From: Stegostoma tigrinum
Taxonomy: Eukaryota
NCBI RefSeq assembly: GCF_030684315.1
Contig: NC_081371.1
Location: 24,547,440 to 24,611,439 of the forward strand
Reading direction: 5' to 3'
Length of the DNA: 64,000 bases
Part shown: one piece after another, positions 1-64,000 of the stretch
How the letters are laid out: the number at the start of each line of letters is the position of its first letter
Numbering within the stretch: position 1 is the stretch's first letter
Translations under genes and position numbers: made by a program
The notes under the pieces: model-generated
Told to the model about the DNA's origin: nothing
Databases searched by the model: none
What the model saw: only the letters and a program-made list of their open reading frames with translations

Positions 1-815
1 GGAGTGCGCAGATAGGCAGCAGATGAGGTTCAGTGCAGAGAAGTGTGAGGTGATATACTTTGGTCGGAAGAATACTGAGAGACAAAATAAAACTTGGGTT
101 ACAATTCCAATGGCGGTGAGGAATAGAGGGATATGCATGTTAATGTGCACAAGTCATTAAATGTGCTAGGACAGGTGGACAGAGCAGTGACTAAAGCACA
201 CAGTGTTGTTGATCTTACGAATAGGGTCATAGAGTACAAGAATAACGAGGCGATATTGAACTCGTACACTGCACTCTTTAGATCTCAGCTGAAGTATTAT
301 GGACAGTTGTGGGAATTATAGAAAAGATGTAAATCTATTGGAGAGAATACAGAAGCAGGTTCACTAGAACAGCTCTAATATGAGGATCTCAGCAAGGAAG
401 ATGGATTGAATTTGGGACAGTTATCTCTAGAGAAAAGAAAGCTGAGTGGAGATCTCATAGAAAATTTCAAAATCATCAGCAGGCTGGACAGATTAAATGG
501 GGTGAAGCTGCTTCCACCCATAAAAGAGAAAAGAACGAGTGGATATTAATTTAAAGCGATGTGCATATGAAGCAAGGGAAACATGAGAAAGAGAGCTTTC
601 ACATAGCGAGTAGTTAGCATGTGGAATGCACAGCTTGGAAACGTGGTAGAGATAAGTTCAGTTGAGGAATTCAGGGGGCCTTTGGATGGTTATTTGGACA
701 GTAATGGTGTGCAGAGATTTGGGGAAAAGGCGTGAGATTAATGCTAGACAATAGAATTGGTGCAGCCACAATGGATATGCTGAATGGCCTCTTTATGCAC
801 CATAATAAATCTGTG
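1..815 (+). mobile_element. CR1-type LINE, decayed 3' end of ORF2 and 3' tail
   Basis: Degenerate RT C-terminal motifs (EKCEV-HFG, LYTALFRSQLKYY..LW, LSGDLIENFKII) and a CR1-like tail ('gctgaatggcctct...'). Confidence 0.8.
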
Positions 816-1070
816 ATTTTGTCCATATATTGGGAACCTTTTTTTGATGAAGGCAGATATAGATGACCAAATTCATCATTGTCTCCAGTGTGGAATGGAT
901 CAAAATAGAAAAGGCTGACCTGGAAAGACACCAAATACATCAAGAGAATTGTCAGGAATGTGCAGAAGAACAAGGGATCAGAAGGTGCACATAAGCACTA
1001 AACAACCCGAACCAACCTCTCAACCACCACCTGCTCCACATGTGGCAGAGTTTGTAGGTTTCACATTGGA

Positions 1071-1315
1071 GGGAATCTTGTGGCACAGTGGTAATGTTCT
1101 TACCTCTAAGCCAGGAGGCCAAGATTCAAGTTCCAAAGGTGTGTAACAATACTGTTGAACAGGCTAATTAAAAAATATGTTAGTCTCACATTGGAGGGGT
1201 CTTGTGGCAAAGCGGTATCCATGTACGCCTCCCTTTGAGTTAGAAGATCTGGGCTCAAGTCCCATCTGTACTGGATGTCTGCATGTCTGAATAAGTTGAT
1301 TAAAATAACTGGATC
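1071..1315 (+). mobile_element. Two tandem short tRNA-derived SINEs
   Basis: Each unit has A-box-like (gtggcacagtggt / gtggcaaagcggt) and B-box-like (gattcaagttcc / gctcaagtccc) motifs. TCACATTGGA occurs at 1061, 1186 and 1316, flanking and separating the units. Confidence 0.65.
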
Positions 1316-1816
1316 TCACATTGGACTTGTCAGTGATCTCAAAACCAAGGAAATGAGAGTGAAAACAAATTACACTCAGACTTAATGGGTTCCCTAACAG
1401 AAGTCAGAAGGGGAGACCTCTGGGACACTGCATGGTGGTGATGGAAAAGGCGGATATATGTATAGGTAAAAGATTGGCACCTGCTCTCCCATTTTACCAT
1501 TTGGCTTCAGAATGAATTACAAGGAAGCATAGTCAGCAATCTAAAACGTGACCTGCATGGACAATCAGGAAGTTCAGCAATTTTGCAGTGCAGTCTATAA
1601 TAAAATGATTAATTATTAATCAAGGTTCTATTACAAGTAATTCAATTAGCTAACAGCCAACTGATGGCACTTGATTAAAATAACATAATTTTCATTTTCT
1701 GCCTTGTGATCTAAATGGCACCTACTCTATCAGGGTGCAGATCTTCAGGTTAATCATCTTTGAAAATCCTTTCCTAATTTAAATTAGAGTGGTTCATCTG
1801 CTAACTGATAGCTTAC

Positions 1817-1899
1817 CCTATTCTGTTCAAGCAACTGGCAGAGATTGTGTTCTGTTGGCAGCCTGTGTTGATAGTGACTTTGATCTCTTGGTCACAGCA
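1817..1899 (-). CDS. NRIP2: NRIP2 coding exon 3 (start of retropepsin/Ddi1-like aspartic protease domain): CCDQEIKVTINTGCQQNTISASCLNRIG
   Basis: Acceptor tttcctcag| and donor |gtaagc; 83 nt, phase 0 in, phase 2 out. Aligns by eye to NRIP2/NRIP3 'C.DQ..V.VDTG.Q.N.IS..CL.RLG'. Not in the ORF track. Confidence 0.9.
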
Positions 1900-3029
1900 C
1901 TGAGGAAACAAGGGACATAAGTTACCAAAAGAATAAATACAAAGGAACTAGAAACAAAGCATAAGCAATATCTTTCTATCTTGATTATTAAAACACATGT
2001 AAAGCACATGAACATTTCTAATGTCAACATTTAATCTTAGCATCCTGATGATACACCACATTAAAATACAATGTACTCCGTTTAACCTACCTACATCCCA
2101 TTTCTGATGGTGCAAAATAGTTCATTACTCTTAGAGTATTCCCCATTCTTTTCAAGTTTGCCTTCTTGAAAATTATAATATTACTTTTTTTTATCTTGCA
2201 AGTCTAATTTAGAATGCATTATATTATGGTCGTTTTAAACTGCTTTCAGACATTTGTAGTATCTATTATTCCATGTCAATAATAATTACCCAAATTCTAG
2301 TCTTCTGCCCTGTACTCTTCATGACTATTTAATCTGTAGAATGTACATAAAAAGTCAATATAATATTTCAGTTATTTCATCTTATATTTTTCTATCAGTA
2401 AGTTAAATTCCTGAATACTTAAAACTTGATTTTAAAGAATATTTTAAGTTTTTAAAAATGCTGTTTTAGAGCTACTCCGACCCGGGGATCTGTATTATCG
2501 TATGTCACACTCATCTGCCTTGTGCCAAACTCTCTCATCCATTGTAGCTTGCCTGCAATTATTCTGTGCCATCCGTCATCCAACTGTGCTGAGGCTGACC
2601 CCTCTTTCTGCTACCCACCATGTTGCTCACTAGAAAAGATCTTGTAGCTTTTATGTTCTGATCCACTTGCCAAAATACTGACTTCTTCTTTCTCAGGTGT
2701 CAATTTTATAGTTCTTTTTCTCTTGCAACTTCAAGCACTCTTAACTTGCCTTGTGCACTTCAATGGAATTTGCATGCCTAGCAACAAATGCTGTGGGTTC
2801 CACTGGCTATATTTGCCTTAATAGTTGTTCACAGCTTCCAAGTGAACTTATCAAACATTCCTTATATTAGAACAATGCCTTAAAATTCAAGAAAGTGATT
2901 TTGCAAAATTGTGAAATGTGCTATGTGAATTCAAATAATAAATAGGATCAGTGGCCTTATTAATAGAGATAAAATAAATATGATTGTAAATATAATACCT
3001 ATTACAAATACTTGTGAAATATTGTTTAC

Positions 3030-3740
3030 ACTTCAGCTGCAATATTCCGTTTAGTTCTGAACACTACTTCGTAGAAAGGGGATCAAGGATGTGGAGAGGC
3101 TGAAGAGGAAACTGATTAGAATGGCAAGAGGGATGCGAGAATTCTTACGTGGAGAGACTGGAGAAAGTAGCGCTGTTATCCTTGGAGTAGAAAGATGAAG
3201 GGAAAATGTAACTGAGATTTTCAAATTGTGAAAAGTTTGAATAAATTAAGTGAGGAGAAACTTTCCAGTGGCAGAAAGATTATTCATCAATCTAAGGAAC
3301 AAAAACAAAGTTGCTGGAAAAGCTCAGCAAGTCTGGCAGCATCTGTGAAGGAAAAGACAGAGTCAACATTTCAGGTCCAGTCACCCTTCCTCAGAACCAG
3401 ACCCAAAACATTAACTCTGTTTTTGTTCCTGATTTACAGCATCCAACGTTCTTTCAGTTTTTAGCAATCTAAGGTGATTGACAAAGGAATTAAAGATGAG
3501 GCAAGGATTAGATCTTAATACACTGAGTTGCAGCCATCTAAATTATGCTGTCTGAATGAGGGTGAGTGAGTGGGTGGCAGAAATGGAATTAATCATTTTC
3601 AAACTGAAATTCGGTAAAAACATAAAACACTCAAAGGACCATGTGGGAATACAGGAATAGGCCTAAGTGGATAGCTCAACCAGAGTGCCGGAATAAGCTC
3701 GATGAATAGCTTCCTACTGTGCCGTATCGTTCTATTACTC
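3030..3740 (+). mobile_element. Old CR1 LINE 3' fragment, interrupted by a hairpin element
   Basis: Degenerate CR1 ORF2 C-terminus and tail; continuity across the 3298-3464 insertion. Confidence 0.65.
3298..3464. mobile_element. PLE-derived hairpin element, family B (hammerhead-like core at centre)
   Basis: TSD CAATCTAAGG (3288-3297 / 3465-3474). The minus strand reads ctgaggaagggtgactggacctgaaatgttgactctg. Arms are inverted. Confidence 0.75.
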
Positions 3741-3852
3741 AAGGAATGAACATTCCTTTGTCCTCCTGCCTCTCAACCCTTGGTAATGGTGCCACAGTTT
3801 CTTGAGACCGCCTTGCCTCGAGTAATTGGCTTCAAAATCAAGCCAGAGACAT

Positions 3853-4410
3853 ACTCATATTCTGCTTGGGAACCCTGCAGCCCAATGGTATCAATGTGGA
3901 CTTCACAAGCTTCAAAATCTCCCCTTCCCCCCACCGCATCCCAAAACCAGCCCAGTTCTTCCCCTCCCCCCACAGCATCCCAAAGCCAGCCCAGCTCGTC
4001 CCCTCCCCCCACTGCATCCCAAAACCAGCCCAGCTCGTCCCCTCCCCCACTGCATCCCAAAACCAGCCCAGCCTGCCTCCGCTTCCCTAACCTATTCTTC
4101 CTCTCACCCATCCCTTCCTCCCACCTCAAGCCGCACCTCCATTTCCTACCTACTACCTCATCCTGCCTCCTTGACCTGTCCATCTTCCCTGGACTGACCT
4201 ATCCCCTCCCTACCTTCCCACCTATACTCTCCTCTCCACCTATCTTCTTTTCTCTCCATCTTCGGTCCACCTCCCCCTCTCTCCCTATTTATTCCAGAAC
4301 CCTCTCCCCATCCCCCTCTCTGATGAAGGGTCTAGGCCCAAAACGTCAGCTTTTGTGCTCCTGAGATGCTGCTTGGCCTGCTGTGTTCATCCAGCTTCAC
4401 ACTTTGTTAT
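3853..4410 (+). mobile_element. 5'-truncated Penelope-like element 3' end (GIY-YIG C-terminus, ~39-bp repeats, pLTR with mutated hammerhead)
   Basis: Encodes LGTLQPNGINVDFTSF, matching the end of the GIY-YIG ORF at 15941-16444. Direct repeat CAGAGACATACT at 3844-3855 / 4411-4422. Motif ctgatgaagggtctaggcccAaaacgtc at 4320-4347. Confidence 0.85.
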
Positions 4411-4679
4411 CAGAGACATACTTGATTGAGTGAGTCTGATATCACATGGGAAACCCTAAAGTAAGTCCAGTGTGTACGATAATGGAATATTAATACAGCC
4501 AGCGTAATTTTAGTGTAAGGCTTTACAATCACTGCACAGCAAAGGGCATGAAGAGAGCCTGCATGAAATGATTTTTAATGCCAGTATCTAAAGGACCAAT
4601 CCAAAGATGAAATTTGGAGGAGTTCAGAGTTAGAACCCAAAGGAAGATGAATTTGATAACCGATTCAAAACAGTCTTAG

Positions 4680-5200
4680 GTTATGCTCCATTGCAATGAT
4701 ATCTCTGTTAATGCACTGTTGGTGTTAGGCAGAGCTAGAGAGAAATATGGATCTCTAGCAATGGGAGAATGAAACCTGCTGCTGCCAGAAAAAATGTACA
4801 TCTTATTTATGAGTTCATTCTAGAAGGCCTAATCAGGTTAGGAAAGGTGAGTAAGTCACACACCTGTAAGTGCTATGGTATGATTCACGACCATCCACTT
4901 ACTCTGTCTTATGATTCCTCTTCTTTCATATCACTCTTCTCACTTGCTCACTTTGTTAGTATGCCCAGCCTCCTTTTGTGTACTTTGTTACTTCCTCATC
5001 TATCTGTCCACTATTGCTATTCACGCTAATAGTCATCCTCACCAAATGCACTATATCCATAGGGTCATGAAATCTCATACACGCTCTTTTATACATTGCA
5101 GATAAAGCTCAGAACATTAGTGAAAGAACCAGTGGAGGTCCTTCACCGATACCCAGTTAACAGCTACAGAGAAAGAAGAGCTAGGGCTCAGGAGCAGTTT
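4680..5200 (+). pseudogene. Decayed Harbinger-type Myb/SANT gene relic with intron
   Basis: Fragments NDISVNALLVLGRARE..., GLIRLGK|gtgagt and ag|...ERTSGGP...LTATEKEEL resemble the MSANTD/Harbinger 'FNDL.RS.K / RTGGGP..LT..EE' pattern. Frameshifted. Confidence 0.45.
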
Positions 5201-7064
5201 GATGTCCTTGGTAATTGGAAATGGGAGCTTCCCACCCATCTGGTGACACAATTAAATGTCAGCACAAGGTATCAGCCATGGAACAATCAGTCATCTTGAC
5301 CTGTTTTCAACAGGAAATAAGATATTATCTTTTCCATAAAGCTGTTACAACATACTTACCTTGCAAGCAGTAATTCATAGCATTACACATTGCCACATCC
5401 TTCATGTATGTAGCAAGTGTCCATGGACTTCCTGAATGATAGATCCTTAGAAATGCTGAGTTGTCCTGAAGATGCACCATGAGAGGATTCTTGTTTATCA
5501 TAAGAAGTGCAAACTGTGGATATTGAGTGAGAGGGGGAAGGTCTCTGCTAGGGCTGCTCTGCAGGACATAGCTGGTGCAGCCCACAGACATTCAATGTAT
5601 AGAGAAACGTATTATTAAGAAGCGGCAGAGAACGTGTGACGTACTGACAGGCTTTTCAAACACAATGATCATGACTGCAGTAAGAATGGAGCGATCCATC
5701 TCAAGCATGAGTACGATGACGTTATATGACATTGCAGCAATACGTTCTTGCACGGATAACTGGCCAACTTTGTGAAACATCAAATGAGTCTGTGCACTCC
5801 TAGACAGCAGTCATATCCAACCGATAGTCAACATGACTGCCATCTTAGTTAATATGGTAGATGTCCTTTCCTTGCCCTTAGGGTGCTGCACAGATTAGCG
5901 CCTAAGTGCTCTCCTTCAGAGTGGTAACAGTGAAGTACAGTTGGCTTATGATTGAGAAGATTGCTAAAGGAGACATGCAAATAAAGACTCCTCTCAAAGT
6001 GCTTTCACTTTTCATCCATTGTACACCTTCCACCCACCCACCCCACCACCTTAATATCCCCCATCAGCTAATGATTGATATGCTATCATATGACGAAGTG
6101 TCCCCTTACACAGGCAAAGGTGGAACAGGTTATAGTGGTACCCCCCGGGCTCCAAAACCCAAATGTTACTGCCAAAGAGATCCTAGTCATCAGATCTCAG
6201 AAAGGGCCCAAGCAATCTGTCTCTACCTGTGCACCAGGTATAAATAGCAGGAAAAGAAACAGGAAAGCTTTGTAGTTCCATAAGATTATGTGAAGCTCTT
6301 ACGTTTTGAAGTCTCCACTCTAAGGACTTTCTGGTGACTTTTTGAAGCCTAATCCAGATATTCACATGTAATTTGAAATAGATCTACTTTTCCACAATAC
6401 TTCAAAACTCAAATCCTCAAACAGTAAATACAAAGCACCTTCAAAGCAATGTTGTCACCAGACACATATGGTGGTCACTGGGTTATTTTTAAAAGCACTT
6501 CATTCAGGAGATGTCAAGAGGAGCTGGATTGAAAGATTTTCAGGATTACAGCTGCCATCAATTTTCTGCTCACATGCTGGATTCCCAGAAAATATTTCAA
6601 AACAAGTAGAAGGTGTGTTGAGTGTGTTCTATCAAAAGGTTACACATTTTTTGAATTGCAAACAGTATCAAGTAGCCACAAATCCTATCATGTGACATGC
6701 AGTAAACTCGTCCAAGCCACCAGCTTAAGATGTGATTTCCAGTAAATGTACTTTAAAACATTCACAGTGTCATTTTAGTGACCTTTTCAAAACACCATGC
6801 CTCAACAGTTTTTCAAATGAACCAATTTAACAACTTTTAATGTGCATCGTCGAAAACATGTCAATAATGGAAGCATCTTTATAAAGCGTTAACATTTGGA
6901 GAAGTGAAATACCATTCTAAAATGTATCATTACAAAGTGTGAACAAAGAAATTAAAATATTTCAAACATTTTGAACCGCATTCACGTACACATGCAGATT
7001 TGGTTTGTAATTAATACAGTGTGCATGGTACCAACTTGATACACAGATAATTCAAACTGAAGTT

Positions 7065-7610
7065 AAATGAGGACACAAGGAATCAGCAAGGGAATGTAGA
7101 TAGATTGAGTGAATGGGCAAAAATTTGGCATGTGGAGTTGAATGTAGGAAAGTGTCACGTAGGAAGAATCAAAAGCAGACTATTATTTAACTAGAGAGGG
7201 ACTCCAAAAAAGTGCAGTCCATAGGGATCTGAGTGTTCTTGTGGAAAAAGCACAACAAGACGGCATGTAGGTATAGCAAGTCATTAAGAAAGCAAATCGA
7301 ATTTTCACCCGTTATTGCTAAGGGATTTAATACTAGTAAGGTCTTGTTACTATTGTGCAGTACATTGGTGAGATTGCCCCTGGAACACTGGATGTACTGG
7401 CATTAGAGGCAATTCAAAAGAGATACACTCAGCTGATTCCTGGAATGATGGGGTTGACTTGTTAAGAGCAGTTAAATAGATTAAGCCTTTATTCATTAGG
7501 GTTTATATGCATTTGGACTAATTTTATTGAAGCACAAAAGATTCTGAGGAAGCTTGTCAGAGTAGATAGTGAGAAGATGTTTCTGTTAGTGGGGGAATTT
7601 TGAACTAAAG
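7065..7610 (+). mobile_element. CR1 LINE ORF2 3' fragment
   Basis: DRLSEWAKIWHVELNVGKC..., RDLSVLV..., IKKAN motifs. Confidence 0.8.
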
Positions 7611-7744
7611 TGACTTCCCCTGACAGCAGGGCAGCATTTGATTGGGCATGCATGAAGAAGTACTGGCAAAATGGGAGTCAGCAGGAAGTGGGGGAAACTA
7701 TCCACTGTTTGGGGTCATACTTAACAATAAAGGAAGGTGTTACA

Positions 7745-7936
7745 GAGATAGTAGGAAATGCAGATGCTGGAGAATCTGAGGTAACACAGTGGAGAGCTGG
7801 ATGAACATAACAGGCCAAGCAGCATCAGAGGAGCAGGAAAGCTGACGTTTCGGGTCTCGCCCCAAAACGTCAGCTTTCCTGCTCCTCTGACGCTGCTTGG
7901 CCAGCTGTGTTCATCCAGCTCTACACTGTATTTTCT
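7745..7936. mobile_element. PLE-derived hairpin element, family A
   Basis: Inverted arms centred on ribozyme stem II (gctgacgtttcgggtctcgccccaaaacgtcagc). AATAAAGGAAG is repeated at 7726 and 7937. The tail is on the left arm only. Confidence 0.85.
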
Positions 7937-8506
7937 AATAAAGGAAGTTCGTTGAGTTGTTGAAGGTCAATCACTTCAATCCCAGTACATCACTATAAGG
8001 GTTCCTCGGATGAGTTATTCTGGTCAACTCTTAACTGCCTTCTGGGAAATAAATGCTGACCTAACCAGTCTCATAATTGCATGAAAATTTTAATACAAGG
8101 GAGCAGGGAGCGAGAATGGCACGTTTCCCGCTGTCAATCTGGATTATTTATTCCTTTGGCGTTCCCAGAGACCAGAGACACCATCAGATTTTCTTGTAAA
8201 GTATGGATTCCCTGCTGCTGACATTAAGTTCTGCTCTTAACATTTATTTCTGCAGCACTTGGAGCTATGTCTTCTAGATATTCCATCTGAGACCCCAATT
8301 AAACAAAAGCAATGAGCTGTTTAAATTTCTTGATTTATGTTGAACAGTGATCAGGGGTATTATACATTTTCCAGTCACCCTCCATTATCTTTTTGTATTC
8401 TTTGCAGTGGTGTAACCAATATACGGGAAGTTCTGTAGTGATAAAGATTACAAGGTTATTAGATGGAAAAATGACTTCATTAGATTTGTAATGGAGCTGC
8501 ACATAC

Positions 8507-8683
8507 CTTGCAGAAAACACTGAGTGTGTTCCTTTGCTTCAAACATGCAGTATCCTTGTTCATGTGAGACTTTGACTCCTCAGCAAGTGGTGATTGAGTC
8601 ACAGCCCCTCTGTCCAACTGGTCCCCATGTAATTTGGTGATGTTGCTCTCAAGTAACCGTCTTTGAACAATGTTGTGAGGTTG
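8507..8683 (-). CDS. NRIP2: NRIP2 coding exon 2: QPHNIVQRRLLESNITKL...TLSVFCK
   Basis: Acceptor gtcctcacag| and donor |gtatgt; 177 nt, phase 0/0. QPHNIVQRRLLE-N is the conserved NRIP2/3 motif following GTSKDL. Confidence 0.93.
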
Positions 8684-8772
8684 CTGTGAGGACAAACAGA
8701 AAATAAAACAAAGCAATGTATGTCTACTGTTAGGCTCTCTTCATTGCAGTACTGAACTGACTCAAATACAAC

Positions 8773-8946
8773 GATAGTAGGAACTGCAGATGCTGGAGAA
8801 TCTGAGATAACAAGGTGTAGAGCTGGATTAACACAGCAGGCCAAGCAGCATCAAAGGAGCAGGAGGGTCTAGGCCCGAAACGTCAGCTTTCCTCCTCCTC
8901 TGATGTTGCTTGGCCTGCTGTGTTCATCCAGCTCTACACATTGTTG
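8773..8946. mobile_element. PLE-derived hairpin element, family A
   Basis: Inverted arms; the right arm starts at ribozyme stem II (agggtctaggcccgaaacgtcagc). Confidence 0.8.
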
Positions 8947-9339
8947 CTTCAAAGTCAAGATCACTGTTGGCTTCAGTCAAAATGGACATGGAGGCCAAGT
9001 TTGACGCGTGCAGCATAAAAATAATGTCAAATGCTCCTGCTGAATTGGGGATATTGTCCAGACAAACAGTATACAGAGATATTAACCATATGTCTGCTAT
9101 TAACATCACTAATAATTTCTATTCTTGTGTCTTTTAAAGCTGATACTGCTACTGATTCCTCTTTGAACCTGTCTTCATGTTTTACTGTGCTATGCCACAG
9201 TAACTCGTTCTAAATGATAAATTCTCAAGAATGCAGACGATAACAGTGATTCTGGAAGACCAGATGAGGGGAGGGGGATTGCAGCGCAAAGTTGCTCCCA
9301 ATTGGACCAGCAATTTTCAACACAGCTTCAAAACCCTAA

Positions 9340-9560
9340 TAGAAATACTGAAATTCTGGAACAAGTAGTTCATGCAGTGTCTATGGAGAGAAAAGAAACA
9401 GTTTATGTTCCAGGTCTGACCCTTTCAACGGAACTGTAAATTTTTCTCAATTCTGGTTATTTGTTTTCTTTCCCCAGAGATAACACCTGACTTGCTGCAT
9501 GTTTCTACTACTTATTGTGTTTTAGTTTTCTAGCATTTACTGTACTTTATTTTTGATCAA
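9340..9560. mobile_element. Degenerate family-B-like PLE hairpin
   Basis: Decayed inverted arms around 'caggtctgaccctttca' and 'acctgacttgctgcatgtttctac'. Confidence 0.4.
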
Positions 9561-9762
9561 AATCTGGGTGTTTGGGAAATGAGCTGTGCCAAACGTGGGT
9601 TGTGCTTCACACTCTTGATTGTAAATTGGGTAGGATGAATTTTACAAGCTCGAGGCCAACCGCACCTCCATCCTCTTTTCTTTGCAGTTGAGTACGGCAC
9701 ACATTTTTAACATTTCATTCGGAGGTCATGGGAGCATTCTGCCCCTTGGTTGTTAAGACTGG

Positions 9763-10165
9763 GAGAGACAGAGATATAGTGGTATTGTTACTAGATGAAC
9801 AATCCAGAGACCCAGGTTAGTGTCCTGGGGCAATGAATTCAAATCCATCCTTGGCAGTTGGTTGAATTTAAATTTAATTCAGAAATCTGGAAAATAAAAC
9901 TCGTCTCAGTGATGGTGACCATAAAGCTATCATCAATTGTGATAAGTATAATCCTTCTGGTTCATTACTAGACCATTAAGGGAACCTACCATTCCTAACC
10001 AGTCTGACATATGTCTGACTCCACAGACACATCCATGTCATTGACACTTAACTAGATGAAGTTGCAACAGTCTAACAGACCACTCCATTCAAGGGCAATT
10101 AGGATGGACAGAAAATGCTGCCTTGCGAGCAACATCCACATCCCATGAAGAAATATAGAAATAAA
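9763..10165 (+). mobile_element. tRNA-derived SINE (family also at 28265, 36488, 47265, 52440)
   Basis: tagtggtattgttactag...gaattcaaatcc head; shared body 'ggttcattacta...gactccacagacaca...gggcaattaggatgg'; A-rich end. Confidence 0.75.
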
Positions 10166-10601
10166 GATTTTAGGATTATTATGCACATGGGTCTAAATAA
10201 CAGAATTAATTTAAGTGATTACCCACTTACTCTGGAAAAGTCAGTAATATGATAAAGTTGTGTCCTTTTGTTTTGCTTCTGTCAGTGGAAAATTCGAAGC
10301 TGTTTGCCATCATGAATAATTCATCTGTAATCCTTTGACACATCAACAGAAAGCAAATAGGCTAACACTGCAGATGGCCTCAGTCCTAGCCTGAAGAAAC
10401 ATTAGATAATAAATTTGAAGGCTCTGTTCCTTTGCCATTGGTGTCTACACACATAACATCATATAAGGGGCTTCCTGATGAAGACAGCATCACATTCTAT
10501 CTGAGATAATGGGAACTGCAGATGCTGGAGATTCCAAGATAATAAAATGTGAGGCTGGATGAACACAGCAGGCCAAGCAGCATCTCAGGAGCACAAAAGC
10601 T

Positions 10602-10629
10602 GACGTTTCGGGCCTAGACCCTTCATCAG
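10602..10629 (-). ncRNA. Minimal type-I hammerhead ribozyme motif (PLE-associated)
   Basis: CTGATGA-a-GGGTC-tag-GCCC-GAAAC-GTC. Core intact; stem III reduced to the palindrome ACGT; stem I only ~2 bp. Confidence 0.7.
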
Positions 10630-11476
10630 AGAGGGGGATGGGGGGAGGGAACTGGAATAAATAGGGAGAGAGGGGGAGGCGGACCGAAGATGGAGAGTAA
10701 AGAAGATAGGTGGAGAGGGTGTAGGTGGGGAGGTAGGGAGGGGATAGGTCAGTCCAGGGAAGACGGACAGGTCAAGGAGGTGGGATGAGGTTAGTAGGTA
10801 GCTGGGGGTGCGGCTTGGGGTGGGAGGAAGGGATGGGTGAGAGGAAGAACAGGTTAGGGAGGCAGAGACAGGTTGGACTGGTTTTGGGATGCAGTGGGTG
10901 GGGGGGGAAGAGCTGGGCTGGTTGTGTGGTGCAGTGGGGGGAGGGGATGAACTGGGCTGGTTTAGGGATGCAGTAGGGGAAGGGGAGATTTTGAAACTGG
11001 TGAAGTCCACATTGATACCATATGGCTGCAGGGTTAAACTGGTGAAGTCCACATTGATACCATATGGCTGCAGGGTTGATACCATATGGTATCAATGTGG
11101 ACTTCACCAGTTTCAAAATCTCCCCTTCCCCTACTGCATCCCTAAACCAGCCCAGTTCATCCCCTCCCCCCACTGCACCACACAACCAGCCCAGCTCTTC
11201 CCCCCCACCCACTGCATCCCAAAACCAGTCCAACCTGTCTCTGCCTCCCTAACCGGTTCTTCCTCTCACCCATCCCTTCCTCCCACCCCAAGCCGCACCC
11301 CCAGCTACCTACTAACCTCATCCCACCTCCTTGACCTGTCCGTCTTCCCTGGACTGACCTATCCCCTCCCTACCTCCCCACCTACACCCTCTCCACCTAT
11401 CTTCTTTACTCTCCATCTTCGGTCCGCCTCCCCCTCTCTCCCTATTTATTCCAGTTCCCTCCCCCCATCCCCCTCT

Positions 11477-11504
11477 CTGATGAAGGGTCTAGGCCCGAAA
11501 CGTC
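11477..11504 (+). ncRNA. Minimal type-I hammerhead ribozyme motif (PLE-associated)
   Basis: ctgatgaagggtctaggcccgaaacgtc, the mirror copy of 10602-10629. Confidence 0.7.
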
Positions 11505-12467
11505 AGCTTTTGTGCTCCTGAGATGCTGCTTGGCCTGCTGTGTTCATCCAGCCTCACATTTTATTATCACATTCTATCTACCTCCTTTTCCAATGTCAGA
11601 CCCTTAATCACATCTGTACTCCCACCTGACCAGATAACTGGGTTCATTATAACAAACCCACCGTGTACTGCAACAAAGGAACTTGATGGTGCTCTGTGCA
11701 TTACATCTCACACTTTTATTGCAAAGTCTCTGATAACTCAAGTCCTGCAAGCACTAAATGCAGACTTAAAGGGAATATAGGTTTTGAGTTTGGAAAGAAA
11801 ATTTGCAGCAGTATGTCCGTAAAGGGCAACTTCAGCAACATCTGTTCCATTTGGACAAGATGAAAGCAGCAAGTAAGGACTGTAGTCACATGATAATAAA
11901 TATTGGCAAGTGTTAATCGCCAAGTAATGGGCATTCAGCAATAATGGAGGGCATTGGCCCTTAACTCAAAAATTCTTCATATAAGTATTTTTAAAGGGAT
12001 GTAAGAAAGAAACGTTCTTCAGCAATTATCTAGCTGTCTTCTGATATTACACACCATTGTTACAAATTTACAGCAAATATTAAAATTTAGTACTGACAGC
12101 AGATTCAGGCTTTCAGAGTAATGTAGAAGATTAAAAGCTTTCCTCTATAAACACCCTATGTTGTACCTTATGTGGAGGTGTGGTATGTGACAGTGTACAG
12201 TCCTTTCCTTCCATGCAATCCTTTGGGAAAAATAACTAATAGTATAACTTATGGACAGAATAGCCACTTTGGTTTAATAGTGAACTGTTATATTGTATGC
12301 AGCATTAAATAGAAGCACTGTAGACAAGATACCTCCTGCAGAAATTATTTTAAAAATCCCACTTTCACAGTGCTGACTTCTTGTTAAAGAATTATTTCTC
12401 AGACACAGCTTGTGAGTATCTCAATCAAATACCTTCTCAGATGTTAAGCCATGATACAAAGATTTAG

Positions 12468-13000
12468 TCTACAGTAAAGTCACAACTGCAGGGAACCTAC
12501 ACACATAGTTGTGTGAGGTGACGCTACAATTCAATCCAGGAGGCCCTGTGGAACCTGAGTTGTGTAAAAATATGTTCATGCAAAAAAACGTGATGCAGTA
12601 AATATGTGGAAAATGACTAGTTTTCAATTTGTTCACACCTCACAGTGGATTGTACAGCAAAAGACTTTTGAAATATTTTGGAAGGTAGTTAAGTATCTTT
12701 TTCTACTTAGCATGCTGTCTTCAGATGCATGTGACACAGTCCACCATGTCATCAAAGCAGTCAAGCATGCTCTCCAAGACTGCATGCTTCAGTGAGAAAT
12801 CACCTTCAGAATGTGGGCAAAACCATTTTGTATAGTAACTGCCACATCCTCTGAGCTTACCATGTGGACCACAATGTCATGCCATGTCTTGAATTGTTTC
12901 AGTCATGTGTCTCTCCTCAGTGATATTTGCCTTTTGCTTTACATCAAGGTTAGCCACTTGTTGTATCAATTTCACTTTGTCTCCAATCAAAAGCACTTTT
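12468..13000 (-). mobile_element. Possible Tigger/pogo DNA transposon relic
   Basis: TA+CAGT end at ~12468. Minus-strand fragments KVLLIGDKVKLIQQV and EDVAVTIQ..WF resemble the CENP-B/Tigger HTH. Heavily decayed. Confidence 0.4.
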
Positions 13001-15575
13001 AACTTTCTCACAGGTTTAGCCGAACATGTAGGATCTGTCTTTTCACAGATAGGTCCTGATGTTAAATGGTGGCTTGCCTAGAACTTTGTCTGGCATGGTC
13101 TAACTCCAGGGCAATTGGTTGGCATGGTCATGTGATAAGTGTGCATGAGTTGGACGAAGTTAGAGATACCAATCAGAATTTCAATTTGCCACCAGAATCC
13201 TTCTATTAGGTCTCCTATTCCACCAGCGGAAATAGTTAACAACTTCACCACAACAAGAATTTCAGGTTGTCTGAGCATGATTCAGCTCAACTTCTGTTTA
13301 TATAGCATTAGTATTGCATTATATAGGTATCGAGAAAATAATGATTAAAAATATTTAATGACAATGCAATTTAGTCAGGAGAATGTTCAATATGCTGCCT
13401 AAAATACATTGTTGTACACGATATCCAAAAGAACAGAAATAATTTGTGAAATAAATTCCTTACAATACTAGATTTTCTTTTCTTAGTGTAATGATGCGTG
13501 CCACTTGCTGAATGAGTTCGACACAATTCATGTATAATGTAGGAAAATCAATTCTCATAAATACAAAAATAAATTTATTGAATGAGGGCACCAAATACCT
13601 GGATATTTTTGGTCAGCACTGTGTTTTTCAAAATTTAAAATATAAGTTTCATAATAATGCACATTTCAGGGGTATTACTGTCTGATGTATCATGTTTCGA
13701 TATAGTAGCAACTGTTTGCATTAAATGTTTGTGATTTCTTACACACTAACCAGAGAGAGTTGATATGGGGACCTAGAGCAATATTTTAAAAATTCATAAT
13801 TTGTCCTTCATTGTTATTTTATTTATCTCTTTCTGTGTAATTTTTAATGGGTGCCGCAAACAGCAATGCAATAAATACCATAGATATTTTTTACATGATG
13901 TTGATTGAAGGATAAATATGAACAAGGACACTGGGAAGATATTCCCTGCTGTTCTATGAAATAGTGTCATGAGATTTTTTTTACCCTATCTGAAGACAGA
14001 TAGAGCCACCTTTCATCTGAGAGAAAGTAATCTGACAATGCTGTAGCACCGCGATACTCCGCTGACATGTCAGCATAATATGTCTGTGATAAAAGGGTGT
14101 CATATCAAGCACAAGAGTCTTAATTTGAGGACTTTGTTTTCCATTTTAAACAACTTTGGTATGAACTCTGAATGGAGCAGCTCAATCTAATATAAGGCTT
14201 CAGAACGATAATGGACATGTATGTCTCACCTCCTGTGCTTTGTGATGACAAAGTGTTGTTGAATTTGAGTTGTTGCCTATTTGATAAATTCTGATTGAGG
14301 CAAATAATTAATACGGAGAGGAAAGGTACACCTCACTGTTCCGTGTTCTGTAAATACTGTCCTGAACTAGCCTCCTGGCAACAAATTGAATTTGAGACAC
14401 ATGACATTTGTTCACGAGTTAGGTACGCATGATTAGCTGCTACAGTGACATGGTGCAATGAAGGAATTGTATTAATCTGTTCACTGAATCAAAAATGAAT
14501 GAACACTCCCAAGCTACACTAAGTCTTTGCAACACCCAACTTCTCCAGAAGGATAAAATGTCATATGGCAGACAATACCTCCATGAGTTGCCGTGTGACT
14601 AACCCTTCTCCTCAGGCATCCCACTGGCAATAATTAGTGTAATTTTTCAATCCCAGGGTAAAGTGCTGTACCAAGGTAGTATAATTTATAATTTATTTCA
14701 TCTGCTACTCTAGTATTACACTGTTTTAATAGTTTTGTAGAACTCTGATGCAAAAACTGAAAAGTAACTTACTGCTCTTAAAATGCTGGTCAGATATTTA
14801 AAAATGGGCACCAAGAAAGGCTGAGGTCGAAGCATTCAATCCTGAGGGTGGTGGACATTGGCTAAATTTTCAAAAAAGAGATGGAGAAACTGCATGACAA
14901 GTCCTACAGTGAGGGCATTGCAAATGAGATACACTGATTTCTCTACCCAACTCATCCATCTGTGAGGCTGCTGATTTTATGTTAATTTATTTTAATGACC
15001 AGAAAGTTAGGAATACCTTAAATTAGAATGCTGAACCTTCTGTTTGATTCTCTGCTCAGTAATCCCCTCAGGCAGAAGGCTCCCCACCAAAAGCACAGAC
15101 TCACAATATTTATTGTCTATGCCTGAAGAATTGAAAGAAATGATGTTTTGATTACCTATTAAAGGGCAATATGGAAGCAAGAATTTGTCATTACCTGTGA
15201 TGCATCAGGAAGAGAGAAATGGAGGAATGCATGCACAAAAAACATGCAATCTGAAAGAAATTGATACATGTAGAGTGAAGTTTCTAGTGAAAAGGATAAT
15301 GATTCAAGAAGGTGAATATTGTAGCAGACTGTGAGAGAAACTAGAGCCTGTGGTGTGTCTGAGTAAATGGATAATGAGTCAAAGCATGAGCCATCAGCTG
15401 CAGCACAAGTTTTTCATTATTCCATTGGTTACCCTTCAGTCCCATGACGTTTGTTCTATATCCTTTTTATCAATAGTGCTTTCTGCCTCTAATGCAACTT
15501 TTATCACTGAGTCGCACAGCATAGAAAAAGGCCTTTCCATCCAACCAGTCCATCCCAAACTAAACTAGTCCCATC

Positions 15576-16411
15576 TGAGATAACAAGGTGTGGAGCTGGA
15601 TGAACACAGCAGGCCAAGCAGCATCTCAGGAGCGGGAAAGTTGACATTTCGGGTCTAGATCCTTCATCAGAAATGGGGGAGGGGAAGAGGATTCTGAAAT
15701 AGATAGGGAGGGGGGGAGGCAGGTCGAAGATGGATAGAGGAGAAAATAGGTGGAGAGAAGGCAAACAAGTTAAACAGGCGGGGATGGAGCCAGTAAAGGT
15801 GAGTGCAGGTGGGGAGGTAGGGAGGGGATTGGTCAGTCTGGGGAGGATGGACAGGTCAAGGGGGCGGGATGAGGTTTGTGGGTTGGAAATGGGGGTGTGG
15901 CTTGAGGTGGGAGGAGGGGATAGGTGAGAGGAAGAACAGGTTAGGGAGCCGGGGACGAGCTGGGCTGGTTTTGGGATGCGGTAGGGGGAGGGAAGATTTT
16001 GAAGCTTGTGAAATCCACATTGATACCATTGAGCTGCAGGGTTCTCAAGTGGAATATGAGTTGCTGTTCCTGCAACCTTCGGGTGGCATCGTTGTGGCAC
16101 TGCAGGAGGCCCAGGATGGACATGTCATCTGAGGAATGGGAGGGGGAGTTGAACTGGTTCATGACTGGGAAGTGCAGTTGTTTATTGCGAACCGAGCGTA
16201 GGTGTTCTGCAAAGCGGCCCCCAAGCCTCTGCTTCGTTTCCCCGATGTAGAGGAGGCTGCAACGTGTACAGCTAATGCAGTATACCACATTAGCAGATAT
16301 GCAGATGAAGCTCTGCTCGATGTGGAGAGTCTTCTCGAGGCCTGGGATGGGGGTGAGGGAGAAGGTGTGGGGGCAGGTGTAGCATTTCCTGCGGTTGCAG
16401 GGAAAAGTGCC
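15576..16411 (-). mobile_element. Penelope-like element fragment with open GIY-YIG endonuclease domain and pLTR
   Basis: ORF 15941-16444 reads GTFPCNRRKCYTC...NVVYCISCTRCSLLYIGETKQRLGGRFAEH...EQQLIFHLRTLQLNGIN. It is followed by the family-A 3' end. The Cys-rich linker suggests a Neptune-type PLE. RT is absent (5' truncated). Confidence 0.92.
15643..15670 (-). ncRNA. Hammerhead ribozyme motif in PLE pLTR (slightly mutated)
   Basis: ctgatgaaggatctagacccgaaatgtc. Confidence 0.55.
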
Positions 16412-17999
16412 CCGTGTGCCTGCTCCTGCCCTATATCCCACCAAATCTTTCTAGTTCATGTACTTATCCAAATGTATTTTAAGCATTGTAAATGTATCCA
16501 TATCCATCAGTTCCTCAGGAAGTCCATTCCACATGTAAATCACCCTCAATGCAAAAAAATTGCCCCCCTTTTTTTTAAAATCTCTCTCCTCTCACCTTAA
16601 AATGTGCCCCCTAGTCTTGAAAGCCACCATTAATTCTATCTATATCCCTCATTATTTTTTAACTTTCATGTTCTCTCTCCCCCATTTCTGTCTCTAGCCA
16701 TGCTTCGACAAAATAGAACAAAGATGTCAAAGAGCTGGCAAATACCCTAACCCTCCAGAGTGATGAAGAACTGTACCTAAATGTAACATGAAAGATATTG
16801 AGTCTTTTCTGCCCTGATGATCACTATTACCTGTTCTAATGATAAATTTTGTGGTCCTTGTGGTCCCGAAGATTAGAATTATGAAGCTGGTGACATTGCT
16901 TGCAATTTTCTCATTGTAATTACACAAATGCCATCATAGACAGCTTCTGCATTGTCATAATCCTGCCAGTTAAAATTGCATGGGTGGGAATAAGTTGAGA
17001 ATGTATCATGGCTATTTGTCCACAGTCCTGTCCTGCTCAAGCCACAGGGTGTGGGTTTAAAATCAAGCCTTTCATTTATGTCTCCTCTCCTTCTTTCTCC
17101 TGAATTTCTTGTCATTCTTCCTTTCCATTTATTTATCTCCATCGTTTGCCATTGTTAATTCTCTCAGTTTTAGTTTATTCATTTCTCTTACTTATTCCTA
17201 TCTCTTATTTATACCTGTCTCCTAATTCTATCTTTAGTTTCTGTGTGCTTTTCTCCAAAGAACCAGAGGGGAAATGAGGAGAAAGCATTTTACTGAGCAA
17301 CTTGTGACCTGGAATGCACTGTCTGAGCAGGTTGGGAAAGCACATTGAACAATATTCACCAAAATGGAGTTGGATAAATACTGGAAAAAAAATGCGTGGC
17401 TATGGGGAAGTGCAGAACAGTGGAAAGAATTGGATAGTTGCTTCTCAATTCTGACACGGACACAGTGATCCCTTTAGCTGCAGTATGATGCTACCTATCT
17501 CTCCCATTTGTTTCATCTTTATTCTGCTTCATATTCCTCTCTCTCCGATTGTTCTCCCAGCTGCTGTTATCTCCCTTCTTCCAACTGTCCTGTTTTTCTG
17601 TATTTTTTAGTCTCATTCTTACTAATAGTTTCCCTCTTGTTCCTCCTTATATATCTCCATAATTGTCCTTGATTTGTGTTTTTTTTCTGCTTATCTGTCC
17701 CTCTGGTCTACCTCTACCATTGCCTACCCGTCCGCTTCTATATATCAGATATTTTCAATTGTACTGAACTAATTAGAATAGAACTGGTTCCATTACTTTT
17801 TCCAATCTGATGGATATACCGACTCAGTTTGATAGCATGTTAATGCATCCTCTAGCCTGAGACTGGAAGGCTCCAGCATTCTCAGTTAACCCATACCGCC
17901 CAGTCACCATAAGAACCTGGAAGCCTTTACTGCTGCAACCCTAAATTTTACTTAATTTTGACAGGACTGTTCCTTTAACGCCTGTGCTGGCTATGAATA

Positions 18000-19600
18000 A
18001 ATAGGCGGACAGACTCAAACTGTTGTTAGTTGGGCTGTTAAAATAACCCTAATCATGTATTAATTATAAAAGAGACGCAGCGCCAATTTCGCTTTGAAAT
18101 GGATGCGAGCATATATGTATACGAGATATTTACATAAAAGGTGCGTAGATTCAAACTCGTAAATGTATACGCCGGACCACCAGCCCATCACACATATTCA
18201 TTCACGAAGTCCACATATGAACACACGGAACTATCGGAGAGTTCACATCACGCAAATATCGATTCTAAGTATAACCGTCCTTCCCGATCTCCCCTAATTA
18301 CTGCTGCTCACTGCAGGCTGCGCTAGGTACATATCGCCACCAAGAAAGGGCGACTCACCAGATCTTTTGATGTTCCCAACCTTTTAAGACCGTCCAGAGG
18401 GAGCAAATCTGCCGAATCTTTATGAATAAACTGCGTGGCTTGCTTTAGACGCCTCTGCTGGTGCAAGATAGCTTTGTCCCTGATTTCCATTTCATTTTTC
18501 TTCAGATCGGACATTGCTACTGCATTTATTTCGCTCTAGTTTGCGGTGTTCGGTGCCTTCCGCGCCGTTGCTCTGTCCTAATCCTCTCCGCTCGCACTTT
18601 GCTCTGCAGCTCGCTGGCTCTGGGGGTTTTTTTCTCCCCCCGGGGGTGTCTGCCTGCAACATACGTCACGATCAACACATTTCCTGAAATAACAAAACAA
18701 ATCACCAGAAGAAATCTGCAGGAACGTAGAAAGCAGCAAGTGAAAAAAAATACTGAGGGAGGCGAAAGGAGAAGGTAAAACTCAAGCAACACCTCACCGA
18801 TTAGGATCAGTTTTTTTATGTCAGGGTTCAGAATTGTCTTCAACACTGAATGAATAGGCTAATGAACTACTTCCAGACAAACTGCTATGTCCATGCAGAA
18901 TCAAGGCTTACCGAAGGGAAACTCGACCTGAATTGTCAACAAATCATTAAAAACAGAAAAGTCTTTGCTTCTTATTTAACATCCACGTTGTTATTCATAA
19001 GTTTCCAGATAATTTGGAAATTGGTTGAACATTTTCGAGATTTTACTTGGGAGTCACAAAACTGACTTTCAAAAAACGACTGGTCTGATTAAGACATAGA
19101 TCTCACGTAACAATGCAGCCTAGGTAGCAACGTGTAACTGTAGCATCTTTAGCATTTCGAATCATTCCCTCCTAGGATTCGTTTCGGTCACATTGCTTGC
19201 TATTCCAGTGTTTGTCTCAAATCATTTGTTAAACTGAATTTCGCAGCCGATTTCATTTGAACGTAAATCCTAAAAATCTGTTTCGATTTATTCATTAATT
19301 TAAATGTCGTTAAGTTCCATTGTGAAAGGACGTTGTTTGACTCCCGCCCTCCCCGTGGTCTTCCAGCCTGAGACTTGGAAGTTATTGAGGAGATACCGTA
19401 TACAAATATAGTTTTGCTGTGGCTCCAGCAGTTTCAGTACTATTGAGAGGCAAATGAAATTTGATGTGTTTCGTTTCACAGGAGAGAGAGAAATCAGCTC
19501 TTTGTTGACTATTAACAGCACTTTCAGTGAACAGACTACACGACGGCGCATCCTGCCGTTTGCAATGCGATACCGTTCTCAAATGGATAGTTCTAAATGG
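18000..19600 (-). promoter_or_regulatory. CpG-retaining promoter/5' region of NRIP2
   Basis: CpG dinucleotides are visibly enriched relative to the CpG-depleted flanks, the region appears repeat-free and surrounds exon 1. CRE-like TACGTCA at ~18662. TSS not determinable. Confidence 0.55.
18359..18514 (-). CDS. NRIP2: NRIP2 coding exon 1: MSDLKKNEMEIRDKAILHQQRRLKQATQFIHKDSADLLPLDGLKRLGTSKDL
   Basis: Strong recalled match to the NRIP2/NRIP3 N-terminal block; AILHQQRRLKQATQF and RLGTSKDL favour NRIP2 over NRIP3. ATG at 18514 has an in-frame upstream stop; donor |gtgagt, phase 0. Confidence 0.93.
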
Positions 19601-19872
19601 AACTTCACATCAACTGAGAAGAATATTTTACAGTAAGAGTAAGCTTCCTTTCAACACATCATATCAAGATAAATGGATTTAACTTTTTATAAAATACTGA
19701 TCAGGCCTCAGCTTTGTTATTGCACCAAACTTTAGTGATTCTTTAAGAAGGTCAAGGCCTGTGTGAGGGGTCTGGGATTGTTCTCCTGCCTGCAGGGAAA
19801 ATTAATAGATGTGATAGCGGTGAGTAAAATCATGATGAGATTTGAGACATAAAACGATCCCAGTGACAGAAG

Positions 19873-20054
19873 ATAACAGTGTAGAGCCGGAGGAACACAG
19901 CAGGCCAGGCAGCATCAATGGAGCGGGGAAGTTGAAGAAGGACCCCGAACCGAAACGTCAGCTTTTGTGCTCCTGAGATGCTGCTTGGCCTGCTGTGTTC
20001 ATCCGGCTCCACACTGCGTTGTCTCTGACCCCAACACCTGCAGTTCTTGCTATC
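19873..20054. mobile_element. PLE-derived hairpin element, family A
   Basis: TSD TCCCAGTGACAGAAG (19858-19872 / 20055-20069). The right arm starts at the hammerhead core (tgaagaagg...ccgaaacgtcagc) and carries the tail. Confidence 0.85.
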
Positions 20055-21129
20055 TCCCAGTGACAGAAGGGTCAGCAATCAGTGGGCACAGATTGAAGAT
20101 GATTGAAATAAAAATTAGATGCAATATGAGCAAAATGTGATCTAAAATGTACTGTCAAAATGGGTGTTAAAAACAGATTTAATTGTAATTTTCAAAAAGG
20201 GACATCAGTGGATAGTTGGAGGAGGAAGGTTTGCAGGGTTACAGGCAGATAACAAGGGAGAGGGACTGAGTGGATAACTGCAAAAAGATGGTACAGTTAC
20301 AATAAGATGAATGTTGTATCATTCTTTAATTCAATAACAGAATTAGTAACTATTGTACAACATGATGAACACAAAGGGACAGGTGGTCTGAGGTGCAGCT
20401 GTTTTAGTGCGAGAAGTGTAGTAGATAAGGCAGATGATAGATAAGGATCAATGGTCGGCACAACATCGTGGGCTGAAGGGCCTGTTCTGTGCTGTGCTGT
20501 TCTATGTTCTATGTTCTATGTAAAAACATAAGTTGACCAAATATATTTAGAGCAGAGAAAGTAGTCATGGATTATTAGCACTTTGCATAGCACCGCATCA
20601 CAAGATGCTGATTATAATGAATGGGAGCAACAGCAGGCTTTTCAACTGAAAGAGCCATCTCTGCCATTCTATGAGATCATTGTTGATCCGAACGTGGCTT
20701 TACCTCTACTTTGTTGCCCATCGCCCATAACCTCCATCTAAATAGTATCACACAATTGTAAACATATCACTATTTCACAAGTTCACCTGTCTGACTGTCA
20801 TTGTAGCTCCAAGATTGATGCTACAGGGGCTACCTATGCTGAACACCATTTCAAGTTAGAACCCTGTGTAAGGGAGTGCTATTCTCTCTTGAATGCCCAG
20901 CACAGCATAATGTCATGTCACTATGATAATGTCACATGTTAGAAAGCCTTCAAACAATTGAAAACATGAATTTTTATCAAACAACAGCAAAGGAAAAGGA
21001 AAAACAAGACAAACAGAAACAGCTCCATTTGCTTCTGGGAGCGAACAGGAGAATGTGCCTTTCAAATGGCAACAAATTAAAGTCAATAAATGATCAGCAC
21101 AATCAGCTCACATTATTGGACCTGTGTGC

Positions 21130-21900
21130 CATTTATCTCCTGTGAGGCTCGATACATCTAACATTGCATCATTGTGTCATGGTGAAGCTGATGATAGGAT
21201 TATGCAGCACAACTTGTCTGCAGTGTGCTGCAAGGTTCCCCAGACTGATCCAAACGTTGGCATCTCATTGGAACCTCTACTGCACCATAGCCCTGCTGGA
21301 AGAGTGGGCTGCATTGTATGTAAGATAACACAGTGTGGAGCTGGATGAACATAGCAGGCCAAGCAGCATCTGAGGATCAGGAAAGCTAATGTTTCGGGTC
21401 TGGACCCTTCTTCAGAAATGATTTTTGAAGAAGGGCGTAGATCCGAAACTTCAGCTTCCCTGTTCCTCTGATGCTGCTTGGCGTGCTGTGTTCACCTAGC
21501 TCCACGTGTTATCTCAGAGTCTCCAACATTGGCAGTTCCCACCATCTCTGCATTGTATGTACCTGGGTCTCAGTTAGGTGTTGTGTAACCGATTCATCAG
21601 CCATGGTTGCAGACCTTCTCTCCAGTAACCATCTTTGTAAAGCATTGGCCTTGAAGTAAAGCAGGCATGTTAGAGTTTGCAAGGATGTAGGCATTGTGGC
21701 ACCTTAACAGTGTTCCTGGCAGAGGGTTTCTGGCACAGGCTTCTAAGATGTGGTTCTGATGATCACAGATGACCTGTTCATTCACTGAATAGCATACTTT
21801 TCTACTAATGAAGTCAGCTGCGTGATGGTATGGTGCTGTCCTAGTGCAGGGCTGGAAAATTGAACATTTTTCTTGAAGTTGAGAATCCCATTTTTCTGAT
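21130..21900 (-). pseudogene. Decayed PIF/Harbinger (HARBI1-like, DDE_Tnp_4) transposase
   Basis: FISRKVCYSVNEQVICDHQNHILEACARNP...CHNAYILANS resembles 'FVNRKGFHSINVQ.VCD....CARYPGS.HD..IL..S'. GTLQHTADKLCCII follows downstream. Confidence 0.8.
21323..21547. mobile_element. PLE-derived hairpin element, family A, with back-to-back hammerhead motifs
   Basis: TSD CTGCATTGTATGTA (21309-21322 / 21548-21561). Centre gacccttcttcag-aaatgattt-ttgaagaaggg. Confidence 0.87.
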
Positions 21901-22377
21901 CTCACCAAATTTTCCCATTGGATTCACCATTGCCCAGACCATTCAGCAGCCGAGAATATTTAGCCCTTTATAAAGAATTTGTTCGAATGTTGAGAATATT
22001 TCTCCCATGTTCAGATGCACACTACCAAATCATCAGTACGCATTGAGATTGCATTACATTTCAATAACCTTGTTGGTTAATCATTGGAAAGTTGCTGTTG
22101 CATTTTTAATTCAGAACAGCATGACATTCCATTGATAATGTCCATCTAAGATTAAAAAACTGATATTTCTTTCCATTTATGAAGAAAAGTCATATCAGTC
22201 TCGAGATATAAACTTTAGGTTGAATCTCACCAGAAATCAGTATTATTTTCATTAAGATTCATAGAGGGTTTCTCTCAGCAAGGCAAAATGAATTTTCTTG
22301 TGCTGTTGCTAAAGAGCCACCTTATTAACTCGATACCATGCCCCCATCCATGCTAGTCCAAATATCCTCCTTACCAT

Positions 22378-22608
22378 TAAAAACCAAAAGAACTGCGGAT
22401 GCTGTAAATCAAAAACAAAAGCAGAAGTTGCTGGAAAAGCTCAGCCAGTATCTGAGAAGAAAAATCAGAGTTAATGTTTTGGGTCCAGTGACCCTTCCTC
22501 AGAAATGAGCTTCAGCTCTGAGGAAGGGTCACCGGACCCATTAACTCTGATTTCTCTTCACAGATACTGCCAGACCTGCTGAGTTTTTCCAGCAACTTCT
22601 GCTGTTGT
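22378..22608. mobile_element. PLE-derived hairpin element, family B
   Basis: TCCTCCTTAC repeated at 22365 and 22609. Centre gacccttcctcag...ctgaggaagggtcaccggaccc. Confidence 0.82.
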
Positions 22609-22769
22609 TCCTCCTTACTGCTGGTTGAAGTACTTGCCATTGCCAGGACATGCTGGATTTCCTGGTGCAACAAGGGCCATTATAAAAGACTGTTCTGTAC
22701 CTGGTAAAGGGCTGGTGGTCTGGAGCAGCTCTGCACAGTCAGTAACATGTCCCCATGACATGTAGGCAG

Positions 22770-23370
22770 GGGGAAATTAACCCTCCAAATTTGTGGACAG
22801 GAAATTCAAGGGCTTGGTGAATGGTGCTGCAGAGGAAGGCTGCCCTCTTCACCCAGGACCAGCAGAGGAGACCGCAACACCAGACTCTGGCAGCCTGGTC
22901 GAGATTGCTACCCAGTTCAATGCCATACCAGCTATCTGGACGAACATGCAGACGTGCCCAGGGAGGTCAGTGACCTTCTTCGCTCTGACAGTGTAACAAC
23001 CACCATCTTCTACCTCACAATTCACACTGGGGCTGCTACTGCACGGCCCTCCCACCAAGGCTTATGCTCTAACCTCTCACTGTCATATGCAACATGTTCC
23101 TCCACTTTCTCTCATCCTCCAAATCCCTAAAACCACTAACTCTGCATGGCCCCTACATTTCCTACTCAGTCATTTGGGTCATCTCTCCTCCACTGCGTCG
23201 CCCCACACCTGCACCACCACTAGGAGCTGTGCCACACAGTTTCATCTCAGTCAATCTCTCCCCTTGATTCTGGGAGGAAATGGCCTGCAGTAGGGCAGAA
23301 AGCTCTGAGAGTGGTGGCGGGATGCCTGATGTTTGGCTCCTCTCCCTCTACAAGGAGGCGATCCTGACCG
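22770..23370 (+). pseudogene. Decayed Harbinger Myb/SANT-like gene (two exons)
   Basis: PKFVDRKFKGLVNG..QRKAALFTQDQQRRP..TLAAW.EIATQFNA...SDLLRS, then after an intron-like gap SRAESSESGGGMPDVWLLSLYKEAIL. Confidence 0.7.
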
Positions 23371-25089
23371 TAAACCCCCAGAGTGACTGACTGACTGTGC
23401 TCACACCCCTGGACTGGTTTCGGACGGAGTCCTTAACTGACTGTATCTGGACTCCCTGACTGCAGGCGTGCCCTCTGGACTTAACCAAAGACTTTAACTT
23501 TAAGACATGGCCATTTGGTTGAAGCACATTCATTGTGTTTACCATGTAGGCTGCTGGTATGTTCTGTAAATGTGAGATTGAGGTAGGATGGTACTGAATT
23601 GCAAACTGTCCACCTTCTTAACCGATAGCTGCTGACAACCATGTCAAGCTGCCTGAATTTCTGTCTGCATTGAGCAACAAGGCATGACAGAATTGCTGTA
23701 AGCCTTTAAGCCCTGGCTGGGGGGGTAAAACACAAAACTACAGAGCATGGCAGGCAAGGCTGGGACATGGCAAGATCAAGTTTCGCTCCTTTTAATTCTC
23801 AGTGCTGAGTGATTACTTTAGCTTCTGTGTAAAGCAAAGCCATCAGTTGGTGAAGCGTTGCTGTCTGCGAGTAGCAATTCAATTAATGTACAGCTCTCAT
23901 TTTCAGATAATATGGCAGGAGCCCCATTGTTGTCTGTGAGCTGTTAAAAGGCAAATTCTGAAATCAACACTAAGAAACATCTTGAAGGATGAATGAGAAC
24001 CAATGATTTGTAATAAGACAGAGCTGTGTCAGCACGTACACAATGCTAAGTGATCACTAACATTTTTAAATACAAATTAAACATTTTTCTTTTCAACATT
24101 TGGTAGAGACACCTGAATGTTCAAGAGAATTAGCAAAAGGAATGTTGTAGATCAAATGGAAGGTAGGAAAATATGATTCATTTGGGTTCTGACAACATGT
24201 AACCCCAACTCCTGTCCACTGACTGTGCAACTACATGTGAGCCTGATGCCACAGCACAACTGAGTATGTGCAGATTGATAATATGGCTGATTTTTGCATT
24301 GGGAACAGACACTCCAACTCAAAGCATCTAATCATGATGAGATTCTGCTTCTATTTCTGCCTCAATTTACCCACTAACCTTCGCAGTTTAACTAAAAGGT
24401 AAGATGTAGGAGCAGAATTAGGCCATTCAGCCCATGTAGTCTGCATCGCTGTTCAATAAGATCACTTCTGATCTGATAATCCTCAAGTCTACATTCTTGC
24501 TTCTTCCCCAATATCCCTTTATTCCCTTTTGTGATTAAGTAACTGTCCATCCACTCTTAATCAAAGATTTCAATCCATTGTTACATTCTTTACTCCCAGA
24601 AAAGTCTTAGAAATACTCAAAACAATTATCAAAATCCAGCAGGTGCAGTATACTTCATGACAACACTGTTTTTATGCTCCATTATGCCCATGTATTTCTG
24701 TTTAAAGGTTCATAGATCCCTCTTAAATTCATTGAATTTTGATCCAGCAAAGCGTCTCCCTCATTATTGTTACGATTGCAGTTGATGCTAACATTGTACA
24801 AGTCATATTCCAGAATAAGACTTGGTAGCCCATAAGTTTCATTTTGCTTAGTGAGGCAATCAGTTGCTGCACATATCCACAAGACGCTATCAATGCACCT
24901 AGAACAAAATAACTTAGGAGTTTAGTACACAAAAGATAGCACAAACTGTATTACACAATACAAGAAGTATTTGAAATGGTCTCATTACAAGTATCAGAAA
25001 CAAAAATTTAACTCTTGCCCTAACAATGATCTTATAGACAGTCAAACCTCAGTGAAGAGCCACCCTCTGTACACACTAAAAGCTCTTGC

Positions 25090-26180
25090 TGCTTTAAACA
25101 AAGTGGTGGCAGAGATAGCAGAGGCATTGGTTGGGATATTCTAAAAGTCATTGGATTTCAGGAGGATCCCAGCAGATTGTGAGATTGCTGATCAAGAAGG
25201 GAAAGAGACAGAAAAACAAGAAATTACAGACCAGTTAACCTAACATCTGACGTTGGGAAATGCTGCAACCCATTACTAATAAATAGCATGATGTTCAGAA
25301 AAGCTTAACACAATCAAGGAGAGTCAATTTGGTTATGTGAAAGTGAAATTATGTTGATCAAATTTGCTAGACTTCTAGCAGAAGGACGTGGACAGGCTAG
25401 GAAAGTGAGCAAAGAAGTGCCAGATGGAAAACAATGTGGGTAAGTGTGAGCTTATGCGCTTTGGTAGGAAGAATAGAGATATGGACTATTTTCTAAACAG
25501 GGAAAAGCTTCGGAAATCTGCAGTGCAAAGGGACTTAGGAGTTCTAGTTCTCTTCAGGTTAACATGCAGGGTCAGTTGGCAGTTAGGAAGGCAAATGCAG
25601 TGTTAATATTCATTTCAAGGAGACTAGAATACAACAACAGGGATGTACTGCTGAGGCTAACTGATGCTCTGGTCAGACCACATTTGGAATATTGTGAGCA
25701 ATTTTGGGCCCCGTTTCTAGGAAAGAATGTTCTGGCTTTGGACATGTTCCAGAGAAAGTTCACAAAAATGAATCCTGGGATGATGGTCTTGACCAGTTGA
25801 GGGCTTCGATCTGTACTTGATGGAGTTTAGAGGGATGAGGGCGATCTAATTGAAACTTATAGAAGATGTTTGCACTAGTAGGAGAGACTCGGACATGAGG
25901 GTACAGCATCAGGGTGAAGGGATGACCCTTTAGAACTGAGATGAGGATGAATTTCTTTACTAGAGTCTGGTTAATCTGTGGAACTCATTGCCACAGAAGG
26001 CTGTGGAGGCCAAGTCATTGAGTTTATTTAAGACAGAGATAGATAAGTTCTTAATTAGTGAGGGGGTCAAGGGTTACAGGGACAAAGCAAGAGAATGGAG
26101 TTGAGAAACATATCAAACATGATTGAATGATAGAGAAGACTTGATGGGCCAAGTGACCTACTTCTTCTGCATCTTATGGT
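25090..26180 (+). mobile_element. CR1 LINE (internally deleted ORF2 plus 3' tail)
   Basis: NYRPVNLTS.VGK, NVGKCELMRFGRKN, ALVRPHLEYCEQFWAP. Confidence 0.9.
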
Positions 26181-26269
26181 CACCTGTAATGAATAGTTGG
26201 ACCATTCCTTTCACCTGTTCTTCGTGGAGAAATTTGCAAAGAAAAACATCTATGACCATAAGTCCATCA

Positions 26270-26925
26270 GGGAGGTAGATAGGATAGTGAAGGAGGATTT
26301 TGGTACACCTGCCTTTATTGGTTGGTGCATTGAGTATAGGAGTTGGGAGGTCATGTTTCAGCTGTATGGGACATTTGATAGGCCCCTTTGGGGTATAGCA
26401 TGCAATACTGATCTCCCTGCTGAAGGAACGATGTTATGAAACTTGAAAGTGTTCAAAAAAGATTCACAAGGACATTGCCAGGGTTGGAGGGTTTGAGCTA
26501 TAGGGAGAGGCTGAATAGGCTGGGGCTATTTTCCCTGGAGCGTCAGAGGCTGAGGGGTGACTTAGAGGTTTATAAAACCATCAGGGGCATGGATAGGGTA
26601 GATAGGCAAGGTCTTTTCCCCAGGGTGAGGGAGTCTAAAACAAGAGGGCATAGGTTTAAGGTGAGAGGGGAAAGACTTAAAAAGGACCTGAGGGGCAACA
26701 TTTTCATACAGAGTGTGGTGCATATTTCAAACGAGTTGCCAGAAGAAGTGGTGGAGCTTGGTACAATTACAACATTTAAAAGACATCTGGGTAAATGTAT
26801 GAATAGGAAGAGTTTAGAGGGATACGGGCCAAATGCTGGCAAATGGACTAGATTTGTTTGGGATATCTGACCAGCCTTGGCAAGTTGGACCAAAGCATCT
26901 GTTTCTGTGCTGTATATCTCAATGA
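26270..26925 (+). mobile_element. CR1 LINE 3' fragment (second subfamily)
   Basis: LESVQKRFTRTLPGLEGLSYRERLNRLGLFSLE...RLRGDL...TRGHRFK. Confidence 0.9.
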
Positions 26926-26934
26926 ATGTATGAT

Positions 26935-27650
26935 TGTTAAGTGGTCAGCATGTGGCGTCCTTGAGACGCTGTCACATAGTTTCCTGAGCAGACTGTCAGT
27001 CATTTGGTAGAATGCCTCATCACCAGAACTTTCCAACAAGCACCAAGGTATTGCTTGGCTGGTGGTGAAAAGGGCACTACAAGTGAGATCGTTCATGTAC
27101 GCCCAGCCTCTCTGACGTTGCAGCTGCTGGGTGGTGGGGCATTAGAGACAGCCACATATCTCCTTCTGTAATTTGTCTTCTCAAATGAAGCCTGTAGAGA
27201 GATACAGTGGTTCTTGTCAATGTTTGTCCTGAGTGGTCTGTGACACAGGATTCTGTGCTCTACAGTCTGTTGTCCAAGATGCACACCAAGACAAATGTCG
27301 GCTGTGCCTGGAGGATCATCAACTCAGTGAAAGATGTGCTTTGGTCTGCCTGAAACTTGTTGGTCTTCCAGGGCAGGGAGTTGACCTCGACCAAGTGTTG
27401 CAGACTGGGGCATTCCACGGTCCAGGACTACGTGCTGAGGGATGCACTAAAGCTTGGGGCAGCTGCTGCCAAGGCGCAGTGGGGAAAGACCACTCTCTGG
27501 TAACTTTCTGCCAAAGTTAAATGGGGTTCCATTCAGTTATTTGACCATCCCGGTGCCTCAAATGTATGTAAATATAGTCTTGTACAAGTAAGAAATGCCT
27601 TGGGTTTGTTTGCTGGATCGAACTAATCTCCAATGTCTGTTTGTTTCTTC
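26935..27650 (+). mobile_element. Tx1/L1-clade LINE 3' end (zf-RVT region)
   Basis: NASSPELSNKHQGIAWLVVKRAL.VRSFM..., AWRIINSVKDVLWSA.NLLVFQ, VQDYVLRDALKLGAAAAKAQWGKTT. Confidence 0.8.
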
Positions 27651-28264
27651 ACATGCTACTGTACAGAACTGAACTGCTTTAATGACGAATTGGTTATATA
27701 GGATCATGTACAAAAAGATATTCCAAACAGACAATCAAACAATGCATGAAGCATTTATAGTTTTTAAATATACAGATTATATTTGATTAACATATGTAAT
27801 TGTGACAAGTATAATAATTATATTTAATGGAGCAGATAATAGCAATGTTGTGATTTGACTTGGCCAATGTATAGACACTAATATGTCAGTTGGAAATTAT
27901 TTGCTGAATTGGTAAGAGCAGGAGAGTCCACAGGTCAGCCAGCTGGCTGCTGTGCAACAGCCTCTCCAAATTAAAAACACCATGCTGTGATTCTTGCCAT
28001 AGGCAATGTTATCATCCAAAACATTAAGAAAAAATGCCAAAGAACAGAAGGAATAAGGGAACAGGTGATAGTGTATTGACTAAGAGTTAATTGGGTTGGA
28101 ATCAGTTGTACACCTTTGGGGAGGTAGTAATCAGTGGAGTGTGAGTTTTGTGGAGAGTGGCTAACTGAAATGAAGCTGTTAAAAAAACGTGTGGCCTTGA
28201 CTTTTGTTTAACTCCCCTCCATGTTTTGTAAAATCAATTTAGTAGATCACCATAAACATACTTT

Positions 28265-28460
28265 TTAAAATTTATTCATGGATGAGAGTGTTGCTGGCTA
28301 GGCAGTATTTATTGCCCATCCCTTATATGCTGAGGACAATTAGGAGTCAACCACATTGCTGTGGGTCTGGAGTCACATGTAGGCCAGACCAGTTAAGGAT
28401 GGTAGTTTCCTTCCGTAAAGGACATTAGTGAACCAGGTGGGTTTTTCCAACAATCGACTC
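28265..28460 (-). mobile_element. SINE 3' half (same family as 36488-36845)
   Basis: Near-identical to 36495-36680. Confidence 0.75.
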
Positions 28461-30149
28461 GAGGTTTCAATACATTTTAACAGTCTTTTTCATCATGCAT
28501 TGACATCAAAATTTTGTAAGATGAGTCTTGTGAGTGAATATCGACAGGTTTTGTGAAACATGGAATGGGAAATTCTGGAATTCTACTGACTCAAACTCCA
28601 ATTCTGTGAGATCCGAAATCTATGATGAGATGCCACTGCAACCTTCTGCTGCTATTATGTAAACAACAATTTCTACACATTGAATATTGCCATCATCAAA
28701 CTTGGACATAAGCATAAACTGCCTGAAATAGTTGAACTGTTACTTGATGGGCTGCTTTTGAGGTTTAAAGTTTGTTTTCAGTATGCTGTGTTCGAGTTGA
28801 CATTCGCTGTGCGTAATTGTAAAAATAAAATTGCAAAGTTACAGAGAATTGATCTCGATCAATACGGGTAGTACACCATGTACTTAGCTTCAACAGACAT
28901 GAATCCACTGTGAAATTGTCATCTTCTTTCTTGTATGATTGAAAATCCCTTTCTAACTCCATAATCTGAGCCATTTCACATGTTGCCACTGTACTTACTA
29001 TAGAAGTTTTTGAAGTACACTTTGTTCCTTCACGATTGAACTGGTGTATGATGGACTGTTTTTTTCAATTATTAATAATTTTGTCTTGATTGAACAATTG
29101 AGAAATTATATTTTGTTTGAGTGTAGTCCGCTGAATGACAGCTTCAGTAAGGAAGAAAGCCATATGGCCGAGATCAAAAGTAAGGTTAATGACTTTATTA
29201 CTACTTAATGGCTCAAACTACTGAATGCATTGAGGTAAAAGATTTTTATCAAAGGACACAATTATGTTTTGAATTGGTTGAGTTTTGTAACAAAGTAAAT
29301 ACCAGACCCATGTGTATCAGCTTTGCAAGGTTATTTGAAGCTTTGATTTGTTTAACGGTTCAATACATGGTGGTTTTCATTAAAGACTGGTGATAGGGTT
29401 TGGATAACATGTTGATGTAACAGAGAAATTTGGTATGGTAGTAAATTACTAGGAGGTGGCACTACATACTGTAAATAACAAATTTCTCACCTGTGCCATC
29501 TATGTCGGTGGAGGTCTATGATGTTGGTAAGCTGAGATGGACATGTCCCAGTCGCAGCGGCCTGCTGCATTAATTACATGAACATTACAACTTCCTGAGC
29601 GTGTACAGCAGTGATGGCAGGAGTCAGCTTCTAGGGGAGAGTGAGTCCCGTGTGCGGGAGAGTAACCGCTCAGAAAGCTCACAGCAGCAGCGGGTGTGGG
29701 CCTTGCGGCGAGAGGTAGCACTGGACCGTGGCAACTTTGATGCTGGTGGGTCGAGTGCAGGACTCAAGGTGGTGGTGGCAGATCCGGATGTCAAGACAGC
29801 GGCAATGACAGGGTGGCATCTGTGGTCATTGTTGGTCACTTGTAGCAAAGCCGTGGGCCTGAATCGGTACCCCTGGCAGATCGATGGCAACAGTGGCTGC
29901 ATTGGCTGCAGCATGGTAGGCCTGGTCTGGTGCAGCGATGGTGGTCCTGCAGTGGTACTCTGGGAATGGTTGTGATGCAGGGGTGGTAGTGGGCATGGAG
30001 CCTATTGTGGAGACCCCCATGCACCCCAGCCCCCCATTCCACCCCCACTCCACCCCCAATGTCGAGCAGAACATAAGAAGGGAGGAAGAACTCTGTTTTT
30101 AGTTATAGTTTGTTATATATTAATATCTTCTGTGAAATAATATACTGTA

Positions 30150-31090
30150 TAAAAACCTTCTCCCAGACCTCACCTGGTTAGTCTCTGTGATGCTTTGACC
30201 AATTTCTCTGGTTCTTAAAACATTGTAAAACCTAGAATGTTCTGCACTCTTTTTCGCAGTCTGGGTGTTCCTGACCTGGAGGTTGTGGGGTTTCTTTTTC
30301 CTTTTCTTCTGGGAAACAGTTTCACATTTCTATTCATTTCTTGTTGAATCATATCAATGCAATCAAGCTCCTTGTTATAATCTATGATCTGTTTCAATAA
30401 CATATGAGCTTGATTGATGTGTTTTCTCCATGGTATCCTTCCTCTTTGTTGGTGGCTTAAACTTACACTCACCCTGGACTGCAGATCTGATAACTTGAGC
30501 TCTGTGCCTTTTATTAAAATTCTGAGCCTAATTGTCTCTTTATTTCTCCTCATGTTGTTTTACTCTGTTATGGTTATTCTCATTGAGGTTAGTCTATAGC
30601 TTTTAAGTTAGAGATGCAAGTGATGTTCTCAATCTCCAACCTATCAATATTGCTCTAACAGTAATAACTCTTCTTGTAGTGGTGGTGATCTGTAATTTAG
30701 TAATGCAAGGTTTTCATTCTTCTGCAGTAAGTCTTTTATTGAACACACACTCCCCTCAACTTTTCCATTTTCTTAGGGATAGTGGGGTAAGCCAAATGTT
30801 TGAAAACTTATAATGTGCAAATTTTTTAAACTGCTCACTTGCAAACTGTGGATCATTGCCTGACAATATCCTAAATGCGATGGATTGCGCATGTTTTCCT
30901 GTATGATTCTATTCCTGACTCTGCTGCGATTTTGTATAAGCAGTTAATTCAATCCATTTTGAGTAACAGTCTGCGGCAATGACAAAAACCTTACCTTTGA
31001 ACTCAAGTAAATCCATTCAAATAATTTGTCAACATTTCCCTTATGCATGCGTAATTGCTATCAGGACAAAGTACTATTGCCAATGTCAGA
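30150..31090 (-). mobile_element. Decayed Gypsy-like integrase region
   Basis: Minus-strand fragments DLLEFKGKVFVIAADCYSKWIE, SGNDPQFASEQFKKF and PHYP*ENGKVE match rve motifs. Confidence 0.75.
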
Positions 31091-32430
31091 ACATTCAGGA
31101 AAGATAGGAAAGATGAGCACATACATAAATAGTTCAATTAACATCACAATATCCTTCTCAGCTGACAGTCCTAATTTGTATCAAAGTACTTCTGCCACAG
31201 ATATTATAATTAATGTGTAATTATCAATATTTGACCTCACCACTGAAAAGCTCAAAATCCTTTTCCATGTGAAACAAAACCTCTGGAAGCATTAAAGTTA
31301 TCCTGGACATATAATCAGTTCATTTTATTTACTTGGCGAGAACGTAAATTTTAAAGTAGATGCATGTGTTTAATTGGCATAATCCAAGCTGCTCTGCTGT
31401 ACAGCTGCTAATGTTTCTTTGATAATTTTAATAACCAAATCTTTATTAATGAGTATTGCCAGATTAAAGCTCTGCCAGTGCTTGCTCTAATTATGTAAGG
31501 CTAATTGGTGAATATTTTACCTGAGTTGATATCATAGCTATCTGAATAGATAGAGGCTAAAGAAATAAACATGTTATTGTCATGCTTGATGACACTCAGG
31601 GCTACTTCGAGTTGTTTACACAACCTGGTAGTTCAGAACACAACTCACTTTGTGAGAGGGTGAAGATGGTTGGGTAGATTTGTCTTATTTGATAAGTCAT
31701 TTTGTTTGTGGCACTGTATCCTGCCTCCATTCTTACTACATGTGCTCCAAATGTTTGGAAATTTGACATTCTGATTGTAACCTGGCCTGAAGTGTCTGAA
31801 ATATGTCAAAACAATGGTTTTTTGAAAGGAACTTTTAGTATGAATTTGAGCCCAGCAGTACACATGTTTGGGCCCTTGGGCGAAACACACCAGATGTCAG
31901 CTTGATAATGATATTAACATATCCACTTCTCGAGTCTGCTGAAAGTATGCAAACCTGGCAGGTTGTGATGTCAATCAATATGCAATTCCAGTTTGATCCC
32001 AGTGGTGCCATTTTGAAGCTCTGATCTTTGACCATTGGCCTGTATTAACCTTGCATGATTGAGTGTGCATTACACAGCATGAAGGAGTTCTTCATCAGCA
32101 GTATTTCAAAGGATCCTCACTGATGACAAGCTATTTGCTGGCTAAATCATTCAATTTTGAGGAAATTAGTGAACCCCACATGAACAGTAATCTGGAAAAT
32201 CATACGGGAAGACACATATCCCAATCCTGGCAAGCTGGAGAAATGCATCCCATTAAACTGCTGCTGGAACAGAGGTGACAGGGAAAATCATGTGCTGGCA
32301 GTGAAATGGTAACTAACATTCTGATCACTTCATTTGAACTGCCAACATCCTTTCTCCCTCCAGCACTCCACCCTTTTACCCCTTATCCCTCACTGTTTGC
32401 ATAAATGCTGTCCCCTCCACACTTCACATT

Positions 32431-32469
32431 AGCTCTGATGAAGAGTCATCAAGACTTGAAACATTAGCT
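32431..32469 (+). ncRNA. Hammerhead ribozyme motif of a further PLE family (element ~32340-32535)
   Basis: AGCT-CTGATGA-a-GAGTC-atcaa-GACTT-GAAAC-ATT-AGCT: 4-bp stem I, 5-bp stem II. Followed by a PLE-type tail (gatgttgcctgacc...ctccagcatttt). Confidence 0.65.
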
Positions 32470-32919
32470 TCCTTTCTGCCCACGGATGTTGCCTGACCCC
32501 TGAGATCTCCAGCATTTTCTGTTTTCAGTAAGATTAATAATGATCCACTTAAAGCACACTCACATGACTCTCAAGAGTCATCAGTAAGGTGAGTGAAGGC
32601 TGAGTGAGTATACTGCTGGAAATTGGATTCAAAGTGGGAATGGGTGCAAATGAGGACAGATGTGCTTTAACTAAGGTTTACTGCAAGGAGCAAACTCTCC
32701 AGAGGGAGAGCTGAGTGGGAGAGGATAAGAAGTGTGGATTAAGAGGCCAACCTGAAGTGAAACTGACCTGAGGTGAGACCAGCAACAGAGTAAGAGGCAA
32801 AATAGATAAGCGGGAAGCAGTAAATGCAATATGTTTGGATTTTCATTAGGTATTAAAGGTAAAATCACCATTGTTCCAGAGAACCATAGGGCTACTCTCA
32901 CATTAGAGAGAGATGGCTG

Positions 32920-34070
32920 TGCCAGTCATTAGGTTACTTAGAGTCCATGGTGTTGGAGGTAATATATTAGCATGGATAGAGTATTGGTTAACTAGTAGAA
33001 GGCAGAGACATGGGTTGGGGGCATTTTCAGATGGCACCCTGTGACGAGTGAAATGCCACAAGGATCAGTACTAGGGCCACAATTATTTACAACATATATT
33101 AATGTCTTGGATGAGGGAAAGTGAATATACTATGGCCAAGTTTGCAGATGCCACAATAATGGGTGGGAGGGCAATTGGTGAGGATGACACAATATGCCTA
33201 CAGAGGAATGTAGATGTATTAAGTGAAAGGACAAAATCTTGACAGATGGATTATAATGTGGCAAAATATAGGGATAGGAAGAATAGAGGAACTGGATATT
33301 ATTAAACTGGAGAAAGATTGCAGAAAGAAACAAGACAGAGGGATTGGTGCATAAATCCTCACCATTGTGTTCTCATGGATAAATCACAAAGAGCTAGCAT
33401 TCAAGTTCAGCATGTAATAGGAAAAGAAATAGAATATTAGTCTTTGTTTCAAAGGGAACTGAGTGCAATATTAGGGACGTCGTCTTGTAAAAAAAATAAG
33501 GCACCAGTCAGACCATAGTGGAATAAGGTGAACAAATTTGAGTCTCTTATCTAAGAAAAGATATTGTGGCCTTGGAGGCAGCCAGGAGAAAGTTCACTAG
33601 GCTGATCCCAAGTATGGAGAGATTGTCTTTTGAGGAGAGGTTGAATAGATTTGGCCTGAATTCATTGGAGTTTAGAAGAGTGAAATAACAAGATTCTTTG
33701 GGGATTTGACAGGATAGATGCAGAAGGGTTGTTTTCCTGTGTTGGAGAGTTTAGTACAAGTGAGCATAATCTCAGAATATAACAGGTCACATATTTAAAA
33801 GTTCGAGATGAGGAGGAATTTCTTTTCTCAGTTTCTTTTTACACCAGAGGGCTGTTGGGGCTGGGTTTTAAGTATTTCAAGGCTGTGTTTTAGATATATT
33901 CAAGGTTGAGGTAGACAGATTTTTAACCAGCAAAGGAATCAAAGGTAATAGGGAAATGGCAAGAAAGTGGAGTTGAGGATTATCAGATCAACCATGATCC
34001 CATCGAAAGGTGGAGTGGACTCATTGGGCTGAATGGGCTGCTTCAAGTCCTATTTCAGATGGTCTATGAT
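32920..34070 (+). mobile_element. CR1 LINE ORF2 3' part and tail
   Basis: MPQGSVLGPQLFTTYINVLD...AKFADAT (RT core motifs) and a CR1 tail. Confidence 0.9.
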
Positions 34071-34119
34071 TTTATTGTCACAGAGCATAACTGGATCCTG
34101 TACACAACACTGACCCCAA

Positions 34120-34835
34120 GCTTCCAGTTGCCTGCCGCTTCAACATGCCATCATGTTCCCTGGCCAACATTTCTGTCTCAGGCCTGGTACAGTGCTCTAG
34201 GGAAGCTCAGAACAAGCTCGAAGAGCAGTACCTCATTTTCCACTTAGGGACCTTGCAGCCATCAGAACTCATTATCAATTTCAATAACTTAATTGAACAC
34301 CTTCTTCCATGTCTTTTACCTACCCCATACCCCAGGCCTTGATATCACATGGGCCGCTTTCATCACTGCCAACCCAATTTCACCCACTAGTTGTCCACAT
34401 CAACAGCTTTTCTTTCTTCTGAAGAAGGGTCACTGGACCCAAAAGATTAACTCTGTTTTCTCCTTCACAGATGCTGCCAGACCTGCTGAGCTTTTCCAGC
34501 AACTTTTTTTTGTTCCTGATTTACAGCATCTGCAATTCTTTTGGGTTTTTTTTTCTTTCTTCCCAGTTCATCTTGGTCCATCCCTTCGTCTGCCCAACTG
34601 TTGTTTTCTCTCTGTCTGGGCTCCATCTCCACCTACCGTGTAATCCTTTCTCTCTGCAACTTCCTCCGCTCCACCTGCATCCTGCTCCTCCCCGCTGTCT
34701 TCAGCATATTTACCATCTTTCCTAGCTACAATCAGTTCTGAAGAAGGATCACTGGACCTGAACCATTGACTCTGTTTTCTGTCCTTAGATGCTGCTAGAC
34801 CTGCTGAGTTTCTCCAGCAATTTCTGTTTGTATTG
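34120..34835 (+). mobile_element. PLE family-B remnants: GIY-YIG C-terminus and two tandem pLTR/hammerhead-like ends
   Basis: KLEEQYLIFHLGTLQPSELIINFNN; ctgaagaagggtcactggaccc at ~34419 and ctgaagaaggatcactggacct at ~34738. Confidence 0.78.
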
Positions 34836-36487
34836 GATTCTGTGCTCATTTGTCAAGCTGTTCACTAGCCTAGAATTATCCTGGAATAGAAAGCCAACTG
34901 AGCATCTCTTCCAGACTGTAAATCATCTTCAAGTGCCTCTCCCTGAACTCCTCCACCCTCCAATAACTCCAAGGACCTCATGGACTGCTTTCTCACTCAG
35001 ATTGAGACCATCTGAATAGATGCCTTTGCTATTTGGTTTCTTCCCCTGTAGCCCATTTTCTCCAAGTTTCCCTCAGTGAACAGAGCAAACATTACAGGAA
35101 GTACAATCATATTTTCATGGAACACAAAAACCATGACAATGAAAATATGATGTATCTTGCTGAGCTATCCTGTGGCAATCCAGAGCACAGTCTGGTGCAC
35201 TTGCATGTACTGGAAGTTACACGTAGCAATACACAGAGCTCTGTTCTTTGCATGTAAAAAGAATATGTAGCCACAATTCATTTGGTTCAACTCAACAATA
35301 TAGGTGACAGCCATTCACCCAGAATAGGTCACAATCATTCATTTGTTCACTTCTCAGGAAAATGCCCTGAAAATTGTTCAAAAGCTTACTCATCAATCAA
35401 CGTGAATGGATGCGTTATCCATGGCGACATCCCTACCAATTAGAGTCCACTTGCTAACCAATCAGCACTCTCGTGTGGAGTAGAGATATTGTTCTTCCCC
35501 TGAATTTTAATTCTGGTGAAACATCCTGAAGAAAAGCTTTGACAAAATGTGTCTATTGACAGTAATTCTCAAGTTCTTGTACTACTAAACAACTACCCTC
35601 TTACTATTAAGGTATTGATAGAAAAAAAATTGGGGATTTTATAGTTTGATTTTACTTGCCAGTATTCTTGCATTTATCTCTTTGCTTTCACAATTTCCTT
35701 TTTGCTTTCAACCATGCACTTTCAACACTCCTCTTGGCTTTCTACAGTATTGAGTTGTCAGTATCTGATACAAGCCTATCCTATCCTGTCTATGCTCCTT
35801 GATATCCAGGACACACTAGGTTTTCTTATTCACCCTTTCACATTATGGGAACATGTTTATTCTGTGTTCTTTGAATGCCTGCTGTTTCTCTAACACTAAT
35901 TACATTCAAGTAGCTGTTTCCAATCCAGTTTTGCTAAATCGCTCCTCAGCTTCGAAAAATTGACCATATCTTAATTTAAAACTTGAACCCCTTTTTCATC
36001 TTTGATCTTTTCCATAATTATGTTAAAACTAATTGAATTCTAGGTTTTTTCTAACTAACCTTTTCAGAAATGTTATTACTCACTTCTGGAGCGGGTATGA
36101 CTTGAACCCATGCCTCCTGGCTCAGAGGCTGGATGCTAGCACCGTGTTAGAGGACCCCTTAATTTTGAATTCTGTGCTGCCCGAACCTCAACCCCTTCCA
36201 CCTGTCCAGCTTTATTTTCTAAAACTAAGTCCAGAAAAGTATCTGTTCGTTTTGGGCTTGCAAATCCTGACCAAACTATTTCTCCTGAATGCAAGAATTC
36301 TGCCGCCTCTATTACTTTTCACACATTTCATTTTATTGCTGTGTCATTTCCACCTCTCAGAGTTGCCTATGTATTTGCTCTTCTATCTACCTCTGACTGT
36401 TTTGGGGGTTTATAGTGTATACTCCTTTGTGATTTTTAATTCAATTTTCATGACTTTCTCACACCTTTGTTTCTTTGACCAAATTTT

Positions 36488-36845
36488 TTTTCTTTATTCA
36501 TTCATGGGATGAGGATGTCGCTGACTAGGCAGCATTTATTGCCCACCCCTAATTGCCCAGAGGGTAGTTCAGAGTCAACTACATTGCTGTGGGTATGGAG
36601 TCACATGTAGCCCAGACCAGGTAAGGATGGCAGTTTCCTTTCCTAAAGGACATTAGTGAACCAGATGGGTTTTTCCAACAATTGACAATGGATTCACGGT
36701 CATCATTAGATTCTTCATTCTAGATATTTATTGAATTCAAATTCCACCATCTGCTGTGGCGGGATTGGAACCCTGGTCCCCAGAATATTATCTTGGTCTC
36801 TGGATTAACAGTCCAGTGATAATACCACTAGGCCATCACCTCCCA
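36488..36845 (-). mobile_element. Full-length tRNA-derived SINE
   Basis: Head gggaggtgatggcctagtggta...gggttccaatccc (A/B boxes); tail atgaatgaataaagaaaaa. Confidence 0.85.
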
Positions 36846-36952
36846 TTCTCCTTCCTATTTATCCCCCTCTCTAACTCACCTTAAAGCCTTGTAACTAAGC
36901 ACCTCCAGCTGCCATTTCTGTGCTTTTTTGAGCTATGTTTTAGGGTTGTTAT

Positions 36953-37175
36953 TGTAGTGATTATAACGAGGTCAGCCACCTGGACACTATAGAATATGAG
37001 TTCCCTGAATGAGGCTGTTAATCTGATCCAATCATGGAGTGCCGGCTGACAGATGAAAGGGGGAATGTCAGAGATACTGCAACCCTGAATGAGGCAGTAC
37101 CAGTGTCAAGGACTGTTCATGTGTAGATAAAGCATGACTTAGTGACGGGATACCAGTCTCTGTAGAGCTATTTCA
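36953..37175 (+). mobile_element. Solo LTR (223 bp)
   Basis: TG...CA termini, 5-bp TSD GTTAT/GCTAT (one mismatch), internal CCAAT. Confidence 0.65.
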
Positions 37176-39391
37176 GCTATAATTTCAAGTTGGTGCATTT
37201 CTAAATGCGATCTGCACTCACCTGCTTTATTTGCTAAGCTCATTGAATTGAAGCATAAACTCTTGAGCACAACTAAACTCTCTTTTCACATTTTCTAATC
37301 TTCATTCACTAACTTTCAGCTTTCTTCCTCCATTCATGATTTTATCCCAACTGAATTCACCCTCCAGGTCCCTCCAATGCCCCCACCAAACTAGTATAAA
37401 GCCTGGCCAACTGTAAAATAATTTGTTCTGGCCTGTTAGGTACAAACTTTATGGCTTGTTCAAATCCAGCTTCTCCCAGAACTGATGTCAATGCCCAAGG
37501 AATCTAAAGTCCTTCCATTATATTATCCCTCCAACCATGCAATAACCTGCTTCCCCTTCCTGCTTCTATGCTCACTGACCTGTGGAATTGGGAATAATCC
37601 AGAGATTATTAATTTAAGGTTCTACCTTGTAACTTATTTCCTAACTCCTTAAACTCTGCTGGCACTTCTTCCTTTTTTTTCTATATATGTGATCAGTACT
37701 AACATGGTCCATGTCCTCTTGCTATTCAGCCTTCCAACACCACAATGTTCTGTAGCTGCCCAGCGACATCCATACCTCTGGCATGATGAAAGCAATCTTG
37801 GATTGACATCTGCATCCACAAAGGTCTCTGTCCATTCCCCAACTATAGACCCTTATCACTATTGCTCTACCAGCCCTCCTTGAACACTCCTCCCCTTTAT
37901 AACTGAGCCACCTTATGGCACCATGGACCAACTTTTGAATGTCCCCCACAGATGAACCATCACCTCATTAGTATTCAGAACACCGTGCTGGTTGGAGAGT
38001 GGGATCCACTCAAAGAGCTTTTGAATGACCTGTCTATTTGTTTTTGACTACCTGGTGGGCGTTCATTCCCTGACTCCTCTATACCCTTAAGCTGCAAGGT
38101 GAATGCAGCTGTAAATGTACAATCCATGTAGCTCTCAGCCTCAACTTCTCACCACAATGACACTCGCTGCTGTCGAAGCTCTGGAACCCCAGCTGTTGCA
38201 AAAGTCAACAAATGGTAATTGAAGCAATATCTTGGAGTTCCCACATGCATTCTTAAGTTTGCAGCTATTCCACATCAGTACTTTATTTACCAACTATTAT
38301 CCTTATTATTACTAATAAACCTTGCTGCTAGTAATAAACCTTACCAATGCTAATAGAGCATTGCATAATTATAAACCTCCTTATTGTTAATCAACTATAA
38401 TAATACTGATAAACCCTACTCACACTTACTGCATTTTATGTAAAAAATACAACATAAAACTTGACAACTACTCACTTTTTACATGTTACTTTTAATATTG
38501 TTTTCAACTCCTGGTTGCTTAGCCTCAGCTCCTGGGCAACATTACTCACCGGCCAATCAACCTCAGACCTTCTTATTATGTCACAACTGGATTTTGTTTC
38601 TTAAGCCTAGCATTCTGCTGAATCTGAAGCAGTAACTCTATCCCAGGTAACCCTGACTGACTCAGCTCCTCCTCGTATTGATTTTCTCAATAACTCATTC
38701 TTAACATTTTCAATGCTGAGTGGAGCACTGTTCCTTTCGAGCAGAGTTCAGAGCTCACGCCTTGTCACTCTCCACACCTATCAATCAAACCTCTTCTGCT
38801 GGCAAGAATGACCACCTCCATCTCATTAGGGTCTGATCATGTGTCTCTGGTGCTCCTTCACCAGTCTTCAATGTTCCAGGCGAAAACTCAGCTTTTTCGC
38901 CCGCAGTACAGAGGAATAATAATGGAGTGAGTGCCAGATGGTGCTGAGGAAACACCTTATCACCAAACTGTTACCTGCTGAGGGTAACTGTTCCTATACA
39001 TTATCCGCGCCCCCCCCCAATCGTTTGCTATTTAATTTCTCCAGACCACCACCCTATTTCAGACCTTGCCTTTTGTTCTTCATTCCTCCCATCTTTCATT
39101 AGCTCAAAGTCTATTCCATTTCTAGCTAGTCTCAGTGCTGATGATGGTTTATCATCCTGAAACATTGTCCTGGGTTTTGTGCTCCATCCATCCCATTGCT
39201 GACTTTTTTTTGATTGGCGTTCACATAACATTTGACAGGTGGTTAGCGCAGCACCATCCCACACAGCCCTGACCCAATCCCCAAATGCACTAGTGTAGGC
39301 ATGGGCTGAAATTGGCAGCCTGTCCGCCAGTGAGAATATTACCACTCGAGAAAAGGAAACAAGATGCAGGGAGATGACATCGAAATCAAAA

Positions 39392-39787
39392 TGTCACCCA
39401 ATTCTACCGCTCACCTCGCCATAGTGTCACCCAATTCCACCACTCACCTCACCATAGTGTCACCCAATTCCACCGCTCACCTCGCCATAGTGTCACACAA
39501 TTCCACCGCTCACCTTGCCATAGTGTCACCCAATTCTACCGCTCACCTCGCCATAGTGTCACCCAATTCCACCGCTCACCTCGCCATAGTGTCACCCAAT
39601 TCCACCGCTCACCTCGCCATAGTGTCACACAATTCCACTGCTCACCTTGCCGTAGTGTCACCCAATTCCACCGCTCACCTCGCCATAGTGTCACGCAATT
39701 CCACCGCTCACCTCGCCATAGTGTCACCCAATTCCACCGCTCACCTCGCCATAGTGTCACTCAATTCTATTGCTCATGTTGCCATAG
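39392..39787. repeat. 33-bp minisatellite, 12 copies (TGTCACCCAATTCCACCGCTCACCTCGCCATAG)
   Basis: Directly visible, head-to-tail with no spacers; 12 x 33 = 396 bp. Confidence 0.97.
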
Positions 39788-40493
39788 TCCATCTCACTTA
39801 GAGCCTTGTAAGATTCCACCCTCTGTTTCTCTCCACAGATGCTGCCTGGCCTGTTGAGTATTTCCAATATTCAATTTTTAAAATTTATATTTCAGATGTC
39901 CAGGATCTGCAGTAGCTTGATTTTGACGAGTATTAAATTAGTTGAACCAATGACGCTGTCTATCGGACAGATGATTGTGCAATGTAGAATCTCGCCAAGC
40001 GAACTGCCTGATCTAGAGTGATGCTTGTGTTTGTTAGATGTTTTATCATTTGTTAATATATTATCTACTTTCTATAGTAGTTCAGCTGGATGCAAAATAT
40101 TCTTAAAATCTGTTGCACTGATTGCAAATTATCAGAGAGCTCTCCTGTAGTTAGCATTCTTCTTTGTCCTCCCAGTCCTACATTTAAAAAAAGATTGTTC
40201 ATTTGTTCTCCTCCATTGTGGAACTTGAGGAATGCGGAATAGCTGCCATCTTTGCCCACAATATCTGTAATCACCAACAGTGCATTCCAAAAGAATTCCA
40301 AGGAATGAAATGCCTTGAAACACCACATTAGGGTGCTTGAGCAGTGCAAGTATGATTTATTTTAAAATCAGAGAGCCGAAATTTTGACATAATGAGGGCA
40401 CATATTCACAGCAAAATTAATCACATTTTTGCAAAATTCAGCTTTTCATGGAGACCTTAGTCTTTTCAGGAAATTGGTAAACAACTCTTGCCA

Positions 40494-40691
40494 CCATAGC
40501 AACCAGCTAATCACTTGCTCAGAGCCTAGCAACAGCTGGAAGCTGGCATGATCAACAATGTTGAAGCTCCAGAGTCAGATTGGAATGGTGAAGGACACAG
40601 GATGGAAATGAAACTTCTAAACCTTTCATTACATAACAGTTGCTCAGGAAGCACTGCAATGAATCGGAAGAAGGGTCTCGGGAGTTATTCA
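40494..40691 (+). promoter_or_regulatory. Candidate RFX/X-box promoter and 5' exon for the 567-aa gene
   Basis: CCATAGCAAC (40494-40503) and CCTAGCAAC (40525-40533), then a donor TCA|GTAAGC at 40691/40692. Candidate acceptors at 42998/42999 and 43023/43024. Confidence 0.45.
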
Positions 40692-43193
40692 GTAAGCTAT
40701 TTTCAAATTTATCAATAACTATTCATGTGTATCATGTACATTGTTTCAAGTTTAAGGATCTGAACAGACTACCTGAAGCAAAGACATAAGAAAATATTTT
40801 ATGCATAAAGTGGAATGCTTCAAGTGGCTTTATCCTTTCATAGTTCTAGACCTCACTGCAATAACAAACATTCATGGTAATAATATGTTACAAGGTTAAT
40901 TTCCTTTTAATGTAAATTAGTTTTGTGAGCTTCTCTGCAATCAGTGATACATTTTAAGTCAGGAAGAAAAGTTCAACTAGACTGTAACTTATGCATAATT
41001 CTGTAATTACTATTTAGTGAATCATATATTTTAGTTTTTTGATGTTCACAATTAACTTCCGGGGAATGGTTTCAATACCATTGCGTATCAATGCTTTCCA
41101 TTTTAAAGTTTTCCCCATATTCCACTTCATAATTCTTAGTAATTTGTGCACCATCTGACCCTGACTCATTTCTCTACAATTCATTCCTTCCTAGCAAGTT
41201 ATACATTTATAAAAGCAATTAATTCAATTGAACTCAAATTAATTCCCCTTGTTAATATTTGAAATTATGTGATTTGAGTTCTCATCATGTTCAATAAAAC
41301 TCAGTGTAGAGTTTTACCAAGCTGTTGAAAGCATCTTCTGAAAGTGTGGTCAAAAATGGGAACCTTATTTCAAGATTTGGGGCCCAAACCAAATTTGGGT
41401 GCCATAATTCAATTTTTTTTGGATGATGTGTTGAATAACCCAAGCAGATAGTTCCTCAGGGTATTGCTGAAGGCCATTCACAAAACAGTCTACAGGAAAT
41501 ATTTTTAACAATTTTGTGGACTCAGGAGCAGTATGCATAATTATAGAATACACATCTTCAGGAATTATCCTCCTCTTCCCAAAAATAGTGAGCAGCCTAT
41601 GAGGTCTGGCTCAGTACATGCAGCTCATGGGTATAATGGAAGTGAGACCCAACCATGAAAGGCAGGGATTAAAAGTCAGGTTTCATTCAACAACCTACCT
41701 TTCAATAACTGTGTTGGCTTTTGCAGTTGTAAGGGAACAACAAAACCCATGATTCCTTATTTCTTCTTCAAGACAGTGTGAAATGATCAGAAATATTGTC
41801 ATGTTTCTTAAATTTTACGTTTTAGAAGTATCTTTGTTTTGCAGTGATAACAAAAAAATGAAGTGTGTAAGATCTTCAGATAATCAAAATTTCCTTTAAA
41901 AATGGTTAGTTTACTATTGTAATAATTGCAATTTGAGTTTCCATGTCAACTTATTTTTCCGTGAATGTTTATGCTCATCATAGTAAAGAGTACAAGAGCT
42001 GGAGATCCATCTTATTTTTCTCACTAGACAGCATTGTTAAATCATACCCTTCCAGTAAAGATGCATTCGTAGCTTAATTGCAATTCAATAGCACTCGAAC
42101 ACTCCCATGTCAGATCCATTTAGGTTACCCATACAGAAATCCCCTTGTCCAATAACATACCTCAACTCTAATGTTTATATAATTAAGAATATCAATGAAT
42201 TAGCATGTTATCACATTGTAATATCTAAAAGTACTTAATGCAGTGAATTACTTTGTTTTATAGTGACGTTGCACTGCAGTTCAATATTCACAGATCAATT
42301 TTTGTGCAATTAAATCTAAACTACCAGGAGTTGGGCTGTTACTTTCCTCAAGTCTTTTTCCTTGAAGCCAATCTCGTCAATCCTTCCTTATTAAACTTCT
42401 TTGGTTTTAATATTCTTGGAGCAATTTGTTCTGCTTCATTATAGAAAGGAAAAGACAGGTCTTAAGTAATTCCTGAATGAATCAAAACTGTTAACTAGTC
42501 ATTATTTTTTAAATAATTATTATCCTTCTGTAAATTTATGCATTGCATGTTTTTATTTCACATATTTATACTTTGTAGATTTACATTTTATCCTCATTGT
42601 CTTGTGTACATTCTTTGTTGAGGAGGCAATATTATTCCTTCAGTAGCTTCTTCTATTGAGATAGAAGTGACAATTGTCAAAGGGTTATGATAATATTCTC
42701 ACTGAAAGCATGAAGATTGTGATGTAATTGCTGCAAATAAATCAGTAGTTTTTCTGGAGGTCATTTGTCAATTAAAGAAGTTAGTACATTACAAAATGCA
42801 AGCTTTAACTGATCGAAAATACTTCAAAATAATACGTTTATGAAATATGGTATTCTGGAAGTATTTCAAAGTCTTTTATCTTGCGCTATATCAATAGCAC
42901 ATGCCACATTATTAGATTATATAAATACTGGAAATTGTTAATTGGAGCAATTATGTGAATTTCCCATGGTTTAATTCTGTGTTGTGGTTCATTTGTAGGT
43001 TTGGTCATACTGATTTTCCCCAGGAGAATTGAACATCAGTCATAATTGATTTTGGTTAATCTTCTGTCTACAAAAAGCATATGTTCTTCTGTGAGTCAGG
43101 TTACTGCTAGACCAAAATAAAACAAAACTCCACTAGGAATATTTGAACATAATCTAAGGAGTTAATGCTTCTGGAAAAACAATCTATCTTTAC

Positions 43194-44897
43194 ATGCAAA
43201 TGTCGAAGATAAAGAATGGGGATAAAACTAGAGTGAAACTGCAAGAGAACACCAAAGGAGATAGGACACGCAAGTTACTCTTTAATGCAGAAGAAATGTG
43301 TTTGGTTGATGTGTTGACAGACCCAAGGCAACTGCTTCATCGAGCATCACATAAAAAGCCTGGTAGTGCTCAGACATATAATTTGACTTCTTTAAACGCT
43401 GGAGGACTCTCCAGACCAATCATTATTGATCATTCTGAAGATTTCCAACATGGGATGAATGAAAACCTTGAAGAAAATGAAAACACATCGTCTCAAAATC
43501 CACCATGTCCGGCAAAGGTTCATATAGCCAAAAAGGGAAAAAAGAACATAACAAACAAAAGCAAAACAGCACAAGGTAATGTAAGGATATTTGAAAAGCC
43601 CCGAATAATCATTACGTTGATGAAGCCGTTTGGGCTACAAGTTCTGCGTTCCAATCCAGTCCCAAATATAAATGTGTCTATTCGACACATTCGAAAATGG
43701 AAAAGGAAAATGCGATCCCAAACTAAACAGCAGAGTGAAGATATTCAGAAGAAGAAAATTGTGATCCCAGTTGACAATCATCTGGAAAATTCAAATGATT
43801 ATATGGTTAAGAAGTGGATTCAACAAAAGAATGTCTTACTAAGAAAAGAGCGAGAAAGGAGGAAGAAGCAGAGACGCATAGAAAAAGCAAATAATAAAAG
43901 ACAAGAAATTGATCGTCAAAAGAGGCAAAAAGAATCTGAAGAAAAGGTTAAAATGTGGATGAAGAACAAAATAAAAAACAGTTCAAAGAAGAATATAAAC
44001 ATTAATGAGGGTGCGATTTCACTCAGTGCAGATAAAAATGCTCACAATGCAAAAATGACACCTCCTGTAGTAAATGCAGTGAAAAAATCTATGAGCCAAA
44101 ACCAAATTAAAACCTTAAAGACTGAAAAACAAGTAACTGAAGAAAAGTTGGATCTGAAAAAGAAAAGAGTCCTTATCCCAAATATGCAGAAATCCACAAC
44201 TGAGACAGTATCTTCAAAACCATACTTTGTTTCATTAGAAAATCAACTGATGAATTTATGCAAAGTGGACTCCACCAGGGGTCCAAATTCAAAGCAAGAC
44301 AACCAAGAATTTCAGAAGTCAAACAGCAAGAAGGCACAGAAGGTTAAATTATTGCATCAACAAATGGAAGTAAAATTGTTTCCAAAACCAACCTCTTTCA
44401 AAGTGACACAAAGAGATTCAGCATGTTTCAGCAACAAACCTCAAACTAAAGAATTGAATAATGGCAATCCCAGAACTGGAACACATCTTATACACAATCT
44501 TCCATTCAATGAACTGCTTTCAAGAAAGTCAAAGAAACCCAAGGTGTTGCAAGCAAAAGTGAAGGAAAAAGAACCAGAACTGGATAAAAATGTTGTCTCA
44601 AAAGTGGCAAATAAAGAAATGCAAAATAAAATAGATAACAAAGAGAGTGTGTTTAGAAAGAAAGAGTTTGATAAGTTAGCTAACATTTCATTAGCATCTG
44701 AATTCACAGCGGTCACTCCAAAACCAAAATGGCTCCAAGAAGCCAAAGTTACTCCAGCTGTAAAGAACTGGTTTGTGCATAGATTGGAAGAGAATCTGAA
44801 TGGTGAAAATAGTGATTCATCACCACAAGATGGCCAGAAAGCCCAACTTAAAACATCTTATTCTTTGTGTGGAAAGACATATGAAGCAGCTAAATAA
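43194..44897 (+). CDS. Uncharacterised 567-aa Lys-rich protein, single coding exon, with a Trp-anchored charged helix (MAP9/CCDC34/CCDC181-like)
   Basis: A 1.7-kb stop-free frame in AT-rich, apparently repeat-free DNA. Contains KKWIQQK...(E/R/K-rich)...EEKVKMWMKNK. No transposon motifs. AATAAA at 44893 and ~45563. Confidence 0.82.
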   Translation: MQMSKIKNGDKTRVKLQENTKGDRTRKLLFNAEEMCLVDVLTDPRQLLHRASHKKPGSAQTYNLTSLNAGGLSRPIIIDHSEDFQHGMNENLEENENTSSQNPPCPAKVHIAKKGKKNITNKSKTAQGNVRIFEKPRIIITLMKPFGLQVLRSNPVPNINVSIRHIRKWKRKMRSQTKQQSEDIQKKKIVIPVDNHLENSNDYMVKKWIQQKNVLLRKERERRKKQRRIEKANNKRQEIDRQKRQKESEEKVKMWMKNKIKNSSKKNININEGAISLSADKNAHNAKMTPPVVNAVKKSMSQNQIKTLKTEKQVTEEKLDLKKKRVLIPNMQKSTTETVSSKPYFVSLENQLMNLCKVDSTRGPNSKQDNQEFQKSNSKKAQKVKLLHQQMEVKLFPKPTSFKVTQRDSACFSNKPQTKELNNGNPRTGTHLIHNLPFNELLSRKSKKPKVLQAKVKEKEPELDKNVVSKVANKEMQNKIDNKESVFRKKEFDKLANISLASEFTAVTPKPKWLQEAKVTPAVKNWFVHRLEENLNGENSDSSPQDGQKAQLKTSYSLCGKTYEAAK

Positions 44898-47264
44898 AGA
44901 TCTAATGTCCTGAAACAAGATGGTGCACTGAGAGATAAAGAGATTGAAGCAAGTTCAGAGGAAATATTATTTGGCTTTAATGAAAATCTCTGTCGTAGAT
45001 CATGTGTTCAGGAAAATAACATGTTAAAACATAAAAAAAACACAGCCAATGAGTAACTGAACTGATCTCGTGATGGAACCACTTTGTAAGCAAACACATT
45101 TTAGAATAGATTAATTTAATTTGATCAATGAAGTATACTGACCAGTAGATTAAAATTACATACAGAAGTAAAACTATCCCTCATGATCACTGTTTTCTTG
45201 AAAAACAACTACCTAAATGACTGTGAAAGATGCAAAATTTTTAAATGTCCAAATGCCACATTGGTGAACCAAGTTCTTTTGAAGTTATTAACTAACCCTA
45301 GTCATGTACTAATTTTCAAAATTGTGGAATGTCTGAACAATGTACAAAATCTTCTAAACCACTTGTTTTTGTAAAGGAATAATTCTGTGTTGGTGGAAAA
45401 GGAATAGTGGAAAAGGAAAAGGAACTTGAAATCATTCAAGTTTTACAGGATTGTACTCTTTCAGTCAGGTCACACAGGTGATAGTCCAAATGCCCAAAAA
45501 GAATTTTTGGCATATTCTTTGGCAGAAAAGATTACTTGAGTTTATCTGTGTGTTAGAATTTGAATAAAAACACTATGCTTTCCAAAGTTTGTTACTGAAT
45601 ATGTCAGAAAGTTGAGGTAATAAACTGAACCGAATGACTAATACACCAATTGACTTGCTCTAGATGGGAGGAGGAATGGATCAATACTCTTCCTATGAAC
45701 TAGAATTATGTTCCTTTCCAAAATTTCACCTGTTTTTTCATTATAGCAGTACAAATAAGAAATCAAAAAGTACTTGGATAAGCACTTGAAGTGACCTAAC
45801 ATAAAAGACCATGGGCCAAGAGCTATAGGCTGGATGATTCTGTCAACCAGCTTCCATGCTGTACATTACTATGATTCTATAAATTAAATGACTAGAATAA
45901 TATCAACTATGAGTAATTAAGGTCCAATATATATTTAGTCATTAGAATAACAAACGTAAGCAGAAGGATATGTTTACTGTATATGAAAGACGTCTGTTCT
46001 AATTTGAGTAAAGTTAGCTGTCTGAGTATCTGGAGAAAGTTCCATCATGAGGTAGCTAATCACGAGGATATTAATATGTAGGAGTCCAATCATCTACTTA
46101 TGTATGAAATGCATTGAAGAAAGCTATTATGATACCTAAGAAGAGCTCTGCAAAGTTATTTAAGTAGCTGAAGAAGATCTACCTTCGTAATGTATAGATT
46201 GACCATCTTTGGTATCTGAATAAAGTCTGATCCATATACTCAATAGCGCAGTGAATGTCAGTCAAAGTTTGATGCTGTCAACCAGAGATGAAGGGAGGCT
46301 TAACTCATTATGCTGTACTAAGGGTCATGACTATATTTTCATATGATTATGTTTATTGATGGGGCCTGACAGTCTGAGCCCATGAGTGATGCAATTAAAG
46401 TGATCAGAAACCTGCAGCATTTTCACGATCAGGTTGCCTTCGTATTCATTGCAAATCGCGTGGAACAACTCATCATTAGGAGGGATATAAAATCTAGCAT
46501 CTCCTCATGGAACCCAGCTGCTGTAGGCCAGTGGAAGTCGTGGGGATGTAATCCTCAGGGAGGATCCAGAGGTTGGGCGATTGAGACTGTGAAATCTTTT
46601 GGGGCTTGTGGGAAATTGACACTTTGGATGCTGCAAAGCCATTTATAAATCTTTATGTTCACAACTTGTGGACATTCTTTGAATGCCACTGGTTAAAGCC
46701 ACTCTACAACAATCACAAGCATTGCACGCACTGTCCCCTTCAAAATTGACTCTTCAACATTACAATGGGTCCATACAACATCATGGGACCCCTAATGAAA
46801 CTCCCACCTGTTTCCTGAAAATTTTGGCCCAAGATTTTGGGAGTGAGAAACCAACCTCCTGTTTATATAATCATTTCAGGCAAATGTTGTACCATCTAAA
46901 TAAATGGTAGCACACAACTTTCTCATTTCCTATCTCTGTATGCACCATTTCTATTTCCTAATGCTGTCATTATTATGTAAGAGTGAATGAGGAAAGATAG
47001 TGCTGGACTCTGAGTCACTAGGAACTGAGTTGCAACTGTGCACACTATTCCATAATAAGATTGCCATCAATAGGTTGCAGAGTTTATATAGTGCAAAAAC
47101 TAAGGATTTCCCTAGATAAATTCCATTGCTTCTCTCTCTAAATAGCAGTCCCTACTGACTTCATGGCTTTTTCTTTGATGAGTCCTGCTATGTGTAGTTT
47201 AAGTAAGCCCCTCCCACAGTTTACCAAGCATTAAGTAATGGATTTCCTACTTTTTACTTTCTTT

Positions 47265-47595
47265 TTAATTTATTCATTCAGGATAAGAGCATGCCTAAAT
47301 GGACAGAGGGCAGTTAAGAATCAACCACAATGCTGCGGTTCTGGAGTCACATGTAGGTCAGACCAAGCAAGGATGGCAGTTTCCTTCCCTAAAGGACATT
47401 GGCGAACCAGATGGTTTTTTTCTGACAACCAACTATAGATTCATAGTCATCATTAGACTCTTAATTCCAGATTTTTTAATTGAATTAAATTCCACCATCT
47501 GCCATGTCAGGATTCAAACCCGAGTTGCCAGAACATTAACTGGGTCTCTGGATTAACAGTCCAGTGATAATACCACTGGGCCATCACCTCCCCTG
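47265..47595 (-). mobile_element. tRNA-derived SINE (same family as 36488-36845)
   Basis: Shared head and body sequence. Confidence 0.8.
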
Positions 47596-49904
47596 GCTTC
47601 CATAGTCTTTGAACTTTCCTTCTGAGTTGGAATTAGGTTTCTAAAATTCTCCTGTATCATTCTAATTCTGACTTTCTGACTTCCCCAGAGCTGCAACCTC
47701 ATTTTTAATTGTTTCCATGGCCCTTGCTTTCCCTAACAGCAACCATATCTCACTATGGCAGTGATGTTCAATTTGAGCTGTAAACACTTCACTTACTTCC
47801 AACTTATTGAGCCTCTAAACTGTGCCTTTTCTATAAAGTTTACCTGTTGCCCACCAGGAATTTCAACTTTACTGGTGGAGTCACCAGTGTCCAAATGTCT
47901 TATGGCAGAATGATGACTTAGGACCACAGCTACAGAGCATTGGTACCCAATGCAATTGCTTTGGTGATTTATGTCTCATATATCAGTTTACCTTTAGCAG
48001 ATATAATGATGATGTCATCACTATATCACAGCATGTGACCTGAAGGAGGAAAGCTCCAAACAGTTAAGGAGGTTGGGTGGAGTATGGGAGGAGGAAGCCC
48101 ACAGGAGAGGCTGTTGTGATATCCACCTGACTGCCTTACTTGGATGTATGGTGATGCTGAGGCAGGACAGGAGACAGCGGGGGCATTGTTGGTACTGGCT
48201 GCAGCATTGGAAAAGATTAAAATAACACCAATGGAAACAACTACTAGGCTGTGATTGCAGCTGTAGCCAGTGCGTCCCAACAGATGCGTGTTCACGTGAG
48301 TGAGAGAAGGCTTTAATTACCTCCTGCATGTCAGCAAGACACTGGCTCTAATTAAATGCTGGACTGCAATTTCAGTGGGCTCCTATCTGCCATCAGGAAG
48401 ATCCAGAGTCGCATTAATAATCCTCAATTGGGTATGCTCCGTTGCCAGGCAATTAACCTTTGTGGCATTGACTCCTCCTCTCGCAAAATCATTGGGAGTT
48501 GGCAACGTGTTAATTGGCTTACCAGTCACATCACATCCTAACTTGCTCCCATATTTGCCTGCACAAGCTTGCATTCTCTGCACTAACTCTGCTTTTCTTC
48601 CTACAGTTGCTGCCATATCTGCAGAATATTAACAGAATTTAGTTTGAAGTTTAGATTTGTAGCCAAGGATTTGTTGATCTATTGGTTTTCTCTTTTGATG
48701 AATTTTATGGACAAAAAACTTTAAGTTGTCTATTCTGTTTGAAGGTGCTGAGTGACATCTATGCACTTCCAACAAAAGTTGTTTTTAATTTCAAATTTCC
48801 AGTATTTGCAGTTTTGTTTTTTTTAAAGACTGGTTTCAGTGACTTGTCCCATGTGGGTGTAACTGTAGATTGGTTGGTTTGTCAAATGTTGCTTGCATGA
48901 TCAGGAATAATCCTGCTGTGTGGAGGCTTATTGATTCTGTGAACTTCCAAACCACAGGAAAGGTCATCCCATTCCTTGAAGTTGTCAGTATGTCAGCATG
49001 CAGCGAATAGTAATAAAGTGGAAGAGGCGGCCTGCTCTGACACATCCAGTCACATATAGGCACTGTGGGTTATTAACAGTTGTGAATATAGGGCCTGATT
49101 TTTAGATTCATATATTTGTCCTCCTTGTTTAATTTGTTGAAGTGCTAGGGGGATAGCCAAAGGAATCCATGTTCTCCCTCCTTTGTTAGCTGTGACGCAG
49201 GATGCTGCAGCAACTGCCAAAAACTCCTGGGAAGTGTGAACTCATGTGTAAAGTGCATAAACATGCAAGTGTGCAGGATATTCAATGAAGACATTTATTG
49301 TTATCTATTGCAAATAAAGCACACTGTGACACTAATCTACTAAGTGGTAAGTTTACATTGCAAAAATTATAAAGTAAGCCAGGTAATTAATCATTTCACA
49401 CCAGTGAGGTTATACAGAAAGCTTGAGCTAAATTACTGTTTCATGTGGGATCCCACTGAGTGGGATCTCACTCAGATAATTAAAATATGCAAATACAGTT
49501 TCCTCTGCCTGTAATACTGCCTCTTTCTACATTTAGAAGTGTGCCTCATAAAATCAGACACATTGGTCTCGATCTTCCAACTGGAAGACAGTCTTTGCAG
49601 CCAGGCTCCCTGAAAGATGTGCGATGGAACGCCTCAAGATTGTGACACTTCCTTTCTACCCAGGAACTTTAAAAATCCAATTGGTAATTATTCCACAGTT
49701 AAACCTCCAGGAAGAGCTACAGACCAGAGTTAGAGTCAGAGTGTTCACTGACCTGAATATTTCCTGAAGAAAGTAACTAGAGGGATTACAACTTGCTATA
49801 ACTCCAAAATAACTATCAAACTGATCCCCACTGACCCCTTCCATTCCTCCCCCCCCCCCCCCCCCCGACCACCACCATAGCCTTCCCCATGACTGTGACA
49901 TCCT

Positions 49905-52130
49905 ATCCTACCTATATAAATGATTTAGAATAGAATGTAGAAAGCATGGTCAATAAGTCTGTGGATGACAACAAGGTTGGTGGAATAGTGGACATGAAGG
50001 AGGTTATCTAAGATTACAGAGATTTAATTAGGTCAATGGGCTAAGGAGTGGCAGATAGAGGTCAATTTGGTTAAATGTGAGGTATTGCATTTTGGTAAAA
50101 CAAACAAGGGCAGGATTTATACAATCAAAATAACAGCCTTGTGTAGCATTGTAGAACAGAGGGTACCTAGGGGTTCAGGTATATAATTCTTTGAAGTTTG
50201 CATCATTTATGGGTAGGGTGGTTAAAAAGGCGCTTAACACACTAGTCTTCCTTGATCAGATCTTTGAGTATAGGAGTTAGGATATAATGCTGTGGTTGTG
50301 CAGGGCATTGGTGAGGCCTCTTCTGCAGTACTTGTGTCCACTTCTGGTTATTGGAAGGATATTATTAGCTGGAGAGGATTCAAAAGAGATTTACCAGGAT
50401 GTTGCTGGGAATGGAGGCTTTGAGTTATAAGGTGAGGCTGGGTAGGCTGGGACTTTTTCACTAGAGCGTAGGAGTTTGAGGGGTAACCTTTTAGAGTGTC
50501 AGTGATCTTATCTGTCCGTATAAAGTGACCTGTACCTGCTTACCACAAAGTGGCTCATGTTTCAATGACACAAAATAGCCAAAAAGGAGTAAAACAAAAT
50601 GGGATAGCCTGCTCTAACATTTAAGTGAAACATTGTGGTACCTTTGAATAAGACTATTGCAAGGTAGGCAAAAGAGCCTCACCACCAAACATCTGAGATA
50701 GTTTTGATAAGATATTGTCTAAGAACAGACAAGTGATTACTTCCAGCCTCGTTAATAAAAGGATGATTGTCCCAGTAAATGAAAAACACCAGGTGTGAGT
50801 CTAAGCCCATGAACCAGCCAGATTAATTCCCAAAGCAGCTGCAAAGACAGCAGCTAAAGTTATTTTGTAGTAAATAGTTGTTTCTACAAGTTACTCACAA
50901 TATTAAGAAATTGGCTCTAGTTAAAGATTCTTCAGATAATCATAGAAGTAGTTTTCGACATCAAGGATAGGTACACATATAACCAAAGTATAATACAAGC
51001 ATTAGAAAAGAAAGATTTAAACCTAGGAGTGTAAGTTAATTAGCCTTAAAATACACCTTCTCTTACATCCTGAGCAAGATAGATTGTTCATAATTCATTA
51101 ATTACAAAGTGCTAACCATGGAATTAGCTGTACAACTTTACATTTTATAGCTAACTTTGCAATAGAAATTAACCTTATAGCAATTAGTTAAAACTAACTG
51201 TCATTTGTATTTTCACAAATATAATTAGGACTATGGGAAATATCAGAGGAGTAACTGAATTTGATAAAGGCAGCACATGGAATACAATTCAAGCTGTCCT
51301 TAAAGATAAGCAAGGCTGAGGCAGGTCCAAAGGAATATGGCCAGTAACTTTGGAATGTGAATGAATAGAATGCATGGAAGATCCCAAGGCTTAGAGATTA
51401 CTGTGCCTGGTAAACACCATAAGATCGTGGGAACCTGGGCTGTCCATAGGAATACCCGTTAGTGATTAGCATTCCCACAGATGGATTAAGGGGGAGGGAC
51501 AGTGACTATGCTGCATTTGATTATTGTAACAGAAAATGTGTAAAATGTCATATTTCATTGCAAAGAGTAAAGTTCGTCATTGATTTCTCTTCCAACCTGA
51601 ACTAAAGATTAAATGAAAAATTGCTTTCTCACGTTGAGGCCATATTCAGGGAAGTTTCTTTGACCTTCTCCCTGCATCAACCAATTTTTGCTTGAATAGA
51701 AGTCTTCCACTTCCCTGAATCCTACCTGCTTCCTGAGTCCTTGTTCCCGATTGGAGGGTACACTGCTACATAGAGGTTTATAAGATCATGAGGTGTATAG
51801 ATAAGGTGAATGGCAGGTGTCTTTTCTCTAGAGTGGGGTTTTCAAGACTAGGGGGGCATATGTTTAAGGTGAGAGGAGAAAGATTTAAAAAAGACATGAG
51901 GGGCAACTTTTTTTACACAGCGAGTGATTAGTGTGTGCAATGAACTTCCAGAGGAAGTGTTGGTTGCAGGTACAGATATAATGTTTAAAAAACATTTAGA
52001 TAAGTACACTAGTACGAAATGTTTGGAGGTATACAGGTCAAGTGCAGGCAGGTAAGAGTAATTTAGTTTGGGATTATGGTCGGTGTGGACTGGTTGGACT
52101 GAAGGGTCTGTTTCCATGCTGTCTGACTCT
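49905..52130 (+). mobile_element. CR1 LINE 3' fragment split by a solo LTR
   Basis: YINDL..., KCEVLHFG, LRGNLLE|VYKIMR continues exactly across 50497-51775. Confidence 0.85.
50497..51770. mobile_element. Long solo LTR (1274 bp)
   Basis: TGT...ACA termini with short imperfect inverted ends (TGTCAGTG / CACTGCTACA) and a perfect 5-bp TSD TAGAG (50492-50496 / 51771-51775). Confidence 0.8.
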
Positions 52131-52439
52131 ACCCCTCACCCAGCTATTACTTTATCCTCATTTGCACTTACCTGCTGATCTACACCATCACCCACCTACT
52201 TGCCGCTCCACCACTGCCACCCACCTACCTACCACTCTACCATCCTCCACCTTCACCCACCCACCTACCTACCACTGTACACCCTTACCCACTTGCCTCC
52301 CTAGCTCAGCATTCAGCTGGCACACTATGTCTTCATCCGCCTACCTGCCCCTCTCTCATCCACCTGTCATCTTATTTCCTTATCGTGCCACCCTACCCCT
52401 TTAAGCTCTTAGCTATAACCCTATCTCTTGACACACATT

Positions 52440-52770
52440 AATTAGTTCACATGGTATGGGCATCGCTGGTTAGGTCAGCACTGATCGCCCAGTTGGGGGC
52501 TTAAGAGCTGATCACATGGCCTGGAACCACACGGAGACCAGACTATTCTAGATGGCAGATTTCCTTCTCTAAAGGGCATTCATGACTCAGATGGGTTTTT
52601 GTGACAATCAGTAATCGTTATGTGGTTACCGATAGGCCAGTTCTTTTTTCCAAATTTTTATTGAATTCAGGTTTCACCATCCACCATGGTGACATTCGAA
52701 CCCTTGTTCCCAGGACATTAGCCCATGGTTCTTGGTTACTTGTCCAGTGATACTACTACTACCCCACCCT
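52440..52770 (-). mobile_element. tRNA-derived SINE (diverged member of the 36488 family)
   Basis: gtagtagtatcactggacaagtaaccaag...gggttcgaatgtc head and shared body. Confidence 0.7.
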
Positions 52771-53308
52771 CTCCTACCTTACCATACATCACTGGAAGAG
52801 GCCTTTCGGCTGAATAAACGAACCACCTATTCTAATCCATCCTTCCAGCATTGGGTCTGTAGGGTTTCTTTTGAATTGTTTCAGGATTTCTGTTTCAACC
52901 ACCAAATGGGGCAGTGAATTCCAGGTACGTACCACCCTCTTGGATCTCTATGAATTACTTTAAATTGAAGCGCCCTTGTAATCAGCCTCTCTGCAAGGAA
53001 AAACAGGTCTTCCCTGGCCATTGTCTCAAAGGGCCTCTTTATCTTCTACCCTTCAATCAAATCACATATCAGCCTCCTCTTTTCAAAGGCAAACATCCTT
53101 CCCTTATTTTCAAGCCGTAGTAACATTCCAGTAAATCTCCATACTCTGTCGAGAGTAGTTGTCTTCTGGTTGTACAAAACTCCAGCTAGGGTCTAACCAG
53201 TGTCTTATATAGCTTCAGGATTCCATCTCTGCTTTTGTATTCAGCATCTCATCCAAAGAAGAAGAGGTAAGTGTACACTCCACTCTACCTGTCACCCTAA
53301 TACATCAC

Positions 53309-55890
53309 TGTCGTGGTAGGATTAAACATGATATCATCAAACCAGATAATTAAGGGTTAATTGGACATGACAACGAGCAGTTGAATAAAGTGGAAAAGTA
53401 TGTGGGAAATATGCTGAGTACAAAAGCAATTTATTTTGACCGAGGAACAACCATGTGACACTGCACTTGTGAGAATTGTCCTGTCTGTGCGTCACGTGGA
53501 GCCACCTGGAGGTGTTTTTCTGCATAATGGAAAGTAATGAAAATACCAGGGAATGATGGTTCAGCATTTCAGCTTAGATTCAGAATAATATTAATATCGG
53601 GGACTTCACCTTGGCCTAGATTGCCAATCGTGTCAGGAACCCTGAGATCTTCAGACCAGCTGTTATAAAGCAGGGTCCCTGACAGATAGGAGGCAGTGAG
53701 ACTCATTGTTGAACATGTTAAAGTAGCTTCAGCACTCATTAGTTTACATGTGTTTCTAATATATCTAAAGTAGATTACTGCTTATATGTATTTACTGCTT
53801 AATTACATCCATGTATTTAGCTCACTATATTAATTTACCACTTCGTATATTGATCATATGCCAATATTTATATTTTACCACCAATAAACCTCTTAATTAG
53901 TATAGCTTTACTCGTAAAGTTGTGCCTAACACACAATAAACAGTTTTCACTGTATTTCTATATGCAAGTGACAATAATTCTAAATGTAAAACATGTATTT
54001 TGTTACATCCCACCAAACCCTCTATTGAACCATACAGTTTGGCACCACAAACAGGGTTTGGTGTGATGTTCAAAATATTCAAAACGGACAACCTAAGAAG
54101 CCTGAGTTGTTGTGTATCTCAGGATGAACCAATAATGATGAGGGATTTGGATCATTAGCAAATTTGCTAGCATGACTGGGGCGTCCCCAATCATGGGAAA
54201 CTCTCTTTAAGGAGGGTTTGGCAGGGGGTGCCACCCTGCCTGGGCTGGTGAAAGACTGCTTGGTTGGAGTGGGCTTCCAAAAGCAGAAGGAGAGCCTCCC
54301 CTAAATGAGATGGAAATTATTAACTGCTCTGAGGAATGAGCATAATGCTGGAGTGGAGTGTGAGCAGGAACGTAAACAGTTAAAGGCTGCCTTGGCTCAA
54401 TTGGAGGAACAAAGCGTCATGTTGAATGAGGTGGCTAAAACAGCCCAGGTTAGAGCTGAGAGTGTGGAACAAAAGTAGAATCAAAACTGCTTGCTGTTTG
54501 GAGCAGTGCAGTATAAAAAGAAACCTGGGCGAAGGCAGTGGCAAGATGACCCAGTGAAATATGTGTGTTGTTACCATCAAACTGGGACCCTGATCATTGG
54601 GATGGCAATGTGCAGTATTCATCAGACTCAGAAGATGAGTGTTCTGAGGGGAAAGGGCAGATTGATGGGTTGGGCATTGAATTAGTAGCCACCCCTTACC
54701 AACTAACAAGGTGAAGCAACAGGAAAATGCTGCTGCACAGTACATGCATACAGTACCAGACTATTTGATGACAGACTTACAGGACATGGGCAATACATAT
54801 AAACAGCAGTCCGGGGAATCATTAGCATCATGACTGGAGGACCAAGGCACTGCTGATAGTCAGATAGCTCCAGAGGAAATAAAAATATATGGCAGTTGAG
54901 CACAGATCATCAAATTGACAATGTCATTCGGAACACTTGGGAATTGCAACTTTGTTACAATACGTACAAGTGTAAATTAGGTACAAGTATCAACCAGCTG
55001 TAGATTGGAAAATAGGATCATTTTCCTGGACAACTACAGGAGAATAGCAAGATAATAAAATGTGAGGCTGGATGAACACAGCAGGCCAAGCAGCATCTCA
55101 GGAGCACAAAAGCTATACAGGAGAGTTGCTTTTGGTTTTTATACAGGAGAGTATAACTAGATTGAGGGAATGGACTACACAGATCGGGGTTTGTAATCAA
55201 GATTTTCAGGGATATTTACAGCAGGGATGAGAAGTTGGCAAATGAAGTTTGGACCTCCACACTTGAGAGGTGCTTTGTTGGTATTATTCGGACCAACTTA
55301 GCATTGATTGGTGGAGAAAGTCATTTTGTTACTTGGACAGGTAGAAGATGTGGATGAAGGAAAAGTGGCAGTGAGAATGACGAGGATGGAATACACAGGG
55401 TAACCACCTTCAGAGGCAGGTCTGGACCGACAAAAGGGATTAGTAAACGGGACATGTTTACTGCACTTGTATGAGCTGGGGTCAATAGGACAGAAATTGA
55501 TGGAATTTCCACAAATGCTTTGTATACTCTGTGGAGGCGGTGTGGTGTCCCTAAGTGAGATGGGGTCCCAGGGAATCACAAGCGAGAGAAGTACAGTCAG
55601 ACACTGAAAATGCTGGGGAGGCTGTGAGAAGTGATAACCTTGCTGGCCATGAAGATAAACACATGTACCCTACATTAGAGGAGGTAGAACAGGCATGGCT
55701 AGTGAGTAATCCTATTAATTAGGGGTGGGACCAGTACTCCAGAATCTCAGTGAGCGAAGTGCTCATGGAGACCTGTGGCCACGTATACCAATAACTGGAG
55801 GGACTTAATAGGCAAGGAGACATGGCATATTACATATTGACGTTGAAAGTGGTAATAATATAAACTTCTTTGATATAGAAAACATTGATG
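53309..55890 (+). mobile_element. LTR retroelement relic: 5' LTR (~53309-54036), PBS, decayed gag-like region
   Basis: TG...CA candidate LTR with TATAAA (~53664) and AATAAA (53883). TGGCACCACAAACAGGG (54040-54056) follows 3 nt later and resembles a tRNA-Lys PBS. A broken coiled-coil ORF follows (ECEQERKQLKAALAQLEEQ). Confidence 0.55.
55049..55114 (-). mobile_element. 66-bp family-A PLE end beginning at the predicted ribozyme cleavage site
   Basis: Matches the post-GTC part of the 10.5-kb element. Flanked by TACAGGAGAATAGC (55035-55048) / TACAGGAGAGTTGC (55116-55129). Confidence 0.75.
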
Positions 55891-55899
55891 GTAGCCATG

Positions 55900-56015
55900 G
55901 TGTGCAGGTGCCAGTGTTGACTTGGGGTGGAGAAAATCAGATACCAGGTTATAATCCAGCAGGTTTATTTGAAATCACAAGCTTTTGTAGCACTGCTCCT
56001 TTGTCAGGTGAAGTC
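55900..56015 (-). mobile_element. 3' end of another PLE family with a decayed hammerhead
   Basis: Minus strand: cacctgacaaaggagcagtgctacaaaagcttgtgatttcaaataaacctgctgg. Confidence 0.5.
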
Positions 56016-56025
56016 ACTTCCCAAA

Positions 56026-56266
56026 TCATAGAATTCCTACAGTGTGGAGGTAGGCCATTCAGCCCATCAAGTTTCCACCAACCCTCCAAGGAGCATCCTA
56101 CTCAGACCCACCCCATTCCTGTAAGCTTGCATTTCCAATGGCTATCCCACCTGACCTACACATCTTTGGACTGTGGGACGAAGCTCCCCACAGACAGTTG
56201 CCCAAGGCTGGAATTAAACCCGGGTCCCTGGCACTGTGAGGCAGTAGTGCTAACCACTGAGCCACC
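56026..56266 (-). mobile_element. HE1-like SINE (tRNA head plus CR1/HER1 3' tail)
   Basis: ggtggctcagtggttagcact...gggtttaattcc head; tail gatgggctgaatggcct...ctgtaggaattctatga. Confidence 0.8.
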
Positions 56267-56339
56267 GAATATTCACAGATGGCTTTGGCACCAGGTTTAT
56301 CACCTCCACTTTCCCAATTCTCAACTCTCACTAAATTGT

Positions 56340-57945
56340 TATATTGTTCATCTGGAACCTAGTGCTGGATAAGTAGAAATTTGGACCAATTAAGTTTTGT
56401 GAAAAGTGAAGCCATTGCCTTTAGCCCATTGAACAAACTTTGTTTCCTCAGCAGTGTCTACATCCCACTCTCAGGCTGAACCAGATTTTTAGTAAGCTTG
56501 GTGTTATATTTGAGACTGCAATGAGCTCTTACCACTTATCATGTTTTCTCTAACACCTGTTATTTCTGCACCATCACCTGACTGTAAACCCGCTTCTGCT
56601 GATTTCTGCTGAAACCCTAGTTCATACCTGTTACTCCTGATTTGCCTGTTTCAACACACTATGTCTTCTATACACTGTAAACTTAAGTCAATTTAAGACT
56701 CTGCTGCTTCACAACTTGTACCAAATCCCATTCACTCAGCTTGCTGTGTTCTCTTATCTACACTGGTTTTTGGTTAAGCAATGCTTTGATCTTAAAGTTC
56801 TTCTTGTATGGATTTTAAATGGAGACATACTCCCACCCATCAGGAGAGATATCAGGTATGAGCCCACCAATTCAGAATGGTTGTTTCACATCAATAATGC
56901 ACTGGGAGCTACCTTACTCAATTCAGAGTGGGACCAGAGAGATGCCAGTCAATCTGATTGGCCAGGATAGAGTGCTTTTCATTGCAGTATTTACAGACAG
57001 TCCCCATGGGAGAAGAGTCATAGAGCCTGGACTCAGAAGCTTGGTATTTGGCCAGGCATGGCTGGGAGGCCCTACTGTGGTGACCTGGGTAACAGATCCA
57101 GTGGGGCTACAGTAAAAGGAGGGAATAAACTTGGCAAGATCACCTCTTGAGGACCAAAAGCAGTTGTACACATTTCTTGCCTGATGGTAGTTCATACAGC
57201 CACTGGGCTACCCACCCTGCCCCTTCATTTCTCTGACCTACATCAAAAACATTGCCAAGGTGGAATGGGACCCCTAAATAGCCCTTAGCTGGCCACTTAA
57301 GGATCTCAGTAGTTTAAGGATGGAAGGGCTAACTGATGAATTGCCCATCGACTACAATATGGGAGTCTGGTCTGGGCTGAGTAGAAATGCAGTAGAAAGG
57401 CCACCTGCTTTATTTTATGAGCCCTACATTAAAAAACAAAGCCCCTTGTTTTCAACAAATACTTCCATTACTGCTGCCCTCTCTATCCCTGTAACCTTCT
57501 CCAGACCCACAACCCTTTAGTACATCTGAGTTCATCAAATTCTGGCTTCTTGAGCAGCTCTGATTTTAATGACTGCGCACGTGGTAACCATGCCTTCAGT
57601 TATTGTGATTAAGTACCTTCCCAAACTAAAGTGAGAGCAACTTATAGTAGACATCACGTGATTATGTAAACCCAGAGAATGTGTAGGAAAATACATTTCT
57701 TCAAGATATTGCCTTCAGCTGTTTGAGCACAAATGCCTTAGATCTCTCTCCTAAAATCTTTCCATCTTTCTTTTCTCATTTAAGGTATTTTTTAATAACC
57801 TATGTTTATGACCAATCTTTATATTCATTTGTCTTAATATTGCCTTGAGTGATTTAGTATAAGATGCTACTTTGTAATCTTCTATGAAGCACCATGGGAT
57901 ATTTTATTTCAGTAAAGGCACTATATGAATGTAAGTTGTTGCTGA
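56340..57945 (+). mobile_element. Old L2-type LINE 3' fragments with intervening insertions
   Basis: KLGVIFETAMSS, AETLVHT, LHWFLVKQCFDLKVL motifs; tail 'aaaggcactatatgaatgtaagttgttg'. Confidence 0.55.
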
Positions 57946-58784
57946 AAGAGTGCATGCACTGACGTCTCCTTACATCCCCTTTCACAGCTGCTTCTGCTGT
58001 TTCTCCTTGTTCAATTACACCTCAGTTGAGAAAAACTGAGCAAGTCCATCAGTCCATGTTTAATAGTTCTCAGCAAGAAACTCCAAGCTCAACAGCACTC
58101 CAGCTGCTTAAGACAGTGACATTTTAATGGGGGGGGGAGGGTGATAATTCCTTTCAATGCCATCTGGAAGCTGTTTCCCAACGGATTATGAAATGATGTT
58201 CTGGTTGGGGTTAAGGACATAACATGCTAGGACTGAAATGGAGACCAATTTTAGAAAAGCGCCAGAGACAGGGCCCTGATTGCACTATTTAAGTCATGCC
58301 TTCCCTTATTGGAAATGGTCAGTGGGGGGACCTGCAGAGATCCTTTCTTAGTTCACTTCTCCATGCTCCCTCAAAATCACACTCTTGAATTTGACTTTGT
58401 GTTTCTGTACCTGGATACTGAAAACATGTGCAATGCCTTTCAATTTCTACACTAGTTTGTTTCCCAGTTGAGTCATTGTGGGCTAAGTCTCCCCTATTGA
58501 CTTAAAAACAAACTGAACAGTAAATACTGCTTGATCCAGAGTAATTGTCCATGGAGTTCATGGAAATCAATGGACCTTAATGAACCTCATGTAAATGCCA
58601 TACATAGAGATTTTAGGTGATTTAATTATTTGATGGATTTGTCATAATTTTGAACTTCATTAACTGCACAGTAAAGGGAGAACACCTGCCCCAAGTTACC
58701 CTGTTCCAGTGTTGTTGGCTTCATTCTCACTTGGTGTCCCAACCTGGGGTCTGGCAAAACCTGTTCATGTCAACTCACTGTCAA

Positions 58785-60420
58785 ACAATATGAATATATG
58801 AAATGGGAGTAGAAATAGACCATTCAGCCATTTAATCCATTCTGCCATTGAATAAGATTATGGCAGATATACCTGCTTGAACTCTCCATTTCCATCTACT
58901 TGATAATGTTCGATTTCCTTGCCTATCCTGCACTGCCTTAAAATATCCAATCACAGTCCTTTTATTTGCCTTCTGAGGCAGAGAGTTCCAAAGTTACACA
59001 ATCATCTGAGAGAAAACTTGTGTCTATATTTCTGTTCTGAAAAGGTAACTTCTAATTTTTCAACAGTGCCACATGTTCTGGACTGATCCATGTCTACCTT
59101 GTAATATCGTTCAGGATTTGATACACTTTAATCCAGTTCATGCTCTATCCAATGGAAACAAGCCCAGCCTGTCCAATCTTTGCTAAGAAGACAACTCACT
59201 CAGTCCAAGTTTCAATCTAGTAAACCTCCTCTGAACCACTTCCACTACATTTACATCCTTCCATAAATAAGGACAATAAGCTCTACAATATATTTGAGAT
59301 GTGGTATCACCTATGACATTTATAATTGAGGCATAATCCTTACTTTTATGTTCAATTCCACTCATAATAAATGTATGTGCTGTACCTGCATATGAGCCAT
59401 TTGTGACTCAGATACTGGAACATCTACATCATTTTGCACCTCCGAATTCCTGAGTCCTTTCCCATTTATTTATTGCTCTGCTTTTTATTCTGCCCTCCAG
59501 CAACTTCTCATTTGCCCACGCTATACTATAACTGTCAGATATTTGACCACTCACTCAACATATTCACCTACTCGCCAGTGTGTGATTTGTGAATTTAGCA
59601 AAATGCCTTCACTCCTTTCATCTAAGTCATTGATAGAAACTGTAAAAAGTTAGGCCCAAACTCAGATATCTCTCAGACTTTGCTTGTCAAATCCTGTCAA
59701 TCAGACAATTAACGCATACTCTTTGTTTACGGCTAGCTAGTCAGCCAATCATCTATTCAGGCTAATATGTTACCCATACATAATAAATTAATTTTGCACA
59801 ATAACCTTCGATGTGGCATTTTATCAAATGATTTCTGGAAATCCAGGTTCTCCTTTATCCCTAACACAAAGTCTGGGATTAGATTAATTTAGGATATCTG
59901 GTTGGCATGGATGAGTTGGACGGAAAGGTTTGTTTCCATACTGTACATTTCTATGATTCTAAAACTCCAATAAATAGTTAAAAATGATTTTCCTTTCACA
60001 AAGCCATGTTGACTCTTCCCCAAGTACCTTGAGTTTTCCAAGTGTCCAGCTATAATCTCTTTAATGATCAATTGTAACATATTCCCATGACAGACATTAA
60101 ACTAACTGACCCATAGTTTCCTGGGTTTTCTGTCTCCCTTCTTACTCAAATGGAGAGATTATATTTGCTAACTTCCAATCTGTTGGAATCTTTCCAGAAT
60201 GTAGGAAGTTTTGGAAAATTAATACCAACCCAACTACTTGATGATGAGCTCTTTTTAAATAATAGAATGAAGTCCATTTGGATCTAGACATTGTCAGTCC
60301 ACACCTCACTAATTTGTTCAGTACAGCTTCCCTAGTGATTGTACATTCGCCAAATTCCTCTCCTCTCCTCACCTGATTTATAGCTATTAGTGGAAGACAG
60401 AGCAAAATATTAATTCACTT
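58785..60420 (-). mobile_element. CR1 LINE ORF2 fragments
   Basis: KIPTDWKLANIISPF, SQHGFVKGKS, EVVQRRFTRL. Confidence 0.85.
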
Positions 60421-60497
60421 AGTCTGATACTTCCCTATTATTTATTATTAACTAGCCGTGCTCACACCCTAGAGAATCAACACTTACCTTTATATGC

Positions 60498-60680
60498 AGA
60501 CAAAAACAGAAATTGCTGAAAAATCTCAGCAGGTTTGACAGATCTACCGAAGGAAATCACAGTTAACATTTCCAGTCTGGTGACCCTTCACTTGACCCAA
60601 ATTATTACTCTGATTTCTCTCTACAGATGCTGTCAGAACCACTGAGTTTACAAGCAATTTCTGTTTTTGCTTCTGATTTA
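60498..60680. mobile_element. PLE-derived hairpin element, family B (older)
   Basis: Inverted arms aaaaacagaaattgctg / gcaatttctgttttt centred on ctggtgacccttca-cttgaccca. Confidence 0.7.
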
Positions 60681-61749
60681 CTAACCAGCCATCTGGCTTA
60701 TAACTCATCTTTACAGAGTTACGTGTTTTTACCTTAAGTTTGATGCTTGCCCTAGCCTCTTAAATTAAACAGGGGTGGTGGATTTACAAAGTATACAATT
60801 TTTCTATATTAAAGGAATATAATTATTCTGCAGTATGCCCTTAACTGTCTCCCACCAGTCTCGACTCATTCATCCCTTAGCCTGGTTTGGCAGTTCATTA
60901 ATAGCTCAGTTTTATTTCCATATCATTGTGCTTATTGAAGTTTTAAATACTAGCCTGAGACGCAATTTCCTCCCTTTCAACCTTGCTGTAAAATTTGATC
61001 ATATTGTGATTGTTGCTTTCTAGGGGTGCTTTTACTCTCAGGTCATTAATTAATCTTTTATTAATGAATTAATTATCTACCAATATCAAGCAAGAGAGAG
61101 AACGACTACTTCAATGTGAAAAGTTTGAAAGTGAATGAACATGTTCAAGACTATATAAATATCTTTAGTACAGACACTGAGCTAATGTTCACTGCTGTAT
61201 TAATGTTCCAGTATCAACTGCTCCTTTAACCTTGGCTGTACTTCCTTTCAACAAAGCCCAGGAGGGGACTTGATAAGTTACCAGCTAACCTTTTATTAAG
61301 TAAGGAGCCATTTCATTTCCCTGGTTTCCTGCTTTCCTGCATTCAGGTTTCACATGAGCAAGTGCATAGGGGAATTGAATCTAAAAAAGCTCTTTGATCC
61401 TTAAAGTTGCAGGTTGTTGTCCTGTAATCCTTGATATCAGGAATGATGCAGCAAGGTAGTGGATGTGAAGTACTGACAAGATGCCTGTAAAAAATAATAA
61501 CAAAATAATCGATTCAGAACCATTCATTGATTAATGTCCAAGAATGAAACAACAGTACATATCTGTAAGTTCTTCTGCAGTTGTATCATAGGATATAAAT
61601 TGTTGGTAATCCACCTGTTTAGCCATATTATGACACACCTCCATGGCAAATTGGACTTGATCCCAGACCTCCTTGCCCAGAGGTACAGACACTGCCACAG
61701 CAACTTTAGACCTTCCACAGGAATATTATATCTGAAAATATGAATCAGA

Positions 61750-62210
61750 GGTAGGTCTAGGCCACTTCAGCTTGCTCCACCATCCATATTCTCACCTTCC
61801 TTTCACCTCTTGCTCATGAAGAGTTGAAACACTTCTGCCTTAATATTCAAAGACACAACTTACACTGCTTTTTGAGGAAGAGAAATTCAAAGACTATAAG
61901 GCTCTGTAAGAAAAGAATCCTCTCAAGTGTTCTAAATCAGCAATCCTTTATTTTTAAACGATGATCCCGAGTTTGAGATTCTTCCACAAAAGAAAACACC
62001 CTTTTTACGTCCACTTGTCAAGACCCCTGTATCTTGTATGTTTCAGTTGTTATTTCTTACTCTTCCAAATTCTAGGGACACAAGCCTAGCCTGTTCAACC
62101 TTTCCTCATAAAACAATCCTTCCATTCTAGCTATTAATCTAGTAAACATTCTCTGAGCAGCTCCCAATGCATTTACATCCTTCCTTAACGACAGAGACCA
62201 AAAATGTAAT
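61750..62210 (-). mobile_element. CR1 LINE 3' fragment
   Basis: The reverse complement carries a YEERLNRLGL-type motif and a CR1 tail. Confidence 0.7.
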
Positions 62211-63104
62211 CAGGAATATGACACTTAGGAGCTGGTAAGTTAGTATATTTTCGTAACCTTCTCCCATTCCAGTGAGCTGTAGACTTTCAGCATTACAGAT
62301 TTGCTAGACAAAGGTTAGCAGGTTTCCCAGTACATCACAACCTTACATGCTTGAGGATTGACCTGTAAACACAGTTTGAATTAGAAATGCAATTCTTGAG
62401 TTTCCTGGAACTTTATTGAACATTTCATTACAAATTAATTGATTCCTCACAATGTTTGCACAGAGAATCAGCGTTAAAACTTCAGGCCATCATGGTGGTA
62501 GGTCATCAACCTGAAACATTAACTCTGTTTCTCTTCACAGATGTGCCTAACTTGATGGATAGTCATTTGTGTAGGCCTGAGAAAATATACCAATAACAGA
62601 TCCCAGATATCTCATAGTGATGTTGGATGTGATATAAACTGACCAGGATATCAGAAATCCCCTATACTGCGCCAAGCAAAAGTAACAGTATCTTATGCTT
62701 ATTTGAGAGGGCAAACAAGTCCTCAATTTAAATCTCCTTCGAAAGACAGCAGCACCTCAATATCAACTTGGAACGTGGCTTGAACTATGGATCACATAAC
62801 TTGGCTATCAAGCATCACTGGTTTTGCCTGTAAGGGAGCTCAGTGTGCACATAAAATGGGTGTGAAGTCCATCTCCATTGACTAGTGAAGGAGCCTGTGC
62901 AGTTCATCATCTTGGGAAGCATGAGGCTGCAGGATTCTGTGTATGTGTGAGAAACAACAATGGGCTGATTACATCAGCTGCAGTTTCATCTGATCTGACA
63001 TGTTACTTAGACGTTGCAGGTGCTGTTCATGCTCTGTCTTAAACATGCACAGCTATGGGAAGCCCAAACAGTTCAAAAATAAATTAACACAGCTTCCAGG
63101 TAAG

Positions 63105-63273
63105 AGATAGTAAGAACTGCTGATGCTGGAGTAACGCAGTGTGGAGCTGAGTGAACACAGCAGGCCTGGCAGCATCAGAGGAGCAGGAAAGGTGAAGTTT
63201 TAGGTTGGGACCCTTCATCAGAAATTTCTGAAGCTTTCCTGCTCCTCTGATGATGCCTGGCCTGCTGTGTTCC
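63105..63273. mobile_element. PLE-derived hairpin element, family A
   Basis: TSD TCCAGGTAAG (63095-63104 / 63274-63283). Centre cccttcatcagaaatttctgaag. Confidence 0.82.
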
Positions 63274-63394
63274 TCCAGGTAAGCCATTTTTCACTTTCAC
63301 TAACACTGCCCTGACGAAAGGGAGCATTACTTTGTGGTTGCAGATTGTGTTGGAATAAAATTCGGCTGCTGTTGATGTCCCACAATACCTCTAT

Positions 63395-64000
63395 AAGATC
63401 ATAAGTCATAGGAACATAAGTATGCCATTCAGTCCATCACGCCTGCTCTAGCACTCAAAAAGATCTTGGCTGATCTGATAACCCACAAATCCACTTTCCT
63501 GCCTTTTCCTCATGACCCTTGATTCCTTTACTGATCAGTTTTTTCAGCCTTGAAATTACTAATGACCCAACCTGTACAGCCTTCTTTCATAATGAATTCT
63601 ACAGATTCGCTACTTTCTGAAAGAAATTCCTTCTCATTAAATGTTCAATCCCTTATTCTGAGGTTATGCCTGCTTGTTGTAGACTCTCTGACAAGGGGAG
63701 ATAACTTTCCTATATCTGCCCCATCAAATCGCCTAAGAATCTTATATGTTTCAAAAAGGTTGTGTCTGATTTTTCTCAGCACCAATGAAGACAGGCTCAA
63801 CCTACTCAACGTCTCCTCATAAGACAATCCCTTCCATACCTGGTATCAGCCTAGTGAATCTTCCCTGAACTGCTTCTAGTGCTAGAATATCTTCCCTTAG
63901 AAAAGGAGAACAAAACTCTTCACAATATTCCAGCTGTGGCCTACTAGTTTCAGCAAAATCTCCAAATTTTTACATCCCATTTCCTTTGAAATAGCACTCC
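63395..64000 (-). mobile_element. CR1 LINE 3' fragment (runs off window)
   Basis: SYEETLSRLSLSSL...LFETYKILRRFD; CR1 tail. Confidence 0.85.

Follow-up and report, generated by a model that had tools for sequence, protein, structure and literature searches.

Short head-to-head Penelope-like insertions whose 5' ends cluster at a predicted hammerhead motif in a shark genome

Introduction

Complex insertions of EN+ Penelope-like elements (PLEs) have been described as an inverted, 5'-truncated pLTR with a TSD and, optionally, a tail of 30-40 bp (PMC8557442 and PMC3846280, excerpts), and palindromes at the head-to-head junctions of Adineta Penelopes were interpreted as self-priming (PMC3846280, excerpts). 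The protein of a Poseidon PLE of Anolis (PAc), a predicted dimer, cleaves both DNA strands and extends each of them without need for ribozyme cleavage, and two internal start sites define the tail (PMC11167929). Minimal type I hammerheads of PLEs occur in Schistosoma as pairs on opposite strands, 100-700 bp apart (PMC4209133, excerpts), and non-LTR retrozymes, which derive from pLTRs, are small and non-coding and carry type I hammerheads, have been described in vertebrates including a chondrichthyan (bioRxiv 10.64898/2026.07.22.740005, excerpts).

The insertions analyzed here, from a 64-kb stretch of the Stegostoma tigrinum genome (hereafter the window), resemble those of EN+ PLEs, which likewise have a head-to-head inverted copy, a tail at one end, TSDs (8-10 bp) and junction palindromes; on the excerpts of PMC8557442 and PMC3846280, the inverted pLTR, tail, TSD and palindromic junction are already published for PLEs. 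They differ in comprising two arms of ~60-130 nt with no ORF between them, in occurring more than once per 10 kb and in having their hinge at the hammerhead, a link not seen in those excerpts. PAc belongs to a different clade, the linker here being of the CX4CX2C, Neptune/Nematis type, and its hammerhead lies ~85-90 nt upstream of the first start site, against ~66 nt here; the main text of PMC11167929 does not take up short head-to-head products or 5' breakpoints in the genome. Retrozymes, as described in the excerpted preprint, are direct tandem arrays with a complete ribozyme per unit, whereas the pairs in the window are inverted, usually have one or both cores broken and present no strand with two tandem ribozymes; the sole direct hammerhead pair (34419/34738) is a partial tandem and not a retrozyme array.

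Results

The parent element and its families

The preliminary description of the window had reported the same 3' ends attached to GIY-YIG coding sequence, and this was borne out by a Pfam match (PF01541 at 15941-16447, E=2.4e-6) and by tblastn, which also matched the copies at 3853 and 34120. A whale-shark PLE protein matched at 15965-16429, 34091-34291, 3818-3931 and 10957, and the window sequence is 84% identical to a whale-shark RT-EN protein. The linker CNRRKCYTC (CX4CX2C), present in the window frame and in P0001 and confined to family A, fits the CX2-5CxxC motif between RT and EN of Neptune/Nematis; the RT domain is absent from the 64-kb window. Judged from its sequence, the parent appears to be a Neptune-type EN+ Penelope-like element.

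Families A and B had been regarded as distinct, with the hairpin design arising independently in each. The two are instead homologous (~70% alignment over 86 nt, E=4e-6) and have hammerhead position, internal helix and tail in common, so the design was inherited. The solo young copy at 55050 is 100% identical to the long element at 10503 (Table 1).

Table 1. Penelope-like features in the window. Negative and positive arm ends are relative to the predicted hammerhead cut site of the element.
Feature	Coordinates	Strand	Structure	TSD
Reference hammerhead-like motif, young family A	11473..11510	+	CTGATGA box, extra A, 4-bp stem II, GAAAC-GTC	
Family B partial hairpin	3298..3464	.	Tail-less left arm to ~-31; right arm starts ~-17, ~55 nt lost internally, bears tail	10 bp
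Family A hairpin (7745)	7737..7936	.	Left-arm tail; symmetric fold inside stem II palindrome (~-13)	11 bp
Family A hairpin	8773..8950	.	Tail arm ends +6/+7; tail-less arm from -20	
Family A hairpin	19873..20054	.	Right-arm tail, from -26; left arm ends -1 to +2; 3-nt overlap at junction	15 bp
Family A hairpin	21323..21547	.	Right-arm tail; blunt join	14 bp
Family B hairpin (22378)	22375..22608	.	Left-arm tail; 3-nt filler	10 bp
Old family B hairpin	60498..60681	.	Arms to ~-25 and -17; 3-nt overlap	
Family A hairpin	63105..63273	.	Tail arm to -31, then 6-nt fold-back	10 bp
Long young family A head-to-head element	10503..11568	.	Tail on left	14 bp
5'-truncated family A copy	15576..16429	-	Linker, GIY-YIG end, C-rich 3' region, hammerhead core 15647-15670, no tail	
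5'-truncated family A copy	3856..4410	+	GIY-YIG end to 3' end, no tail	12 bp
Family B direct partial tandem	34091..34835	+	GIY-YIG end, hammerhead (34419), tail, then second truncated copy, hammerhead (34738)	
Solo young family A 3' end	55050..55114	-	5' end exactly +1	9 bp
Solo 3' end, third related family (C)	32428..32530	+	Intact hammerhead boxes, 4-bp stem I, 5-bp stem II	
Degenerate solo B-like 3' end with tail	39822..39920	+	5' end ~+2 to +4	
Degenerate solo B-like 3' end	48582..48640	+	5' end ~-3 to +1	
Degenerate solo B-like fragment	62500..62545	+	5' end ~-11 to -24	

Structure of the head-to-head insertions

All eight hairpins previously noted were recovered, each consisting of two head-to-head Penelope 3' ends over ~167-234 bp, and eight in 64 kb upholds the stated density of more than one per 10 kb. 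The copies are ~6-16% diverged from their family majority, and arm ends and overlaps were placed on them by visual inspection. In seven of the eight, the arms are 81-95% complementary or align to their own reverse complement; 3298 is only partially a hairpin, owing to the ~55 nt missing from its right arm. A TSD of 10-15 bp, perfect in six of the eight, was not found in searches of the flanks of 8773 and 60498 (a score of at least 10 arises at 1/300 random positions), and the full tail on one arm holds for seven, with only ~12 nt of tail in 60498. Eight extra nucleotides separate TSD from tail in 7745. Both arms carry the whole hammerhead in 21323 (to -31/-32) and extend to ~-35 in 22378, and the right arm of 63105 resumes exactly at +1, with its 3' end cut short.

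The claim that the hinge lies at the hammerhead in every case describes all 16 arm ends of the eight short hairpins, which fall between -35 and +6 of the predicted cut, but had omitted a ninth, long element. This element (10503), the youngest of all, has arms that are 100% complementary and folds far from the ribozyme: its hinge (11025-11086), ~420-435 nt upstream of the hammerhead, falls within sequence coding for the GIY-YIG C-terminus, at another palindrome of 8 nt (CCATATGG) with a templated 42-nt duplication. Counting it, perfect TSDs of variable length (10-15 bp) are present in 7/9 head-to-head elements, and the tail is on one arm in full in 8/9 and in part in one.

The hammerhead motif

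Cleavage of the reference motif is predicted between 11504 and 11505. In common with the minimal type I PLE hammerheads (PMC4209133, excerpts), the motif combines CUGANGA and GAAA boxes with an extra base before stem II, a G10.1-C11.1 pair and palindromic 15.2-16.2 positions, as seen in an alignment of 11 copies, and has no helix III. Stem II spans 4-5 bp here and 7-8 bp in Schistosoma (PMC4209133, excerpts), stem I is only 2 bp in young family A, and the two predicted motifs of an opposite-strand pair either lie 0-30 nt from each other or have a single broken core in common.

A covariance-model search against Rfam (E up to 5) gave 23 matches, none of them to a hammerhead, as expected for forms without helix III, and the identification rests on core boxes and stems. 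TGA-GAAG columns are invariant across the 11 copies, the first stem II pair is G-C in seven and G-U in four, and pairing is retained at 93% in stem II and 72% in stem I. Helices I and II contain four two-sided changes; their score is reached by 14/500 shuffles, and the sequences are related. Taken alone, the reference motif folds as an imperfect 29-nt palindrome, and in fold predictions the active form is less favorable than an extended hairpin or a duplex. Its self-complementarity (-12 kcal/mol) is among the highest of all windows scanned, and is equalled at +22 and +62 in young family A. Many sub-threshold microRNA matches fall on the hairpins in Rfam.

5' ends cluster at the hammerhead

The proposed concentration of 5' boundaries at the hammerhead was upheld across copies within the 64-kb window: 20 of 26 ends lie within -35 to +6 of the predicted cut. 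The stop rate per 100 nt is 2.4 in -36..+10, 0 in both +11..+45 and -37..-200, and 0.4 beyond; the clustering, in a zone defined after inspection of the data, is significant for the 26 ends (p=7e-10) and for 17 insertions taken with one end each (p=4e-6). Planted 30-nt fragments were recovered in 18/20 cases, so missed detection does not account for the gap among arms of at least 30 nt. No short end (n=20) extends past -35. Tail and tail-less arms stop at a common place (means -20 and -19), which indicates that position, and not length, sets the stop; a fixed-length cDNA model was rejected on the same comparison (p=0.0015). An initiator-like motif coincides with the stop position in old family A (-31) and in B 34730 (-33) and is absent there in young A and B 34120; such motifs occur eight times per 300 nt of old A. 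Our literature search found no report of hammerhead-centered PLE breakpoints.

Among the run X1 entries listed, most 3' loose ends fall where tail-less arms mostly end (15576-15578, with 1196, 1830 and 1940 contigs), and 1774 contigs end at the tail-bearing position 15573.

Junctions and comparison of arms

Within the window, the junctions of the nine head-to-head elements all differ. Overlaps at the eight short junctions total 17 nt against 7.4 expected (p=0.014), with at least 2 nt in five (p=0.023) and none in two (21323 and 22378). Elements 7745 and 10503 have an evident junction palindrome; in four others the palindrome is short, and in the remaining three it is weak or absent. Arms differ by 13.2% within elements and 16.6% between elements, and each of the five family A arm pairs shares one or two non-majority bases (shared-variant permutation, p=0.07). 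The arms of 19873 differ at 11/57 sites, with different subfamily types at +2 to +17 and each arm resembling a different subfamily.

Discussion

In L1 twin priming, two primings at one site are joined through microhomology, and an internal segment is inverted without duplication of the 3' end. We consider it moderately probable that the hairpins are twin-primed insertions made de novo, with both cDNAs probably terminating at the hammerhead or close to it, where they would be joined; the hairpins would then likely be one-off by-products of insertion. The mechanism is taken by analogy from a different PLE clade (Poseidon). The GIY-YIG endonuclease would cut the two strands in staggered fashion, 9-15 bp apart, and each would be extended, as the TSDs and in vitro work on a related PLE suggest. 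The tail-bearing cDNA would be primed at the distal site, and the other at the proximal site, which is shared with solo copies. The stop would be set by position and, as a cause for the observed clustering, a template whose 5' end lies at the hammerhead 5' edge is favored, with nearly an even chance of being right; such a template would be a short, mostly uncut pLTR transcript copied from internal start sites, although some templates, a minority, may have been cut by the ribozyme at +1. The two cDNA ends would then be trimmed and end-joined, often via short inverted matches supplied by the self-complementary hammerhead, and the products would be dead on arrival. Weighing against this account are the absence of the initiator-like motif at the stop position in young A and B 34120, the other positions that equal the hammerhead in self-complementarity, the two short junctions lacking overlap and the non-majority bases shared within family A pairs, which a single template or later gene conversion would also give.

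An unlikely alternative is that a single molecule folded back at a palindrome, primed its own copying and was integrated as a hairpin. The folds of 7745 and 10503 at palindromes, the identical arms of the latter, the 6-nt fold-back in 63105 and shared variants within pairs at about twice background all agree with such self-priming. Against it, the arms of 19873 represent two subfamily types, 21323 and 22378 lack junction overlap, and tail-less arms mostly end at the proximal site common to solo copies. Furthermore, in three elements (8773, 3298 and 60498) the tail-less arm is the longer and holds sequence absent from the tail arm, so self-priming would need added trimming.

Slightly less probable still is that reverse transcriptase stalled just past the hammerhead on a C-rich template (G-rich cDNA) or RNA structure, with no RNA end involved. 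C runs begin just where family A stops (-31/-32), and the cDNA strand of young A carries G-quadruplex-like runs, but family B stops at the matching place without them (four G3 runs, no quadruplex pattern) and none of the six long arms stops between -37 and -200, within the C-rich tract. Stalling at the ribozyme fold itself, one of two routes by which the preliminary description had the ribozyme fix the cDNA boundary, appears to fit poorly, as six arms copy the entire motif and run a further 3-6 nt upstream past the CTGA box before they end.

The other route, cleavage as the general rule, with reverse transcriptase running off cut RNA at +1, we regard as improbable. It is favored by the conservation of core boxes and stems, in which some pairs have changed on both sides; exact +1 starts are seen in the young solo copy at 55050 and the right arm of 63105, and the left arm of 19873 and the copy at 48584 are compatible with +1. 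These are, however, 4/20 ends against 1.8 expected (p=0.08), and 13 of 16 hairpin arms read through the predicted cut and include at least 8 nt upstream of it, which implies templates uncut there. In run X1, no loose end falls at 15640-15642 among the six entries listed (a further 1469 lie outside the list), and 784 loose ends at 15633 give a consensus that runs on through the cut site; in PAc, catalytic mutants insert normally in vitro and RNA-seq ends at the cut site were not found (PMC11167929). The claim is accordingly not supported as a rule, while a minority of ends (55050, the right arm of 63105) may reflect cleavage.

Very improbable, in our estimate, is the suggested class of MITE-looking, self-propagating non-autonomous retroelements moved as units by the PLE protein. 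In every hairpin both strands still carry the initiation region, there are eight per 64 kb, and 3'-end depth in run X1 is about five-fold above GIY-YIG depth, which is not a copy number. Junctions are nevertheless unique in 9/9 elements and arms are barely more alike within an element than between elements; many copies with the same structure and junction, as in a SINE, were not found in the window. No dominant strand-change joint appears among the 15 of 220 listed in run X1, the best reaching depths of 114 and 34 against ~14-24 for long single contigs. Transcripts are also predicted to form stable duplexes in seven of eight hairpins (-66 to -142 kcal/mol; only -39 to -54 in 3298), which would hide the start site.

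MITEs have a hairpin shape, a fixed TSD and symmetric TIR. That the insertions are DNA-transposon MITEs resembling Penelope ends by chance or capture can be dismissed, since size and inverted-repeat shape alone agree, whereas TSD length ranges over 9-15 bp, the two termini are not symmetric and, in other copies, the arm sequence is continuous with GIY-YIG coding sequence, which supports the RNA-derived origin first proposed.

The role of the hammerhead in PLEs has been called unclear (PMC8557442, excerpts), its cleavage is dispensable in vitro (PMC11167929), and the head-to-head origin is debated between self-priming and two primings. Should joining guided by palindromes be the sole source of the clustering, the insertions would neatly illustrate PLE behavior that is already known. 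A broader reading, which we offer tentatively as a possibility, is that most shark Neptune insertions derive from short pLTR RNA with its 5' end at the hammerhead (a helix I-edge start or the +1 cut), and that a PLE dimer with two RNAs, sometimes of different subfamilies, primes both strands. If true, ribozyme cleavage and twin priming would have left fossil footprints by the many thousands in this genome, and these would offer in vivo evidence on PLE hammerhead function, of which our literature search found none. For annotation, such hairpins risk being mistaken for MITEs or microRNA hairpins. Each of these abundant short insertions records two start sites, two stop sites and one joint, and a genome-wide catalogue could therefore test both the role of the hammerhead and head-to-head formation from existing assemblies.

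Identity and structure of the hairpins

All eight short head-to-head hairpins of the preliminary description are present where it had placed them. Their target-site duplications (TSDs), said often to span 10-15 bp, are perfect in six of the eight and absent from 8773 and 60498, with a TSD score this good arising by chance at one in 300 positions, and the full tail, an extra ~30-35 nt at the 3' end ascribed to one arm only, was found in seven of the eight. The claim that the inversion centre lies at the hammerhead in every case is contradicted by a ninth, long and young element (10503-11568), which hinges at the palindrome CCATATGG, ~420-435 nt upstream of the ribozyme, with a templated 42-nt duplication.

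The window has a G+C content of 41%. Hairpin ends are joined to GIY-YIG coding sequence, as described, at 15965-16429, 34091-34291 and 3818-3931. At 15941-16447 the GIY-YIG frame has a match to Pfam PF01541 (E = 2.4e-6), and its closest relatives are RT-endonuclease proteins from whale shark (84% identity) and zebra shark (77%), which makes a shark the most likely source of the DNA. The linker of this frame, CNRRKCYTC, agrees with the CX2-5CxxC motif assigned in the available text of PMC8557442 to Neptune and, in the form of a zinc-finger-like linker, also to Nematis; we provisionally call the Penelope-like element (PLE) of the window Neptune type, on the basis of the linker motif. Families A and B, previously taken as distinct and as having acquired their design independently, are ~70% alike over 86 nt (E = 4e-6) and have in common a predicted helix formed by pairing of the tail with the body. 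Because the two families are homologous and have this putative helix in common, the hairpin design was inherited. The predicted pairing of the tail with the GATGCTG stretch is possibly the structure recognised by the PLE protein. A 24-nt family A pattern was absent (0 loci) from collections of metagenomes, prokaryote genomes and viruses.

Elements and other features located in the window
Position	Feature	Observation
7745, 8773, 19873, 21323, 63105	Short hairpins, family A	
3298, 22378, 60498	Short hairpins, family B	3298 partial, ~55 nt lost internally
10503-11568	Long hairpin, family A	Arms 100% complementary; 14-bp TSD; single tail
10503-10535	Tail of long hairpin	Predicted to fold back onto conserved GATGCTG stretch (11516-11570); likewise in both families
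10994-11110	Hinge of long hairpin	Tandem duplication of 42 nt, perfect, followed by a 16-nt palindrome; resembles the outcome of repeated re-priming as the arms were joined
32428-32530	Third related family (C)	Hammerhead motif better formed than any other in the window; stem I of 4 bp, stem II of 5 bp including a compensatory change
34091-34835	Two family B subtypes in direct partial tandem	77% alike downstream of cut site; two same-strand hammerhead motifs separated by 319 nt, well suited to a dimer cleavage assay
39138-39170	Isolated CTGATGA...GAAAC, short stem between boxes	Without a detectable linked PLE end; perhaps a chance match or an ancient copy
39392-39788	Tandem array, 33-nt unit	12 repeats, 92% matches; lies just upstream of a degenerate B-like PLE end
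43158-44897 (+)	579-codon open frame	No Pfam match; probably a large host exon; Atlas features (0.86-0.89) point weakly to coiled-coil CCDC34-like clusters
55050-55114	Solo young family A end	5' boundary exactly at predicted hammerhead cut site; 9-bp TSD; six extra nt on 3'-end side, one on 5' side
9777-10170, 28270-28458, 36481-36844, 47294-47592, 52518-52774	Further dispersed repeat family	At least five copies, 66-86% alike

A candidate hammerhead motif

Positions are relative to the predicted hammerhead cut, with the last base of GTC or GTT as 0 and the following base as +1. The CTGANGAAG box is kept in 11 motif copies, among which stem II (4-5 bp) is paired in 93% of cells and stem I, which is weaker, in 72%. 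Four two-sided stem changes were identified, and their covariation score was reached by 14 of 500 shuffles, a result that is not decisive as the sequences are related. An Rfam search of the window returned no hammerhead match. The motif agrees with the minimal hammerhead of metazoan PLEs in the available portion of PMC4209133, where cleavage was absent from single motifs and weak in dimers; here it is a candidate ribozyme. In folding predictions the young family A motif forms an imperfect palindrome of 29 nt, and two copies together pair into a long duplex.

5' ends cluster at the motif

The 5' ends of 16 short-hairpin arms, 4 short solos and 6 long arms were placed by eye from alignments, omitting the family C copy at 32435 and a degenerate copy (48743-48813), whose 5' ends are not definable, as well as weak profile matches such as 9348-9391 (E = 0.18). 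Twenty of these 26 ends fall between -35 and +6, in a zone drawn after the data were seen and in a single window. The stop rate per 100 nt is 2.4 in -36..+10, 0 in both +11..+45 and -37..-200, and 0.4 further upstream (p = 7e-10; 12/17 and p = 4e-6 counting one end per insertion). A profile census identified 15 family A arms, every one reaching +11 or +12, and 0 matches in the reversed window. Planted 30-nt fragments were recovered in 18/20 cases, rejecting a detection gap as the cause of missing short arms for arms of at least 30 nt, and planted ends of 20-25 nt were mostly missed (2/20 and 9/20 recovered). Tail arms begin ~33 nt closer to the 3' end than do tail-less arms, but the two kinds stop at one place (means -20 and -19). 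Fixed-length abortive synthesis was rejected (p = 0.0015, with 2/8 tail arms damaged). The clustering of 5' ends is real, and it is tied to position, because tail and tail-less arms stop alike despite their different starts.

Ribozyme cleavage had been proposed to set this boundary of the cDNA, and mostly it does not: at least 8 bases upstream of the cut site are present in 13 of the 16 hairpin arms, so their templates were intact at that site. Six arms copy the entire hammerhead motif, stopping 3-6 nt past the CTGA box. Exact +1 starts are limited to two ends, the young solo at 55050-55114 and the right arm of 63105, and +1-compatible short ends number 4/20 against 1.8 expected (p = 0.08). 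Contigs of sequencing run X1 were compared with 15570-16415, covering a 5'-truncated family A copy. No loose end, where a contig alignment stops, occurs at 15640-15642 among the six rows listed, the 784 loose ends at 15633 have a consensus that continues through the cut site, and depth dips over the hammerhead; the comparison is weak, the dip and the absent +1 row included, because it involves contigs only, the reference differs at 15634 and 15641, next to the cut site, and a further 1469 rows lie outside the listing. X1 may be the source of the window itself. According to PMC11167929, insertion in vitro is normal with catalytic mutants, and no RNA-seq ends were seen at the cut site.

Priming and joining of the arms

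Tail-less arms end mostly at the commonest X1 site, 15576-15578 (4966 contigs in the three rows listed), and a tail-bearing loose end is found at 15573 (1774 contigs), with the tail sequence at 15573 likewise present in runs X9, X11 and X18. In three elements the tail-less arm contains sequence missing from the tail arm, and the two arms of 19873 disagree at 11 of 57 sites, where one arm matches the young type over +1..+24 and its partner the type of the 15576 copy. The shared start site, the extra tail-less sequence and the mixed 19873 arms lead us to favour two primings, which would agree with the known PLE protein in that both strands are extended from two start sites. Derivation of both arms from a single template would fit the 1-2 non-majority bases common to both arms in 5/5 family A pairs (twice the background, p = 0.07) and the identity of the 10503 arms. 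In X1 the 3' end also contains directly duplicated short stretches (from 15615 back to 15577; depth 296), a hint that pLTR-like tandem forms of very small size exist too.

Junction overlaps in the eight short hairpins measure at least 6 (12 with two mismatches), 1, 3, 0, 2, 2, 0 and 3 nt, with a sum of 17 against a null mean of 7.4 (p = 0.014). The 7745 fold lies in the stem II palindrome, the 19873 join follows the register of the outer CTGA/TCAG helix, and the youngest element is joined at a palindrome distant from the ribozyme. Head-to-head PLE structures with junction palindromes, tails and 8-10 bp TSDs are explained by self-priming in the accessible part of PMC3846280. A pure palindrome account is opposed by two junctions without overlap and by the hammerhead window, which is not uniquely self-complementary.

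We conclude that the hairpins are probably de novo twin-primed insertions, for which the TSDs, the pair of start sites, stops tied to position, a different junction in each element and excess microhomology are directly observed; two primings, one per arm, would generate the arms, and end joining would unite them. The stop would be caused by a template beginning at the 5' edge of the hammerhead, a tentative reading that we place slightly below an even chance and favour because no short end passes -35 and families A and B stop at a matching place even though a C-rich turn at that position is restricted to family A. An initiator-like motif is present at the stop point in 2/4 A and B reference copies, a weak indication, with that of the B copy at 34730 located at -33; as a general cause it was rejected, and a possible splice acceptor ahead of helix I was likewise considered, neither being common to all subfamilies. 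RNA boundaries near the hammerhead have precedent, since in Drosophila Penelope the start site is 46 bp ahead of an intron of 75 bp (PMC2377424, available text) whose end maps at helix I (PMC4209133, in the portion available).

Relation to known elements

The proposal that the hairpins constitute a new non-autonomous class was not borne out: all nine junctions are different, and spread as units was not seen. Two strand-changing joints stand among the best 15 of 220, with depths of 114 and 34 against ~14-24 for long single contigs, in counts that are incomplete. Miniature inverted-repeat (MITE) identity was rejected on variable TSD length and asymmetric ends, and non-LTR retrozymes were rejected because the hairpins are not direct tandem units, as retrozymes are in the accessible text of bioRxiv 10.64898/2026.07.22.740005. 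In the full-text collection searched, which includes few subscription papers or Repbase entries, nothing was found on shark PLE hairpins that are short and lack an ORF, or on breakpoints located at the PLE hammerhead. The PLE hairpin architecture is already published, as far as the available parts of PMC8557442, PMC3846280 and PMC8969392 extend, and minimal hammerhead pairs on opposite strands are already noted in that of PMC4209133. The structure is ordinary, and the real positional signal makes a role of the PLE hammerhead testable.
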